Origin: Thermodesulfobacteriota bacterium
Lineage (GTDB): Bacteria > Desulfobacterota > Desulfobacteria > Desulfobacterales > SURF-7
Length of the DNA: 64,000 nt
NCBI GenBank assembly: GCA_049320885.1
Contig: JBMORA010000064.1
Span: 133,406-197,405 of the forward strand
Direction: 5' to 3'
The translations under genes and the position numbers were made by a program. Below are positions 1 through 64,000 of the stretch, in pieces. Numbering within the stretch: position 1 is the first letter of the stretch; every line of letters begins with the position of its first letter. The notes below the pieces were generated by a model. It was not told the DNA's origin. It saw nothing but the letters and a program-made list of their open reading frames with translations, and did no database searches.

Positions 1-931
1 GGATGACACCGATAAAGCGTGAAACAATAATGAAAAAGGAGATCCCAAGGGTTTGCAGAATCAGCATGGGTTGCGGTGTGATGATTTTCATTCCCAGGGA
101 AACAAAGAACAGGATCAGAAAAGAATCCCGCAGAGGCAGGGTCTTGGCGGTGACATGCACCCTGTATGGAAAGAGGGAGATGGATATTCCCGCAATCAGG
201 GCGCCCATTTCTTTCGACACCTCCAGGTAACCGGCCAGACCCGCCATGAATGCGCACCAACCCAGGGAAATGGAAATGACCAGTTCGGGAGATTTGGAAA
301 CCGATTTGAAGATGTATTTCAAGACATATTTGCTGACGGCAATGCCGACGAACACCAAGGCAACGCTTTTTAAAATCGCCATTCCGATGATGCCGGGTTG
401 CAGGTTGTTCAGGTTGGGCTGAAAGGCCAGGATGAAGATGACCCATAAATCCTGGATCACCAATATGCCGACGGAGGTCCTGCCCGTCAAGGTCTCGATT
501 TCAAATTTGTCGTTCAGGGATTTGACGGCGATGGCGGTGCTGCTGAGGGCGCAGAGCAGCGCCAGATAGATTACGGCCATATTGCCACCGGGCGGGGAGG
601 AGAATCCGCCGGCATAAAACACCATCACACCGACTGCCGCGCAGATGGGAAATTGGCCGACCCCGGTGGCCAGAATTTGGGGGCCGGATTGGATGATGGC
701 CTTCAAATCCAACTCCATGCCGATCACAAAGAGCAGGAGGATCAGGCCGATTTCCGAAATGACCGCGATGTTTTCCGTGCTGGTGATCAGTTGCGGTCCG
801 ATTTCCGGTCCCAAAATAATGCCTGCGATAAGATAGCCGACGATGATCGGTTGCCGCAGGGAGTGGGTGATGATGCCGATGACGGTCGCAACCGTCATCG
901 CCATGCCGATATCGATAATGAGCCCATGCAT
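1..931 (-). CDS. Cation:proton antiporter, CPA2/Kef-type (3' end outside window)
   Basis: Not in the ORF track. My minus-strand translation from ATG 931 (AAAGGA upstream) gives MHGLIIDIGMAMTVATVIGIITHSLRQPIIVGYLIAGIILGP...ISEIGLILLLFVIGMELD...ALSSTAIAVKSL...GILVIQD, which are CPA2 motifs. The frame is open to the window edge. Confidence 0.9.
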   Translation of the reverse strand, partial: MHGLIIDIGMAMTVATVIGIITHSLRQPIIVGYLIAGIILGPEIGPQLITSTENIAVISEIGLILLLFVIGMELDLKAIIQSGPQILATGVGQFPICAAVGVMVFYAGGFSSPPGGNMAVIYLALLCALSSTAIAVKSLNDKFEIETLTGRTSVGILVIQDLWVIFILAFQPNLNNLQPGIIGMAILKSVALVFVGIAVSKYVLKYIFKSVSKSPELVISISLGWCAFMAGLAGYLEVSKEMGALIAGISISLFPYRVHVTAKTLPLRDSFLILFFVSLGMKIITPQPMLILQTLGISFFIIVSRFIGVI

Positions 932-993
932 TGCAAATGGTCCTTTACGCAAGCAAGGGGGAAGGGCCTCCCCTTACGTATGTTCTACCCGCG

Positions 994-1503
994 TCAATCC
1001 ATGGAGCAGTCCTCGTCGGAACCGCAATCGCAGCCGCAATCGCAGCCGCAACCATGATTTTCCTGGGTGGGTGTATCACTGATGCCCACAATCTGTATGT
1101 CGAAAGTGAGGGATTCACCGGCCAGCGGGTGGTTCAGGTCCACGATCACTCGCTGGTCATCCACCTGAGCGATGCGGGCCGGAATTTCGTGGCCGTCCGG
1201 ACTGGTCAGGGCGACGGTTTCGCCTACCTCCGGCGTTATCTCCGGTGGAATCTCGGAGCGGTCAAACGTGTGCAGATATTCTTCATTTTTATGGCCGTAT
1301 GCCTCCTCCGGCGCAAGTGTGAACCGTTTTTTTTCATTCAGGGACATGCCCATGAGGGCGGCTTCGAATCCTTTGATCAAGTGGCCGGCGCCGATTTCCA
1401 CTTCCAGGGGATGACGGCCGCGGCTGCTGTCAAATATGTCTCCATTTTGGAGGGTTCCGGTATAATCCACACTGACGAACAGGCCTTTTTCGACTTTTTG
1501 CAT
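994..1503 (-). CDS. slyD: FKBP-type peptidyl-prolyl isomerase, SlyD-like, with Cys-rich tail
   Basis: VDYTGTL..G.IFDSS, G.LIKGFEAAL.GM, PEEAYG and VDLNHPLAGESLTFDI motifs; tail HGCGCDCGCDCGSDEDC. Confidence 0.92.
   Translation of the reverse strand: MQKVEKGLFVSVDYTGTLQNGDIFDSSRGRHPLEVEIGAGHLIKGFEAALMGMSLNEKKRFTLAPEEAYGHKNEEYLHTFDRSEIPPEITPEVGETVALTSPDGHEIPARIAQVDDQRVIVDLNHPLAGESLTFDIQIVGISDTPTQENHGCGCDCGCDCGSDEDCSMD
1022..1051. repeat. 12-bp tandem repeat CCGCAATCGCAG x2.5 inside slyD
   Basis: Copies at 1022-1033, 1034-1045 and a partial copy at 1046-1051; on the minus strand they encode the GCDC repeats. Confidence 0.85.
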
Positions 1504-1577
1504 TTACATCTCCTTTTGATTAAGTAAAATAGACGTACAATACGCGTTTCATCAGACAGGTCAAGGGGAGATTTTTT

Positions 1578-2738
1578 GTGGCGATCCATTTTGAATTTTC
1601 GACGGCGGCCCGCATCTTGTTCGGCCGGGGAAAGATCCACATGGTGGCCCGGCTGGCGCAATCATTGGGTCAGCGGCCCTTGCTCGTGACCGGCAGAGAT
1701 GGTCGCCGTGCGACCGATATACGCAACGAATTGAAAAACATAAATATTGTGCCGGAGTGCCATGCCGTCACTGGGGAGCCGACCATTGAGACCGTCGTTC
1801 AGGGCGCACAGATCGCCATAAGCAAACGCTGTGATCTGGTCATCGGGATCGGAGGCGGCAGCGTCATTGATGCCGCCAAGGCGATTGCGGCGCTGATACG
1901 CAACCGCGATGATGTGATGAATTATCTGGAGGTCATCGGTCTTGGAAAGCCGCTTACCCGGGAACCGGTGCCGGTGATCGCTGTTCCGACCACGGCCGGA
2001 ACCGGGGCTGAAGTCACCGCCAATGCGGTCCTGAGCGCAAAAAGCCATCGGATTAAAGTCAGTCTGCGGCATCCGGGGATGCTGCCGGCAGCCGCCGTCG
2101 TCGATCCGGAATTGACGGTTTCCATGCCGCCCCATATCACGGCAGGCACCGGCATGGACGCCTTGGTTCAGGTTCTGGAACCCTATGTTTCCCGTTATGC
2201 GAATCCGCTGACCGACAGCCTATGCAGGGAGGCGCTGAGAAGGGTGTCCCGCTCCTTCCGCAAAGCCTGGGCGCAGGGCGCTGATGTGGATGCGCGAGAG
2301 GATATGTCGCTGGTCAGCCTGTTCGGAGGGCTGGCCCTGGCCAATGCCAAACTGGGGGCCGTACATGGATTCGCCGCCGCTGTCGGGGGTATGTTTGACG
2401 CGCCTCACGGGTTGATCTGCGCGCGGCTTTTGCCGTTTGTGATGGCCATGAACATCAAGGCCCTGAGGGAAAGAGGGCCGGCGGATGGAATGAACCGATA
2501 TGAGACGGCAAGCCGGCTGTTGACCGGTGAGCCGGATGCACCCGCGGAGAGCGGGATCGAATGGGTTGCAGGCCTTTGTGATGATATGAAGATTCCGGAA
2601 TTGTCCCGGTACGGCGTCACGCCGGACCATTTCACGGAGGTGGTCGTCCGCGCACAGCGGACCAGCAGCATCAAGGGCAATCCGGTGGAGCTGACTACGG
2701 AAGAGCTGGCGGAAGTCTTGCGGCTGGCGGTTGGGTGA
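1578..2738 (+). CDS. Iron-containing alcohol dehydrogenase family protein
   Basis: GIGGGSVIDAAK, PTTAGTGAEVT, GMDAL, LGAVHGFA and PHG motifs. Confidence 0.92.
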   Translation: MAIHFEFSTAARILFGRGKIHMVARLAQSLGQRPLLVTGRDGRRATDIRNELKNINIVPECHAVTGEPTIETVVQGAQIAISKRCDLVIGIGGGSVIDAAKAIAALIRNRDDVMNYLEVIGLGKPLTREPVPVIAVPTTAGTGAEVTANAVLSAKSHRIKVSLRHPGMLPAAAVVDPELTVSMPPHITAGTGMDALVQVLEPYVSRYANPLTDSLCREALRRVSRSFRKAWAQGADVDAREDMSLVSLFGGLALANAKLGAVHGFAAAVGGMFDAPHGLICARLLPFVMAMNIKALRERGPADGMNRYETASRLLTGEPDAPAESGIEWVAGLCDDMKIPELSRYGVTPDHFTEVVVRAQRTSSIKGNPVELTTEELAEVLRLAVG

Positions 2739-2829
2739 AATCGCTGCGGGCGGTGATAACCTAGGCGGCCCGTTTTTCCCCCTGCTGCCTTTGGCCGTTA
2801 CGCGGGAACAAAGCGATCCGCGCGGAAGA

Positions 2830-4539
2830 TTATTTGCAGATATCGTTCTCGGGCCGGGGGCCCAGTATTTTTTCCAGAATGATCTTGCTGATCATATACG
2901 TCGGTTTTATTCCTTCCAGGCCCATGCTTCCGGACGATAACGTCTGCCCGCTCACCAGCGGATTGTCGGAGGCGTAGTATGCATAGCGGGTCTTCACATC
3001 CGGGGCGATGTGTCCGCGAATGATGGCGGATGTGATCGCGCGCTGGTAATGACCGCCTTCCATTTCCAAACCCACCGCTTTCCAGCTCGATCCCTGGAAG
3101 CGGGTCAGTAAATCGCGGTTTTGCAGCGAAGTACCGAAAACGGTGATGATCGGCCCGACATAGACATCGGCCCCTTCCTCGAAGTCTTCCTTTTTCATAT
3201 CATTGTCGACCATGTAATTATGGGCCGTGCCTTCAAAGACATGGGCGGTGGCGAGCATGATGTCCCCTTTTTTGCCGGGCAGGATCCCGGCCTTGCCCAT
3301 GATCGAGATGGAGCGTGTATCAAAGACGATTTGCAGATCACCCGTATTGTCCGGTTCCAGGAGTTCGTCCATGGCTTCAAACGCCTGTTCGCCGAAAGCG
3401 TAGTCCATCACCAGAAGCAGGGGTTGTTCCTTTTTGATATAGGCCTTGTCAATTTTCAGGTCCGGATGAAACATCACAGCCGATAGATGGGCGGTATCGA
3501 TCAATTGGCAATCGATATGCGTTCCGGACGTGTCGGGCAATTCATGGAACCCATGCCCGGTGGCGAATGTTTTGACAGCCTGGTGTTTATCGCGCATTTT
3601 AATGATGAAATCGTAAAGGTCGGTTTCCGATTTTTTCTTGGCGGCCGGTGCCAGGGAACCGTAAGCATACAGCGTGTTGACAATGCTGTGCAGATTGGCG
3701 CTGATGATGTGCAGCGGTCGATTCCGCAGACCCAGTTCGTGGATTTTCATTTTGATGTCGTGGGCCCATTTTTCGCTGTACCGTTGGGTTCCGATCAGGT
3801 CTTTCAGGGCGGGGGTGAAGGAAATGAGCAATTGATTGTCTTTGTCCTGCTTCTCCGCTTCCACGCGTTTGCCCAGATCGTAAATGATATGGAACAGTAC
3901 ATTGATATTTTTTTCGTTGTCGCTATATTTTTCAAGAAAATCATATGTTTCTTTGGTTTCATGGAAGGTTCGGCCCAACAGGATGCTCAGGTTCCAGATG
4001 GCCTTGTCCAACTGGTCGCCGCTCAGTTTCGATTCCTGGGCTATAATTTTATCCAGTTCCTTCCATTCGCGGGTGGGATTCCCTTCCCGGTCTTTCATCT
4101 GATTAAAAATTTTGTTGGCTTCAATATCCAGGAAGGTGACATGGGTGAGAATGTCATAAATTTCACTTAGTCCCCTGGTGATGACAAAGCAAATTTCTTT
4201 TTCGTTGACCCGGTAGGAAGTTCTTCGCCTTTTGGGGGGCATGACTTTTTCAAATGAGGTGTCCTCCAGTTCTTCCTGGGCGGTCACAATAATGCGGTTG
4301 CATTTTTCGATTCCCCTGGGCAGCCGTTCAATCACATATTCCAGCCCCTTCAATTCGATAATTCGCGGGCTGTTCATGGAGCCGTAAATTTCCGGGCTGA
4401 GCATCCGAAGCCCTTCGGCCAGGGTTTGTCCGGAACGGCCGGAGGGTTTGTAATATCCTCTCAGGGCCAGGGCGTCCATGGTCGTTTTGATGATTTTGAT
4501 GGCGATTCTGGCTTTTTGCGATTGGGTCAATGGCTGCAT
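2830..4539 (-). CDS. Conserved hypothetical protein (DUF6909-like) with C-terminal nucleoside-phosphorylase-like motifs
   Basis: Long ORF; ATG 4539 follows GGAG. C-terminal SIMGKAGIL.GKKGDI, GLEMEG and YYASDNPL. The family name is recalled, not searched. Confidence 0.7.
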   Translation of the reverse strand: MQPLTQSQKARIAIKIIKTTMDALALRGYYKPSGRSGQTLAEGLRMLSPEIYGSMNSPRIIELKGLEYVIERLPRGIEKCNRIIVTAQEELEDTSFEKVMPPKRRRTSYRVNEKEICFVITRGLSEIYDILTHVTFLDIEANKIFNQMKDREGNPTREWKELDKIIAQESKLSGDQLDKAIWNLSILLGRTFHETKETYDFLEKYSDNEKNINVLFHIIYDLGKRVEAEKQDKDNQLLISFTPALKDLIGTQRYSEKWAHDIKMKIHELGLRNRPLHIISANLHSIVNTLYAYGSLAPAAKKKSETDLYDFIIKMRDKHQAVKTFATGHGFHELPDTSGTHIDCQLIDTAHLSAVMFHPDLKIDKAYIKKEQPLLLVMDYAFGEQAFEAMDELLEPDNTGDLQIVFDTRSISIMGKAGILPGKKGDIMLATAHVFEGTAHNYMVDNDMKKEDFEEGADVYVGPIITVFGTSLQNRDLLTRFQGSSWKAVGLEMEGGHYQRAITSAIIRGHIAPDVKTRYAYYASDNPLVSGQTLSSGSMGLEGIKPTYMISKIILEKILGPRPENDICK

Positions 4540-4575
4540 GGGCTCTCCGATTCGGATAGTCGACAAAGAAAGGGT

Positions 4576-5442
4576 TCAACAGGCCAGGGTTTTCAAGTAT
4601 TGCCGCAATTGGGGGCCGATATCCGGACGGTCCAGGGAGAACGCCAGATTGGCCATCTGAAACCCGGCTTTATCACCGCAATCGAAACGCGTTCCCTTGA
4701 AGCGATATCCAAAAATGGGCTGTTTCTCCAACAGAATGGCCATGGCGTCGGTCAGTTGGATTTCGCCGCCGGCGCCGACTTTTTTTCTGCCGAGGATGTT
4801 GAATATTTCGGGTGTAAGGATATAACGACCGATGATAGCCGTATTGGATGGCGCTACCTCCGGTCTGGGTTTTTCCACCAGACCGCGAACGCGGATCAGT
4901 TCGTTGCCGATTTCCTCCATGTCCAGGATACCGTATTTTACGGTTTCCTTGGGGTCGACTTCGATGACGGCCACCACCGAAGCCCGTTGGTCTTCATACG
5001 CCTGGACCATCTGGGCCAAAACCGGAACATCCGATTGGATCAGGTCATCGGCCAGCAGAACGGCAAACGGCTCGTTGCCGACAACATTTCGGGCGCACCA
5101 GATGGCGTGTCCCAGCCCAAGCGGCTCACTTTGCCGGGTGTAGATGATGGTTCCGGCTTCCGGCATGGTGGCATGCAGGGCTTGCAGCAGATCGTTCTTG
5201 GAGCGCTCCCGGAGCGCCATCTCCAGTTCGCAGGAGTGATCGAAATGGTCTTCCAGGGCTTCTTTGTTGCGACCGGTGACGAAAATGATCTGCTCAATGC
5301 CGGATTGGAAGGCTTCTTCCACGGCATATTGAATCAAGGGTTTGTCGACAATCGGAAGCATTTCCTTCGGCATGGCCTTTGTGGCGGGCAGAAAGCGGGT
5401 GCCGAGACCGGCGACGGGGAACACGGCTTTGCGTACTTTCAT
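4576..5442 (-). CDS. galU: UTP--glucose-1-phosphate uridylyltransferase
   Basis: KAVFPVAGLGTRFLPATKAMPKEMLP, VEKP and GEIQLTDA motifs; GGAGGAG before ATG 5442. Confidence 0.97.
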   Translation of the reverse strand: MKVRKAVFPVAGLGTRFLPATKAMPKEMLPIVDKPLIQYAVEEAFQSGIEQIIFVTGRNKEALEDHFDHSCELEMALRERSKNDLLQALHATMPEAGTIIYTRQSEPLGLGHAIWCARNVVGNEPFAVLLADDLIQSDVPVLAQMVQAYEDQRASVVAVIEVDPKETVKYGILDMEEIGNELIRVRGLVEKPRPEVAPSNTAIIGRYILTPEIFNILGRKKVGAGGEIQLTDAMAILLEKQPIFGYRFKGTRFDCGDKAGFQMANLAFSLDRPDIGPQLRQYLKTLAC

Positions 5443-5480
5443 CTGAAAACTCCTCCGTTGGATGATCAATAATACTGGAA

Positions 5481-5509
5481 ACTATAGGAGAAAGGCTTCG
5501 CCATGTCAA
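5481..5509 (-). promoter_or_regulatory. Putative sigma70 promoter for galU
   Basis: Minus strand TTGACA-17 nt-TATAGT. Confidence 0.65.
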
Positions 5510-5602
5510 TGAAAGATCGGGAAGAATTAATGGTTGCATTGTGTCCGGCGGCATTGTAGTTTTTATGGGACATATCAACTGAAAACCATGAGGCGGATCA
5601 AC

Positions 5603-6628
5603 ATGAAACCTTCTTATCGAAATGTGCTGGTGACCGGTGCGGCCGGATTTATCGGATTTCACCTTTGCAGGCGCCTGTTGAGCGAGGGCTGTCGGGTTGC
5701 CGGTGTCGATAATATGAATGATTATTACGACGTGCGCTTGAAGGAGGCCCGGCTGGGGATCCTGACCGCCCAACCGGATTTCTCCTTTCACAAGGTGGAT
5801 CTGGCTGACGGGAAGCAGATGACTTCCATTTTTGCCTGTGGGGATTTTGATGTGGTGGTCAATCTGGCGGCCCAGGCCGGTGTGCGCTATTCCCTGGTGA
5901 ACCCCCAGGCGTATGTGGACTCCAACCTGGTGGGGTTTGTCAATGTTCTGGAATGCTGCCGGCATCACCAGGTGGGACATTTCGTCTTCGCATCCTCCAG
6001 TTCCGTTTACGGTGCCAACACCAAAATGCCCTTTTCCATTCATCATAATGTGGACCACCCCGTATCCCTGTATGCGGCCAGTAAAAAAGCCAATGAATTG
6101 ATGGCACATACCTACAGTCACCTGTTCGGCCTGCCATGCACCGGCCTCCGTTTTTTTACGGTTTACGGCCCATGGGGCCGTCCGGACATGGCGCTGTTTC
6201 TGTTCACCAAGGCCATTTTGGAAAACAAGCCGATCAAGGTGTTCAATCATGGAAAAATGAAGCGTGATTTTACCTATATTGACGATATTATAGAAGGACT
6301 GGTGCGGGTCATGACCAGGAAGGCCGCGCCCGATCCGGGATGGCGGGGTGACGATCCGGATCCGGGAACCTCCTACGCACCGTATAAAATCTACAATATC
6401 GGCAACAACCAGCCGGTGGAACTCACCCGTTTCATCGCCGCCCTGGAGAATGCATTGGGATGTGTTGCCCAGAAGGAATATCACGACATTCAACCCGGTG
6501 ACGTGCCGGCGACCTATGCCGATGTGGCGGATCTGATCGCGGATGTGGGTTTTAAACCAGCCACGCCCATTGAGGAGGGAATCAACCGATTCGTGGAATG
6601 GTATCGCGGGTTTTATCGGCAGGGCTGA
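5603..6628 (+). CDS. NAD-dependent epimerase, UDP-glucuronate 4-epimerase (Uge/CapI-like)
   Basis: [26 protein letters not shown] and [14 protein letters not shown] motifs; start placed at ATG 5603. Confidence 0.93.
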
Positions 6629-6653
6629 CAGCCGGACCGATCCCGGGTTCACA

Positions 6654-7496
6654 TCAGGCGTATTTTTCCAGTGCGTCTTCCAATTCGATTTCCAACCGTG
6701 CAAGATCGATATCGGAGAGTCCCAGAAGATTGGCTTCGGCCGTTGCCGAAAGAATCAGGGAGGAGGAGTCGATGAGGCCGACACCGATTTTGTTGGCGGC
6801 TTTGTTTGCCAGGCGGACAATGGCCAGCAGAAAATTGTTCTGATCAAAATCTTCCTGATGATGATCCCTGGCGACATCGCAGTATTTTTCAGGCAGATTC
6901 CAGCTTTTCATCAGCGAATACCCTTGTTCCGGGTGGAGCGTCTCCAGAACCTCGTTCAGCAGCGCCTGGGTTGGGTCGAAGTCGATCAGGTTTTTGGACC
7001 GGATTCTTTCAATCACGGTGAGAATGAACAGTTTGCCGACATCATGAAGCAGACCGGCGAAGAAAGCCTCATTTTCAAGGGCCTCAAAACGGCATTGTCT
7101 GGCCAGCCATTGAGAGCCCATGGCGGTGGCCTGGGAATGCCGGAACAGGGTCGTCATGATGGTATTGATGAATCGATCGTTGGACACGAACAGTTCCTTC
7201 TGGCTGACGACCATGACGATCCGGGCGACCTCCCGGATCCCCAGCCGGATGATGGCCTCCTTGACGGTCGAGACTTTTTGCAGTCCGCGGAAAAAAGCGG
7301 AGTTGGCCTGGCGCAGGATTTGTCCTGTCAACGCCTGGTCTCTTACGATGATGTTTTCGATCAGGCCGGTATCCGGATCATCCCGGCCGAGTTCCTGATG
7401 GACCCGCAAGGCGGTTTCATTGAAAACCGGAAGGCGGGTTTCATCCGCCGCCAGTTGTTCGTTGACGATTTCGGTGAAAGATTTTTCCGTTTTCAT
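6654..7496 (-). CDS. HDOD domain protein
   Basis: LPVF, DQALTGQILRQANSAFF, VKEAIIRLG, AGLLHDVGKL and WNLP motifs. Confidence 0.9.
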   Translation of the reverse strand: MKTEKSFTEIVNEQLAADETRLPVFNETALRVHQELGRDDPDTGLIENIIVRDQALTGQILRQANSAFFRGLQKVSTVKEAIIRLGIREVARIVMVVSQKELFVSNDRFINTIMTTLFRHSQATAMGSQWLARQCRFEALENEAFFAGLLHDVGKLFILTVIERIRSKNLIDFDPTQALLNEVLETLHPEQGYSLMKSWNLPEKYCDVARDHHQEDFDQNNFLLAIVRLANKAANKIGVGLIDSSSLILSATAEANLLGLSDIDLARLEIELEDALEKYA

Positions 7497-7518
7497 GTGC
7501 GGCAGTCTCCAGGAAGGA

Positions 7519-9453
7519 TCATATACCTTCCAAACGGCGAAGGGTTGACAGGGGCCGCGGTTTTAGAAGTTTCGGCAGGCACCTGAGTACTTCCTCGATG
7601 GTGGTGATGCCGTCCGCCGCCTTGACGATCCCGTCCTCGAACAGCGTCACAAGCCCCGTGGACTCGATACTGATTTTGCGGATTTCATGGCTGGTCTTCC
7701 GCTCCAGAATCGCATTCCGCACCGGTTCCTCCAGAATCAGCAACTCAAAAACACCCGTCCGGCCTAAATATCCGGTATGTTTGCACTGGCTGCATCCCTT
7801 GCCCCTTTTGAAATTGGCACCCAATAATTCCGTCGGACCGTATCCCAGAAACTGGATTTCCTTTGTGGTGGGAGTATATTCCATCGCACAGGAGGAGCAG
7901 ATCCGTCGCAGAAGGCGTTGGGCAACGACACAAACCACGGTGGAGGAAATCAAAAACGCTTCGATGTCCATATTCAGCAACCGGATCAGGCCGCCGATAC
8001 TGTCCTCGGTATGAAACGTCGTCAGAACTTTGTGACCGGTCAATGCCGCATGGACTGCGACCTCCGCGGAATAATTGTCCCGAATCTCGCCGATGACGAT
8101 CACGTCCGGGTCTTGACGGACGATGTGTCGGAGAGTCTCCTCGAAGGTCAGGTTGATTTTGGGATTGATGGAACACTGGGCGATGCCGTCAATGATATAT
8201 TCCACCGGTTCCTCGGCGGTTATAATGCTGATCTGGGGTGTGTTAATGTGGTTGATGCAGCTGTAAACCGTGGAAGTCTTTCCGGCGCCGGTGGGGCCGG
8301 TGATGATCAAAACACCGCTGGGACTCAGGAGCGCTTCATCCCGGAAACGCTCCAGCATGCGCGGAAGCATGCCGATCTGGTCGATATGCATGAGCTGGCC
8401 CTTCCGGTTCAAGAGCCGCATGACGATTTTTTCACCATATACCGTTACGTATACGGAAACCCGTAAATCCAGTTGCCCGCCGGCATGGTCGAAAAAGATC
8501 CGTCCGCCCTGATGGCGCCGCTTTTCGGCGATGTCCGCCTGGCACATCACCTTGATCCGACTGGCAAGGGCCGGTGAGATATCCGGGGGATAGTCCTTGT
8601 AATGTTGGAGTACGCCATCCTGACGGAAACGAATTCTGAGCCGGTCCTGCATGGGTTCGATGTGAATGTCGCTCACCCGGTTTTCCAGCGCTGAGATGAT
8701 GATGGCGTTCACAAGGCCGGCAATGGAGTCCTCATCCAGGTCGATGCTTCTTCTGGCTTTGGCTCCCCGTTTGATTTTTTCAATGGTGCTGGTGATTTCA
8801 CTTCTCAGGGCAAAAGCCGGAATGATCTTTCGGCCGAAGATTCCCCTTGCCCCGTCCAGATCCTTTTGATCCAGCGGATCGGCGAAAGCCACCAAAACAT
8901 TTTCGGCTTCCTTACGGATGGGAATAAAATGATGGTTTTCATAAAATTTGGTCGGCGCGCTGGCGAAGAGTTGACGATCGATGTCGGTGAATTCAAGTTC
9001 GATGTATGGAAATCCCAGCTGAAGCGACAATATCTCCACCAGTTTTTTTTCATCGATAAATCCATGACTGACCAGGATTTCACCGAGTTTTTTCGATTTG
9101 TCTTCCAGTTGGTGGGCAAAGGCCGCCTGGAGATCGGCCTCGGCAATATATCCGAGTTCCAGAAGCAGACTGCCTATTTTCAAGGAAACCCGATTGGCGC
9201 GCAGGGCTTCCCGAACGCGTTCGTCCGTTATATATTTCAGTTCTTTCAGGATATCCAGCAACGGTTTCGGTGTGGGCAGCTTTTTCCGGATTCGTTCGGC
9301 GTATTCGATCTGCTTCCTGGTCAGGTAACTGGATTTAAGCAATATGGAAATTATTTCACCATATTGCGATAAAAACAACTCTGTTTCCGCAAGCTGTGGG
9401 TTGGTGTCGGAGGCGGATTCCGTCATTTTTACATGATCCTGGGTTGGTTTCAT
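7519..9453 (-). CDS. GspE/PilB-family assembly ATPase with N-terminal MshEN-like repeats
   Basis: SDIHIEP, Walker A GPTGAGKT, RQDPDVIVIGEIRD, His box TGH...TFH, CxxC...CxxC; N-terminal KIGSLLLELGYI and KLGEILVSHGFI. Start may be 9426. Confidence 0.92.
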   Translation of the reverse strand: MKPTQDHVKMTESASDTNPQLAETELFLSQYGEIISILLKSSYLTRKQIEYAERIRKKLPTPKPLLDILKELKYITDERVREALRANRVSLKIGSLLLELGYIAEADLQAAFAHQLEDKSKKLGEILVSHGFIDEKKLVEILSLQLGFPYIELEFTDIDRQLFASAPTKFYENHHFIPIRKEAENVLVAFADPLDQKDLDGARGIFGRKIIPAFALRSEITSTIEKIKRGAKARRSIDLDEDSIAGLVNAIIISALENRVSDIHIEPMQDRLRIRFRQDGVLQHYKDYPPDISPALASRIKVMCQADIAEKRRHQGGRIFFDHAGGQLDLRVSVYVTVYGEKIVMRLLNRKGQLMHIDQIGMLPRMLERFRDEALLSPSGVLIITGPTGAGKTSTVYSCINHINTPQISIITAEEPVEYIIDGIAQCSINPKINLTFEETLRHIVRQDPDVIVIGEIRDNYSAEVAVHAALTGHKVLTTFHTEDSIGGLIRLLNMDIEAFLISSTVVCVVAQRLLRRICSSCAMEYTPTTKEIQFLGYGPTELLGANFKRGKGCSQCKHTGYLGRTGVFELLILEEPVRNAILERKTSHEIRKISIESTGLVTLFEDGIVKAADGITTIEEVLRCLPKLLKPRPLSTLRRLEGI

Positions 9454-9554
9454 GGGAAAAAACGACCGTATTTTCCTGTCGTCTGTCTGAAAAGCCGGGA
9501 AAAAATGCTTGTCCGGGCATGATGCCGGTTCATCGCTGCCGATGGATGGCAGGT

Positions 9555-9583
9555 ATTATACCGAAGCGCGGGTATGGTGTCAA
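9555..9583 (-). promoter_or_regulatory. Consensus sigma70 promoter for the ATPase-HDOD pair
   Basis: Minus strand exact TTGACA (9583-9578), 17 nt, TATAAT (9560-9555). Confidence 0.8.
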
Positions 9584-9718
9584 ATTTGCTTCAATGCAAA
9601 TGATCCGTTCATGGGTCAATGCAGGCGGCTTGTCAGCCGGAGAGGGTTTGTGCTACGGATAGGGATGACCCGTTCGAGGAATGATGGAAATTTCGGAAAA
9701 CCGGACGATGGTGAAACG

Positions 9719-11227
9719 ATGAATGCTTGGCACACGGAACGATATGACCTGTGCGTGATCGGTTGCGGACCCGGCGGTTTTGCAGCCGCCATGCGTGCTC
9801 TTGACTTCGGGAAATCCGTATGCATCCTCGAGGCGGGAGAAATCGGAGGCGCAGGTGTCCGATGGGGCGCGCTGGCGTCCAAAACCATGTGGGAGCTGTC
9901 AAAGGATTATGCCGTTGCCGCGAAAATGGACCGGGGGTATTGTACGACGGCCCTGCGGGTTGATTTTGAGTCCATGCGATCCACGGTTATTCAGGCAGTG
10001 GAAGAAAGACAATCCCAGATGCTGACCCAGCTTGACCGGTTTTCCCCCCATCGTTGGAAGGGGGGCGGCTCCTTGACATTGAAGCGAGGGCATGGACGCT
10101 TTTTGTCCCGGAAGATCCTGGGGGTCATTTCGGAGACAGGCCGGGAGGAAAGGGTTGCCGCCGATTTTTTTGTGATTGCAACCGGCTCCAGGCCTCGCCA
10201 GATCGATGGCATCCAGACGGATCAGGAACGCGTTCTCGATTCGGACGGAATCCTGAATCTGAAGACATTCCCCAAACGCTTGATGATCATCGGCGCCGGC
10301 ATCATCGGTTGTGAGTATGCGACGATTTTTGCGAATTTCGGTCAAACCGCCGTTTCCCTGGTCGATCACATGGACCGGGTGATTCCATATGAGGACGATG
10401 ACGTCAGTGATTTTGTGCGGACAAGCCTGACCCGGGACGGCGTCAGGATCCATCATTCCTCCAGGTTGCGGGAGGTCATCCGGCACGATTCGCATTTACA
10501 GGCAGTATTGGAATGCTCGGACGGCCGGAGGGAGCGGTTTGACACGGATGCGTTGCTGATCGCCATCGGCCGCCGGCCACAGGTCGAGCAGTTGGGGCTG
10601 GAACAGGCCGGGATTATAGAAAAAAAATCGAGCCATCTCTTAACCGATGTGAATTGCCGGTTGACCGATTCCATTTATGCGGTGGGCGATGTGAACCATC
10701 ATCCGGCGCTGATCAATATCGCGGAAGGGGAAGGGCGGCTGGCTGTCGAGCATATGTTCGGGAAAAATCCCCGGCCCCTCAACTATCGAAACATGTCGAC
10801 CGTCATGTTTTTTCATCCGGCCGTGGCTTCCGTGGGATTGAGTGAGCGGGCCTGCCGCAGACAGAATATCGCCTATCGTGCGGCTTATCATGACAATCAT
10901 CTGCTTTCACGCGCCATTGCCATGAGAACCGTGCGCGGATTTGCCAAGATCATCGTCAGTGACGACGCCAGGCAGACAATCCTGGGAATGCGGGCGGCGG
11001 GTCCGCAGGTTTCCAGCATGATCATGGCGGTTGCATTGCTGATGGATCAGAATATCGGCATTCGGGACATGCTGAAAACAGTCTATCCGCATCCGACCAT
11101 ATCCGAAGGAATTCAGGAATGTCTGCGACTGTTGTTGGGGGAGTCCGTTTACAAGCCCGAGGCGTTTCCGGAGTATCTGAAATTATGGTCCTGGCATCCC
11201 GGGGAACCGGCATCAGCATCCCCATGA
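9719..11227 (+). CDS. Pyridine nucleotide-disulfide oxidoreductase family flavoprotein (Lpd/SthA-like) lacking the redox cysteines
   Basis: FAD motif VIGCGPGG, ATGS, NAD motif IIGAGIIGCE, YAVGD and C-terminal HPTISE; start placed at ATG 9719. Confidence 0.85.
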   Translation: MNAWHTERYDLCVIGCGPGGFAAAMRALDFGKSVCILEAGEIGGAGVRWGALASKTMWELSKDYAVAAKMDRGYCTTALRVDFESMRSTVIQAVEERQSQMLTQLDRFSPHRWKGGGSLTLKRGHGRFLSRKILGVISETGREERVAADFFVIATGSRPRQIDGIQTDQERVLDSDGILNLKTFPKRLMIIGAGIIGCEYATIFANFGQTAVSLVDHMDRVIPYEDDDVSDFVRTSLTRDGVRIHHSSRLREVIRHDSHLQAVLECSDGRRERFDTDALLIAIGRRPQVEQLGLEQAGIIEKKSSHLLTDVNCRLTDSIYAVGDVNHHPALINIAEGEGRLAVEHMFGKNPRPLNYRNMSTVMFFHPAVASVGLSERACRRQNIAYRAAYHDNHLLSRAIAMRTVRGFAKIIVSDDARQTILGMRAAGPQVSSMIMAVALLMDQNIGIRDMLKTVYPHPTISEGIQECLRLLLGESVYKPEAFPEYLKLWSWHPGEPASASP

Positions 11228-11240
11228 GCAATCCAATGTG

Positions 11241-11798
11241 TCACCAAAAAAAATGCAACAGCCAATCCAGGGTTTGGCGGGTTCGATATTTCAAGCCAAG
11301 ATAAGACCATTGGTCCGGGAAGGCCAGGGGAGCGAATTCCACCTCCAAGTCGAAACGATAAACACCGTTCTCAAATTGTTTGTCCACAATCCGGAAAGGA
11401 TATCGGACAACGCCTTCATAATTCATCCGAACCCGGTCATCGGCAAGCGCATTGTATAAGGTTCCGCTTGCGGAAACGGACTTCAGACCCCGGGCCCACA
11501 GGATCCGCGCAACGGCATCGTGTCCGGCGGCGGCGGTGATATCCTGGCCGGCCCCCGGAGCCGCAACGCCGACTGCCCGGATGCGTTGGAAGCCTTCCAT
11601 GCGGTATTCCGTTTCCGTCGGCTGCAATTCCAATTGCGATTCAACGATCATGCCGTTCCGGGATACCATGCTGAATCGTCCGAAATATAAAGACGTCTGG
11701 TCGGCTTCCGCCAGGGTGAGGGTCGGAATCACGGCGCGAATGGAAATCAGCAGCAACAATTCCGCCAGAATATGTGTAGTGAATGAGCGCATTTCCAT
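11241..11798 (-). CDS. Hypothetical exported protein
   Basis: 185-aa ORF with a hydrophobic N-terminus, preceded by a consensus sigma54 promoter; family not recognised. Confidence 0.7.
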   Translation of the reverse strand: MEMRSFTTHILAELLLLISIRAVIPTLTLAEADQTSLYFGRFSMVSRNGMIVESQLELQPTETEYRMEGFQRIRAVGVAAPGAGQDITAAAGHDAVARILWARGLKSVSASGTLYNALADDRVRMNYEGVVRYPFRIVDKQFENGVYRFDLEVEFAPLAFPDQWSYLGLKYRTRQTLDWLLHFFW

Positions 11799-11842
11799 GG
11801 GATGTAGATCGGTTCTGTTTCATCGGCCAATGCCCATGGAAC

Positions 11843-11858
11843 AGCAATGATTGTGCCA
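11843..11858 (-). promoter_or_regulatory. Sigma54 (-24/-12) promoter
   Basis: Minus strand TGGCAC-AATCA-TTGCT, an exact consensus, about 45 nt upstream of the 11798 start. Confidence 0.8.
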
Positions 11859-11960
11859 GCCAATTTAATCATATAAATCCAGATTGTTATTGTCGAGAGA
11901 CACCAAAAATGGGAAAAAAATGCCGGAAAAAGCTGCCGCTGGGGAAGGTGGGCTGAAGAA

Positions 11961-11988
11961 TAAAGATTTACCGCCTTGTTGCCGATCA
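11961..11988 (+). promoter_or_regulatory. Putative sigma28 (FliA) promoter
   Basis: TAAAGATT-12 nt-GCCGATCA, versus consensus TAAAGTTT-N11-GCCGATAA, upstream of the lipoprotein gene. Confidence 0.6.
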
Positions 11989-12031
11989 AGTGATAGGACC
12001 GTCCCCAATCAGGCTTAACAGGAGAATGGAT

Positions 12032-12529
12032 ATGAACCAGTATCGGCATGCCGGGAGAATATGGAAATTGTCAGGAATCATGGTGGCCATTTTGGCAGCG
12101 GCTTTCATCGGATGTATCGGCAGGAATCAGGTGTTGAAATATGAAAGCACCGTCAATCGTTCGGAAAATATTGTTCCCGGTATAGAACCCGAGGAGTCGG
12201 ACCGGAAAATTCTCATTCTGGTGAGGGGCAAGGGGATCGAGCCGGAGAAGGGAACCCCCATGCAGAAAAAATTTCTTGCCGAGCGCGCAGCGGTTCTGGA
12301 TGGGTACCGTAAACTGGCGGAGCGCCTTGGAGGGCTTGTTTTGAACGCCCAAACCTATGGCGGGAGTAATGCCCTTTCCATGGATGAAGTGATGGTGGAA
12401 ACCCGGGCTTTCATGCGCGGTGCCCAGATCGGCGCCGTGACCTATCACGAGGGTTTTGCCACGGTTGATGTCAAGGTTTATATCACTCCCCGGCAGGCCA
12501 TGTTTTTTGATCAGAAAAAATATTTATAG
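12032..12529 (+). CDS. LPP20/FlgP-like lipoprotein
   Basis: AGGAG RBS, lipobox-like AAFIGC, and VRGKG...QKKFLAERAAVLDGYRKLAERLGG...FMRGA pattern of the LPP20 family. Confidence 0.8.
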   Translation: MNQYRHAGRIWKLSGIMVAILAAAFIGCIGRNQVLKYESTVNRSENIVPGIEPEESDRKILILVRGKGIEPEKGTPMQKKFLAERAAVLDGYRKLAERLGGLVLNAQTYGGSNALSMDEVMVETRAFMRGAQIGAVTYHEGFATVDVKVYITPRQAMFFDQKKYL

Positions 12530-12560
12530 GGTAATTTCCATCAGGGTTCAACCGGGAATG

Positions 12561-12597
12561 AAAAAAGGCCTCGATCCATCAGGATCGAGGCCTTTTT
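12561..12597. terminator. Bidirectional rho-independent terminator
   Basis: AAAAAAGGCCTCGATCC-ATCA-GGATCGAGGCCTTTTT between the convergent lipoprotein gene and tRNA-Leu. Confidence 0.9.
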
Positions 12598-12604
12598 GAT
12601 TCGT

Positions 12605-12690
12605 TGGTGCCGAAGCCGGGACTTGAACCCGGACGGATTGCTCCACTACCCCCTCAAGATAGCGTGTCTACCAAATTCCACCACTTCGGC
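12605..12690 (-). tRNA. tRNA-Leu(GAG)
   Basis: Minus strand GCCGAAG...GGTAGACACGCTATCTT-GAG-GGGGTAG, long variable arm, GGTTCAAGTCC, CTTCGGCACCA; downstream of secG as in many bacteria. Confidence 0.96.
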
Positions 12691-12712
12691 ATGTCGGCAG
12701 AGATCCTGCAGA

Positions 12713-13084
12713 TTATTCCGTTTTTTCCGGCGCTGTTTCGGCAGCGGGAGCCGGCAAAGGCTCTGCCGCCGGCTGCGGCATATCAGCGGTTTCCGGTTTC
12801 GCGGCGGACTCTTCAATCGGCACCTTTGTTTCCTTCATGATGGATGAGGGCGTCCGATTGGTGGAGATGTAGGCCAGCATCAGACATGTGGCCATAAAGA
12901 CTACGGCGACAACCGTGGTGGCCTTGTTTAAGAAGGTCATGGCCCCGGAAGCTCCGAAAAGGGTCTGGCTGCCGGAACCACCGAAGGACGCACCCATGTC
13001 GGCCCCCTTGCCGGTCTGAAGCAGAACAATCAGAATCAATGCCAGGCATACGAAAACATGAACGATGACAATTAACACAGTCAT
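12713..13084 (-). CDS. secG: Preprotein translocase subunit SecG
   Basis: VLLQTGKGADMGASFGGSGSQTLFG with two hydrophobic segments. Confidence 0.96.
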   Translation of the reverse strand: MTVLIVIVHVFVCLALILIVLLQTGKGADMGASFGGSGSQTLFGASGAMTFLNKATTVVAVVFMATCLMLAYISTNRTPSSIMKETKVPIEESAAKPETADMPQPAAEPLPAPAAETAPEKTE

Positions 13085-13102
13085 GATGGTTTACACTTTT
13101 TT

Positions 13103-13864
13103 TTAGTAATGAACAATTTTGCTGAAAACATCCGGATCCAGGCTGGCGCCACCCACCAATCCGCCGTCGATGTCCGGCATGCCCATCAGATCGGCGATAT
13201 TGTCCGGCTTGACGCTTCCACCATAAAGGATCCGGACGGTTGATGCCAGTTCCGGCCCAAAATCCTTTTCGATCAAGGAACGTATAAAACAATGAGCTTC
13301 CTGAGCCTGATCCTTGGAGGCTGTCCTGCCTGTTCCGATGGCCCAGACCGGCTCATATGCGATCAGCAACGATCCCAGATCATCCAAAGAAAACCCTTCT
13401 AACCCCTTTCGCACCTGTTTGTCAAGTACGGAAAATGTTGAACCCGTATCCCTTTCCTTTTCCGTTTCACCGATGCAAAATATCGGAATCAGACTGGTTT
13501 TGACTGCGGCCCGAATTTTGTTGTTGACGGATTCATCGGTTTCACCAAAATACTGCCTTCTTTCGGAATGGCCGATAATGACGTGGGTGCAACCTGCTGA
13601 AATCAGCATTTTCCCTGATATTTCGCCCGTGAAGGCCCCTTCTTCCCGCCAATGGAGATTTTGGGCGCCCAGACGGATGCGGCTGCCTTTGAGTTGTTCC
13701 GATACGGCGGCGAGGGCAGTATAGGTCGGTGCGATCATCACCTCGCGATCCGTGACATCACGGACCAGGCGGGCCAGTTTGGCTGCCGCTTCCGTTGCTT
13801 CCTGGCAGGTTTTATACATTTTCCAATTACCGGCGATGAATGGTATTCGACTTTTCATGGGCAT
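13103..13864 (-). CDS. tpiA: Triosephosphate isomerase
   Basis: AGNWKM, GHSERR, AYEPVWAIGTG and YGGSV motifs. Confidence 0.98.
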   Translation of the reverse strand: MPMKSRIPFIAGNWKMYKTCQEATEAAAKLARLVRDVTDREVMIAPTYTALAAVSEQLKGSRIRLGAQNLHWREEGAFTGEISGKMLISAGCTHVIIGHSERRQYFGETDESVNNKIRAAVKTSLIPIFCIGETEKERDTGSTFSVLDKQVRKGLEGFSLDDLGSLLIAYEPVWAIGTGRTASKDQAQEAHCFIRSLIEKDFGPELASTVRILYGGSVKPDNIADLMGMPDIDGGLVGGASLDPDVFSKIVHY

Positions 13865-13877
13865 AAGTTCCTTATTT

Positions 13878-14882
13878 TTATAACTGGCTGCCGATCATGG
13901 CCGCCAGATCCACCATCCGGGTGGAATAACCGGCTTCGTTGTCATACCAGGATAGAACCTTGACCATGTTATCGATCACATACGTGATTGGCCCGTCCAC
14001 AATGGAAGACAGGGGGCAACCATTGAAATCCGACGACACCAAGGGCAACTCGCTGAATCCGAGAATGCCGGAAAGAGAGGTCATAGCGGCTTCTTTCAAG
14101 GCGCCGTTGATGTCGGATACGGTCAACCCGTTTTTGCCTACAGTGGCCACCAGATCGACGATGGAGACATTGGGTGTCGGCACCCGGATCGCCAGGCCGT
14201 TCAATTTGCCTTTCAGTTCCGGCAGCACCAGGGCAACGGCTTTGGCGGCGCCGGTGGTCGTCGGGATCATGGACAAGGAAGCGGCTCTAGCCCTGCGAAG
14301 GTCTTTATGGGGGAAATCAAGCAGGCGCTGATCTCCGGTATAGGAATGGATTGTGGTCATCAATCCTTTTTCAAGACCGAAATTTTCCAGCAGCACTTTG
14401 GCAACCGGTGCCAGACAGTTGGTTGTGCAGGAAGCGTTGGAAATGATGTTGTGGGCTTTGGGATTGTACTGATTCGAATTGACACCCATGACGATGGTGA
14501 TGTCCGGGTCGGAAGCCGGAGCGGAAATGATTACCTTGCGGGCTCCAGCGGCGAGGTGCTTGGACGCCTGTTCCCGGCTGCTGAAAATACCAGTGCACTC
14601 GGCGGCTATATCCACACCGAATTCACTCCATTTGAGACTGGCGGGATCCTTGATGGAGGTGACGGCGATGGAGCGGCCATCCACCTCAATGGTATCTTCC
14701 TTGGCAACGACGGTGTTTTCGATTTTCCCGTGCACGGAGTCGTATGCCAGAAGGTGAGCCATGGTTGCCGGATCAGTCAGGTCATTGATGGCCACCACTT
14801 CAACTTTCGGATTTTTTAATGCCGCCCGGAAAACGAGCCTCCCGATTCTTCCAAAACCGTTGATTCCGATTTTAACGCTCAT
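13878..14882 (-). CDS. gap: Type I glyceraldehyde-3-phosphate dehydrogenase
   Basis: GINGFGRIGR, NASCTTNCLAP and WYDNE motifs. Confidence 0.98.
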   Translation of the reverse strand: MSVKIGINGFGRIGRLVFRAALKNPKVEVVAINDLTDPATMAHLLAYDSVHGKIENTVVAKEDTIEVDGRSIAVTSIKDPASLKWSEFGVDIAAECTGIFSSREQASKHLAAGARKVIISAPASDPDITIVMGVNSNQYNPKAHNIISNASCTTNCLAPVAKVLLENFGLEKGLMTTIHSYTGDQRLLDFPHKDLRRARAASLSMIPTTTGAAKAVALVLPELKGKLNGLAIRVPTPNVSIVDLVATVGKNGLTVSDINGALKEAAMTSLSGILGFSELPLVSSDFNGCPLSSIVDGPITYVIDNMVKVLSWYDNEAGYSTRMVDLAAMIGSQL

Positions 14883-15360
14883 TGTGTTCCTCCTTCAGGT
14901 TTTTTATCATCATGAGAGCATCCTCATGTGTATCGGAATAATAATTGGGGCGCCTCCCGATCAGCCGAAACCCCAGCCGTTGATAAAGATGGATGGCCGG
15001 GGAATTGGAGGCGCGAACCTCCAGAAACGCATTCTCAGCGCCTTCCGCCACCGCCCTGATCAGGCACTGATGTAACAGATAAGTAGCGGCTCCTCGGCGT
15101 TGCCAGCCTTCGGCCACACCCAGCCGCAACAATTGAATCTCTTCCACCATCAGGCGCAACGCGGCGTATGCGATGAGCGGTTGCCCGTCGGTGTCGTGCC
15201 GACAACACCGCATGATATAGGAACGGGCGGTTTCACAAACCAACTCATGTTCATAGGATTGCCGCAACCACGGACTGGGGAACAAGCGTTGTTCGATGGC
15301 GACAACCTCATCGATATCATTTGCGGTCATGGGAGCCAAAATCCAGGCCGGCAATGTCAA
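14872..15360 (-). CDS. rimI: Ribosomal-protein-alanine N-acetyltransferase (GNAT)
   Basis: IEQRLFPSPW, QRRG.A and FLEVRASN..AIHLYQRLGF..IGRRPNYY...EDA motifs. Confidence 0.9.
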   Translation of the reverse strand: MTLPAWILAPMTANDIDEVVAIEQRLFPSPWLRQSYEHELVCETARSYIMRCCRHDTDGQPLIAYAALRLMVEEIQLLRLGVAEGWQRRGAATYLLHQCLIRAVAEGAENAFLEVRASNSPAIHLYQRLGFRLIGRRPNYYSDTHEDALMMIKNLKEEHNER

Positions 15361-15770
15361 CTCCGTTTGTTTCCCCTTAAAATGCTGCTGGCGAGGGAAA
15401 TGCTTTTTTTACCGGTTTCCTCCAACGTTTTTGCGAGCGCGGATAAGTCTTGTTCGCCCCGCGAATTGATCGCTTTTAATAATATCGGCAAGTTGACTCC
15501 TGACAAGACTTCGATGCGGCCTTCCTCGAGAAAGGAATAACTCAGGTTAGAGGGGGTGCCGCCAAACATGTCCGTCAGAATGACCACCCCCCTGTGCCCA
15601 TCCACCTGTTTAATGCCTTTGGCTATCTTATCGTGCAATTTATCGGCATTTTCATTCAGGTCGATGGACAGGGGCAGGACTGCTTCCGGTCTACTTCCCA
15701 GAACGAATGCCGCTGCTTCGATAAGGGCCTCACCAAGTTGGCTATGGGTAACCACCAGAATTCCAATCAT
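15357..15770 (-). CDS. PTS IIA component, mannose/fructose family
   Basis: IGILVVTH (phospho-His), LTDMFGGTPSN and GVNLPIL motifs. Confidence 0.93.
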   Translation of the reverse strand: MIGILVVTHSQLGEALIEAAAFVLGSRPEAVLPLSIDLNENADKLHDKIAKGIKQVDGHRGVVILTDMFGGTPSNLSYSFLEEGRIEVLSGVNLPILLKAINSRGEQDLSALAKTLEETGKKSISLASSILRGNKRS

Positions 15771-15843
15771 AATATCCTCAGGTTTCTACGGCCGGGGAGC
15801 AGAAATCCGGCGAAGATATCTTTTATTGGTTTTACCAACAAAT

Positions 15844-16707
15844 TTAATTGTCAATATCACGGTGGATCAGTTCCACCTGTTTGCCTAGATCGCGAAGATG
15901 CTCGTGGACGATTTTTGCAATGGCAACACTGCGATGCCTTCCACCGGTGCATCCAAAGGCGATGGTCAAATATGCTTTGCCTTCCTTTTCATACAATGGA
16001 ATCAAATAGTCAAGCAAATCCAAATATTTTTTTAAAAATAAGCGGGTTTCCTCCCGGCAAAGAACAAAGTTCTTGACTGCATCGGTTTCTCCATCGAGCG
16101 GTTTTAATTCCGGCGTGAAATATGGATTGGCCAGAAAGCGGACATCGATTATTAAATCAAAATGTTGAGGAGTTCCATATTTGAAGCCGAAGGACATGAC
16201 CTGGATGCGCATGCTCGTTCCGTGCGTTTTTTCACGAGCAAACTTGAGAATCGCTGATTTCAATTCATGGACATTGTTCTTGGAAGTATCGATGATCGTT
16301 CCGGCAATCCGGCGCAAGTCTTCCAGTTGGCGTTTTTCCGTTCGGATGGCATCCAGGATTCCTTTACTGGGGGCGAGTGGATGTTGTCGTCTGGTTTGAC
16401 TGTAGCGCCGCATCAGAACATCCTCGTCGGCTTCCAAAAACAGGATATCCAGACGGTATCCTTTCTCTGAAAGTTTCGAGAAAATATCCGGATATTTGGA
16501 GATGAAATCTTTTTCTCGAAGGTCCATGCCGAAAACGAGGCCGGCAATATCCGAGGACTGGTCAAAGGGGAGTTCTAAAAATTTGGGGAGCAGGGCCACG
16601 GGCATGTTATCAACGCAATAAAAACCCGCATCTTCAAATGCCGCTATTGCCGTGCTTTTTCCGGACCCTGAAAGGCCTGTGATGATAATGATTCCGGTAT
16701 GATTCAC
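15844..16707 (-). CDS. rapZ: RNase adapter RapZ/YvcJ
   Basis: ITGLSGSGKS, CVDNMP, SFGFKYG, DVRFLANP and GCTGGRHRSV motifs; start probably GTG 16707 (ORF extends to 16770). Confidence 0.95.
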   Translation of the reverse strand: MNHTGIIIITGLSGSGKSTAIAAFEDAGFYCVDNMPVALLPKFLELPFDQSSDIAGLVFGMDLREKDFISKYPDIFSKLSEKGYRLDILFLEADEDVLMRRYSQTRRQHPLAPSKGILDAIRTEKRQLEDLRRIAGTIIDTSKNNVHELKSAILKFAREKTHGTSMRIQVMSFGFKYGTPQHFDLIIDVRFLANPYFTPELKPLDGETDAVKNFVLCREETRLFLKKYLDLLDYLIPLYEKEGKAYLTIAFGCTGGRHRSVAIAKIVHEHLRDLGKQVELIHRDIDN

Positions 16708-16770
16708 AAAAGACCTGCCGCGAGATTCCGTTATTTCCCATTCCCGTGAGGGATGCTGATGATGCTGCAT

Positions 16771-16813
16771 AAAAGACGGCCGCTCCCACGGTTACGGGAG
16801 CGGCTTGCCGTCT
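16771..16813 (-). terminator. Intergenic hairpin between ptsN and rapZ (weak terminator or processing site)
   Basis: Plus-strand AGACGGC-CGCTCCC...GGGAGCG-GCTT-GCCGTCT inverted repeat, followed by TTTT on the minus strand. Confidence 0.5.
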
Positions 16814-16830
16814 GTTTATGCTTCAATGAA

Positions 16831-17289
16831 TTAAAATTCCTCGTCATCTTCCCTGATAACGCTGATTACCTCTTCCTTTCCGGCTGCATTCATCAGCCGT
16901 TCCTTGATGGCGTCGTTCTTCAGCAACCGGGAAATCCGGGCAAGCAATTTCAGATGCAGACCGGTTGAGTTTTCAGGTGTGAAAAGCAGAAAGAAAAGAT
17001 GGGTCGGCCGACCGTCCATGGATTCGAAGTTGGCCCCTTTGCGACTTAAACCAAAGCCCAGGATCAATTCCTCCAGGTTTTTCAATTTGCCGTGGGGGAT
17101 ACCGATGCCGCCATCAATACCGGTGCTGCCCAGACGTTCTCTTTCCATGAGAACCCGGACGAGGGTCTGGTGGTCTATCCCGGTGATGTCGACCACAGGA
17201 GTCGCCAGCTCTTCCAGCACCCCTTTTTTATCCGTGGCTTTCAGATCCGTCAGTATTGCTTCGTTATGGAGCACATCAAGGATTTTCAT
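16831..17289 (-). CDS. ptsN: PTS IIA nitrogen-regulatory protein
   Basis: RERLGSTGI..GIGIPHGK and HLKLLARISRLL motifs; rpoN operon context. Confidence 0.92.
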   Translation of the reverse strand: MKILDVLHNEAILTDLKATDKKGVLEELATPVVDITGIDHQTLVRVLMERERLGSTGIDGGIGIPHGKLKNLEELILGFGLSRKGANFESMDGRPTHLFFLLFTPENSTGLHLKLLARISRLLKNDAIKERLMNAAGKEEVISVIREDDEEF

Positions 17290-17303
17290 GTATTACAACC
17301 TCA

Positions 17304-17849
17304 TCAGCTGCCGCTCGGCTGAATCAAGCCGAAGTCCCCGTCCTTGCGACGATACAGAACGTTGACTCTCTCCGTCTGGGAATTGGTAAATACAAAGAAT
17401 TGGTCATCTATCAGATTCAGCTGCATGACAGCTTCCTCGATATCCATTGGCTTATACTCGATATTTTGTATCCGAACCCTTGGTGATTCTTTATCAACCG
17501 GATAGGCCATGCTGTCGAAAGCCATCCCTTTGGTTTTTCCTTTTGATTTTTTGGCGTCGGCCCTGCCTTTACGAATCTTCTGCTTGTTTTTCTTGAGTTG
17601 GGCCTCGAGTTTGTCAATCACCATGTCGATGGAGGAATACATATCATTGGTTTCTTCCTTCCCGTTGATATTCAAGCGATCACCAACCAGATTGACTTCG
17701 GCGATATGCCGGAATTTTTCCACGGACAGCACCACGCTGGCCTCCGCCGGATTGTCCAGCAGTTTGTCAAAACGGTCCAGTTTGTCTTGAATGAAGGATC
17801 GGAGATGATCGGAGGGGTCTATGTTTTTGAAGGTCACGGATGTTTGCAT
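17304..17849 (-). CDS. hpf: Ribosome hibernation promoting factor (long HPF)
   Basis: DMYSSID...KLE.QL.K and C-terminal KPMDIEEAVMQL...FFVF.N...NVLYRRKDGDFGLI. Confidence 0.94.
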   Translation of the reverse strand: MQTSVTFKNIDPSDHLRSFIQDKLDRFDKLLDNPAEASVVLSVEKFRHIAEVNLVGDRLNINGKEETNDMYSSIDMVIDKLEAQLKKNKQKIRKGRADAKKSKGKTKGMAFDSMAYPVDKESPRVRIQNIEYKPMDIEEAVMQLNLIDDQFFVFTNSQTERVNVLYRRKDGDFGLIQPSGS

Positions 17850-17863
17850 AGTGAAGCACCTCC

Positions 17864-19300
17864 TTAAAATTGTTTGCGTTTATTGGACGATAACAAACCC
17901 AACATCTCCCTGTATTTGGCCACCGTTCGGCGAGCGATGTCGATGTTGGACTCTTTCAGCATACTGGCAATTTTGTCGTCACTGTATGGTTTTTTGGTGT
18001 CCTCGCTTTCAATGATTTTTCGTATTTTTTCCTGCACGCTGGTTGACGCCAGCGCCTCACCGTGAATGCGATTGATGGAACTGTTGAAAAAATATTTGAG
18101 TTCAAAGATACCTTGGGGAGTATAAGCGTATTTGTTGGTGGTTACGCGACTGATGGTGGATTCATGCATGCCGATATCCTGGGCTACATCCCGCAGTACC
18201 ATCGGCTTTAAATAAGCGATTCCCTTGTCGAAAAATCCTTTCTGGAAGCGCAGGATGCTTTCCATGACTTTGTAGATCGTTTTTTGACGTTGGTGAATAC
18301 TGCGGATCAACCATGCTGCCGAGCGCATTTTATCCTGCAAATAGTCCTTGGTGTCGCCGCTGATTTTTTCCCCCCTGTTTACGGCTTTTTTATAGTAAGG
18401 ATTGATACGCAACTTGGGCATTCCGTCATCATTCAGAACAATGACATAGTCCTCCTCGAATTTGTATACATAAATATCCGGGCTGATATATTGCGGTTCC
18501 TCCGTGGAATATGACCGGCCCGGTTTCGGCTCCAGCATTTTGATCACATTAACGGCGGCGATGACTTCCTTGATGGAGATTTTCAAGGCCCGGCAGATGG
18601 CTTTGTAGTTTTTATTCTCCAGGTTTTTAATATGGTGTTGAATGATGTCCGATACAATGGTGTCGGCCAGTCCCAGTTGAGCGGCCTGAATCAGAAGGCA
18701 TTCACTCAGGTTTCGGGCGCATACGCCGATGGGATCGAAGGTCTGCAGCTGGGTCAGCACTTTTTCCACTTGTTCAATGGGGCTGCCGCTCAGGGTGGCG
18801 ATTTCTTCCAGGGGTATCTCCAGATACCCGTCCTGATTGAGATTGCCGATAATCATGCTCCCAATGTATTCTTCCTCCTTGGTCGGCAGGGTCATTAACA
18901 ATTGCCACAACAGATGGTCATTGAGGGATTTTTTGCTGGAAATGAAGGTTTCATAAGCCGGAGCGTCTTTATGCTCGATTTCATAATGATTGCGACCAAG
19001 GGAATTGTATTCATCCAAATAATTGCTCCAGTCCACATCGGTCTGGATATTTTCGTCAATCCTGACTTCCTTGATCTGTTCTCCCGTATCCGGAGCGGGC
19101 ATTTCCGGTGCCGCGTCGGGGCTTTCATCGCCGATGGTTTCCTGCACTTCATCCAGAGCAGGATTGCTTTCAAGCTCCTGACTGACCATGTCCATCAATT
19201 CCAGTCTGGATAGCTGAAGCAGTTTGATCGCCATCTGCAGCTGGGGGGTCATGATCAGCTGTTGGGTGAGTTTCAGCTGTTGTCTGAGTTCAAAAGCCAT
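17864..19300 (-). CDS. rpoN: RNA polymerase sigma54 factor
   Basis: MTPQLQMAIKLLQLS, HESTISR and RpoN box ARRTVAKYRE; start ATG 19300. Confidence 0.98.
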   Translation of the reverse strand: MAFELRQQLKLTQQLIMTPQLQMAIKLLQLSRLELMDMVSQELESNPALDEVQETIGDESPDAAPEMPAPDTGEQIKEVRIDENIQTDVDWSNYLDEYNSLGRNHYEIEHKDAPAYETFISSKKSLNDHLLWQLLMTLPTKEEEYIGSMIIGNLNQDGYLEIPLEEIATLSGSPIEQVEKVLTQLQTFDPIGVCARNLSECLLIQAAQLGLADTIVSDIIQHHIKNLENKNYKAICRALKISIKEVIAAVNVIKMLEPKPGRSYSTEEPQYISPDIYVYKFEEDYVIVLNDDGMPKLRINPYYKKAVNRGEKISGDTKDYLQDKMRSAAWLIRSIHQRQKTIYKVMESILRFQKGFFDKGIAYLKPMVLRDVAQDIGMHESTISRVTTNKYAYTPQGIFELKYFFNSSINRIHGEALASTSVQEKIRKIIESEDTKKPYSDDKIASMLKESNIDIARRTVAKYREMLGLLSSNKRKQF

Positions 19301-19301
19301 T

Positions 19302-20039
19302 TTATAAACTAAATTCCTCTCCGAGATAGAACTGCCGCGCGATTTTACTTTCGGCGATCTTTTCCGGCGGTCCGGATTCAATGACGTTGCCGTTGTTCAT
19401 GATGTAGGCCGTACTGCAAACTCCAAGGGTTTCACGGACATTGTGGTCAGAAATGAGTACCCCGATGCCGCGGCCCGTTAAATGCTGAATAATATGGCGA
19501 ATATCGATAATGGCCAACGGATCGACACCGGCAAAAGGCTCATCCAGGAGAATGAACGAAGGCTCGGTGGCCAGAACACGTGAAATTTCAAGCCGCCTTC
19601 TTTCTCCGCCCGATAGCAGTCGGGCCTTGCGGTCCGACAAGCGTTTGATGCCAAGTTCATCCAGCAGGCTATTCGTCCTGTTTTCCCGAACCGTTTCGGG
19701 TAACGGGAGGTTCTCAAGAATTAACATGATATTTTCTTTGACGGTCAGTTTTTTAAAAACCGAAACCTCTTGGGGTAAATACCCCAGCCCTTTTCGAGCC
19801 CTTTGATACATGGGCATGTTGGTGATATCCGCTCCATCCAAAAGCACCCGGCCGCTGTCGGCTTTGATCATACCGATGGCCATGTAGAATGTCGTTGTTT
19901 TCCCGGCCCCGTTCGGACCGAGCAACCCGACGACTTCGCTGCTCTTTACCTCCAGGCTGACGGAATCCACGACCCGTTTGCCGTGGTAGGTTTTGACGAG
20001 GTTTTCCAATCGAAGGACGGGCATTGCTGTTGCGGTCAC
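19302..20039 (-). CDS. lptB: LPS export ABC transporter ATPase
   Basis: GPNGAGKTT, LSGGERRRLEI, LLDEPFAGVDP and DHNVRETL motifs. Confidence 0.97.
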   Translation of the reverse strand: MTATAMPVLRLENLVKTYHGKRVVDSVSLEVKSSEVVGLLGPNGAGKTTTFYMAIGMIKADSGRVLLDGADITNMPMYQRARKGLGYLPQEVSVFKKLTVKENIMLILENLPLPETVRENRTNSLLDELGIKRLSDRKARLLSGGERRRLEISRVLATEPSFILLDEPFAGVDPLAIIDIRHIIQHLTGRGIGVLISDHNVRETLGVCSTAYIMNNGNVIESGPPEKIAESKIARQFYLGEEFSL

Positions 20040-20581
20040 TTCATCCCGTTTTTACCGCCACCAAACGTGGCTTCCGCTTGCGCTTTTTCACTTCCAACGA
20101 CATCCATCTTCCCATTGGCCCTGTTGATCATGATTTTTTCCCCTTTGATGGAGTCGTTTCCGCTACGGATTTCGACTTGTTCACCGGTCAGAACAAACAT
20201 GCTGTCATTGGCACTATATACCGCCTGATCCGCGACTGCAACCCTGTTATCGATATGGATGCGAACTCCCCCGATGGCGATTATCTTACGGACGGCCTGT
20301 TCCTGCATTCCCTCCGTTCCTTCCGCCGCCAGGTTTTTTTCATAGTGCACGGTCAATCGATCCGCCTGGATGACCATATCCCCCTGGGAAGCCTTGACAT
20401 CGCCGTTGAATTCCGCCGTCATGTTCTGGGTGTCGATCGTCAGCGTGTTGGAACGAATATGTATCTTGTCGGATACTCGGCCGTCGGCTTCGGTGGCGCC
20501 GGCCCAAAACGGGTTCACGCTGGATGAAAAGGAATACAGAACGAATGTGAACAGAAAAATGGCCGGAAACAGTCTATTCAT
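20036..20581 (-). CDS. lptA: LPS transport periplasmic protein
   Basis: Signal peptide and OstA-like pattern IHIRSN.L...AEFNGDV...QGD; lies between lptC and lptB. Confidence 0.88.
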   Translation of the reverse strand: MNRLFPAIFLFTFVLYSFSSSVNPFWAGATEADGRVSDKIHIRSNTLTIDTQNMTAEFNGDVKASQGDMVIQADRLTVHYEKNLAAEGTEGMQEQAVRKIIAIGGVRIHIDNRVAVADQAVYSANDSMFVLTGEQVEIRSGNDSIKGEKIMINRANGKMDVVGSEKAQAEATFGGGKNGMK

Positions 20582-21149
20582 GTTGCCCAACTCCCAGGAG
20601 GCCTTCGACATTTCCCTTCAGAACAATCTGATTCGCGTTCACATCAACCAACATGCCGTCCGCTTTGAAATGCATCCAGCCGCTTGAAATTTCAACGGGT
20701 GTTACTGCTGTGATTATACGACTTTTATGCTGGTATTGCAACTTTTCGGTACGGAGTTCATAGCGGTTTTCGCGTATGACGACATCCCCTATTACTTCAA
20801 AATCATTATCATTCAATTGCAAATATCCCTGTTTGGCGGTCAAGGATAACCGTCTGTCATCCCGCAAATAAAACGAGACAGCGGGTCCTTCCAGCTCGGC
20901 TGTTTTTCCGCTATCCGAAAGCGTTGCGGATCTGGCGTCCAGTTGCCACTCCTCCACGCCATTACGCGTGGCTATTTGTCGCAGGTTGCGGATTGTCATG
21001 GAGGCCTTTTCGTCAATGGCGGAAAGTAGTTGAACAGGGGGGGCGGATAGATATCGATGCCCGATGAAGATGGAAAATACAAGCCCGCACAGCAGAATGG
21101 AGATACCGCCCAGAATCCAGCGAGCCCGTTTTGAAACCAATGACTGCAT
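20574..21149 (-). CDS. lptC: LPS export periplasmic protein LptC
   Basis: Single N-terminal TM segment, G..EWQLDA.SA, L..GDVVI, TEKLQY; operon position. Confidence 0.85.
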   Translation of the reverse strand: MQSLVSKRARWILGGISILLCGLVFSIFIGHRYLSAPPVQLLSAIDEKASMTIRNLRQIATRNGVEEWQLDARSATLSDSGKTAELEGPAVSFYLRDDRRLSLTAKQGYLQLNDNDFEVIGDVVIRENRYELRTEKLQYQHKSRIITAVTPVEISSGWMHFKADGMLVDVNANQIVLKGNVEGLLGVGQHE

Positions 21150-21152
21150 TTT

Positions 21153-21677
21153 TTAAACCAGAAATGACTCGCAAAGGGAATTCCACATGCCTTTGGCAAC
21201 CAGAATTGCTTCACAGACTTCCCGCACCGCACCCTTCCCTCCGGAGGCCCGGGTGGTCATATGCGCATGTTCACGGACAAGTTCATGGCCGTCGCCAACA
21301 GCGACGGCCAGACCCACTTTTTTCATGATCGGAAGGTCCGGAAGATCATCGCCGACAAAGGCAATGCGACTTTCAGAAACTCCGGTCAGCTCCATGATCC
21401 GGGGGAGCAGAGCGGCTTTATCCTTCACGCCGTCAAACAGGAGGGCGATGCCAAGATCATCACATCGGTGGCGCAGGGCCATGGAGGATCTGCCGGTGAC
21501 AATTCCGACTTGAACGCCGGATTTCATCAGCAGGCGGATTCCGAAACCATCCTTTACGTTGAAGGTTTTTGTTTCGTTTTTGGCATCATCATATACAATA
21601 CTGCCGTCCGTCAGTACGCCGTCCACATCCAGTAGTACCAATTCAATTGATTTCAGCTTTTCATCCGTCAGGTCCAT
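21153..21677 (-). CDS. kdsC: KDO 8-phosphate phosphatase (HAD)
   Basis: LLDVDGVLTDG, FNVKDG, GDDLPD and GG.GAVRE motifs. Confidence 0.95.
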   Translation of the reverse strand: MDLTDEKLKSIELVLLDVDGVLTDGSIVYDDAKNETKTFNVKDGFGIRLLMKSGVQVGIVTGRSSMALRHRCDDLGIALLFDGVKDKAALLPRIMELTGVSESRIAFVGDDLPDLPIMKKVGLAVAVGDGHELVREHAHMTTRASGGKGAVREVCEAILVAKGMWNSLCESFLV

Positions 21678-22519
21678 AATGGTTCTCTTCCTGCTGCTAT
21701 CCGGATGGATTTTAATGTGACGAGCAGGTTGCCGACATCGCTGAGTCTTATGGAATTGGGGCCATCGCAGAGAGCCTTATCCGGATCCGGATGGACTTCC
21801 ATGAAAATCCCGTCCGCTCCTGCCGCGACAGCGGCTTTGGCCAGAAGCGGCGCGAATTTTCGTTGACCACCCGAGCTGGCGCCTTCACCGCCCGGTAACT
21901 GGACACTGTGGGTGGCGTCAAAGATAACGGGAAAACCTGTTTTTTCCTGCATGATACCGATGCCGCGAAAGTCCACCACCAGATTGTTGTATCCGAACAT
22001 GCTTCCCCGTTCTGTGAAAACGAGCTGTCTGTTTCCGGTGGACGTGATTTTTTCTGCGATATTAACAACATCCCAGGGAGCCAAAAACTGTCCCTTTTTG
22101 ATGTTCAGCGGTTTGCCGGATTTCGCAGCCGTAAGCACAAAATCCGTCTGGCGGCAGAGAAAAGCCGGTATCTGGAGTATATCCAGAACTTCCATCGCAG
22201 GTTTGATCTGGTCAACTGTATGAATATCGGAGAGAATTGGAATAGCCAACTCAGACTTGATGTGTCGCAGGATTTGAAGACCTTTTTCTATTCCGGGACC
22301 GCGATAGGAATGGATGGAGGTCCGGTTGGCTTTGTCATAGGATGCTTTAAAAATAAAGGGAATATTCAATTCGTCAGTGAGATCTTTCAATCTCGCCGCG
22401 ATTTCATAGGTGATTTCCGGAGTCTCGATCACGCATGGGCCGGCAATCAAAACGAGAGGTTTGCCGTGACCGATGGCAACATTGCCGATTGTTACGGAAG
22501 CGGGCATATGGTTTTCCAT
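21668..22519 (-). CDS. kdsA: KDO 8-phosphate synthase
   Basis: IAGPCVIE, KASYDKANRTS, PAFLCRQTD and DATHSVQ motifs; start uncertain (22507-22531). Confidence 0.97.
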   Translation of the reverse strand: MENHMPASVTIGNVAIGHGKPLVLIAGPCVIETPEITYEIAARLKDLTDELNIPFIFKASYDKANRTSIHSYRGPGIEKGLQILRHIKSELAIPILSDIHTVDQIKPAMEVLDILQIPAFLCRQTDFVLTAAKSGKPLNIKKGQFLAPWDVVNIAEKITSTGNRQLVFTERGSMFGYNNLVVDFRGIGIMQEKTGFPVIFDATHSVQLPGGEGASSGGQRKFAPLLAKAAVAAGADGIFMEVHPDPDKALCDGPNSIRLSDVGNLLVTLKSIRIAAGREPLWT

Positions 22520-22707
22520 AATTGAGTGCAACCTCTTTGATTATCGTTACATGTTCGGTTTGGTGCAGGTTTTGCGTCCTTTATCATCCGAAAATGACTG
22601 GTCAGGTGTAATGCGGCGGCTGTGAAAAGTCAAGGAGTGAAAACTTTGCCTTGATTACACTCATATAAGCTGGTATTGTCCCCCACGATTGTTCGGCAAC
22701 CACGGAA

Positions 22708-24099
22708 ATGAAGAGGAACCGGTTGAAACAAAAGGGAAAATTAAGTAAATTCCGTATTTGGGCAGTGGGTGTGGTCGGACTGCTGCTTGTTTCTCCGCCA
22801 GCATGGTTTTTCGTGGAGCGCATGGAAGGCGGGGGGCCCGTGGTAACCCTTGATTGCGCTTCTTCCTATATTAGTGCTGCAGGTGAATATTCCGGTACCG
22901 TATCGGATACCGGCAGAGGGGTTCGCAGACTTCTGATCCAATTGCGACAGGCAGGACGGGAAATCGATCTGTTGAATACGGTTTACCCCGGAGGGGAATG
23001 GTTCCAGGAAGGGGGAACAGCACAGGCGGCTTTCCGTTTCAGGATTGACCTTGAGAAAAACGGGCTTGCCGATGGGCCGGCTTTAATCCGGTTGACAGCC
23101 TGGGATCATTCCTGGCGTGACTGGGGAAAAGGAAACAGGGCGGATATTGAAAGGCGGATGGTGATCGATACAAAACCGCCCCGGCTGGAAGTCATCAGCC
23201 GACAGCACAACATTAACCAGGGCGGAGCTGGTCTGGCCGTTTACCGGGTTTCCGAATCCGACACCCGGAACGGTGTCATGGTTGGAGACCATTTTTTCCC
23301 GGGTTACAGCGGGTCTTTCACGGATCCACTTGTTTATTTGGCCTTTTTCGCACTGGATCATCTCCAGGGGCCGGATACAGACATGTTTGTGACGGCTTCG
23401 GATCCGGCCGGTAACAGCGGCAGAGCCGTTTTGCCCCATTATATAAGGAAAAAAAAATTTCGACAGGACACCATCCAGTTGTCGGATGGTTTCTTGCAGC
23501 AGAAGATGCCGGAGTTCAACTCGGCGGCGGAGGTAAGCCGGCAGGAATCCGGTTTGGATAAATTTTTAGCGGTCAACCGTGTGTTACGGGAAAAGAACGA
23601 AAAAGAGCTGACGGCTCTGGCATCCAAGACGGATCCCGTCGTCCGCTGGGACGGGGTGTTTCAGCGTCTGCCGCGTTCGGCTCCCCGGGCCGGTTTTGCC
23701 GATCTCCGCAGTTATGAATACCAGGGAAAGATTGTCGATCGTCAATACCATATGGGACTTGACCTGGCCTCGTTGGCGAATTCTCCCATACCGGCCGGCA
23801 ATGCCGGCAAGGTGGTTTTTGCCGGAGTTGTCGGAATCTATGGCAACACCGTCGTGCTGGATCATGGCTGTGGGGTTTTCAGCCTGTATTCCCATTTAAG
23901 CCAAATGGATGTTACGGAGGGTGATTTGGTGAACAAAGGTCATCCCCTTGGTAAAACAGGAACCACAGGTCTGGCCGGTGGGGATCATCTACATTACGCC
24001 ATGCTGGTGAATACGACTTTTGTCAATCCTATCGAATGGTGGGACGAGTCCTGGATTACAAACAATATTACAAGTAAAATCGAGGAAGCCCAGCCATAA
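22708..24099 (+). CDS. M23 family metallopeptidase with N-terminal membrane anchor
   Basis: HMGLD (HxxxD), YGN.V..DHG, YSHLS and GDHLH (HxH) motifs. Confidence 0.93.
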   Translation: MKRNRLKQKGKLSKFRIWAVGVVGLLLVSPPAWFFVERMEGGGPVVTLDCASSYISAAGEYSGTVSDTGRGVRRLLIQLRQAGREIDLLNTVYPGGEWFQEGGTAQAAFRFRIDLEKNGLADGPALIRLTAWDHSWRDWGKGNRADIERRMVIDTKPPRLEVISRQHNINQGGAGLAVYRVSESDTRNGVMVGDHFFPGYSGSFTDPLVYLAFFALDHLQGPDTDMFVTASDPAGNSGRAVLPHYIRKKKFRQDTIQLSDGFLQQKMPEFNSAAEVSRQESGLDKFLAVNRVLREKNEKELTALASKTDPVVRWDGVFQRLPRSAPRAGFADLRSYEYQGKIVDRQYHMGLDLASLANSPIPAGNAGKVVFAGVVGIYGNTVVLDHGCGVFSLYSHLSQMDVTEGDLVNKGHPLGKTGTTGLAGGDHLHYAMLVNTTFVNPIEWWDESWITNNITSKIEEAQP

Positions 24100-24147
24100 G
24101 CAGGTGGGCTTTTCCGATAACCCGGATACAAGGAGTGACGGCGGCCG

Positions 24148-25314
24148 ATGGGCAGACAAAACGTCAGCAAAACCTATGAGCAAATAAACGCAAAAATTCG
24201 TTCCGGGAAGGCGGTGGTTGTCACAGCGGAAGAGATTATCGGTATTGTCAGAGAACATGGAGCCGAGGAAGCCGCCCGTCAAGTGGATGTGGTAACCACC
24301 GGAACTTTCGCCCCCATGTGTTCGTCCGGGGCCTTTATCAATTTCGGTCACAGTGAACCCGGCATCAAGGCCTCAAAAGTATGGCTGAACAACGTACCGG
24401 CCTATGGCGGGTTGGCGGCGGTTGATTGCTATATAGGCGCCACCGAGCCTTGCGAGGATGACCCGTTGAACAAGAAATGGCCGGGTGAATTCAACTACGG
24501 GGGCGGCCATGTCATTCAGGACCTGGTGGCCGGCAAGCCGGTTCATCTGAAGGCTACCGCATACGGGACGTCTTGTTATCCGAATCGTTATGTGGAAAAG
24601 GAAATCCGATTGGCATCCCTCCCCTCCGCTACGCTTTGCAATCCGCGCAATGGATACCAGAATTATAACTGCGCGATCAATATGACCAAAAAAACCATTT
24701 ATACGTATATGGGCACCCTGAAGCCCATGGCTGGCAATGCGAATTACTGTTCCGCGGGCCAACTCAGCCCCTTGCTCAATGATCCTTACTATAAGACCAT
24801 CGGCCTTGGAACCCGGATTTTTCTGGGAGGGGGACAGGGGTATGTGACCTGGCAGGGAACGCAGCATAATCCAGGCGTACCCCGCACGGAGAAAGGGATC
24901 CCCGTCAAGGCGGCCGGTACCCTATGGGTGATGGGTGACCTGAAACAGATGAAACCTGAATGGCTGATGGGGGTGAGTATCCAGGGCTATGGGGTTTCGT
25001 TGGCAGTGGGTCTTGGTATCCCGATCCCAATTCTGAATGCGGAAATGGCTGCCTATACGGCAATAAGCGATGAGGATATTTACACCCAAGTAGTTGATTA
25101 TGGACTTGATTATCCTAACGGCATATCCCGTAGCCATGGCCAGGTAAGCTATGCCCAGTTGAAAAGCGGTCAGATCACCATCGATGGCAAAGTGATTCCC
25201 ACAGTGCCTTTATCCAGTATCGTTAAGGCGCGGGAGATCGCAGCAATCCTGAAACGCTGGATAACGGCAGGGGAATTCCTGCTGGGGGAACCGCAATTCA
25301 CTCTGCCGGTGTAA
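24148..25314 (+). CDS. Homocysteine biosynthesis enzyme (DUF39; L-aspartate semialdehyde sulfurtransferase-like)
   Basis: KTYEQINAKIRSGKAVVVTAEE, VDVVTTGTFAPMCSSG, AYGGLAAVD and GQLSPLLNDP motifs. Confidence 0.88.
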   Translation: MGRQNVSKTYEQINAKIRSGKAVVVTAEEIIGIVREHGAEEAARQVDVVTTGTFAPMCSSGAFINFGHSEPGIKASKVWLNNVPAYGGLAAVDCYIGATEPCEDDPLNKKWPGEFNYGGGHVIQDLVAGKPVHLKATAYGTSCYPNRYVEKEIRLASLPSATLCNPRNGYQNYNCAINMTKKTIYTYMGTLKPMAGNANYCSAGQLSPLLNDPYYKTIGLGTRIFLGGGQGYVTWQGTQHNPGVPRTEKGIPVKAAGTLWVMGDLKQMKPEWLMGVSIQGYGVSLAVGLGIPIPILNAEMAAYTAISDEDIYTQVVDYGLDYPNGISRSHGQVSYAQLKSGQITIDGKVIPTVPLSSIVKAREIAAILKRWITAGEFLLGEPQFTLPV

Positions 25315-25396
25315 GATGCCGCCGTCCGTCCGGGACAGGCAGGGAAAAAATGGCTTAATCGGCTTTTCCGGGAAGCATGAAAGGTGATATACTGAA

Positions 25397-26044
25397 TTGA
25401 AATTAAAAGAGAAAAATGAGAAAACCATTCGACCGCCGAAGAGCCGCCTGCGGGAAAATATCGAGGCGATTCTGGTGGCGGTCATACTGGCCATGATCAT
25501 CCGGACTTTTATTGTTCAGGCTTTCAAGATTCCGTCCGGTTCAATGAAAAACACCCTGTTGATTGGTGATCACATTCTGGTCAATAAGTTTATTTATGGT
25601 GTCAAGATTCCGTTTTGGGGGGTCACCCTGATCCCTGTTGCCACGCCTCAGAGGGGAGATATCGTTGTTTTTGAATATCCCCGGGATCCGTCCAAGGATT
25701 TTATCAAACGGGTCGTCGGTGTGGCCGGGGATGTCGTTTCCATCCGGGACAAGAAGGTGTTTGTTAACGGAGCCCCTCTGGAAGACGGAGCCTATGCCAT
25801 CCACAGCGATGACCAGCTCCGGGTGGAGAGGGATTTTCTTGAGCCAGTGAAGATTCCACCCAACAGCCTTTTTGTGATGGGCGATAATCGCGACAACAGC
25901 CATGACAGCCGTTTTTGGGGTTTTGTGGAGCTTTCGGAAGTGAAGGGCAAGGCATTCATCATCTATTGGTCCTGGAACAGCGATAACCAGGATTCAATTC
26001 TGCACTATGTACGTTGGGGTCGTATCGGGCATCTTTTGAAGTAA
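25397..26044 (+). CDS. lepB: Signal peptidase I
   Basis: IPSGSM, FIKRVVG and [14 protein letters not shown] motifs. Confidence 0.97.
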
Positions 26045-26058
26045 ATCAGCAGGTGAGC

Positions 26059-26994
26059 ATGGGATTTACACAGAAGCATATTCTGGGAATGGAATTTCTG
26101 ACGGCAGCGGAAATCGGTTTGATTCTGGATACCGCCGACAGCATGAAGGAAATTTCGGAGCGTCCGATCAAAAAAGTGCCAACCTTGCGCGGAAAGACCA
26201 TCATTCATTTTTTTTATGAACCCAGTACGCGGACAAGGTTGTCTTTTGATATTGCCGCCAAGCGTCTGAGCGCGGACAGTATCTCTCTTACGGCCGGCGG
26301 CAGCAGCATGGTCAAAGGCGAAACATTGATCGACACAGCCAAAAATCTGGCGGCCATGAAACCGGATATTCTGGTGCTACGCCATTCCTCTTCCGGAGCC
26401 CCGGACTTGGTTGCAAGACATGTGACCGCATCCGTGATCAACGCCGGCGATGGTATGCACGAGCACCCCTCCCAGGCGTTGCTGGATTTGATGACAGTAA
26501 GGGAGGCCAAGGGGGGGCTATCCGGGCTGAAGATCGCCATCGTCGGGGACATTGCGCACAGCCGGGTGGCCAGATCCGATATTATCGGCTTTACCAAAAT
26601 GGGCGCCGAGGTCCACTTGGCGGCACCGCCGACCATGTTGCCGAAGGGGATTGAAACCCTTGGGGCCAAGGTTAGCTGTAAACTGGAAACCGCCATAGCA
26701 GACGCGGATGTGATCATCATGCTTCGAATCCAGAAAGAGCGTCAAGCGGCCTTTCTGTATCCGAGCGAACGGGAATACGCAAAAGTCTATGGTCTCACCC
26801 GGCAGAAATTGAAACTGGCGCCGCCGGATGTTCTCATCATGCATCCGGGGCCGCTGAATCGAGGGCTTGAAATCGCCCCGGATGTGGCGGATGGACCCTG
26901 TTCACTGATTCTTGATCAGGTCACCAACGGTGTGGCCTTGAGAATGGCGCTTTTTTATCTGCTGGCCGGAGGGATGCGAAATGCTGGTGATTAA
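26059..26994 (+). CDS. pyrB: Aspartate carbamoyltransferase catalytic subunit
   Basis: [16 protein letters not shown] and MHPGP.NRG motifs; start ATG 26059. Confidence 0.97.
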
Positions 26995-28285
26995 AGGCGG
27001 ACATGTCATCGATCCCGGGAATGTGGATGGGGTATATGATATTTATATCCGAAACGGTCATATTTCCGCCCTGGTGGATCGACGGAATGGCGAATCGAAG
27101 ACAGGCCAGCCCGAGGCTGTGGATTCAAGGGAAATCGAACGGGAAATCAATGCCGAGGGAAAAATCGTTACACCGGGGTTGATCGATATGCATGTGCATC
27201 TGCGGGAACCCGGATATGAATACAAGGAGACCATCGCCACGGGAAGCCTGGCAGCCGCTGCTGGCGGATTTGCCGCCGTTTGCTGCATGCCCAATACCAA
27301 ACCGGTGAACGACTGCGCGGAAGTCACGCGGTATATCATTCAGAAAGCGGAGGAAGCCGGATTTGCCCGCGTATTTCCCGTGGGTGCCATCAGCAGGGCA
27401 TCAGAAGGGAAAGCGCTGGCGGATTTCGGGGAATTGAAAGCCGCGGGCGCTGTTGCCGTAACCGATGACGGCAGGCCCGTAAGTGACAGCCGCTTGATGA
27501 GGCGCGCCATGGAATATGCAACGGGGTTTGGACTGCCGGTGATTTCCCATTGTGAAGATATCGGTTTGGCGGAGAATGGCGTGATGAATGAAGGTCCGGT
27601 GGCCACACGGTTGGGCCTTGCCGGTATTCCCAATGCCGCCGAGACCGTCATGGTGATGCGCGACATTGTCCTGAGCGCCCTCACCGGAGCACATGTGCAT
27701 ATCGCCCATGTCAGCACGGCGGAATCGGTTTCGGCCATCCGATCCGCCAAGCGCCAGGGACTAACCGTGACGGCGGAAACAGCGCCCCATTATTTCACCC
27801 TTACGGACGAGGCGGTGGGGTTATACAACACGAATGCCAAGATGAATCCTCCGTTACGTTCGGAAACGGATCGCCAGGCAATACGGGAAGGGTTGGCGGA
27901 CGGTACCATCGATGTCATCGCAACCGATCATGCCCCCCATTCGATTCTGGAAAAGGAAGTGGAATTCGATCAGGCGGCCAACGGAATCATCGGCCTTGAA
28001 ACCAGTCTGGCCCTGTCCCTCGCCTTGGTGAGGGACAAGATTTTGGATTTCGGAGGTCTGGTAAACAAGATGGCCAAAAATCCAGCCCGTATCCTCGGAT
28101 TGGCGTGTGGAATCAAGGTCAACAGTCCGGCCGATCTGACAATTCTCGATCCGCGCCAGCCCATTGTCGTGGAGCCGGGTTCATTTCATTCCCTGGGCCG
28201 CAACACCCCTTTCGGCGGCATATCGCTGCAGGGAAGGGTGCTGCTGACCATGGTCGGCGGACGAATCGTTTTCAGCAATCTGTAA
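26981..28285 (+). CDS. pyrC: Dihydroorotase
   Basis: [17 protein letters not shown] and ATDHAPH motifs. Confidence 0.96.
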
Positions 28286-28365
28286 TCGCTTCGTCGGAAC
28301 CACCGGAATCGCACCGGGAACCGTATCCGGTTCCAGTGGTGTCTCCCGCTCCTTGGCATTGTCTA

Positions 28366-28394
28366 TTGACAAGTCCTCAGATTACTGTTATTTT
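28366..28394 (+). promoter_or_regulatory. Putative sigma70 promoter for pilR
   Basis: TTGACA-17 nt-TATTTT with TG just upstream of the -10. Confidence 0.55.
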
Positions 28395-28587
28395 TCAACA
28401 ACGACTGCAGATCATAAAGAGCTCCGAATACAGTGACAGTTCCTTTTTCCGGATGATGCGAATGCGCGATTCAAGCAGTTTCGGTCCCTTTTTTTTCATT
28501 TCATGCAATATTATCAGCAATACGTTTTATTCCCGTATACTTATTCAGAAGACCAACCAACCCTTGGTGGAAGGGCATTGAGCGTTC

Positions 28588-30000
28588 ATGCCGGCAGCCG
28601 ATAAACAAGCGCATATATTGGTGGTGGACGATGAGTTGAGTATGCGGGAATTCCTGGAGGTCATGCTGATCCGGGAAGGATATCGGGTCAGCCTTGCCGG
28701 AAATGGCGCCCAGGCCATCGAGATGCTGAACGCATCGTTTTTCGACCTGATTCTGCTGGATATCCGACTGGGAGATATAAGCGGTATCGATGTGCTGCAA
28801 GAAGCCAAACGACGCAACCCCGAAGCGGTGGTGATCATGATTTCCGCTTTTTCCACCACGGAAGCGGCGGTTTCCGCCATGAATTACGGCGCATATGATT
28901 ATGTTCCTAAACCGTTCGATAACAACGAGTTGCGTCAGACCATCCGTTTGGCCCTGGAACGCAAGACCATTGCCCACGAGAAACAGATCCTGGATGATGA
29001 GTTGCAGCAGCAGATTCATTTTGGGCGGCTGGTGGGCAACAGCCCCGGAATGATGAAGATTTACAATCTGATTCGGCAGGTGGCCCAGACCCGCACGAAC
29101 GTATTGATATCCGGTGAAAGCGGCACGGGAAAAGAGTTCATCGCCCGGGCCATCCATGAGCAAAGTGATCGCCGCCAGCAACCGTTTGTGCCGGTCAATT
29201 GCGGCGGGATTCCGGAAAATCTCATGGAGAGCGAACTCTTCGGGCATCAGCGTGGGGCCTTTACCGGAGCGACCCAGGATAAACAGGGGCTGTTCGAGAT
29301 CGCCCATAAGGGCACCATTTTTCTGGACGAAATCGGTGAATTGAGTCTCGCGTTGCAGGTAAAGCTGCTGCGCGCCGTTCAGGAGCGCGCCTTTAAAAGA
29401 GTGGGCGGGACACGGGATATCAGTGTGGATATCCGCATTATTTCCGCAACCAATAAAAAACTGGATGAGGAAGTGATCGCCGGCCGTTTTCGGGAAGACC
29501 TGTTTTACCGGCTGAATGTCATTGAAGTCAAAGTGCCCCCGCTGCGGGAACGAAAAAGCGACATCAAGATTCTGTCCCAGTATTTTCTGGAAAAATACGC
29601 CAAGGAAATGAACAAATCTGTGGCCAAGATATCCTCATACGCCATCGACATGTTGAAGAAATACGATTTCCCCGGTAACGTGAGGGAGCTGGAAAATCTC
29701 ATTGAGCGTTCCGTAGCTTTGTCCACCACCAACATCATTCTTCCGGAGAGCCTTTCCATTTCCATCCATAAGCGGCGCTGGATCGAGGGAGTGAAGAACC
29801 GCCGGTACAATATCGAGGATGTGACCCATGGCGTCAATCTGGATGAAATCCTTGGGGAAATCGAGGCTGCCTATATCCATAAGGCCATGGAATGCGCCAA
29901 CGGCAATAAAAATCGGGCTGCTGAACTGCTGGGGATTTCGCTGCGTTCCATGCGTTACCGCTTTGATAAGATCGAAGGCGACCCCAGAATCGAAGGCTGA
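28588..30000 (+). CDS. pilR: Sigma54-dependent response regulator, PilR-like
   Basis: Receiver domain (VVDDE, LLD, KP), GESGTGKE, GAFTGA and Fis-type HTH; immediately upstream of pilA. Confidence 0.88.
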   Translation: MPAADKQAHILVVDDELSMREFLEVMLIREGYRVSLAGNGAQAIEMLNASFFDLILLDIRLGDISGIDVLQEAKRRNPEAVVIMISAFSTTEAAVSAMNYGAYDYVPKPFDNNELRQTIRLALERKTIAHEKQILDDELQQQIHFGRLVGNSPGMMKIYNLIRQVAQTRTNVLISGESGTGKEFIARAIHEQSDRRQQPFVPVNCGGIPENLMESELFGHQRGAFTGATQDKQGLFEIAHKGTIFLDEIGELSLALQVKLLRAVQERAFKRVGGTRDISVDIRIISATNKKLDEEVIAGRFREDLFYRLNVIEVKVPPLRERKSDIKILSQYFLEKYAKEMNKSVAKISSYAIDMLKKYDFPGNVRELENLIERSVALSTTNIILPESLSISIHKRRWIEGVKNRRYNIEDVTHGVNLDEILGEIEAAYIHKAMECANGNKNRAAELLGISLRSMRYRFDKIEGDPRIEG

Positions 30001-30017
30001 GAATTCGGGGCGGGTCA

Positions 30018-30064
30018 TGACAATTTTTGTCAGCACCCCCCCAAAGGTCGGACAATTTTTGTCA
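30018..30064. promoter_or_regulatory. Tandem palindromic enhancer sites (probable PilR UAS)
   Basis: TGACAATTTTTGTCA (30018-30032) and GGACAATTTTTGTCA (30050-30064), 32 bp apart and about 120-165 bp upstream of a sigma54 promoter. Confidence 0.75.
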
Positions 30065-30183
30065 AAAGAAAAGAAGGCACCACCGGAAATTCCAGTGGGC
30101 AATGAATCAATGGCAAGGTTATTTCGTTTCACAATATATTTTAAACCAAATAGTTATAAAGTATCGCTCGTTTTTAGGACAAA

Positions 30184-30199
30184 TGGCATTTAATTTGCT
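30184..30199 (+). promoter_or_regulatory. Sigma54 (-24/-12) promoter of pilA
   Basis: TGGCAT-TTAAT-TTGCT; GG at 30185-86 and GC at 30197-98 are separated by exactly 10 nt. Confidence 0.85.
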
Positions 30200-30375
30200 T
30201 GAAGGTAAGGGCAAGTGCTTGGCACGTTGAAAGGCCCGGGAAGGAGGATTCATCACCCCCCAAGAAATGACAACGGGTTGATGTCATCAAAGACTGATTA
30301 AGCATCATCGGTAATTCTGGTAGTAATGGAAAGAGAACAAACACCATACAACAATCACACAAAGGAGGTCGGCAA

Positions 30376-30843
30376 ATGATTCGCAAAGCAAAAGGCAACC
30401 AAGGTTTCACCCTGATCGAACTCATGATCGTCATCGCCATCATCGGTATTCTGGCAGCCATTGCCATTCCCAACTTCATCGCCTACCGGAACAAGGCATT
30501 CTGCAGCGCGGCTGAATCGGATGTCCGCAGTGTTGCGGCAGGTCTATCGGATTATTTCTCCATTGCAGCTCACACAGTTCTGCCCACCCAAGCTGCGGTT
30601 AGCGAAATTGACCTGAGCTACGGCAACAATGCTTTCTCTGTCCGGTTGAGCCGTTTCGGTCAGTCGACCGCCAATACGGGCACCATCAGTGGAACCGTTG
30701 ACAATATCTACATCACGGTTACGGATGAGAGCGGAAGATGCCCCGCCGACTACCGCCTGGTTAACCGGAACACCTGGACCGGTGAAGGTGGAGCGGCTGA
30801 CGGGTCGGATTGGGTTGCCTTTAAACGCATGATTCTTGAATAA
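30376..30843 (+). CDS. pilA: Type IVa major pilin
   Basis: Prepilin leader MIRKAKGNQG|FTLIELMIVIAIIGILAAIAIP with E5 and P22; AAGGAGG RBS; own promoter and terminator. Confidence 0.96.
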   Translation: MIRKAKGNQGFTLIELMIVIAIIGILAAIAIPNFIAYRNKAFCSAAESDVRSVAAGLSDYFSIAAHTVLPTQAAVSEIDLSYGNNAFSVRLSRFGQSTANTGTISGTVDNIYITVTDESGRCPADYRLVNRNTWTGEGGAADGSDWVAFKRMILE

Positions 30844-30846
30844 ACC

Positions 30847-30889
30847 AAAAAGCGAAAGGCGCATTTCCCATGCGCCTTTCGCTTTTTTT
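30847..30889 (+). terminator. Rho-independent terminator of pilA
   Basis: AAAAAGCGAAAGGCGCA-TTTCCCA-TGCGCCTTTCGCTTTTTTT. Confidence 0.92.
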
Positions 30890-31029
30890 GTCTCCGCTAC
30901 CGTCCTTCCGCTTGATCCTTCCATTTTTTGGTTTTTCTTTTCTTCTTCTTCTGTTACTACTGTTCCGTAAGGACCTATGATAAAAGAATCGATTTCCATG
31001 CAACCGGGCAGTAGACGACGGAGGAAACG

Positions 31030-33141
31030 GTGAGGGATGATAGAGCCGACGGATGGCTGATATTCCGAATTCCCGCCTTCCTGTTGCTGGCCGGTTTGAT
31101 TGTTCCGATCTACTATAACAGCCTGAAGGCCGAATGGCATCTGGATGACGAACCCAACATCCTGTTGAATCAGCGGTTGCATATCGAGACCCTGTCGCTG
31201 GATAGCATCGGCAAGGCCATTTTTTCCCGAAAACTTGGCCGTCCGGGATTATACCGGCCCCTGGCTTATCTTTCATTTGCCCTGAACTGGTATGCGGGGG
31301 GGCGGGATCCTGTTGGATATCATCTGGTCAATATCATTCTGCACACTGCCACTGCATGGCTGCTGTACCTGTTGTGCCGTTCTTTGCTGGAAATCCGTCC
31401 CGGCCTAAAGGAGAGCGGAAAAGAAACGGCGGCTTCCACTGCCTTGCTGGCGGCGGCCATATGGGCGATCAATCCCATCCAGACCCAGGCCGTGACCTAT
31501 ATTGTTCAACGCATGGCGGTTATGGCAGCGTTTTTTTACGTGCTGGGGATGTTGTCCTATGTCAAAGCCAGAACCGCGCCGGGTCTTTTCCAGCGCCGGT
31601 TTGCTTATGGCCGTTGTTGTTTCTGGTTCGTATGCGGTCTGGGCGCCAAGGAAAACGTGGCGCTTCTTCCACTGTCGCTACTACTGGTGGAATGGATTTT
31701 TTTCCAGAACGGTGGGTTTGATTTTATAAAGCGACCTCTTTTTTGGATCGTGGCGGGGGTATCGGTGCTGGCGATCCTAGTCACGGTGTTGGCGCTGACC
31801 GGCGGCGCTCCGCTGGAGTATATGTCGAGGAGATACAGCGCCAGACCTTTCACCATTTGGGAACGGCTGTTGACCCAACCCCGGGTGCTGATGATCTATC
31901 TATCCCAGCTGTTTTATCCCCTGCCGCAGCGCTTATCCATCACCCATGACCTTGCCCTTTCCACTTCCTTTTTCCATCCCTGGACGACATTGCCGGCGAT
32001 GATCGGCGCGATGGCCAGTATCGTGCTCGCAGCCCTGTCAGCGAGGCGGTACCCGCTGTTTTCCGTTGCGGTCTTGTTTTTTTTCTTGAATCATGGGGTG
32101 GAATCCAGCTTCTTCCCCCTGGAACTGGTCTTTGAGCATCGCAATTATTTGCCGTCCCTGCTGCTTTTTTTACCGGTGGCCGCTGGCTTGCAGCGGGTCC
32201 TGGGTTATTTGAAGAACCATAACCACTGGCTGCTGGCCGCGACCGTCGGTGTCCTGGCGATGACGTTGATCGGATTGGGCCTGGGAACCCACATTCGCAA
32301 TGAAACCTGGGCAACAAGAAAAAGTTTGTGGATCGATGCGGTACGGAAGTCTCCGGCTAATTATCGGGCCTTGTTCCAAGCCGGTCTTCAGTTTGCCTGG
32401 GATGATCATCCGACACAAGAAAAATACGACCTGGCCCTGCTCCTTTTTGAGCGCTGCCTGAATGTGGCTCCCCAGGAATTGAAGGACAGTGATGGCGATC
32501 GGGCGAGCATTTGGGGAAATATGGCCAGCATTTTTTATCGAACGAGGCAGTATGGCAGCGCCATAGAATTGTTTCATAAGTCTTTGGAGTTGAATCCGAA
32601 TTATGGAATGGCGCGCCATGATTTGATCGCTGCCTTGATCCAGGTCGGTCGCCTGGATGAGGCCCTGGAGCAGTCGGAAAAACTTGTCCGGCAGCATCCA
32701 TTCCGACCGGATTATCAAAGCAGAAGAGGTTTTTTATTGCTCTGGAGCAATCAATACGACCAGGCGTTGACCTGTTTTCAGCGGGCGCTGAGACAAGGGG
32801 ACGGGACGAACGATTTGATGGTGAATACGGGCGCGGCCTTGACCAAACTGAATCAGTGGCGGAACGGCATCTGGTTTTTGAATCAGGCGGCCAGGCTCAG
32901 ACCCTTGGATCCGTTCCCCCGGCTGGCTATGATCGAAAACCGGGTTCTGGCAGGAGACCGGGAAGGTGCGGAACGGAACGCCCGTAAGCTGGTGACGGCA
33001 TTCCCGGCTGGAAGCATCATGGCGGCATTGGCAACCATAGATCCAAGACACGGCCGTCCGCCCTTGTCGATAGAGGTAATCCGGCCTTTCATCCGGGATG
33101 CGTTGACGGCCGATCTGGTGGAATTGGGAATCCCGGATTAA
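31030..33141 (+). CDS. TMTC-like GT-C membrane glycosyltransferase with C-terminal TPRs
   Basis: WHLDD...ILLN, YRPL...SFALN, YHLVNIILH, NPIQTQAVTYIVQR, AKEN and FEHRNYLPS motifs, then TPR repeats. Confidence 0.85.
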   Translation: MRDDRADGWLIFRIPAFLLLAGLIVPIYYNSLKAEWHLDDEPNILLNQRLHIETLSLDSIGKAIFSRKLGRPGLYRPLAYLSFALNWYAGGRDPVGYHLVNIILHTATAWLLYLLCRSLLEIRPGLKESGKETAASTALLAAAIWAINPIQTQAVTYIVQRMAVMAAFFYVLGMLSYVKARTAPGLFQRRFAYGRCCFWFVCGLGAKENVALLPLSLLLVEWIFFQNGGFDFIKRPLFWIVAGVSVLAILVTVLALTGGAPLEYMSRRYSARPFTIWERLLTQPRVLMIYLSQLFYPLPQRLSITHDLALSTSFFHPWTTLPAMIGAMASIVLAALSARRYPLFSVAVLFFFLNHGVESSFFPLELVFEHRNYLPSLLLFLPVAAGLQRVLGYLKNHNHWLLAATVGVLAMTLIGLGLGTHIRNETWATRKSLWIDAVRKSPANYRALFQAGLQFAWDDHPTQEKYDLALLLFERCLNVAPQELKDSDGDRASIWGNMASIFYRTRQYGSAIELFHKSLELNPNYGMARHDLIAALIQVGRLDEALEQSEKLVRQHPFRPDYQSRRGFLLLWSNQYDQALTCFQRALRQGDGTNDLMVNTGAALTKLNQWRNGIWFLNQAARLRPLDPFPRLAMIENRVLAGDREGAERNARKLVTAFPAGSIMAALATIDPRHGRPPLSIEVIRPFIRDALTADLVELGIPD

Positions 33142-33264
33142 ACGAATCGATTCATTTTTCACCGGCAATATGATAAACATGCTGGTTTGGCGATGGTGAC
33201 GATTGACCCGGGAAGCGCTTGCCATCGTCAACGAGTATATCCAGGGATACTGAATTCGAAATTT

Positions 33265-34431
33265 ATGCGCTCATCAAAACCAATCATTCCATTGCCGTAT
33301 GCCTGGTATTATATCCCGGTGGTCCTGATCGCGATGATCGGCTTTTTCGACGCCTGCTATCTGGCTGTTTCCCATTACCGGGTGTATACCGATATGGAAT
33401 ATCAAAGTTTTTGCGCCATTTCCCGGGCGTTCAACTGCGACACGGTATCCCAAAGTCCCTATTCCATATTAATCGGGGTGCCGGTTCCGGTCTGGGGAAT
33501 CATCGGCTATGCGGTTGTAATTCTCCTGTTGCTGTTCGCCCGCCCGCAATTGGTTTCCGGGAAGCGCATCTGGACCCTGGTGTTCCTCATTTCCCTGGGA
33601 TTCAGCATTTACAGCATGGTGTTGGCGCTGATATCCACTTTTTGGATCGACAGTTATTGCATCATGTGCATCCTGAGCTACGCCGTGAACTTGTTGCTGC
33701 TCTATTTTTCATGGTTGATCCGCAAGCGATTTCAGGTGGAGCCGCTCTTATCGGCCGTCAAGCTGGATGTAGAACACTTGCTCCCGCGCAGCAAAAGAAG
33801 TTTGGGGTTTCTGGTTTGCTGTGTTTCCATCCTTCTGGCGGGACTGGCGGCACTGCCTTCCTATTGGCGCCTGAAGCCTCCGGAGTTGTCACAGGAGATT
33901 CCCACCGGGACAACCGCGGAGGGTTTTCCCTGGTGCGGAGCAGAGCACCCGAAACTGGTCATCACCGAATTTGCCGACTACCGGTGTTTTCAATGCAAGA
34001 AAATGCATTTTTTCCTGCGCAATCTAATCCAGAAAAATCCGGATAAAATTCGCTTGATTCATCGCCATTTTCCCATGGATCAGAAAATCAATCCGATCGT
34101 TCGGGAACCGTTCCACGAGGGGGCGGGATTGTTGTCCATGATTGCCATTGCGGCGGCCCGTGACGGAAAATTCTGGCCCATGAATGATCGATTGTTTGAA
34201 CTCGCCCGGGAAAGACAAGAAATGGACACCAAGATGTTGGCCCGGGATATCGGAATGGATCCCAAGAGCCTGGTGGACGCCCTGTTGGATCCCCGGACCA
34301 AAGCGCATCTATCCAGGGACATCCAGGACGGTATCCGGCTGGGAATATCGGGTACTCCCGCCTACCTGGTCGAAGGCAATCTGTATTTGGGATGGTTGCC
34401 GGGTAACGTATTGGCCAGGGTTATGGAATAG
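33265..34431 (+). CDS. VKOR-DsbA (thioredoxin-fold) fusion
   Basis: VKOR loop C(AISRAFN)CDTVSQSPYS and CIMC; C-terminal EFADYRCFQC, RHFP and GISGTP. Start uncertain (33187-33265). Confidence 0.9.
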   Translation: MRSSKPIIPLPYAWYYIPVVLIAMIGFFDACYLAVSHYRVYTDMEYQSFCAISRAFNCDTVSQSPYSILIGVPVPVWGIIGYAVVILLLLFARPQLVSGKRIWTLVFLISLGFSIYSMVLALISTFWIDSYCIMCILSYAVNLLLLYFSWLIRKRFQVEPLLSAVKLDVEHLLPRSKRSLGFLVCCVSILLAGLAALPSYWRLKPPELSQEIPTGTTAEGFPWCGAEHPKLVITEFADYRCFQCKKMHFFLRNLIQKNPDKIRLIHRHFPMDQKINPIVREPFHEGAGLLSMIAIAAARDGKFWPMNDRLFELARERQEMDTKMLARDIGMDPKSLVDALLDPRTKAHLSRDIQDGIRLGISGTPAYLVEGNLYLGWLPGNVLARVME

Positions 34432-34467
34432 AAGCCCTATCCGGCAGTGATATCTGGGTAAGGAGAT

Positions 34468-35799
34468 ATGGCTCATCGAAAAGAACTGACAGCGATTGTC
34501 CTGGTGTTTGTCCTGGCCCTGGAGATCCGGCTGATCTATCAGGCCGCCTCTGTGGTGGATACTCCCATTCGGGCCGACTCCGCCAAATATGTCGATGCTG
34601 CTTATAACCTGCGTCATTTCGGTGTCTATTCCCTGGACAGACCGCGTAAGGACAATCGACCGCCGCAATCGAATACAGACCTCGCGCCCGGCTACCCACT
34701 ATTTATCAGCCTGTTTTTACATGATAACAAGCTTTGGGGCAGCGGCATATTGAAGGTCCAGGCTGTCATGGGGTCCCTGGTGAGTGTTTCCGCCCTGCTG
34801 CTGGCACGAATGGCGCTGCCGTTTCCCTGGGCCGTGGCCGCCGGAATCATGACCGCGGCCAGCCCACATCTGGTGGCCATGGACGGTTATTTTCTTTCGG
34901 AAAGTCTTTTTACCTTTATCCTGATGTGCGGGATTGTATTGACCGCCCTTACCTGGCGGTACCGGCGTTACAGCATCTCCTTTGCAGCCGGCCTGATATT
35001 GGCCCTGTCATCCCAGGTGCGGGCGGTAAGCCTGTTGCTGCCCTTCTTTCTGGCCCTCGCTTTTTTGTTCACGGCGGAGGGCAAGCGCCCGCTAGCCTGG
35101 AAAACCATCGGTCATTCCCTCTGTTTCGCCATCGCTTTTCTGACAATCGCCGGGGCTCACAAATGGTTTATGAGGGCGGTCTCAATCCCGCAACAGGCGG
35201 CGATGGTTGCTATGGCGCCGCACAAGGGTTTCCGGGATGTCGGAAAAGTGATCCGGGGGATTCAATTCTGTCTGATTCCTCCGGAATTTTTTATCCAGGG
35301 GGTCGACCATGTATATGCCCGTCACGGGCACCGGGAATATCGGAATCCCACCAAGACACCTTTTCAGGATCGGCCGCTGCGCTATCTTCAGTGGGGGTTG
35401 TATGCCAAGCTGATCACCATGTGGCACTGGGACGACCTTTTTAACGGGGATGTCTACATTTACCCCATGCTGCGAAAAGGCTTCGAGGAGAACATGTTTC
35501 TGAAAACAGTGCACCGGTCGATGCGGATACTCCATTGGCCGCTGTTTTTTCTGGCCATGGCTGCGCTCCCCATGTTCTGGGTGCGCCGACGGTTGAAAAT
35601 GCAGCCGGACCGGGAAGGAGTTCTGCTTATACCCGCCATGGCCTTTGTCTATTTTCTGCTGCTGCTCTGGCTGATTTCCTGGATCACGCGGTACACCATT
35701 CCGGTCCGTCCGGTTTCATATGTCCTCGCCTGTGCCTCCCTGTATTGGCTTTGGAGCAGTGTCGGCAACCGTTTTCCCAATATCCGTGGAACCGCATGA
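34468..35799 (+). CDS. GT-C fold glycosyltransferase (ArnT/PMT-like)
   Basis: Polytopic membrane protein; acidic first loop RADSAKY...AYNL, PGYPLF, LSESLF and C-terminal RY.IPV. Confidence 0.78.
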   Translation: MAHRKELTAIVLVFVLALEIRLIYQAASVVDTPIRADSAKYVDAAYNLRHFGVYSLDRPRKDNRPPQSNTDLAPGYPLFISLFLHDNKLWGSGILKVQAVMGSLVSVSALLLARMALPFPWAVAAGIMTAASPHLVAMDGYFLSESLFTFILMCGIVLTALTWRYRRYSISFAAGLILALSSQVRAVSLLLPFFLALAFLFTAEGKRPLAWKTIGHSLCFAIAFLTIAGAHKWFMRAVSIPQQAAMVAMAPHKGFRDVGKVIRGIQFCLIPPEFFIQGVDHVYARHGHREYRNPTKTPFQDRPLRYLQWGLYAKLITMWHWDDLFNGDVYIYPMLRKGFEENMFLKTVHRSMRILHWPLFFLAMAALPMFWVRRRLKMQPDREGVLLIPAMAFVYFLLLLWLISWITRYTIPVRPVSYVLACASLYWLWSSVGNRFPNIRGTA

Positions 35800-37607
35800 A
35801 TATCGCCACGAGACAGATATCTTTCGTTGTTCCGAGAATGTCGATTGTTGCCGCACTGTTCATTCTATTTTGTCTGGCCTATATAGCAGCGCCTTATTGG
35901 CGAATTGATCCGTCAGCGGGAAACCGGATTCTGTTGCTGATGTTTACCATGTTGTCGGGGGCATTATGGGCCTTTTCAGCATCTGCTGAAGTCCGTTTGC
36001 AGGTATCGCGAGATCAGTTCGTTGATATGGTTTTTTGTTTTTTTCTAATGGGGGCGCTGAACCATCGGACTTTGACTGCTGGTATTCCGTGGAAGGGGGA
36101 CGAGGACTACCATATGATAATTGTGGGTGTCCTCGCCGGCCGGCCGGATTTGTTATCGGCCGGTTTTTGCCTGATGGCGGTTGTGATATATTGCACCTTA
36201 CGGCGTCCAAAATGGGTTGCCCCCTTGGCGATCCTGATGGTTTTTTATTGTATTTTCTGGGGTGCCTGGTTGAACCCGCAGCCTTCAATCCTATTGCGGT
36301 ATCCGTATTTTTCAAGATATTTTCAAGCGATTCCACCGGCCGTGGCCACCAGCTTCCAGGCCTTCCATAATGAACTGTCTTATCGCATTCTTCCGTTCCT
36401 GGCCTCGACAGTCACTGTCTGGATCTGCTGCCGGCAGAGCGGACTTGAACCAAAGAGAAGATTTCTCCTGGGGGCATCGCTTTGTTCCCTGCCGATTTTG
36501 TATTACTACTCCTCCATTCTGTATCTGGAAATGCCTGCCGTCGCTCTGATGATGATCACCATGGCCGGGATGCCGGGGTTGCTTACGGCGGACTTTGCGG
36601 AAATCCGTAAAAAACCCGAATGGTTTTCCCTTATAGCGGTCGGCTTCATAAAGGAAACCATGGCTGTTTTCCTGCTGGCCTATATCGGCTCCCGGTTGGC
36701 GATAGGGTTGATATCCCGTCGGCGGCGGGGGACATCTTCCGAAGATACATGGAGACGTTATTTTCCATGGGATGAAATCCGTATTCAGGCCGCTGTATTG
36801 CTGCCAACAGCGGTTTATCTGTTCTATCGTTTCGCATATGGTTCCAGAAGAAAATTCGAACCCAGTCTTGCTCATTTTACCGATCCCCGGATCTATTCCG
36901 TGTTTTTTCAATCCCTGCTGGAGCAATTCGGTTTGTTCTGCCTGTTTTCCGTATTGGGGCTGATAATTCTCATCCGGGAGAAAAAAAAACAAACAGCCGG
37001 TTTTATCCTGCTCACATTTTTAATGACATTCCTGTTGATTGCGGCCGACAATCCCTCTTATGTGGGGTATAGCCGTTTCAATCTTCTGTTGTTTCCCGCC
37101 ATCATGGTTCCGGCTGTAGAAGCCATCCGGATGATATCACGGAAACGCGAGACCATTGCCGGATTGATTCTTTGTGCGACAATCGCCGTGAATTTCGCGA
37201 TCAGCCCCATCCATATGGACGGCACCAAAAAGCCGTTGTGGGGGAGTGGGTTGTGTGATACTGCGGAACATTATTACCCGTACCGGGAGGCGTTGCGTTG
37301 GCTGAAGTCTGAAAGAGCAGCCGAGCCGCTTCTTTTTGCCGGCTTGAATTATTCGTATTATTTCCGTTTTTATTTTGATCAGCTCGGCTGGGAGCCTCGG
37401 CACGCCGTGATGTTTTCCGCAGCGAACGAGAAACCGGTGGAGACCCCGGGGAAGGTATTTTTCGCCGCCAATCGGAACCATTATAAGACCATCGTGTACC
37501 ATATCCCGCATGAAGGGGTAGTTCCGGCGGGAGGCGAATTCGGATATGGTTTAAAAAAAGTGTTTCGAAACCAAGCGCATGCGCTGGCGGTTTACGGCAG
37601 ATGGTGA
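35796..37607 (+). CDS. Polytopic membrane protein, probable GT-C glycosyltransferase
   Basis: ATG 35796 overlaps the upstream stop; many TM segments, loop WKGDEDYH, YLEMP, IKET, SRFNL and a soluble C-terminal domain. Confidence 0.6.
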   Translation: MNIATRQISFVVPRMSIVAALFILFCLAYIAAPYWRIDPSAGNRILLLMFTMLSGALWAFSASAEVRLQVSRDQFVDMVFCFFLMGALNHRTLTAGIPWKGDEDYHMIIVGVLAGRPDLLSAGFCLMAVVIYCTLRRPKWVAPLAILMVFYCIFWGAWLNPQPSILLRYPYFSRYFQAIPPAVATSFQAFHNELSYRILPFLASTVTVWICCRQSGLEPKRRFLLGASLCSLPILYYYSSILYLEMPAVALMMITMAGMPGLLTADFAEIRKKPEWFSLIAVGFIKETMAVFLLAYIGSRLAIGLISRRRRGTSSEDTWRRYFPWDEIRIQAAVLLPTAVYLFYRFAYGSRRKFEPSLAHFTDPRIYSVFFQSLLEQFGLFCLFSVLGLIILIREKKKQTAGFILLTFLMTFLLIAADNPSYVGYSRFNLLLFPAIMVPAVEAIRMISRKRETIAGLILCATIAVNFAISPIHMDGTKKPLWGSGLCDTAEHYYPYREALRWLKSERAAEPLLFAGLNYSYYFRFYFDQLGWEPRHAVMFSAANEKPVETPGKVFFAANRNHYKTIVYHIPHEGVVPAGGEFGYGLKKVFRNQAHALAVYGRW

Positions 37608-37688
37608 GAACGGGGTGCTTGACAACCCGTGAAGCCCTTGGGATGTTCGGGTCAAAACCGCGACGACAAACGGAAAAAATGGACCGTG

Positions 37689-38585
37689 ATGAAACCAAAA
37701 ATAACAGTCATCATTCCTGCCTATAACGAGGCGGAAACCATCGCTGATGTGATTGCCAAAATCAGAACGCTTCATCCGGATTTCAGTATCATCGTCATCA
37801 ACGACGGTTCCGGGGACGACACGGCAAGCAAGGCCCTTGAAGCCGGCGCGGAAGTCTACAGCCATCCCTACAATATCGGAAACGGGGCGGCCGTGAAAAA
37901 CGGAATCCGGATGGCGGAAGCGGATATCCTGGTTTTCATGGACGGCGACGGCCAGCACAATCCGGATGATATCGGGCTGCTGTTGGAACAGCTTGGCGAC
38001 TATGACATGGTGGTCGGCGCCCGTTCCATGACCGGACATACCTCCTTTACGCGGGCTTTTGGAAACAGGGTATATAATTGGCTGGCTTCTTATGTGGCCA
38101 ATTTCCGTATCGTAGATCTGACCTCCGGCTTCCGGGCTGTGAAGGCGGATTTGGCAAAGGAATTTATTTATTTGTTGCCGAATACCTACTCCTACCCGAC
38201 CACCTTGACGCTGGGTGCCCTCCGAAGCGGCTGGAGTGTCAAATATGTTTCGATCAAGATGCGCAAACGGGAGAAAGGCAAAAGCAATATCAGCATTGTC
38301 AAGGACGGCGCCCGCTTTTTCATGATCATTACCAAGATATGTACTCTTTTTTCGCCCCTGAGGGTTTTTCTGCCGGTGAGTTTCAGCATGTTCCTGATGG
38401 GTGTTTTATATTATTTTTACACTTTTATAACCCAAGGGCGTTTTACCAACATGAGCGCGGTGCTGTTGACCAACGCGGTGGTGATTTTCATGATGGGCCT
38501 TGTATCGGAACAGATCAGCCAGATGCGCTCCGAGAGGCGTCTGCGCAGTCGGGTGAAAAAAGAATCGGATCAGAAAGAGTATTGA
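37689..38585 (+). CDS. GT2 glycosyltransferase, DPM1-like (polyprenol-phosphate sugar synthase type)
   Basis: IIPAYNE, NDGSGD, GNGAA, MDGDGQH, DLTSGFR and two C-terminal TM helices. Confidence 0.9.
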   Translation: MKPKITVIIPAYNEAETIADVIAKIRTLHPDFSIIVINDGSGDDTASKALEAGAEVYSHPYNIGNGAAVKNGIRMAEADILVFMDGDGQHNPDDIGLLLEQLGDYDMVVGARSMTGHTSFTRAFGNRVYNWLASYVANFRIVDLTSGFRAVKADLAKEFIYLLPNTYSYPTTLTLGALRSGWSVKYVSIKMRKREKGKSNISIVKDGARFFMIITKICTLFSPLRVFLPVSFSMFLMGVLYYFYTFITQGRFTNMSAVLLTNAVVIFMMGLVSEQISQMRSERRLRSRVKKESDQKEY

Positions 38586-38763
38586 ATTGGATGGGTGTAG
38601 TGGAAGTGGTTTTAAAACAATATATATTAAAAACAAATAAATAAACAGATGATGGGGTAAAATTCAAGGGGCGGAGCTGTGCCGACCGTTGCCGGGGAAC
38701 GGCATCCCGGTAGGCGGGCGGTTCTTCCTGAGCAAATGGATGCCAATATAGCGAGGATACAAC

Positions 38764-40335
38764 ATGCCGCACAGGGCTAGCAGCATTGCCGTCATTGGTT
38801 CCGGGTACTGGGGCAAGAATCTGATTCGCAACTACCATGAACTCGGTGTTCTCCGGATGATTTGCGATAAGAACGAAATCGTTTTGTCGCAGTTCAAGGA
38901 ACAATATCCAGACACTGAAATCTGTCTTTCCATTCAGGACGTGCTTTCCCGGGCGGATATTCAGGGCGTGGTCATTGCCACGCCGGCGGAAACCCATTTT
39001 GTTCTGGCCCGGGAAGCGCTGCTTGCGGGCAAGCATGTCTACGTGGAAAAACCGTTGGTACTGGAGGAGAATGAGGCGGAAGAACTGATCGCCCTTGGCA
39101 AGGCAAACGGGTTGATCCTGATGGTCGGGCATTTGCTGCAGTATCATCCGATTTTTGTAAAGCTGAGGGAATTAACCACCGCCGGCGAATTGGGGCGGAT
39201 CCATTATATTTATTCCCACCGCCTCAATCTCGGGAAAATCCGCCGTGAGGAAAATATTCTGTGGTCTTTCGCGCCCCATGATATTTCCATGATACTTACC
39301 CTTGCCGGCGAGGAGCCCGAGCATATTCTGGCCACCGGCGGCAATTATCTTCATCATAAAATCGCCGATGTCACCACCACACATCTGGAATTCCCCTCGG
39401 GTTTGAGAGCGCATACGTTTGTGTCGTGGCTTCATCCGTTCAAGGTACAGCAGCTGGTGGTTGTAGGCGACCGCAAGATGGCCGTTTTTGACGATATCCA
39501 GCCCTGGCAGGACAAACTACTGGTCTATCCCCATGAAATCCGGTGGCAGAACCATATTCCGGTTCCAGGCAAGGCCGAGCCGGAAAGATTCGTCATCCCC
39601 CAGGCGGAACCGTTGCGCCTGGAATGCGAGACCTTCCTGGAGTGCATTGCCAGCGGGAAAAAACCCATAACGGATGGCAAGGAAGGTCTTCGGGTCCTCA
39701 AGGTCCTGAAGGCCGGTCAGTATTCCATGAACCATCGCGGCGCCGCGGTTTCACCGGGGGAGACACCCGTTTCCGGCTCCAAAGCTTTTGTTCATCCCAG
39801 CGCCGTTGTCGATAAGGGATGTGTCATTGGAAGAGACGTCAAAATCTGGCATTTTTCCCATGTGCTGTCCGGCTCCACAATTGGAGCTAATTGCAATATC
39901 GGCCAGAACGTAATGATCGGTCCGGATGTCGTGATTGGTAGAGGGTGCAAGATTCAGAACAATGTTTCTGTTTATCTGGGCGTGACACTGGAGGACTTCG
40001 TTTTTTGCGGGCCATCGGTGGTGTTCACCAATATTTACAATCCCAGGGCGGAAATCCGAAAAATGGATCAGGTGCGGCCGACCCTGGTAAAAACCGGAGC
40101 GACTTTGGGGGCGAACTGCACCATCGTCTGCGGTGTGACCATCGGTAGATATGCATTTATCGGAGCCGGAACTGTGGTTACGAAAAATATTCCGGATCAT
40201 GCGCTGATTGTCGGGAATCCGGGAGTACAGATCGGCTGGGTTTGCCGTTGCGGGGAAAGATTATCGGATGGGTTTTCTTGCACGGCATGCAACCGGTTAT
40301 ATTCGCTGTCTGATGGAAAAATGGAAGAAAGATAG
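38764..40335 (+). CDS. Fusion of Gfo/Idh/MocA oxidoreductase and hexapeptide N-acetyltransferase (WbpB-WbpD-like)
   Basis: N-terminal IGSGYWG, HVYVEKP and APHD; C-terminal left-handed beta-helix with [28 protein letters not shown] and VGNP...GWVC.CG. Confidence 0.88.
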
Positions 40336-40418
40336 CAGCATCGGCAACAGCTGCCGGGGCGGGTTCATAAAATGAGGCGGTCAAAGGCAATGCCGTTGAA
40401 AAAATACCACGGGAAGAG

Positions 40419-41858
40419 GTGAGGGAATTGAAAACGGGAGGCAGTTTTTCAAAGGATATGCTAAAACTGGTTTCCGGTTTTTCCATCGTTCAGTTGTTAA
40501 ACCTTCTCGCCGCTCCGCTGCTGACCCGCCTTTACTCACCGGAATCTTTCGGAGCCGTCGCCCTTTTCATTTCCATTACCAGCATCATAAGCGCCATTGC
40601 CTGCATGCGTTACGAACTCGCCATCGTTTTGCCGGAAGACGACGAGGAAGCCGCCAATATATTCGTTTTGAGCCTGGTCATCAGCGTCATGATCACGATC
40701 GTGACGGCGGTAGTGGTCATCTTGGGACGAAACATTATCCTGGATCTTTTGGATATAACCATCTTATCGCCTTACCTCTACTTGATTCCCATTGCAGTTC
40801 AACTTACCGGTATTTCCATGGCGTTATCCTATTGGAGCTCCAGGAAAAAAAGATTTGGAACTCTTTCCGTTTCAAAGGTGGGAGGCTCCCTGGCGATGAC
40901 AGCGGTCGCTCTTGGAGGCGGGGTCGCCGGCATTGCGACCCATGGAACGATGATCGGTTCAAATCTGGCGGGGCAGTTGGTTTCGATGATCATTCTGGGG
41001 ATGAAGTCCTGGCGCGATGACTGGAGATATGCCGTTGCTACCGTTCGGTGGCGGGCGATATCGGCGGGCATGAAGCGTCATCGCAATTTTCCTCTATATA
41101 GCAGCTGGTCGGCCTTGCTCAATGTGCTATCATGGCAATTGCCGGTATTTCTGTTATCGATGTTTTTTTCACCAACAGTGGTTGGATACTACTCATTTGG
41201 GTTTCGGATTTTACAATTACCGATGAATTTGATCGGCAGCGCCATTTCCCAGGTTTTTTTCCAGCGGGCGGCGGAAGCCCGTCATGACGGGAAACTGGCT
41301 GTCTTGGTTGAGGACTTGTTTCGCAGATTGGTGATGTTCGGCCTTTTCCCGATGTTGATGCTGACAATAGCGGGCCGTGATTTATATCGGCTCGTTTTCG
41401 GAGAGAACTGGTCGGAGGCAGGTGTTTATACTCAAATTTTAGGCCTCTGGGCTTTTCTGTGGTTTATTTCTTCGCCTTTAAGCACCCTTTTCGCTGTCTT
41501 GGAGAAACAGGATTTCGGCTTCAAGCTGAACATTGTGCTGCTGGCAACAAGATTGCTCAGTCTCGTACTGGGGGGATTTCTGGGCAATGCACGACTATCC
41601 TTGATATTGTTCTCGCTGACCGGAATATTGATTTATGGATATTTATGTTATGCAATCATGGCCCATGCAGGCGTGGCACGAAAAGCAGTCGTCACTGTTA
41701 TATTGGATGGCTTGAAGCCGATCCTCCCGTTTCTGGTCGTTCAACTGGTGGTGCAGCTTGTCAGCCAGGACATTTGGCAAAAAAATATTTCCGTTGGGAT
41801 CCTATCTGTATTATACTTGGCATACTTATATAAAAAACAAGTGAAGGGTTCAGGATGA
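40419..41858 (+). CDS. Oligosaccharide flippase (Wzx family)
   Basis: PLLTRLYSPESFG, RYELAI and VGYYS...RILQLP motifs; many hydrophobic segments. Confidence 0.92.
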   Translation: MRELKTGGSFSKDMLKLVSGFSIVQLLNLLAAPLLTRLYSPESFGAVALFISITSIISAIACMRYELAIVLPEDDEEAANIFVLSLVISVMITIVTAVVVILGRNIILDLLDITILSPYLYLIPIAVQLTGISMALSYWSSRKKRFGTLSVSKVGGSLAMTAVALGGGVAGIATHGTMIGSNLAGQLVSMIILGMKSWRDDWRYAVATVRWRAISAGMKRHRNFPLYSSWSALLNVLSWQLPVFLLSMFFSPTVVGYYSFGFRILQLPMNLIGSAISQVFFQRAAEARHDGKLAVLVEDLFRRLVMFGLFPMLMLTIAGRDLYRLVFGENWSEAGVYTQILGLWAFLWFISSPLSTLFAVLEKQDFGFKLNIVLLATRLLSLVLGGFLGNARLSLILFSLTGILIYGYLCYAIMAHAGVARKAVVTVILDGLKPILPFLVVQLVVQLVSQDIWQKNISVGILSVLYLAYLYKKQVKGSG

Positions 41859-42562
41859 ATCCATCGATTGATGTTCTTCCGGATGACTATTATGAAGCCT
41901 TGGGGATGCCGAAGCCTTTTAAGCCATTTGGGCTATTGGATTTTTATCGGTTTTACATGGCTTGCCGAGAACTGGCTTCCGGTTCGGTGCTGGATGTAGG
42001 CGCCTATTACGGTGATTTTTTGAAAATGGCCGCCAAGAACGGGCGCGAAATTTCTGGCACGGAAATCAATCAAAAAAGAGTCGATCTGGCCAACTCAATT
42101 CTCGCAAAAAATTGTGTCCGACTGGACTTCCGGAACGGGAAGCTATCGAGTTTCCAGGAGGACGATGTGGACAATACGGTGTGTACGGAGGTTATTGAGC
42201 ACGTTCCCGACGATCGGTCGGCATTGAAGGAACTTTGCCGTGTAACCCGGAAAAAAGTCATTGTGACCGTGCCCTTTAAAGAAACAATAAACAAGGTCCT
42301 CTGTGTTCATTGTTCTCAATACACCCCCTATTCAGGGCATTTGCATACATATGATTTCGCGACCATCGAGAATATGGTGCCCGAAGGCTGGGTGATCCGG
42401 AAGAAAACCTCGTTTGCAAAAAAAATGACTTTTTTGCTTTTCGGCCGAATGAAGCTGCCGGCTCATCCCTTCCTTCTATCGATCATGCATGGGATTGACA
42501 TGGTGTTTCCCGGCGATGGTCGCTGGCTCTTACTGGTGCTTACTCCGGTGACACCGAAATAG
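41855..42562 (+). CDS. Class I SAM-dependent methyltransferase
   Basis: VLDVGAYYG, CTEVIEHV and EL.RV...VIVTVP motifs. Confidence 0.88.
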   Translation: MNPSIDVLPDDYYEALGMPKPFKPFGLLDFYRFYMACRELASGSVLDVGAYYGDFLKMAAKNGREISGTEINQKRVDLANSILAKNCVRLDFRNGKLSSFQEDDVDNTVCTEVIEHVPDDRSALKELCRVTRKKVIVTVPFKETINKVLCVHCSQYTPYSGHLHTYDFATIENMVPEGWVIRKKTSFAKKMTFLLFGRMKLPAHPFLLSIMHGIDMVFPGDGRWLLLVLTPVTPK

Positions 42563-42630
42563 GAAAGCAGGAAGTGAGAAAATGCCCGGCATGCGAAAAA
42601 ACCTGAACTGGTTCCAATACGGGGAAAATC

Positions 42631-43245
42631 ATGCAGCAAGGCATTTCTGATTGCCAGGCTCTCCATCTTCGTTTCAAAGGAGCGAGGAATTATCTCCACG
42701 GTAGCGATATTTACAATGCCGTGAATGATGTCGCCTCCTTGTTGGTGAGGCGGGTCGACGCCTATCTTTCTAACCTTGTTTTCCGAAAATTCGTCCGAAA
42801 AGATTGTAATGTCTGTCTGCTACCACCCGAGAATGAGCGAACCATCGTGGGAACGGGGAGAATTCGTTCGGGAAATGAGGAGCCGAGGAAAATTTGGATA
42901 GCGGAAACGGAACGGATGGTGTTTGAACGCTACGAGTTTATTGAGAGTGAGATCACTTCCGCGGCCATCGATGGGAAAAACCGGATCCGGCTGGAAATAA
43001 AGACCGGCTATACACCCATTGAGGAAGTCATTGCCCTTACGAAGTCCCTCAGCTACCGACTGGTCCCCGATATTTCCGGGAAATGGCTTTTCGCCCAGCT
43101 GGATCTGACCCATCCTTTCAAGAAGGAACGAAAAAACCTCGCAATCGTCCAAAAATCCGTTTTGGCGAAACGATTTTCGGATAATGAAATCTTTCAGGAT
43201 GATGAATATGCGGGAAACATACGATTCATTGTAGGTGAACCGTGA
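42631..43245 (+). CDS. Hypothetical protein coupled to the FabH-like gene
   Basis: 204-aa soluble ORF whose stop overlaps the next GTG; motif FKGARNYLHGSD; family not recognised. Confidence 0.75.
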   Translation: MQQGISDCQALHLRFKGARNYLHGSDIYNAVNDVASLLVRRVDAYLSNLVFRKFVRKDCNVCLLPPENERTIVGTGRIRSGNEEPRKIWIAETERMVFERYEFIESEITSAAIDGKNRIRLEIKTGYTPIEEVIALTKSLSYRLVPDISGKWLFAQLDLTHPFKKERKNLAIVQKSVLAKRFSDNEIFQDDEYAGNIRFIVGEP

Positions 43246-44180
43246 TCGGTATCAGCCATATCGCAAGCCATATCCCATCAATATGTATGGACAACATTCA
43301 ACTTGGCCGCGAATTCGGCCAATCCGAGGACTTCATCAGAAAAAAAATCGGGGCTGTAAGGCTTCCCCGGAAGGACGCTGATGAAGAAACCTCCGATATG
43401 GCGGTGGCAGCCATAAGGAAATTGATTGAGAAAACCAATTTGCCATTTTCGAAAATCGAGGCAATTGCCCTTGTAACGCAAAATGGCGACGGATTCGGCC
43501 TGCCCCATACTTCGGCAATTCTTCACCGGAAGCTATCGTTGCCCCCCACAGTTGCGGTTTTCGATATCTCGCTGGGTTGCTCCGGGTATGTATATGGGTT
43601 GTCCGTTTTGAAAGGATTTTTGGAAGCCGCCGGTATGAAAAGTGGAATTTTGATAACGGCGGATCCCTATTCCAGGATTGTCGACCGGACGGACAAGAAC
43701 ACGGCGCTCCTTTTCGGTGATGCGGCAACGGCTACGCTTCTCGAGAATGGGGCTGAATGGAGAATCGGGCGTCCGCTTTTCTGGACGGACGGAGCCGGGG
43801 CGGAATATCTGCGGGTTCATGATGGCAGGCTGGTTATGAACGGACGGCAGGTTTTCAATTTCGCAGTTTCAAATGTTCCCCGCCAGATCGTCGAGTTGCT
43901 TGAAAAGGAGGGGTTCCGGCAGGAGGATATGGATCTGTATTGCCTCCATCAGGGAAGTGCCGCTATTGTGGAGGCCATTGCCAGGCATTTCCCGACGGTG
44001 AAGGATCGTTTCCCGTCCGGCATCGAAGCTACCGGCAATACGGTTTCTTCTTCCATACCGCTTTTGCTGGAGGGATTTTTATTTGATTCGGATATCAATC
44101 GAATCGTATTGAGCGGTTTTGGCGTTGGATTTTCCTTGGCAACGACAATACTACAAAGAAAAGGGCTTTGTCATGATTAA
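43242..44180 (+). CDS. 3-oxoacyl-ACP synthase III (FabH-like)
   Basis: Cys-His-Asn triad in DISLGCSGY, LHQGS and GNTVSSS; also LFGDAA and SGFGVG. Confidence 0.92.
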   Translation: MIGISHIASHIPSICMDNIQLGREFGQSEDFIRKKIGAVRLPRKDADEETSDMAVAAIRKLIEKTNLPFSKIEAIALVTQNGDGFGLPHTSAILHRKLSLPPTVAVFDISLGCSGYVYGLSVLKGFLEAAGMKSGILITADPYSRIVDRTDKNTALLFGDAATATLLENGAEWRIGRPLFWTDGAGAEYLRVHDGRLVMNGRQVFNFAVSNVPRQIVELLEKEGFRQEDMDLYCLHQGSAAIVEAIARHFPTVKDRFPSGIEATGNTVSSSIPLLLEGFLFDSDINRIVLSGFGVGFSLATTILQRKGLCHD

Positions 44181-44406
44181 CGAGGGGCAGATCCGCGCCG
44201 CAATGAAAGCAGCCGGCGTCGACATCAATGTGGACAAAATAGCGGTGGATACCTCACTTCGGGATGCCGGTATGGACAGCCTGGATATGTTCAATCTTTT
44301 TTTGGAGATTGAAACCGCCTTTCAAATCAAAATTCCGGATGAGGCCATTGAAAATCTTCAAACCATTGAGGAGATCCGGAACTACCTGAATCAAAGCGTT
44401 CGATGA
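44173..44406 (+). CDS. Acyl carrier protein
   Basis: 77 aa, acidic, with phosphopantetheine motif GMDSLD and IETAFQIKIPD. Confidence 0.93.
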   Translation: MINEGQIRAAMKAAGVDINVDKIAVDTSLRDAGMDSLDMFNLFLEIETAFQIKIPDEAIENLQTIEEIRNYLNQSVR

Positions 44407-45527
44407 TATCGTATTCATACCGGCGCTATCGACCCGGAGACGAGAGAGCTGTCAATGGACTTTATCAACTCCTTACCGGCCGGATACGATCGACAGCCGC
44501 CTACCGCTGGCAGTGGTTTCACAATCCGGCGGATAGGAGTGAAATCTGGCTGATTGAAGCCGGGCAGAATGAGGGTGACCGGGTGCTGATCGGACATCAT
44601 GGGATCATGCCCATTCCTTTTTCCATGGGCAGGGAAGATCTCCTCTTCGGTAAGACCGAGAATACATTTGTTCATCCGGATTATCGTTCCAGAATTCTCT
44701 ATCCGCGTTTTGAGAGTCGATTCCGGCAGGAATACGAGGGGAGGTTTCACGCCCTTTTTTCCACCATGGGTAGCGAGGAAGCCATCCGGCAGCGGAAGGC
44801 CCAGGGGTATCATTTTGCCGCGGCCTGGAAACAATATTGCTGGAGTGTGCATCCGGTAAGCGATGCATTTTTCCTGGTAGCCGCCCTGAGGGAACGGTTC
44901 GTTTCGTCTTTTCAACAGAAGACGGGCCGACAGAAAGCGGGGTTGCCGAGCAAGCGGAATCCGGCAGGGAAATGGAAGCATTTGAATGTGGAAATAACCT
45001 GTCATATGCCTCCGGAAACGGAACGCGTTGATTTTTTCAAAACCTTTTGGAAATCCGTCCGACACCGGTATGGCATCACTCCTTCCAGGAATTACCGGGA
45101 ATTGCGATGGCGTTTTTGGGATAATCCTTATATTTCGTATATGACATTGATCATGAACGAGCCGAATGCCGGAAGCGGCTTGGCGTTTATATGCGAACCG
45201 ATGCCGGGGATGATGCGGATAGACGATTTCATCGTGTCGCATCCCCAGACGGAATTGTATGGTTTTCTACTAAACGCGTTACTCCAATGGGCTGGGAGGC
45301 AGGGCGCGAAATTCGTTCAATTCACCACTACGGACGACAGTATTGAATGGATCGGACGCGCCAATTTCAATCCTGGAGTCAGAGAAATACTGCTGCCGGT
45401 GATTATGAATCGGTACAGGAAAAAGGAGTTGAAAATGCCGCGAAAAATCTGCGCGGCAGGCCGGAATGCCGGACTTCAGGATCGTGGATGGTATATCACC
45501 CCCATGGTTTTTGAAGGTATTCAGTAA
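44403..45527 (+). CDS. GNAT family acyltransferase (probably tandem GNAT domains)
   Basis: R.Y.PGD, Y.W....NP, VHPDYRSR and R...L.WRF..NP patterns; overlaps the ACP stop. Confidence 0.75.
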   Translation: MISYSYRRYRPGDERAVNGLYQLLTGRIRSTAAYRWQWFHNPADRSEIWLIEAGQNEGDRVLIGHHGIMPIPFSMGREDLLFGKTENTFVHPDYRSRILYPRFESRFRQEYEGRFHALFSTMGSEEAIRQRKAQGYHFAAAWKQYCWSVHPVSDAFFLVAALRERFVSSFQQKTGRQKAGLPSKRNPAGKWKHLNVEITCHMPPETERVDFFKTFWKSVRHRYGITPSRNYRELRWRFWDNPYISYMTLIMNEPNAGSGLAFICEPMPGMMRIDDFIVSHPQTELYGFLLNALLQWAGRQGAKFVQFTTTDDSIEWIGRANFNPGVREILLPVIMNRYRKKELKMPRKICAAGRNAGLQDRGWYITPMVFEGIQ

Positions 45528-45544
45528 GCTTCCCCGGGAGTGAT

Positions 45545-46987
45545 ATGCAAGCGATTCACCATCAGCGGACATCGCAAGTCATTGCGGCGGCCTGGCGGAC
45601 TCCGGCCGCGGTCAATTATTCATGGCGTCAATTGGCCTACCGTGCCGGAATTACGGATATGCAAGAGCGCCAAGGCACGGGCTTTGAGAAACTGGGGCTC
45701 CGGTTGCATTACGGCCTTCCCGGGGAGTTCGGTTGCCAGGATTCCGCCGCCATCATCGTGGTGCCTTGCCGGGAGGAAAGCTGGGACCTGTCGTCGGCAG
45801 GGGCAGTAAAAACAATCCAATGGATTCCCATCCGCGATACCCTGCCAAGAGGGGAGAGGCTTCCCATAATGGAAAAGGTGCCCGTCCTTTTTTGGGGCGG
45901 CGGTTTCGAGAACGGGGGGAAGCCTTTTGTTGAGCGCCGCGAAGACGGCGCGATTGTTTTTTATGCGGACATACTTGCAGCCGTTTTTTTCATGCTTTCC
46001 CGGTGGGAGGAGACCTCCATTTCCGTCCGTGACGCTCATGGCCGTTTCCCGGCAGCGGAAAGTTTCGCCTGGAAACAGAAATTTCTGGATCGGCCGGTGG
46101 TGGATGAATATGCTGTAATCCTGCAATCGTGGATCAAGACCATTTTACCCGGGTGGCAACCGATAAAACGGGAATACTCCGTCAAGCTCAGTCACGATAT
46201 CGACCATGTCCGCCGGTTTCCAAGTTTTTATAAAGGTGGTTTGTCATTGGCGGCGGATATTCTGAAGCGACGGGATGTCTCCAGGGCATTGCATACCATG
46301 CGGATAATGAAAAATCTGCGTGATGACCCCCTGTATAACGGTATTTTTCAGTTGGCCGACTGGTCGGAGGAAAACGGGCTTATAAGCGCATTCTATTTCA
46401 TGGGGGCGGTGTGTAAGAAGAGTGGCGCGGGATATGACCCGTGCGAAACATTTATTGAAAATTGTATAAAAATGCTCTTGGAGCGGGGACACGAAATCGG
46501 ATTCCACCCGGGATATCATACGCAGAATGATCCGATCCGCTTCCGCCGGGAGAAAAAACAGCTCGAAAGGGCTGCTGGAAAGGGGCAAATGGGAGGGCGG
46601 CAGCATTTCCTGCGTTTCCGGATCCCGGAAACATGGCGCTTGTGGGAACAGGAGGGTCTGTCGTATGATTCCACGCTGGGCTATGCCGAACATGAGGGTT
46701 TCCGGTGCGGCACCTGCCATCCATTCCGTCCCTTTGACATGGAGCAGCAGCGGGAGTTGGAAATTACCGAAATACCTCTGATTGTAATGGACGCCACCCT
46801 CAAGCAATACCGTGCTCTTACACCGGATGAGGGCCGGGACCGCATTCTTTTCCTGGCCGGGCGCTGCCGGGCGGTCGGCGGTGTTTTTACTCTTTTATGG
46901 CACAATTCCTCCCTCCAGGATGACTGGAAACCGTGGGCTGCCATGTGTCGGGAGATACTGCCTCTATTGGCGGCAATGCGCGGCTGA
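45545..46987 (+). CDS. Polysaccharide deacetylase family protein
   Basis: RDAHGRF, SHDID, HEIGFH, RQHFLR, YDSTLG, PLIVMD and LWHN motifs. Confidence 0.88.
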   Translation: MQAIHHQRTSQVIAAAWRTPAAVNYSWRQLAYRAGITDMQERQGTGFEKLGLRLHYGLPGEFGCQDSAAIIVVPCREESWDLSSAGAVKTIQWIPIRDTLPRGERLPIMEKVPVLFWGGGFENGGKPFVERREDGAIVFYADILAAVFFMLSRWEETSISVRDAHGRFPAAESFAWKQKFLDRPVVDEYAVILQSWIKTILPGWQPIKREYSVKLSHDIDHVRRFPSFYKGGLSLAADILKRRDVSRALHTMRIMKNLRDDPLYNGIFQLADWSEENGLISAFYFMGAVCKKSGAGYDPCETFIENCIKMLLERGHEIGFHPGYHTQNDPIRFRREKKQLERAAGKGQMGGRQHFLRFRIPETWRLWEQEGLSYDSTLGYAEHEGFRCGTCHPFRPFDMEQQRELEITEIPLIVMDATLKQYRALTPDEGRDRILFLAGRCRAVGGVFTLLWHNSSLQDDWKPWAAMCREILPLLAAMRG

Positions 46988-47062
46988 AAACGATACCTGG
47001 GAGTCGTTTCAACACCTTTCTGCGTTAGCGTATTCGGAAGGTTTGCATCAAAAGGCGGCACA

Positions 47063-47917
47063 ATGAAGCAACGGGAAATGCATGCATGGATAAAGCAGTT
47101 TCGGGCGAAGCACTATGGATTGTTTCGCAAGATTGTCGATCACAAAATGATTCAACAGGTACTGGTGAAAACCGTCGGTCAACTGAACCGGAAGGTGCGC
47201 ACTCCCGAAGGGTATTACGCGTATGTCAATCCTTTTTATCACAGTCAGTTTTATTCCGAAGGCAGTATCCTGGAATATGAACCGCATATCCGTAAATTCT
47301 TTGAAGGTGTTCTGCGCGACGGGATGGTTGTTTACGATATCGGGGCAAATGTGGGGATTTTTTCGCTCCTGTTTGCAAAAAAAGTAGGCAGCGGCGGCCA
47401 GGTATACGCCTTCGAACCGGAGGTGATCAATTGCTCCCGCTTGCAACTCAGCAAGGCCCATAATCATCTGACACAGCTCCGTATTGAATTCTGCTGTGTG
47501 GACGAACATACAGGCAATCAGCTGTTTGACCGCCGGGGAGGCGCCTTCTCCGGACGGATCGTCGATGCGGGCGCCATGGATACCCGCCATCATATTTCTG
47601 TGAAAAGGAGTGTCTCCATTGACGATTATGTCATTTCACAAAACAATGCTCCTCCCGATGTGGTCAAAATTGATGTGGAGGGGCATGAGTATAAGGTCCT
47701 TCGGGGGATGATGAAGACGTTGCGGGAAAACAGGCCGGTCATCATGCTGGAACTCCATCAGCAGCTGTGTGACTCCATCCCGGACATCCATGAATTGTTC
47801 GCTTCTTCCGGCTATGCATGCGGCGATTTATACGAGTTTGTTCAATCCGGATTTCGCCCTTTGAGTCTGGATGAATTCCGCCGGGCGTTTCATATCATCG
47901 CGAAGAGTGACAAATGA
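47063..47917 (+). CDS. FkbM family methyltransferase
   Basis: YDIGANVG, VYAFEP, VKIDVEGHE and VLRGM motifs. Confidence 0.93.
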   Translation: MKQREMHAWIKQFRAKHYGLFRKIVDHKMIQQVLVKTVGQLNRKVRTPEGYYAYVNPFYHSQFYSEGSILEYEPHIRKFFEGVLRDGMVVYDIGANVGIFSLLFAKKVGSGGQVYAFEPEVINCSRLQLSKAHNHLTQLRIEFCCVDEHTGNQLFDRRGGAFSGRIVDAGAMDTRHHISVKRSVSIDDYVISQNNAPPDVVKIDVEGHEYKVLRGMMKTLRENRPVIMLELHQQLCDSIPDIHELFASSGYACGDLYEFVQSGFRPLSLDEFRRAFHIIAKSDK

Positions 47918-47971
47918 TCTTTTCCCCCTGGGCTGATGCCGATCCATTCGGATAAATTACATGGAGGCAAA

Positions 47972-49264
47972 ATGAAAAAAGTTTTGTTGATCACGTATAT
48001 GTTTCCACCGATCGCCGGTGGAGGGATTCAACGAACACTGAAATTCATCAAGTATCTGCCGGCCAATGGCATAACGCCCATTGTTTTCTGCCCCGAGCGG
48101 GCATTCTGGATGGCCATGGATCATCATAATCTGGAACTCCCATATCTGAAGAAAACGAGAATCCATCGATGCGGAGTCCACGCCTTGGCCAGATATTACC
48201 GGTTACGGTATGAAAAGGGACTGCGCAACCATCCGTATTTTTACTGGCTGGGCCTTCGGTATATCTGGCGCATGGATTATTTCAGCAGCTGGTATCTGGA
48301 ATGCCGCCGGCGGGCCCTATCCGTGGCCGAGGAGGAAAAGGTCGATTGTGTTTTTACAACTTCCCCTCCCCACAGCGTCCATTTTTTCGGCAGCTATCTG
48401 AAAGCAAAACTGGGGATTCCCTGGCTGATGGATCTGCGGGACGCCATGAAAGTGAACCCGCATCGGGATCTCTCGAAAATCAGCGGACGGCTGGAAGCAT
48501 TTATGGAAGGATTTTACGAAAAAAAATTTTATCGGCAGGCCGATGCCGTTATCTCCGTATCGCAACCGATCCTGGATTCCATCTGCAAGCGGCAGCCATT
48601 CCATGGATGTGGCGGGAAGACGCATTTGATCACCAATGGGTTTGATGATGAGGATTTCCAGCACATCGGCAGTGGGAAAATGTCCGGAAACGGCAGGCTG
48701 GTGATTACCTATACCGGTTCATTTTTAGGCAAACAAACGCCGGAACATTTTTTGACAGCCCTTTCAGCACTTTGCGTCCGGAAGGAAATCGATCCAAGGG
48801 ATATCCACGTAAGATTCATCGGACATTATGATGAAGGCGTTTGTTCCCTGATACGCAGTCATGCGACCGCTTTTGAAGCCCAGATCATCAGCCATCAGCC
48901 GTATGATAAAGCACTCGCCTACCAGGCGGATTCGGACCTCCTCTTGCTGGTGAACAGTATTGACAAGGATCAGGGCGGCGATCAGATTTTCACGGGAAAA
49001 TTTTTTGAATATTTGGGGGCAATGAGACCTATTTTCGCTTTGACGCCTGATGGGCCGCTGAAAGAAACGATCGAGAAAGGAAGGTTCGGCGTGGTTGTCC
49101 CGCCGCGGGATATCGATGCCATCGCTATAAAAATGAAAGAATTGTATGCGGCCTGGCAAAGTGAAAAGCGACTTCCGTACGATCCGGATATGGAATTGAG
49201 AAACGGTTTTACACGTAAAAAACTGGCTGAAAAACTCGCCTCACTTATACAAGAGTGCGCGTAA
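47972..49264 (+). CDS. GT4 family glycosyltransferase
   Basis: FPP..GGG.QR, TSPP, DLRD, ITNGFD and GKFFEYL motifs; GGAGG before ATG 47972. Confidence 0.9.
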   Translation: MKKVLLITYMFPPIAGGGIQRTLKFIKYLPANGITPIVFCPERAFWMAMDHHNLELPYLKKTRIHRCGVHALARYYRLRYEKGLRNHPYFYWLGLRYIWRMDYFSSWYLECRRRALSVAEEEKVDCVFTTSPPHSVHFFGSYLKAKLGIPWLMDLRDAMKVNPHRDLSKISGRLEAFMEGFYEKKFYRQADAVISVSQPILDSICKRQPFHGCGGKTHLITNGFDDEDFQHIGSGKMSGNGRLVITYTGSFLGKQTPEHFLTALSALCVRKEIDPRDIHVRFIGHYDEGVCSLIRSHATAFEAQIISHQPYDKALAYQADSDLLLLVNSIDKDQGGDQIFTGKFFEYLGAMRPIFALTPDGPLKETIEKGRFGVVVPPRDIDAIAIKMKELYAAWQSEKRLPYDPDMELRNGFTRKKLAEKLASLIQECA

Positions 49265-49283
49265 AAAAAGCAGTTTTAATGGG

Positions 49284-50366
49284 TTATTGATATCTAAGAC
49301 AGTGGGCAACGATAATATCGGACGGCGAAACCGGTATCTCCAGAAACGGATGCCGGAAGGCATCGGGCCGCTGGATGAATTGCCGGATCAAGGCGGGATC
49401 GAACCGGCTTAACAGCGCATTACGGCCCAGTCCCTGTTCTCTCTCGGAGACATTGCGCAGGATAAGAAGCGGTTTCCCCATATAATAGCATTCCTCCTGA
49501 TTGCTGCCGCCATCGGAAATCAAGAATTCCGCACGATCCAGCAAGGTCATGAAACGGACATAGTCATATCGCGGCCGCAGTTCAATATTATTGTTTGCGG
49601 AAAGGCGGCCGATCAGCTTATTGGCCGCAAGTCGTTCCTCGGTGAATTTATGCAGAATGAAAACCAGGTGGCGACTTTCGGCAATTTGAAGAATCGTGTC
49701 CACTATCCTGCGCGCCGAAGCATAGTTGCTGAAATTTTCAAATCGGTGCAACGACACCAGGCCGAATTCGGAGGAAGGGATGGGGATATCCTGTATGCGG
49801 TGGGTGATCGGCCGGATCATTTTCAGGGAGTCCAGTAAGCTATTTTCCTTTGTATTGATCGTGATCTTTTGTAAACCGGCCACGTTTCCGCAAGCCCGAG
49901 CGCCGGGACAGAAAAGGATATCCGCGATCCGAAAGGTGACCAGTCTGAAAATTTCTTCCGGAAACGGTTGAAAAAGATCGTGGGAGCGCAAACCGGACTC
50001 CACATGGGCGACTTTGAGTCCGGCCAGTCTGCCCATCAGGGCGCCGAGCAAGGTGGAAAAGGTGTCGCCGTGAACCAGGACGATGCCGTTGGTATCGTGC
50101 CGGAAGATTTTTTTCCCGCGGCGCAGCGTTTCCCAGAGGATGCGGATGCTCCAGCAGAGCATGTCGAATACGGCGGTAATATCCCTGCCGCTGTACAATT
50201 CCCGGTCGGGCTTCTTGATCCCGAAATTCGCGGAAATTTCATCCATGGTGGCGTGATGCTGACCGGTTGAGATATGATTGTAGTCGATGCCTCTGTCTTT
50301 CAAGCGCCGGAGAATGGGAGCCATTTTGATCAGCTGCGCTTTTGTCCCCGTAATGATGTGAATCAT
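49284..50366 (-). CDS. UDP-N-acetylglucosamine 2-epimerase family protein (WecB/WbpI-like)
   Basis: GTKAQLIKMAP, TGQH, VHGDT, AHVESGLRS, PFPEE, LHRFEN and DGGSNQEE motifs. Confidence 0.9.
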   Translation of the reverse strand: MIHIITGTKAQLIKMAPILRRLKDRGIDYNHISTGQHHATMDEISANFGIKKPDRELYSGRDITAVFDMLCWSIRILWETLRRGKKIFRHDTNGIVLVHGDTFSTLLGALMGRLAGLKVAHVESGLRSHDLFQPFPEEIFRLVTFRIADILFCPGARACGNVAGLQKITINTKENSLLDSLKMIRPITHRIQDIPIPSSEFGLVSLHRFENFSNYASARRIVDTILQIAESRHLVFILHKFTEERLAANKLIGRLSANNNIELRPRYDYVRFMTLLDRAEFLISDGGSNQEECYYMGKPLLILRNVSEREQGLGRNALLSRFDPALIRQFIQRPDAFRHPFLEIPVSPSDIIVAHCLRYQ

Positions 50367-50442
50367 GGCGCACCACCGGTCCCCTGGTCATGCCAGGTCC
50401 AAACCATTCGGAAAAAATGTATCTCGCCCCTGCCGTATTCCT

Positions 50443-52143
50443 TCATTGCCTGCTTGTCAGCTCCAATAATCCATGTCCATCCCTTGCATAAATTTTTTTC
50501 AGGTGCCGCTGGAAAAACAGGGCAAGCAGTTCTCGTTCTTTTTCCGGTAGAATCGTTTCGGCCCATTGCTCCAGGGCGTCGAATCGGACGATTACATGGG
50601 AGTAACGGTTTGCCTTCAATACGTGGTAAAGCTCTTCCGGACCGTTGAGTTGTTTCAGATTCTTGAAAAATTTTTTATAGTTGCAATCCATTTCGTGGTC
50701 GCTGTAATAAATTCGGTTTCCCAGAAACAGGGCCAGGATTTTGACGTCACCCCGCAGGTTTCTGTTTGCATGGTCAATGACCGGGTATTCCGGCCGGTAT
50801 CGACGGATGTAATCCGCGCGGGAGATATCACCGCTGATATACGCAAGGGGTTTTACAGTGTCAAACTGAAGCCCGAGGTAGGATGCATTGATCCCGCAGG
50901 CCAGGACGGCAAGTGCGACAAGAAGTCCGCGACCGATGGTTCCGGTGAGCTCGGTTTTTCTTGCGGCGCATAGATCGGCGACGTTCTTCAAACCAAAAAC
51001 CGACAAGATCACCAGCGGCGGGATGATCGGCGAGATCCAGCGGATGCGCATATCGATCTGGAAATAGACAAACAGCAGATACAGAACCGCAAAGGCCAGA
51101 AGAAGGCGTTTCTCCGCATGGACGCCATTGCCGGAAGAGGAACGGGACGGCCAGAACGCGAAAAAAGGAAACAGCAGCAAGAAAGGATTCAGCTTTCCGT
51201 CAAAAAACTTGGGGTCATCATCCTTGCCCTGAAAAAAGATCCGTAGCGGTATGGTCAGGGTTTCCATCAGGGATTCATTGAAAACGAGTTTCCTGACCCG
51301 GAAATGAGTCCATTTCCGCTGCTCGCGATCCGCCGGTTGCCCGTCCTCCTTGGGAGCGGAGTCCGGCCGGACGCCGGTTGATGGCAAGGATGCGGAATGG
51401 AACAGATGAGGATACAGGGGGTAAACGGGATTCCGGGTCCAAATGTAATTGCGTATCATCCAGGGAGAGAAAATCGTTAGGGCCGTCAGGAAAAAGAGGC
51501 ACCCGAGACCCATGGCCCGTAGCTGCCGGGGCATATCGGGTTGGCCGGATCGAACATAGAGGAAAGGAACAAACAATGTCAGGAAAAAAAGAACGATCAG
51601 GCCGTTGTATTTTGTTCCCAAAGCCAGGCCGCAGCATATGGCGGAAGTGATCAGCCATTTTGGATGGAAACGGTTTTCTCGCCAGTGCAGCAGCAGCAGC
51701 AGGGCGGCTGTTGAAAAAAAAATCAGCCCGAGATCCACATAAGCGCTGATGGAAAGCCGGATAACAACCGGCGTTGTCAGGAAAAACAGGGCGCCGAACA
51801 GCGCATGGGACGTATCTGTGCGTTTCCGCAGGTAGATGAAAACGATCCAGGCGGTCGACAGGGCGAAGCCGAAATGGATGTATTTGGGCGCGATATCGTT
51901 ACCGAAATACATCGGCAGCAGATACAGCAGTTCGAGGTTCATGGGATAATAGGAAAAAGGGATTCCGGGGATTTCGTAGATGCCGCCATGCCGGAGATAC
52001 AGTTTCGGCACGGCGAGATGGTGCGTGAGGGCGTCGCGGCAGACAGGCGGTACGGCGGCCAGCAGCATGATGAGAAGAATATGCAGGGCCAGCAGCAGTG
52101 TGAGGGACTGTTGAAGCCGTTTATTCGGAATCGGTTGCACCAT
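50443..52143 (-). CDS. GT-C fold glycosyltransferase (ArnT-like)
   Basis: PP..RDALTHHL..PK, YPMNLE, YVDL, GTKY and PWMIRN..WT.NP.YP motifs; start 52143 or 52206. Confidence 0.82.
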   Translation of the reverse strand: MVQPIPNKRLQQSLTLLLALHILLIMLLAAVPPVCRDALTHHLAVPKLYLRHGGIYEIPGIPFSYYPMNLELLYLLPMYFGNDIAPKYIHFGFALSTAWIVFIYLRKRTDTSHALFGALFFLTTPVVIRLSISAYVDLGLIFFSTAALLLLLHWRENRFHPKWLITSAICCGLALGTKYNGLIVLFFLTLFVPFLYVRSGQPDMPRQLRAMGLGCLFFLTALTIFSPWMIRNYIWTRNPVYPLYPHLFHSASLPSTGVRPDSAPKEDGQPADREQRKWTHFRVRKLVFNESLMETLTIPLRIFFQGKDDDPKFFDGKLNPFLLLFPFFAFWPSRSSSGNGVHAEKRLLLAFAVLYLLFVYFQIDMRIRWISPIIPPLVILSVFGLKNVADLCAARKTELTGTIGRGLLVALAVLACGINASYLGLQFDTVKPLAYISGDISRADYIRRYRPEYPVIDHANRNLRGDVKILALFLGNRIYYSDHEMDCNYKKFFKNLKQLNGPEELYHVLKANRYSHVIVRFDALEQWAETILPEKERELLALFFQRHLKKIYARDGHGLLELTSRQ

Positions 52144-52279
52144 CGCTGTCTCAATCGGTTTTTCCGGAAGCCGGAATTGGATTGGGGAGTCTATGTCTCT
52201 CGGCATTACGGCGATATTCTGATTCGGATTTGAAAAAAGATCAAGTGATATGATACCAATTCCATCCAGGGAGGTGTGA

Positions 52280-53632
52280 TTGAGCGACGGACAGAATCGG
52301 ATTTCCAGAGGATTGGTTCTTGGGGTTCTGCTGATTTTCCTTTTCGCAGTTTGGATCAGGGTGGAATATCTGCACCTAGCCGGAGGCGAGTTTTATCTCG
52401 AGCGCGATGCGAAACAATATATCGTCTATGCCCACAATTTGGTTGCGCACGGTGTCTTTTCGGTTGATCGTGGTGTTGATCCGCCGCGGCCGGACTCTTT
52501 TCGATCTCCCGGGTATCCGCTGCTGATCGCTGCATTCCTTCAGCTTGGAGGAGAGGAGCGATATCTGCACTATCTGGTTTACACCCAGGCGGTGATGACC
52601 GCGACTCTTTCGCCGTTGGTCTTTATCACCGGTGTCGCCTTTATGTCCCCGCTGTTTGCATTCATCGCCGCCGTTCTGACAGCTCTTTGCCCTCATCTCG
52701 TCAGCATATCCGGTTATGTGCTGACGGAAGCCCTGCTTTCCTTCCTCTTACTTGCGGCTGTATGCTGCCTTCAGCATGCGATCCAAAAGGCCGACACGGT
52801 GTTTCATGTCCTTGCGGCCATTCTGTTCGGCGGCGTCGTGTTGACCAACGAGGCGTATGTGATGATTCCGTTTTTCTCGGCCGCTGTGGCCTGGTTTCTA
52901 TGCCTCAAAGGTCGGAAGACGGTTGCCGGCAAGAAAATAATCCGCGATCTGCTCTTGTTTAGCCTGATTGTCGCGCTGTTCCCGATTGCCTGGGCCTTGC
53001 GCAATCATTTCACGGCAACCGAAGGGGTGGCCAAGGGCAGCGACCGCGCGGTTGCCACATTGAGCCATGGCGCGTACCCGGATTTTATTTACAAAAATCC
53101 TTTTTATCGACGCTTTCCGTATCGTGAAGACCCGCAGCAGCCGGAATTCGGGTCATCCCTGGATCAATTTCTGCGGATTCTGTGGTCCCGGGCCAAGGCG
53201 GAGCCGCTACGCTACATCAGATGGTATCTGCTGGGAAAACCCTATTATCTGTGGAGCTGGAGCATCATCCAGGGGGTCGGCGATATCTATATCTATCCGG
53301 TGAGGGTGAGCCTGTTCCAGGTTTCCCTGATTGCCGGAACCATCAGGGCCGGCATGAAACTGCTGCATCCCCTCGTGCTCGTCCTGGCCCTGCTCAGCCT
53401 GCCGGCGGTTTATGTCCAGTGGCGGCAAGCCATTCCCGGAGGCGACCGCGGCATCGACAGCCCCCTTCTGCCCCTTTCCGTTTGTGTGTATGTGACCTTG
53501 TTGTATATGATATTCGCTCCTTGGCCGCGGTACAGCATCCCTGTCCGGCCGGAGTTGTATCTCTGTTGCGTCTGGACGGGTTTTTTCTGTATGAATCGAA
53601 TGAAGGACGGGAAGGCGACGGAGAAGGCCTGA
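52280..53632 (+). CDS. GT-C fold glycosyltransferase (ArnT/PMT-like), paralogue of 34468-35799
   Basis: RDAKQY...AHNL..HGVFS, SPGYPLL, LTEALL and PRYSIPVRP motifs; TTG start with GGAGG. Confidence 0.8.
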   Translation: MSDGQNRISRGLVLGVLLIFLFAVWIRVEYLHLAGGEFYLERDAKQYIVYAHNLVAHGVFSVDRGVDPPRPDSFRSPGYPLLIAAFLQLGGEERYLHYLVYTQAVMTATLSPLVFITGVAFMSPLFAFIAAVLTALCPHLVSISGYVLTEALLSFLLLAAVCCLQHAIQKADTVFHVLAAILFGGVVLTNEAYVMIPFFSAAVAWFLCLKGRKTVAGKKIIRDLLLFSLIVALFPIAWALRNHFTATEGVAKGSDRAVATLSHGAYPDFIYKNPFYRRFPYREDPQQPEFGSSLDQFLRILWSRAKAEPLRYIRWYLLGKPYYLWSWSIIQGVGDIYIYPVRVSLFQVSLIAGTIRAGMKLLHPLVLVLALLSLPAVYVQWRQAIPGGDRGIDSPLLPLSVCVYVTLLYMIFAPWPRYSIPVRPELYLCCVWTGFFCMNRMKDGKATEKA

Positions 53633-53689
53633 TATAAAAATCCTTCAACTCACTACTGTTTTTTCATTACATCACCCATATGAGGAATC

Positions 53690-55105
53690 ATGAAGGTCTT
53701 ACTGATCAATCCCCCCCGGTTGGCGGAAATCGCCGGTAATAACCCGGCCATCATAGAAGAACAGAGAGGTTTTAATCCGCCGTTGGGTCTTTTGTATATC
53801 GCCGCGTTTCTTGAAAAGAGCGCGGAGCACGAAGTGCGTGTGCTGGATTCCCAGGTGGAGAAACTGGGCTATGACGGATTGAAGCAAAGAATCGCTGACC
53901 TGCGGCCCGATATTGTCGGTATCACCGCCATGACGCTGACGTTGATCGATGTGTTGCAAACCGCGGCAACCGTCAAGGAGATCAATCCCGATACGATCGT
54001 GGTATTGGGCGGGCCCCATGTCAATTTGTTTCCGGAAGAAACCATCCGTTTTGCCAATGTGGATTATCTGGTGCTGGGAGAAGGCGAGGAGGTGTTCCGG
54101 GACCTGGTTGCAGCCATCGATAAGGGGGGAGATCCGGCCGCAATAAAAGGAGTCTTTTTTTTATGTAACGGCGGCATCGTCAATACCGGTTCCAGGCCGC
54201 ATATCGAGAATTTGGATGCGCTGCCCTTTCCTGCAAGGCACTTGGTGCCGTATCGGCAGTATACTTCCCTGCTTTCCAAAGGGAAGGTCGTAACCACCAT
54301 CATCACCAGCCGCGGCTGTCCATACCAGTGCGCTTTCTGCGACCGCCCCAGTCTTGGCAAAAAATTTCGCGCCCGTTCGGCCGTGAATATCGTCGACGAG
54401 CTGGAGGAATGCGTCCAAATGGGAATTCAGGAATTCCTGTTCTATGACGACACGTTTACCGTCAGCAAGAAAAGAGTATTGGAGGTCTGCCGGGAGATTG
54501 TGCGGCGCAGGTTGACAATATCCTGGGACATCCGCGCCAGGGTGGATACGGTGGACGAGGAAATGCTGGCCCATCTGAGGCGTGCGGGATGCAGCGGGAT
54601 CCATTACGGGGTGGAGGCCGGCACGGAAAAAATCCTGAAGGTGTTGAACAAAGGTATCTCCCTCGCCCATGCCGCAACCATTTTCAAGCTGACCCGCCGG
54701 CAAAAGATACAGACGTTGGCCTATTTCATGATCGGAAATCCCACCGAGACCATTGCGGATATTCAGGCAACATTCCGGATGATGAAACGCCTGAATCCGG
54801 ATTACGTTCATCTGACCATATTGACCCCTTTCCCCGGCACCCGGATCTATCTGGATGGCCTCAAGTCCGGGAGAATCGAAAAGGATTGGTGGCGGGAATT
54901 CGCCCGCAATCCCCGGAAGGACTTTATGGCGCCGCACTGGAACGAATTCTTCACCAAGGAAGAATTGAACCGTCTGTTGGTGAAAGGCTACCGGTCTTTC
55001 TATCTGCGGCCGAACTATATACTACGAAGGATTTGGAAACTTCACTCCTTCCGCGAGTTGAAAACCAAGGCCGCGGCTGGTGTAAAGGTTTTACGGATGC
55101 GATGA
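53690..55105 (+). CDS. Cobalamin-dependent radical SAM protein
   Basis: B12-binding N-terminus (PPLGLLYIA, GGPH, GEGE), SRGCPYQCAFC, YDDTF and PFPGT. Confidence 0.94.
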   Translation: MKVLLINPPRLAEIAGNNPAIIEEQRGFNPPLGLLYIAAFLEKSAEHEVRVLDSQVEKLGYDGLKQRIADLRPDIVGITAMTLTLIDVLQTAATVKEINPDTIVVLGGPHVNLFPEETIRFANVDYLVLGEGEEVFRDLVAAIDKGGDPAAIKGVFFLCNGGIVNTGSRPHIENLDALPFPARHLVPYRQYTSLLSKGKVVTTIITSRGCPYQCAFCDRPSLGKKFRARSAVNIVDELEECVQMGIQEFLFYDDTFTVSKKRVLEVCREIVRRRLTISWDIRARVDTVDEEMLAHLRRAGCSGIHYGVEAGTEKILKVLNKGISLAHAATIFKLTRRQKIQTLAYFMIGNPTETIADIQATFRMMKRLNPDYVHLTILTPFPGTRIYLDGLKSGRIEKDWWREFARNPRKDFMAPHWNEFFTKEELNRLLVKGYRSFYLRPNYILRRIWKLHSFRELKTKAAAGVKVLRMR

Positions 55106-55168
55106 GAGAATTAGCGTGTCGGTCGGAATACGGAAACGGAGAACCTGACCGATGGCGGAAGGTGGATT

Positions 55169-56608
55169 ATGCAATATGCGATGGATGACCCGTTGTTTGA
55201 TATCGTTCTGCTAAACATAAACTATTCGAATCATGCGGATGCCGCCGAAGGTTTGGTCCCGCCCTTAGGGCTGTGCTATATTTCTTCCTATTTAAAAAAC
55301 CTGTCAATAAAATCCAAAATAATTGACGCAAACGCATTGAACCTGAAAGAAGAAGAAATAATCGGCCTGCTTGCGAAATACCGGCCCAGAGCCGTCGGAA
55401 TATCCGCAACCACTCCAACCATAGTAAAAGCTTACGAAACAATTGATTGTATAAAATCCTTTTTCCCTGGAATGGTGGTTATTATCGGCGGTCCGCATCC
55501 ATCCGCTTTGCCGAGGCAGACATTGGAGGAAAATAAAAATATCGATATCGTGGTCAAGGGGGAAGGAGAAATCACAACACGCGAACTTGTCGCGGCGATT
55601 AAAAAGAATGAAGGCTATAGAGGGATTAAGGGGATAATTTATCGTGAAGGTACGGAAATTCGAGTGAATCCCCAAAGAGAAAGAATAGTTGATATAGATC
55701 AATTGCCTTTCCCGGACAGATCGGATTTGCCCATCCACAAATACAGACCGTCGATAAAGTGGTATCAGCGCACCCCCTTCACAACGATAATGACTTCCAG
55801 GGGTTGCCCAAATGATTGTATTTTTTGTGCTTCCAAAAATATACTGGGACGGACCGTGAGGTTTCGTTCGCCTGAAAATGTGATCGCTGAAATCAAACTC
55901 TTAATCGAACAGTTCGGGATTAAAGAAATCATTTTTTATGACGATACATTCACGCACAATAAAAAACATGCCCAGCGGATCTGTGAATGCATGCTTAGGG
56001 AAAAACTTGATATAACATGGGGGTGCTTGAGCCGGGTCGATAAAGTGGATAAGCCGCTCTTGGAACTTATGAAGAAAGCCGGCTGCCATATCCTGTCGTA
56101 TGGTGTGGAATCCGGAAATCAAGAGATGCTGCGGAGGATGAGAAAAAAAACAAAGCTTGAACAGATACGGGAAGCAATAAAAGCAACAACTGAAGCGGGC
56201 ATCGATATTTCCACATCCTTTGTTTTTGGCGTGCCCGGGGAAACCAAGGCGTCAATGGAAGAAACCATTCGATTCGCCTTGGAAATAGATCCGCTGTTCG
56301 CCCAATTTTATCGGGTTGTCCCTTTTCCAGGTACGGATTTGTTCACGATGTATCTGGAACAAAATGCCGGGGAAAAAATTAAATGGCAGGAATTCCTTGA
56401 AGTGGGAAATTCAGATAATTTGATTAAGCTAGATACGATTACGACGGCGGATTTTAACCGGTTGTTGAAAGAGAGCTACAAACGTTTTTATTTGCGACCA
56501 AGTAAGATATTGAAAATATTATACAAAATGTCAACGCCTTATAAAATCCAAGGACTTCTGCGGGCATTTGCCGCATTTATGGGCATTGTGGTAAAAAAGA
56601 AGCAGTAA
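55169..56608 (+). CDS. Cobalamin-dependent radical SAM protein (second copy)
   Basis: PPLGLCYIS, GGPH, GEGE, SRGCPNDCIFC, YDDTF, GVESG and PFPGT motifs. Confidence 0.94.
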   Translation: MQYAMDDPLFDIVLLNINYSNHADAAEGLVPPLGLCYISSYLKNLSIKSKIIDANALNLKEEEIIGLLAKYRPRAVGISATTPTIVKAYETIDCIKSFFPGMVVIIGGPHPSALPRQTLEENKNIDIVVKGEGEITTRELVAAIKKNEGYRGIKGIIYREGTEIRVNPQRERIVDIDQLPFPDRSDLPIHKYRPSIKWYQRTPFTTIMTSRGCPNDCIFCASKNILGRTVRFRSPENVIAEIKLLIEQFGIKEIIFYDDTFTHNKKHAQRICECMLREKLDITWGCLSRVDKVDKPLLELMKKAGCHILSYGVESGNQEMLRRMRKKTKLEQIREAIKATTEAGIDISTSFVFGVPGETKASMEETIRFALEIDPLFAQFYRVVPFPGTDLFTMYLEQNAGEKIKWQEFLEVGNSDNLIKLDTITTADFNRLLKESYKRFYLRPSKILKILYKMSTPYKIQGLLRAFAAFMGIVVKKKQ

Positions 56609-56703
56609 AACGGCTGTGGGTGCGTTGTCGGAGCGTGCCGCGCATCGGTTGGAGATGGCTTCCGGCTTCCTTCCCATGCGGAAAGAAACGGGCCGACATA
56701 TTG

Positions 56704-57576
56704 TTATGGCAACCGTTTATCGATCAGGTCGGCCAGCATTCCGATGGCCAGAACGAGCACCGAGGTCATGACCAGCACCCCGAAGGTGACATCCATGATT
56801 CTGTCGGTGACAAGCCAGCTGACAACGGCCACCATAATGGCGCAGACCAGCAGTAAACCGCTCATGGGGATGAATACCTGCAGCGGTTTGAAATACAAAC
56901 AGGTCCGGATGATCAGCTGCAGGAAATTGAGGGTGTCATAGAACGGGCGAATCTTTGATTTCCCACCGCGTTCATAGTAGTTGATAGGCAGGAATTGAAC
57001 CCGCAGGTTGTTGGTGAGCATGGCCAGTGTAATGGTGGTGGTGAAGGAAAAGCCGTCCGGCAATATGTTCATGAAGCGCCGGATATCCTCGCGCTTCATG
57101 ATGCGAAGACCGGAGTTGATGTCAGGGATGGTGGTTCCGGCCAGATAATTCGCCAGCCGATTCAGAATTCCTTTGGCCACCTTCCGGAACAGCGGGATTT
57201 TGACAATCTTGCCGGTCCGCGCACCGACGACCATGGAGGCGTCGACTCGTTTCATTTCATGGAACAAGTCGGGGATTTGCTCGTTCGGATAGGTTCCATC
57301 GGCATCCGTGATGCAGATATAGGGGGCCGTGGAGATTCCGATCCCGGTTTTCAGGGAGGCTCCGTATCCTCGATTCACCGGGTGATGAATGACCGTGAAG
57401 CCGGGATGGTTTATCCGGGACAACAATTCCCGGGTCCGGTCGGTGGAGCCGTCATTGACGAACACGACTTCAAATTCCGGTTCCGACCGTCGTGTCAGAT
57501 CCTCCAGCTGACGGATGGTTTCCGGCAGGTTGGCTTCTTCGTTGAAAACCGGTATTACAATTGCGATTCTTTCCAC
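56704..57576 (-). CDS. GT2 glycosyltransferase, DPM1-like
   Basis: IPVFNE, NDGSTD, NRGYGA, DADGTY, DINSGLR and two C-terminal TM helices; GTG 57576 has an AGGAG RBS (longer starts overlap or crowd the divergent gene). Confidence 0.9.
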   Translation of the reverse strand: MERIAIVIPVFNEEANLPETIRQLEDLTRRSEPEFEVVFVNDGSTDRTRELLSRINHPGFTVIHHPVNRGYGASLKTGIGISTAPYICITDADGTYPNEQIPDLFHEMKRVDASMVVGARTGKIVKIPLFRKVAKGILNRLANYLAGTTIPDINSGLRIMKREDIRRFMNILPDGFSFTTTITLAMLTNNLRVQFLPINYYERGGKSKIRPFYDTLNFLQLIIRTCLYFKPLQVFIPMSGLLLVCAIMVAVVSWLVTDRIMDVTFGVLVMTSVLVLAIGMLADLIDKRLP

Positions 57577-57647
57577 ACCGGCGCTCCTGTGAGGCAGTTT
57601 GTTCGCATGGACATTCATCAATACAAGGCAGCAATACCAGGTGAAAC

Positions 57648-59756
57648 ATGAAAAACGGTTCCAATGGTCTTTCGCCGCAACGGCTTGAAATTCTGTTTTT
57701 GCTGCTGGCGGCATGTCTGGTTTTATTAGTCTATTCCAACACCTTTCACAATCCTTTTATTTTTGACGATGTGGTCGGCATTACCGGGAATCCCAACATA
57801 CGGCTGAAGGAGTTCACGCTTGGGGGGCTTTTGCGGGCACCGCTCGATAATGAATATTCGTCCCGTCCGGTGGCCTTGATCAGTTTCGCCCTGAATTATT
57901 ATTTCCATCAGTACGATGTTTTCGGGTATCATCTCGTCAATATCCTGATTCATATCATAACCGGGACAATGCTGTATTTTTTTCTGAAAACAACATTGAT
58001 CCTGCACTCGAAAAATGCCGCCTTGGCATCCGACCTGCAACCGCACGGCATCCAGGTCGTTGCCTATGTGGCAGCGCTTGTCTGGTTTGTTCATCCGGTC
58101 CAGACGCAGTCGGTGAATTACATGGTTCAACGGATGAACAGCCTGGCGGCCATGTTTTTCATCGTATCCATGCTGCTGTATGCCCAATCGCGCCGGCTGC
58201 GAAATAGTCGCGCCGCCCGGCCGCTGTTGATGGGTTCCTTCCTTTCGGGGCTCCTGGCCATTGCCTCAAAGGAAAATGCGGTGATGCTGCCGGTGGTGAT
58301 GCTGTTGTATGAATGGTATTTCATTCAAGACCTGAACCGGAGATGGCTCAGGCGGAATGCGATTCTGTTCGGGGCAATCGCGGTGTTCGCTGGAATCACG
58401 GTGGTGATTTTTCTGGGCGCCCACCCCCTGGATACAATTGCCGCCATGTATGCCAAGAAAGGTTTCACCCTTTCCCAAAGGCTTATGACCGAATCCCGGG
58501 TGCTGGTGTACTATGTCAGCCTGCTGGTTTTCCCCCATCCGTCCAGATTGAATCTGGAGTATGATTTTCCTCTTTCCCGGGGTCTGCTAAATCCTCCGGA
58601 CACCTTGTTTTGTCTGGCGGTTTTGGCGATTCTGACTGGTGCTGCCGTCGTCAATGCCCGGAAAGAACGCTTGCTTTCTTTCTGTGTGCTGTGGTTTCTG
58701 GGAAATCTTATCATCGAATCAACGGTGATTCCCGTTGAAATCATTTTCGAGCACCGGCTGTACCTTCCTTCCATGTTTGTTGCCCTGTTATTCGTCATCC
58801 TGGGGCAGCGGCTTCTTTCAATGCGTTGGCTGCGGGTCGGCGTGGTGCTGTTGGTCCTGTCCGTTTTTTCCGTCTGGTCCTTTGAAAGAAACAAGGTCTG
58901 GCAGACCGAGGAGGCTCTTTGGACGGACTGTACCCGGAAATCGCCGGAGAAATACAGACCGTGGGTGAATCTCGGCGAGGCCCTTTCCCGGCAGGGAAGG
59001 ATGCGGGAGGCGGCGGAACAATACCGGGTGGCGCTGCGCATCCATCCCCGGCATGATGCCTGCCGCTACAATCTGGGCAGCGCCTTGTACTCCCTGGGAG
59101 AAATCGAGGAAGCCATCGTGCAGTTTCAGGAAGCGCTGCGGCTGAATCCATTGCATTCGCAGGCGCATAACAATCTTGGGATCGCCCTGATTCAGCAGGG
59201 CCGGCTGGAAGAGGGTATTCAGCATTTCAAGGCGGCCCTGGATATTGATCCCAAGGATGCAAAAGCCGCAATGCACCATCGGCTGGCGACTTCCATTTAT
59301 CGTCAGATTGAAACCGAAGCGGATGGTTTTGAAGCGGCGCTCCGGGAAATTTCCGTTGATGATTCGGAGCTGCCGATAAAATTTGAATTGCTGCATAAAC
59401 GCAAGGCCGGTCTGGAGACGGCTCTGGAACGGTTTCGCGGGGCTTTATCGCGTCAGCACGGGCATCCGGCCCTGGATGCGGATAGAATTTCCAAGGTCCG
59501 CATGGTGAAAGCGGCGTATGAAGCGCGGTTGCCTGTTTTTGAGTCCATCGCTGCCGTACATCCCGATTTTCCGTCCGTTTATTATGATATCGCCTGCATC
59601 AAGGCGCGGCTGGAAGAATCAACGGAAGCCCTGGCGTATCTTCACAAGGCGATTCAATACGGATTCCGGAACGCGGGGCTACTGAAAATGGATCGGGATC
59701 TGGATGCGATAAGGGAAAGGGTTCACTACATCGAAGGCGATGGGCACGGCGGCTGA
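57648..59756 (+). CDS. TMTC-like GT-C membrane glycosyltransferase with TPRs (second copy)
   Basis: FIFDD...ITGN, SRPV...SFALN, YHLVNILIH, HPVQTQSVNYMVQR, SKEN and FEHRLYLPS motifs, TPRs, and a terminal YYDIAC...GF...DRDLDAIR repeat. Confidence 0.87.
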   Translation: MKNGSNGLSPQRLEILFLLLAACLVLLVYSNTFHNPFIFDDVVGITGNPNIRLKEFTLGGLLRAPLDNEYSSRPVALISFALNYYFHQYDVFGYHLVNILIHIITGTMLYFFLKTTLILHSKNAALASDLQPHGIQVVAYVAALVWFVHPVQTQSVNYMVQRMNSLAAMFFIVSMLLYAQSRRLRNSRAARPLLMGSFLSGLLAIASKENAVMLPVVMLLYEWYFIQDLNRRWLRRNAILFGAIAVFAGITVVIFLGAHPLDTIAAMYAKKGFTLSQRLMTESRVLVYYVSLLVFPHPSRLNLEYDFPLSRGLLNPPDTLFCLAVLAILTGAAVVNARKERLLSFCVLWFLGNLIIESTVIPVEIIFEHRLYLPSMFVALLFVILGQRLLSMRWLRVGVVLLVLSVFSVWSFERNKVWQTEEALWTDCTRKSPEKYRPWVNLGEALSRQGRMREAAEQYRVALRIHPRHDACRYNLGSALYSLGEIEEAIVQFQEALRLNPLHSQAHNNLGIALIQQGRLEEGIQHFKAALDIDPKDAKAAMHHRLATSIYRQIETEADGFEAALREISVDDSELPIKFELLHKRKAGLETALERFRGALSRQHGHPALDADRISKVRMVKAAYEARLPVFESIAAVHPDFPSVYYDIACIKARLEESTEALAYLHKAIQYGFRNAGLLKMDRDLDAIRERVHYIEGDGHGG

Positions 59757-60841
59757 TCAGCCGTGACTGCCTGCAGAATCGTTTCCAGCCGGACGGCAAG
59801 ATCGGTCCAGGTGGTGGGGGGATCATAATCCGTCTCCCGGTCGGTCAAGCGCTGTTCTATTCTGGATGCCAGTTGAACGGCGTCCTCGGGATCATACAAC
59901 CACTCGGGGTGCTCCTTCAGCAGGTCTTTCAGGCTACCGACGGCCGAGGCGATGATCGGAACATCGCAGGCCATGAATTCTCTGGTTTTCTGGGGGAAAC
60001 AATAGCGGCCGAAGGCGTCGTTCGGATAACAGATAACCCCTATGTCGAGAGCGTTCAGGAATACAGGCACCGTCTCATGGGGTAGTATGCCGCAATCGCA
60101 AATGGCCGGGTCGTCGGGAAAAACCGCATCCCGGGGGCCGGCCAGCGCGAGGTGCAGGCCGGGATATCGGTGCCGCAATTGTGTAAAGGCCTCGATCAAT
60201 ACAAAAATATTTCGGTTTTTGTACAGTGCTCCGCAGGCGCCGATAATGGTTGCGGAGACCGGCAGCCCCATGACCTCGCGGCAATGTTTCCGATCCATTG
60301 GTTTGAACAGATCGGAACGTACCGCGAACTCGATGGGGTAAATACGAGACTGCCGCGGGAATTCGGCGGCCAGATAGTCGGCAAAGGCGCTGCTCAAACA
60401 GGTGACGGCGTCGCTGTGTCGAATGGCCCAGTGATATAACTGGCGGACAACCGGGAGTCGGCCAACAAAGAACTCTCCGAAATTGTCGTAGATGTCGAAT
60501 ACCACCGGGCATCGATGGATACGACCCAGGAAACAACCGATGATGCCGTAGAACGAATCGGAGCAGGCCCAGATGACATCCGATCGGGCTGCCAGGCGGC
60601 GGGCAGCCATGATGAACCGAAACAATCCGGAGGCTTTAGAAGGTCCGGCGTTGATGCTTTTCCAGTTTACCGGTCCATCCGCGATCCAGCCTTCGGTCCG
60701 TTTGCGATAACTGAGGCACAGACCCGTTACGGTGTGGCCCCTCTCGGCCAGGGCCAGAGGGATTTCACGAAAGCGCCCGAACCGGTCGTCGATCAAGTCT
60801 TTGTTCATATACTGGCGTTTGGTTAGAATGAGAATCTTCAT
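59726..60841 (-). CDS. GT4 family glycosyltransferase
   Basis: LAERGHTV, FDIYD and FPQKTREFMACDVPIIASAVG motifs; 3' end overlaps the convergent TPR gene by 31 nt. Confidence 0.88.
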   Translation of the reverse strand: MKILILTKRQYMNKDLIDDRFGRFREIPLALAERGHTVTGLCLSYRKRTEGWIADGPVNWKSINAGPSKASGLFRFIMAARRLAARSDVIWACSDSFYGIIGCFLGRIHRCPVVFDIYDNFGEFFVGRLPVVRQLYHWAIRHSDAVTCLSSAFADYLAAEFPRQSRIYPIEFAVRSDLFKPMDRKHCREVMGLPVSATIIGACGALYKNRNIFVLIEAFTQLRHRYPGLHLALAGPRDAVFPDDPAICDCGILPHETVPVFLNALDIGVICYPNDAFGRYCFPQKTREFMACDVPIIASAVGSLKDLLKEHPEWLYDPEDAVQLASRIEQRLTDRETDYDPPTTWTDLAVRLETILQAVTADQPPCPSPSM

Positions 60842-61821
60842 CGGTCTGATGTCCGGAGGCGCCGGTGCCAGTTCCAGGCGGTTTGGAGGATTTCTTCTAT
60901 ACCCGGGAAATGCGCTTGCCAGCCGAGCAACCGCTGCGCCTTGGAGTTATCGGCCACCAGCATCGGTGGATCACCCTTGCGCCGGTCGCAGGTGACAACC
61001 GGAATCGCGCGGCCGGTAATGGCGGCGGCGGCTTTGATGATCTGGGTGATCGAATACCCGTTGCCGGTCCCGATGTTGACGCAATCGCTCGGTTCGCCGG
61101 CCCTCAGCCTATCGAGTGCCAGCACGTGGGCAACGGCAAGATCACTCACGTGAATGAAATCCCGCACGCAGGTGCCGTCTTCGGTCGGGTAGTCGACGCC
61201 GTAAACGCTCATTGCAGATGAATTTCCGTGGGCCACGTCCAGAACCCGGGGAATAATATGCGGTTCCGGATGGTGATCCTCGCCAAGGTCGCCTTCCGGG
61301 TCCGCGCCGGCGGCATTGAAGTATCTCAAGCTGGTGTACCGCAGATTGCCGGTTCTGGCGCAGTCTTCCAGTATGGTTTCAACCATGACCTTGGTTCGGC
61401 CGTAGGGATTGATGGGCTTTTGGGGGTGGGCCTCGTTGATCGGCAGATAATCCGGGATGCCGTAGGTGGCGCAGGAAGAAGAAAATATGAAGATCTCGAT
61501 GTGGCTGGATATGGCAAACCGCAGCAGATCGATGGTTTTCGCAACATTGTTGACGTAATATTTGAGAGGATCGCTGACCGACTCACCCACATAGGCGTAG
61601 GCCGCGAAATGCATGATCGCCCCGATATCGAATCCGGTAAGAATCTCGCGCAATATTGAATGGTCGGCGAAGTCGCCTTCAAAAAGCGGGCCCCATTGGA
61701 CCGCTTCCCGGTGTCCGGTGACGAGATTGTCCAGGGTGACCGGGGTATGTCCCGCACGTGACAGCTCCTTGCAGCAATGGGACCCGATATATCCGGCGCC
61801 GCCGGTAACGAGGACATTCAT
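60838..61821 (-). CDS. galE: UDP-glucose 4-epimerase
   Basis: VTGGAGYIGSH, HFAA...VGES, YGRTK, LRYFNAAGA and DGTCVRDFIHV motifs. Confidence 0.96.
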   Translation of the reverse strand: MNVLVTGGAGYIGSHCCKELSRAGHTPVTLDNLVTGHREAVQWGPLFEGDFADHSILREILTGFDIGAIMHFAAYAYVGESVSDPLKYYVNNVAKTIDLLRFAISSHIEIFIFSSSCATYGIPDYLPINEAHPQKPINPYGRTKVMVETILEDCARTGNLRYTSLRYFNAAGADPEGDLGEDHHPEPHIIPRVLDVAHGNSSAMSVYGVDYPTEDGTCVRDFIHVSDLAVAHVLALDRLRAGEPSDCVNIGTGNGYSITQIIKAAAAITGRAIPVVTCDRRKGDPPMLVADNSKAQRLLGWQAHFPGIEEILQTAWNWHRRLRTSDR

Positions 61822-61926
61822 GGATGCAACCTTCCCGTACTTTGACGATCAGCCTTGCGACAATCTTACCCGCTGCGGGAACAAGCCGTTTGGATGATTG
61901 GGATAAGACCTTGCTTTTTGGCGCAA

Positions 61927-61955
61927 AATATATGTGAACAGTGAATGTGAGTCAA
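61927..61955 (-). promoter_or_regulatory. Putative sigma70 promoter for galE-GT4
   Basis: Minus strand TTGACT-17 nt-TATATT. Confidence 0.55.
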
Positions 61956-62336
61956 GGGTATTGTGGCCGGCCCGGCAAGTTTGGCGAATCAAGCGGCCGG
62001 TTTTCCGAACTTTGATTTATGGTCGAGTTGCGTTTGGTGATCTGGGCCTCAGTCAGCATGACTTGGTCGGTCATAATCTTCCGTTTGGCTTCGGCCCGTA
62101 TTTCGTTTAACAGCTTCTGGGTCGCCTGCAGAGCGGGAATTGGGTTCGAAAATTCAGCGCGCGGTTCCCGTGAGACTGGTAGCGTAGCGATAACCTCGTA
62201 TCAGGACGCTGGTGCCTATGCGTTTCGTATTTTGACATGGTTCAGGGGCATGGGGGGTATCTGTTCCTCGGCAGGGGAGCGATACCCCCCGGATGTCAAT
62301 GGATTTTTGTGGGCTTGGTTGGAGGCTTGAGAAATA

Positions 62337-62362
62337 ATAAACCCGCTTTTCAGCGGGTTTAT
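62337..62362 (-). terminator. Terminator downstream of tRNA-Lys
   Basis: ATAAACCCGCT-TTTC-AGCGGGTTTAT hairpin, followed by a T-rich run on the minus strand. Confidence 0.8.
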
Positions 62363-62393
62363 CTACTTTATCGGGCACTGTTGGAGTTCGCTT

Positions 62394-62470
62394 TGGTGGG
62401 CCGTCCGGGAATCGAACCCAGAACCATCTGATTAAGAGTCAGGTGCTCTACCTAGTTGAGCTAACGGCCC
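62394..62470 (-). tRNA. tRNA-Lys(CTT)
   Basis: Minus strand GGGCCGTTAGCTCAACTAGGTAGAGCACCTGACT-CTT-AATCAGATGGTTCTGGGTTCGATTCCCGGACGGCCCACCA. Confidence 0.97.
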
Positions 62471-62615
62471 TTTCACGACTTGAAAAATATGATTATTTAT
62501 CAATTTATCATTAGGCTGTCAACTTGTTTTTCGGGATAACCGATTCTGTTTGATATCCTCCCGCCTCACTCCCCGTTGGTATACCCAGCCATCGGCCAGC
62601 GGAGGAGCGGACGCT

Positions 62616-63869
62616 TCATGGCAGCATGCTTTCGAAAACCGAGATGGTGCGGTCGCAGAGCATGTTGACGTAACTGCCCATCTCATTGTCATACCAGCCG
62701 TAAATCACCGCCTGGGTGACGGGGATGCGGATGATCCGGTCCTTCAGGACGGTCAAGACTTCCGGCGGCAGATGGGGGACGTTGCCCATATCGATGGTCA
62801 CCTCGGCGGTCCGGGTGTGGGTTTCATGTCCCTCGATGATGGCGGCGGCCTTGGGGGTGCCGATGACGTCGGCGGAAACATTCTGTTTTTCTGTGAAATG
62901 GAGATATCCGTGGGGATCGAGATCGGCGGCCTGGCGGTAGACATCGTTCAGGAATTCCCGGTTCACCGGCGTTCCGGAGAGGGCCTCCTGAAGAGTGATC
63001 ACCAGGATGATCAGGGAGCCGGTGGTGGTGGGAATGCGCACGGACTCGGCGATGAATCCGATCTGTTTCATTTCGGGAATCACCAGTCGCAGCGTGTTGG
63101 CCGCTCCCGTGGTGGTCAGGATGATGTTGTTCATCACGCTGCGGCTTTTGCGCAGATCGGTTTTACCGGCTTTGGGCAATCGGTCCAGCACTTCCTGGGA
63201 ACTGGTGGCGGCATGGATGGTGGCCATGGAAGCGGACAACAATCGCTGGGGGCCGAAGGTGTTGAGCAGCGGCTTCATCATGTGGGCCAGGCAGGTGGTG
63301 GTGCAGGAGGCATTGGAGATGACGGTATGGCGCCGCGGGTCATAATCGTCGCCGTTGATGCCCATGACCGTGGTCACGGCGTCATCGGGCATGGACCTGC
63401 CCTTGTCCTTGATTTTGAAAGGCGCGGAAACGATCACTTTTTCCGCTCCGGCTTCGAGATGGCCGCGGATGGAACCGCCGGGGCCGTCCGCCGGCGCGGT
63501 GGGATCGAGAAATTGTCCGGTGGTGTCGATCACCAGGCGGACGTCCTGATCGCGCCAGGGAATATTCATGGGATCGCGTTGGGATCTGAGAAATCGCACC
63601 ACCGAATCGTCGATCCGCATGGTTCCGGTTTTCTCATCCACATCCCGGATGACCGGCGCCGAGCGGTGACCGTGCAGGAAGGCATGCAGGGCGCCATACG
63701 TGGAATCCCGTTCGAGGTAATGGGCGATGTCGGCAATGGAAGTGCCGGCCTTCCGGCCGATGTTGACGACGATTTCATGGAAATAGTTGCGGGCCAACAA
63801 CTGCCATACCGTCAGTTTGCCGATGCGGCCGAATCCATTGACGCCGATAACTTTTTTTTCGTTCATCAC
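62616..63869 (-). CDS. Second, longer GAPDH-family protein
   Basis: GVNGFGRIGK, DSTYG, VIVSAP, NASCTTTCL, TTGAA and WYDNE motifs; 417 aa with insertions. Confidence 0.9.
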   Translation of the reverse strand: MMNEKKVIGVNGFGRIGKLTVWQLLARNYFHEIVVNIGRKAGTSIADIAHYLERDSTYGALHAFLHGHRSAPVIRDVDEKTGTMRIDDSVVRFLRSQRDPMNIPWRDQDVRLVIDTTGQFLDPTAPADGPGGSIRGHLEAGAEKVIVSAPFKIKDKGRSMPDDAVTTVMGINGDDYDPRRHTVISNASCTTTCLAHMMKPLLNTFGPQRLLSASMATIHAATSSQEVLDRLPKAGKTDLRKSRSVMNNIILTTTGAANTLRLVIPEMKQIGFIAESVRIPTTTGSLIILVITLQEALSGTPVNREFLNDVYRQAADLDPHGYLHFTEKQNVSADVIGTPKAAAIIEGHETHTRTAEVTIDMGNVPHLPPEVLTVLKDRIIRIPVTQAVIYGWYDNEMGSYVNMLCDRTISVFESMLP

Positions 63870-63890
63870 TGAATCCTCCCCCCGTGAACC

Positions 63891-64000
63891 CTATTCCACT
63901 TTAACTTTCATCAGTCCCCTATAGACGGAGCCTTCCTGGCCGTCGATGCTGATGAAATCCCCGGATTTCATCAACGTCCCGTTGAACAGGGCTGTTTTCT
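63891..64000 (-). CDS. 3' end of a PEP-utilising enzyme (PPDK-like swivel domain); 5' part outside window
   Basis: Minus-strand translation KTALFNGTLMKSGDFISIDGQEGSVYRGLMKVKVE* matches the GD.ISIDG..G.VY.G pattern; only about 35 codons are visible. Confidence 0.7.
   Translation of the reverse strand, partial: KTALFNGTLMKSGDFISIDGQEGSVYRGLMKVKVE

Follow-up and report, generated by a model that had tools for sequence, protein, structure and literature searches.

A pilA-linked locus of GT-C-like enzymes in a Desulfobacterales-type bacterium: a likely pilin-finishing system with a conserved core and variable cargo

Our analysis of a 64,000-nucleotide stretch of DNA (the window) from a Thermodesulfobacteriota bacterium revealed that the genes from pilR to a tRNA-Lys gene (Table 1; genes are called by their left coordinate) include, besides accessory GT-Cs, two parts of different behavior, namely a conserved core, pilR–pilA–31030–33187–50443–37629, and a variable cargo, the Wzx/Wbp/acyl/radical-SAM block. 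The locus is likely a pilin-finishing one, in which the core would glycosylate and disulfide-bond PilA in the periplasm and the cargo genes likely set the composition of the glycan. Judging from gene content, motifs and neighbourhood, we put the probability that the GT-C enzymes of the locus glycosylate PilA at roughly 0.8.

Table 1. Features of the pilA locus in the window, in order of position.
Feature	Coordinates	Strand	Basis
PilR-type sigma-54 activator, upstream anchor	28588..30000	+	Pfam Response_reg and Sigma54_activat
Presumed sigma-54 -24/-12 promoter-like site, GG-N10-GC, before pilA	30184..30198	+	read off the sequence
pilA, type IVa major pilin	30376..30843	+	domain and family profiles
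Terminator-like 18-bp hairpin with T-runs, 3' of pilA	30847..30887	.	sequence
Core: TMTC/TfpW-like GT-C with C-terminal TPRs	31030..33141	+	model, structure search, motifs
Core: VKOR-DsbA fusion	33187..34431	+	Pfam VKOR and DSBA; two CxxC
Accessory GT-C, paralogue of 52280	34468..35799	+	homology
Accessory, probable GT-C with the least support among the six	35796..37607	+	Atlas features, residues
Core: AglJ/DPM-like GT2, predicted to make polyprenyl-phosphate sugars; two C-terminal TMs	37629..38585	+	TIGR04182, DGD motif
Cargo: fused WbpB/WbpD-like dehydrogenase and N-acetyltransferase, diacetamido-uronic acid pathway	38764..40335	+	profiles
Cargo: Wzx-type flippase	40419..41858	+	Pfam Polysacc_synt
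Cargo: methyltransferase (41855), 204-aa protein of unknown kind, FabH-like, ACP, GNAT, VimE-like deacetylase	41855..46987	+	
Cargo: FkbM methyltransferase (47063), GT4 (47936), non-hydrolysing UDP-GlcNAc 2-epimerase (49284, minus strand)	47063..50366	.	
Core: single-copy GT-C with ArnT/AglB-like periplasmic C-domain	50443..52206	-	model, structure search, synteny
Accessory GT-C, PMT_2/GT39-like	52280..53632	+	PMT_2, homologues
Cargo: two B12-binding radical SAM enzymes (53690, 55169)	53690..56608	+	profiles
Second AglJ/DPM-like GT2	56704..57714	-	profile, motifs
Second TMTC-like GT-C-TPR	57648..59756	+	homology to 31030, domains
GT4 (59726) and GalE (60838)	59726..61821	-	profiles
tRNA-Lys	62394		

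Every gene listed by an earlier sequence-only reading of this DNA is present where that reading placed it; the VKOR-DsbA fusion and the TPR tails of 31030 and 57648 are absent from its list. The site before pilA resembles the sigma-54 -24/-12 consensus. The locus is not an assembly chimera, since a single 50.7-kb contig of run X1, which is possibly the source of the same DNA, covers positions 26001-63303 with no differing letters, and runs X2 and X3 of a separate study hold near-identical short pieces along the locus. The GC content along the locus (0.46-0.57) gives no island signal.

The link of the core with pilA was evaluated across relatives, which include named cultured species such as Desulfosarcina alkanivorans (L092). 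Since the genomes are kin, the locus counts overstate independence; with this in mind, 44 of the 49 evaluable loci, namely those with at least 9 kb upstream, have pilA no more than 10 kb from the 50443 orthologue, at a median gap of 3.5 kb and against a background rate of about 0.4%, and pilR is as near to that orthologue in 37 of the 49. In fact, 50443 is the tightest partner of pilA in the relatives and is displaced by 20 kb in the present genome. Outside the order a pilin was seen in just 9 of 17 fetched 50443 loci, which counts against our best explanation. Of 24 loci evaluable for TMTC-like genes, 21 have one no further than 3 kb from a pilR-anchored pilA; the strictest count gives 10 of 13, and the background rate is about 1.4%. 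The three loci that lack it all carry 50443. Each of the two GT-Cs also occurs without the other: pilA, VKOR and 50443 stand without a detected TMTC-like gene in G034 (L044, best E 7.8e-4) and G310 (L134, no match to profile A3), and a TMTC-like gene stands beside pilA with 50443 absent in G003, G005, G032, G036, G038, G040 and G059. The 37629 orthologue is present in 25 of 60 relatives, mostly as one copy. Altogether the synteny around pilA, which the sequence-only reading had proposed to compare, is strongly conserved for the core genes.

All six polytopic membrane proteins look like GT-C enzymes, as had been claimed, but for 35796 the support is just moderate. The AlphaFold model of 31030 has a pLDDT of 93.5, and a structure search with its N-domain returned AglB (Z 18.6), STT3B (17.8), Pmt (17.6) and ArnT (17.5), the GT-C matches spanning Z 17.3-18.6 and rmsd 4.0-5.1 over 295-325 aligned residues, with no TMTC structure among the matches listed. 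Searched at full length against the PDB by Foldseek and HMM, 31030 gave TPR proteins alone among the matches listed, and its N-domain profiles found no PDB sequence. The model of 50443 matched ArnT (Z 25.5), AglB (24.8), ALG12 (24.7) and Pmt (24.5), with Z 24.5-25.5 and rmsd 4.4-5.0 over 372-448 aligned residues. On these models, 31030 and 50443 look like polytopic GT-C folds. Moreover the GT-C hallmark, i.e. an acidic residue in the first outer loop, a Lys after TM5 and an Arg before TM10, is present in the families of 31030, 50443 and 35796: D39, R76, K207, E369, R371 and Y373 are invariant in 36/36 members of the 31030 family, and D58/K199/R389 occur in 21/21 members of the 50443 family. 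From homology only, 57648 (to 31030, E 1e-69), 52280 and its paralogue 34468 (profile E 5e-59) also look like GT-C enzymes; 52280 reaches 27.6 bits for PMT_2 in the genome search, against a cut-off of 26.1, and 23.5 bits, under the cut-off, in another search, and its homologues are GT39/ArnT-like, proteins of Ca. Electrothrix among them. For 35796, an Atlas feature score of 0.98 to PMT_2/ArnT clusters and the invariant DE/KE/R residues (D102/K286/R427 in 63/63 family members) stand beside an hhalign probability of just 2% (E 0.024) and no match in Pfam or NCBIfam. A Wzy/WaaL identity of the six proteins, the refuting case named by the sequence-only reading, was rejected.

The mature PilA has 145 aa with Cys33 and Cys112, 24 Ser/Thr and no N-sequon, and is likely the acceptor of the locus glycan. 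The VKOR-DsbA fusion follows the cysteine pair: where the pilin carries the Cys33 pair, 23 of 25 loci have the fusion, and where it does not, none of 18 do, a co-occurrence which amounts to about three joint changes on the tree. This makes 33187 a likely candidate for the pilin disulfide oxidase. The Ser/Thr fraction is a poor discriminator, with 0.23 in 86 pilins near a GT-C versus 0.18 in 11 without, and N-sequons occur in 80% of the former versus 91% of the latter. A second pilA, 88% identical (G000:C47), has no GT-C neighbour, and this counts against our best explanation. The complex predicted for 31030 with mature PilA scored 0.23 against a mark of 0.32, which speaks neither for nor against it.

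A less probable reading gives the GT-Cs other acceptors, such as other proteins that are secreted or associated with the pilus, lipid A or glycolipids, or a glycan of the surface, and takes co-regulation or a common function at the surface as the reason for their link to pilA. In genome G000, 10 of 13 TMTC-like genes lie away from pilin loci, which counts against pilin specificity, and in a class of small genomes (0.6-1.8 Mb, not pseudomonads) no pilin lies within about 1.5 kb at 24 of 25 TMTC-like loci; the unpublished genome G369 was part of this survey, and nothing claimed here depends on it. Moreover 50443 has its best structural match in ArnT, which modifies lipid A, and both ArnT and ALG12, its nearest structures, act on lipids or glycans rather than proteins; a strong hairpin stands between pilA and the other genes, and several locus genes are on the opposite strand. 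However, the single-copy 50443 is kept at pilA despite rearrangements flanking it on both sides, the oxidase goes with the cysteines of the pilin, and a TMTC-like neighbour is found at each of two distinct pilin systems, as G000 and 8 relatives have another TMTC-like gene that faces another pilin, an MSHA-like one. With the precedent of TfpW added, we regard other acceptors as improbable.

How the glycan would be built divides the remaining readings. The sequence-only reading took the whole 31 kb as one system in which the glycan grows by one sugar at a time, on the periplasmic face, out of polyprenyl-monophosphate monosaccharides, with no en bloc step. The six GT-C-like enzymes with two AglJ/DPM-like GT2s agree with this, and many relatives show GT-Cs and a GT2 alone near pilA; TfpW starts and extends its chain from a monosaccharide donor. 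Neither the locus nor the window has a PGT, WecA, Wzz or Wzy_C gene by profile searches, and none was found in 106 pilA-region loci (1.83 Mb, duplicates included; G000 queries); 55 flagged membrane proteins from pilA-region loci include 15 of GT-C families, 13 of Wzx/MurJ type, 7 without a Pfam family and none of the Wzy_C, PGT, WecA or Wzz type. However, the stepwise reading leaves Wzx and two GT4s without a role, and the locus has no GtrA-type flippase (two are elsewhere in the genome). GT4s use nucleotide sugars and are cytoplasmic, so that their presence together with Wzx argues against a purely stepwise periplasmic route and points to an oligosaccharide built inside and flipped; the GT4 59726 orthologue keeps company with the pilA core and the orthologue of 37629: of 14 other genomes, 7 have it at the pilA locus and 9 have it no more than 20 kb from a 37629 orthologue. 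Nor is the block kept as a unit, since relatives, even those of the same genus, lack most middle-block genes or have them unlinked. We regard a single stepwise system as quite improbable.

Alternatively, the core may put single sugars on PilA and the Wzx/Wbp/acyl/GT4 block be O-antigen or EPS cargo at a variable spot, begun on Und-PP by a WecA-like gene and ligated by WaaL. Such genes do exist: a stand-alone WecA-like gene adjoins fcl/gmd/ugd at G000:C30, and a Wzy_C gene, likely WaaL, lies beside a heptosyltransferase at C28. The absence of an initiating transferase, Wzz and ligase noted from the sequence alone thus holds for the locus, and the genome has them elsewhere; of a Wzx/Wzy cluster the locus has Wzx (40419), and the initiating PGT/WecA, Wzy and Wzz/Wzc are absent. 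DegT-type aminotransferases are missing from the locus (the genome has eight elsewhere), WbpBD orthologues are clearly at pilA in just 1 of 16 relatives and mostly unlinked, and what the Wbp pathway makes is elsewhere an O-antigen sugar, according to the accessible part of the source (PMC7468200). Against this, C30 has a Wzx-like/GT/DegT cluster of its own 13 kb from the WecA-like gene, the 59726 orthologue goes with the core as described, and another family (L222-L223) likewise has the Wzx-FabH-GNAT-VimE block next to its pilA core. The sequence-only reading would have made this an ordinary LPS/EPS cluster if the membrane proteins were Wzy/WaaL, the initiating transferase lay elsewhere and the link to pilA was not conserved; initiating transferases and a likely WaaL do lie elsewhere, but the proteins are GT-C-like and the link is conserved for the core. 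We consider the O-antigen or EPS reading about as improbable as that of other acceptors.

For glycosylation of PilA by the locus, we infer two routes, a scheme we hold tentatively at somewhat less than even odds: TMTC-type transfer of single sugars from undecaprenyl phosphate and en bloc transfer of an oligosaccharide by 50443. The GT2s 37629 and 56704, whose best family is TIGR04182 (135 and 115 bits against a cut-off of 325), would load single sugars onto undecaprenyl phosphate, and the TPR-bearing 31030 and 57648 would hold the membrane-anchored pilin and put single sugars on its Ser/Thr as in TfpW and TMTCs. In parallel, the GT4s would work in the cytoplasm and lengthen a sugar on its lipid carrier by a diamino-uronic acid that is N-acylated and methylated; Wzx would flip the lipid-linked oligosaccharide, and 50443 would then move it en bloc. 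Side sugars may come from 34468, 35796 and 52280, and the Cys33-Cys112 bond would be formed by VKOR-DsbA. A bolder and rather unlikely version supposes an archaeal logic in Desulfobacterales-type bacteria: with no PGT, an AglJ-like GT2 would prime undecaprenyl monophosphate for extension by the GT4s with acylated diamino-uronic acid and flipping by Wzx, the hitherto unnamed single-copy GT-C family of 50443 would be a new O-oligosaccharyltransferase, TMTC-type enzymes would add single sugars, and the cargo would give the pilus a 'serotype'.

If the pilin-finishing reading holds, glycosylated and highly variable type IV pili would be a trait of most members of an order of abundant anaerobes and probably of cable bacteria as well. 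This would matter for adhesion, for escape from phage and for the view that such pili are bare conductive filaments; pilin glycans of Pseudomonas block phage, as stated in the accessible part of one report (10.1101/150227). Moreover bacterial TMTC-like proteins, now annotated just as 'TPR protein', would gain a small candidate substrate, making TMTC-type chemistry testable in a simple system, and 50443 would be a candidate new oligosaccharyltransferase family in a PGT-free route.

Among known systems, the closest is Pseudomonas TfpW, and the present locus is a variant of that design. TfpW is described as a pilin D-arabinofuranosyltransferase of P. aeruginosa group IV (Pa5196/PA7), a GT-C beside pilA (10.1101/2020.04.19.049825); compared by position, architecture and motifs, the two share a gene just 3' of pilA, a DD motif in periplasmic loop 1, a C-terminal TPR and a lipid-linked donor, which is predicted for the present locus. 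Y-x6-P in the large loop is present in 134 of 141 TMTC-like proteins (75/78 A-type, 59/63 B-type), and the full TfpW motif YX6PFX7P in none of the 141. In contrast to TfpW, we recognised no D-Araf genes here, and there are up to six GT-Cs, VKOR-DsbA, AglJ-like GT2s and a Wzx/GT4 module. For cable bacteria a cluster has been drawn in which pilA is accompanied by TPR genes, a glycosyltransferase dependent on a phospholipid carrier, a further GT and a methyltransferase; there the TPR proteins are named interaction proteins rather than GT-Cs and the cluster is known from genes alone, as far as the accessible part of the paper goes (PMC10580974). With TfpW and this cluster at hand, the earlier description of the locus as undescribed is too strong. 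In the mostly open-access literature searched, no paper joining TMTC with TfpW was found, none joining type IV pilin glycosylation with sulfate-reducing Desulfobacterota, and none covering the Geobacter pilA/xapA set.

The animal TMTC1-4 proteins, which are protein O-mannosyltransferases, likewise have a GT-C domain followed by TPRs, with DD, YRP, KE and ER..Y motifs, and full-length prokaryotic homologues, one deltaproteobacterial, have been reported (PMC7801869). Atlas features also match a DUF1736 cluster from eukaryotes, at rank 18 with a score of 0.93, which is consistent with this likeness. The Pfam TMTC_DUF1736 check named by the sequence-only reading came out negative, with no match in the genome and 1 of 36 family members at E 0.57; HD (H306-D307) stands where TMTC has DW. 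In Haloferax volcanii, an AglJ-like GT2 primes a monophosphate lipid, GTs extend it, and flipping and en bloc transfer are followed by a second lipid-P sugar outside (PMC3871713), a logic that fits Wzx and GT4 without PGT; unlike there, we see no AglB/STT3, no WWD in 50443, no sequon in PilA, and an AglJ match under the cut-off. An STT3/PglB/AglB N-oligosaccharyltransferase was itself rejected, as no STT3 profile matches, WWD is found in 0/21 of the 50443 family and PilA lacks the sequon. Finally, WbpB/D-like enzymes, a VimE-like deacetylase and an N-acyltransferase re-acylate a diamino-uronic acid in Porphyromonas gingivalis, according to the part of that study available (PMC7468200). By this analogy the cassette 41855..46987, with its FabH-like, ACP, GNAT and VimE-like members at 43242-46987 (VimE match 190 bits, below the 440 cut-off), is predicted to serve N-acyl tailoring of the uronic acid; unlike in P. 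gingivalis, the Wbp/Vim-like genes here neighbour ACP and FabH-like genes and a locus for pilin.

The gene content between pilA and tRNA-Lys, as listed in the sequence-only reading, is borne out by the ORF list and the family scans; pilA is preceded by pyrB-pyrC-pilR and an 18-bp hairpin lies directly 3' of it. A single 50.7-kb contig of sequencing run X1, possibly the source of this DNA, covers 26001-63303 without change, and short near-identical pieces along the locus also occur in runs X2 and X3 of a different study.

Table. Features of the locus and of related loci (bare numbers, window coordinates; G000, the window's own genome, with contigs C; L, fetched loci)
Feature	Position	Remarks
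Sigma-54-type site	30184-30198	5' of pilA
pilA	30376 (start)	
204-aa protein of acyl cassette	42631-43245	no Pfam or NCBIfam match
tRNA-Lys	62394	
Second pilA	G000:C47:30960-31427 (L031)	88% identical; alone between Kdo transferase and pfk; no GT-C neighbour
MSHA-like pilus cluster	G000:C12:136771-152444 (L030)	own TMTC-like gene faces pilin; convergent pair recurs in 8 relatives
TMTC-like cluster	G000:C57:10545-32057 (L027, L028)	four tandem TMTC-like genes, GT2 + DUF2304 pair, membrane spermidine-synthase-TPR fusion; neighbours several DUF6160 secreted proteins in a row; may be a further surface filament with its glycosylation kit
TMTC-like cluster	G000:C31:63436-79670 (L026)	PglD-like, DegT, GT2, GtrA, membrane protein, four TMTC-like genes; no pilin nearby; putative three-component amino-sugar system
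Two PMT_2 GT-Cs	G000:C38:83120-89962	adjoin putative UbiA-type, DprE1-like and DprE2-like genes
TMEM260-like-TPR, YfhO and GT87 GT-Cs	L058:9466-11559; L056, L058, L113	fill the same slot at other pilA loci
Undecaprenyl-phosphate recycling genes (BacA, VCA0040-like)	L142:17008-18806; L150:20018-20935	within pilA-region loci

The six polytopic membrane proteins look GT-C-like as proposed, least securely for 35796, and none matches Wzy_C in the family scan. The predicted model of 31030 (pLDDT 93.5) has a membrane domain at residues 7-426 followed by a TPR tail, and the structure search with this domain returned AglB (Z 18.6), STT3B (17.8), Pmt (17.6), ArnT (17.5) and ALG12 (17.3). It keeps the DD, YRP, KE and EHRNY motifs, counterparts of TMTC motifs in PMC7801869; since Pfam DUF1736 gives no match and the DW motif is replaced, we call it TMTC-like rather than a filed TMTC member. 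By homology 57648 is its paralogue, while 52280 and 34468 are PMT_2/GT39-like paralogues. For 50443 (model pLDDT 83.6), all top 20 structure matches are GT-C proteins (ArnT, Z 25.5), the C-domain is AglB-like (Z 9.1) and the WWD motif is absent.

Among the relatives, named ones being mostly Desulfobacterales and other deltaproteobacteria, a block pilR-pilA-TMTC-like-VKOR/DsbA-50443-GT2 is found repeatedly. Genes were called with our own dipeptide-score caller, by which small genes may be overlooked, and labelled by phmmer/HMM against the window proteins; all the synteny counts are drawn from kindred genomes. From the best 80 of 461 loci of the 50443 family, 49 with at least 9 kb upstream were evaluable, and within ~10 kb of the 50443 orthologue they hold pilA in 44, a TMTC-like gene in 40, pilR in 37, GT2 in 36 and the VKOR fusion in 26; the five without pilA are L082, L091, L097, L122 and L157. 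The pilA-50443 gap has a median of 3.5 kb, with a background of ~0.4%. A 50443 match, nearly always single copy, occurs in 39 of 60 relatives, on the contig of the best pilA and at most 40 kb away in 22, and on different contigs in the other 17 (not each checked). In reverse, of 28 pilR-anchored pilA loci four were too short, and in 21 of the remaining 24 a TMTC-like gene lies no more than 3 kb from pilA; the other three carry 50443. The count becomes 10/13 when nine loci first fetched as TMTC matches and two short loci admitted only for a visible match are dropped. The claimed linkage to pilA is conserved for the core, but weaker outside the order, since phylum-wide 50443 profile matches (27/250 genomes) show a pilin in 9 of 17 fetched loci. 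At some pilA loci (L063, where the pilin is a short 59 aa, L067, L070, L072, L199) a TPR plus ABC-transporter-like trio stands in place of or alongside the GT-Cs, presumably resembling the Geobacter xap arrangement.

Over 43 loci, VKOR-DsbA occurs in 23 of the 25 whose pilin has both Cys33 and a Cys further along, and in none of the 18 others; because this match reflects about three joint changes on a quick tree, a tie to the pilin cysteine pair is no more than suggestive.

The case for a pilin substrate rests on this persistent synteny. G000 has 13 TMTC-like genes, of which 10 are not near a pilin; in a small-genome class (0.6-1.8 Mb), where such genes are common (L161-L185), 24 of 25 loci have no pilin within ~1.5 kb, L171 alone being flanked by four. 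These counts, and the lack of a GT-C neighbour at the second pilA, mean that a pilin substrate cannot be deduced from a TMTC-like gene alone.

The cargo beyond the core speaks against the single ~31 kb system first proposed. It differs even between two same-genus relatives, one (G002) with NeuABC-like genes and an ABC transporter, the other (G001) with a different Wzx and amidotransferases; of 16 relatives with a WbpB/D-like gene, one clearly has it at pilA, and probably a second does; and the VimE-like gene is found in 1/60. Wzx-FabH-GNAT-VimE adjoins the core again in L222-L223, and GT4-VimE in L190. The GT4 59726 has orthologues in 14/250 order genomes, at the pilA locus in seven, in unrelated contexts in two, and within 20 kb of an orthologue of GT2 37629 in nine.

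With G000 queries, PGT, WecA, Wzy_C, Wzc and GtrA gave 0 matches in 106 pilA-region loci (1.83 Mb including duplicates). Among 55 membrane proteins of these loci (54 of 57 flagged, plus one), Pfam assigned 15 to GT-C families, 13 to Wzx/MurJ and 9 to LPG_synthase_TM, seven had no family, and none was Wzy_C or PGT. The initiating transferase is missing from the locus, as had been noticed, but not from the genome, which has two PF02397 PGTs, each inside its own Wzx/Wzy/Wzc cluster, three PF00953 genes, one being a stand-alone WecA-like gene on C30, and a likely WaaL; STT3 was not found in G000.

We infer that the 31030 type would add single sugars from Und-P donors produced by the GT2s. Since in G034 and G310 the 50443 type is present with no TMTC-like gene detected, and seven relatives have TMTC-like genes at pilA but no 50443, the 50443 type may serve a second, independent route. 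Instead of the stepwise periplasmic build suggested earlier, Wzx and the GT4s point to an oligosaccharide assembled in the cytoplasm. Its carrier could be a monophosphate as in Haloferax, a pattern (PMC3871713) that fits because no PGT is near and the best family match of the GT2s, under cut-off, is AglJ-like; alternatively, the WecA-like enzyme of C30 might prime it. By analogy with Wbp/Vim logic (PMC7468200), the cargo would yield an N-acylated diamino-uronic acid.

A GT-C-TPR encoded next to pilA that glycosylates pilin is already known from TfpW (10.1101/2020.04.19.049825), so that the system is not wholly undescribed; prokaryotic TMTC homologues (PMC7801869) and a cable-bacterium cluster (PMC10580974) also appear in earlier papers. 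In the open-access literature we found no paper joining these three for this group. The locus contributes three things: a count-based association between single-copy 50443 and pilA, the independence of 50443 from TMTC-type genes, and a Wzx/GT4 cargo that has no PGT. The C38 genes form, judging by sequence, a possible pathway to D-arabinofuranose, the donor of TfpW. The 31030 type, although without the full TfpW motif, is like TfpW in position and architecture.
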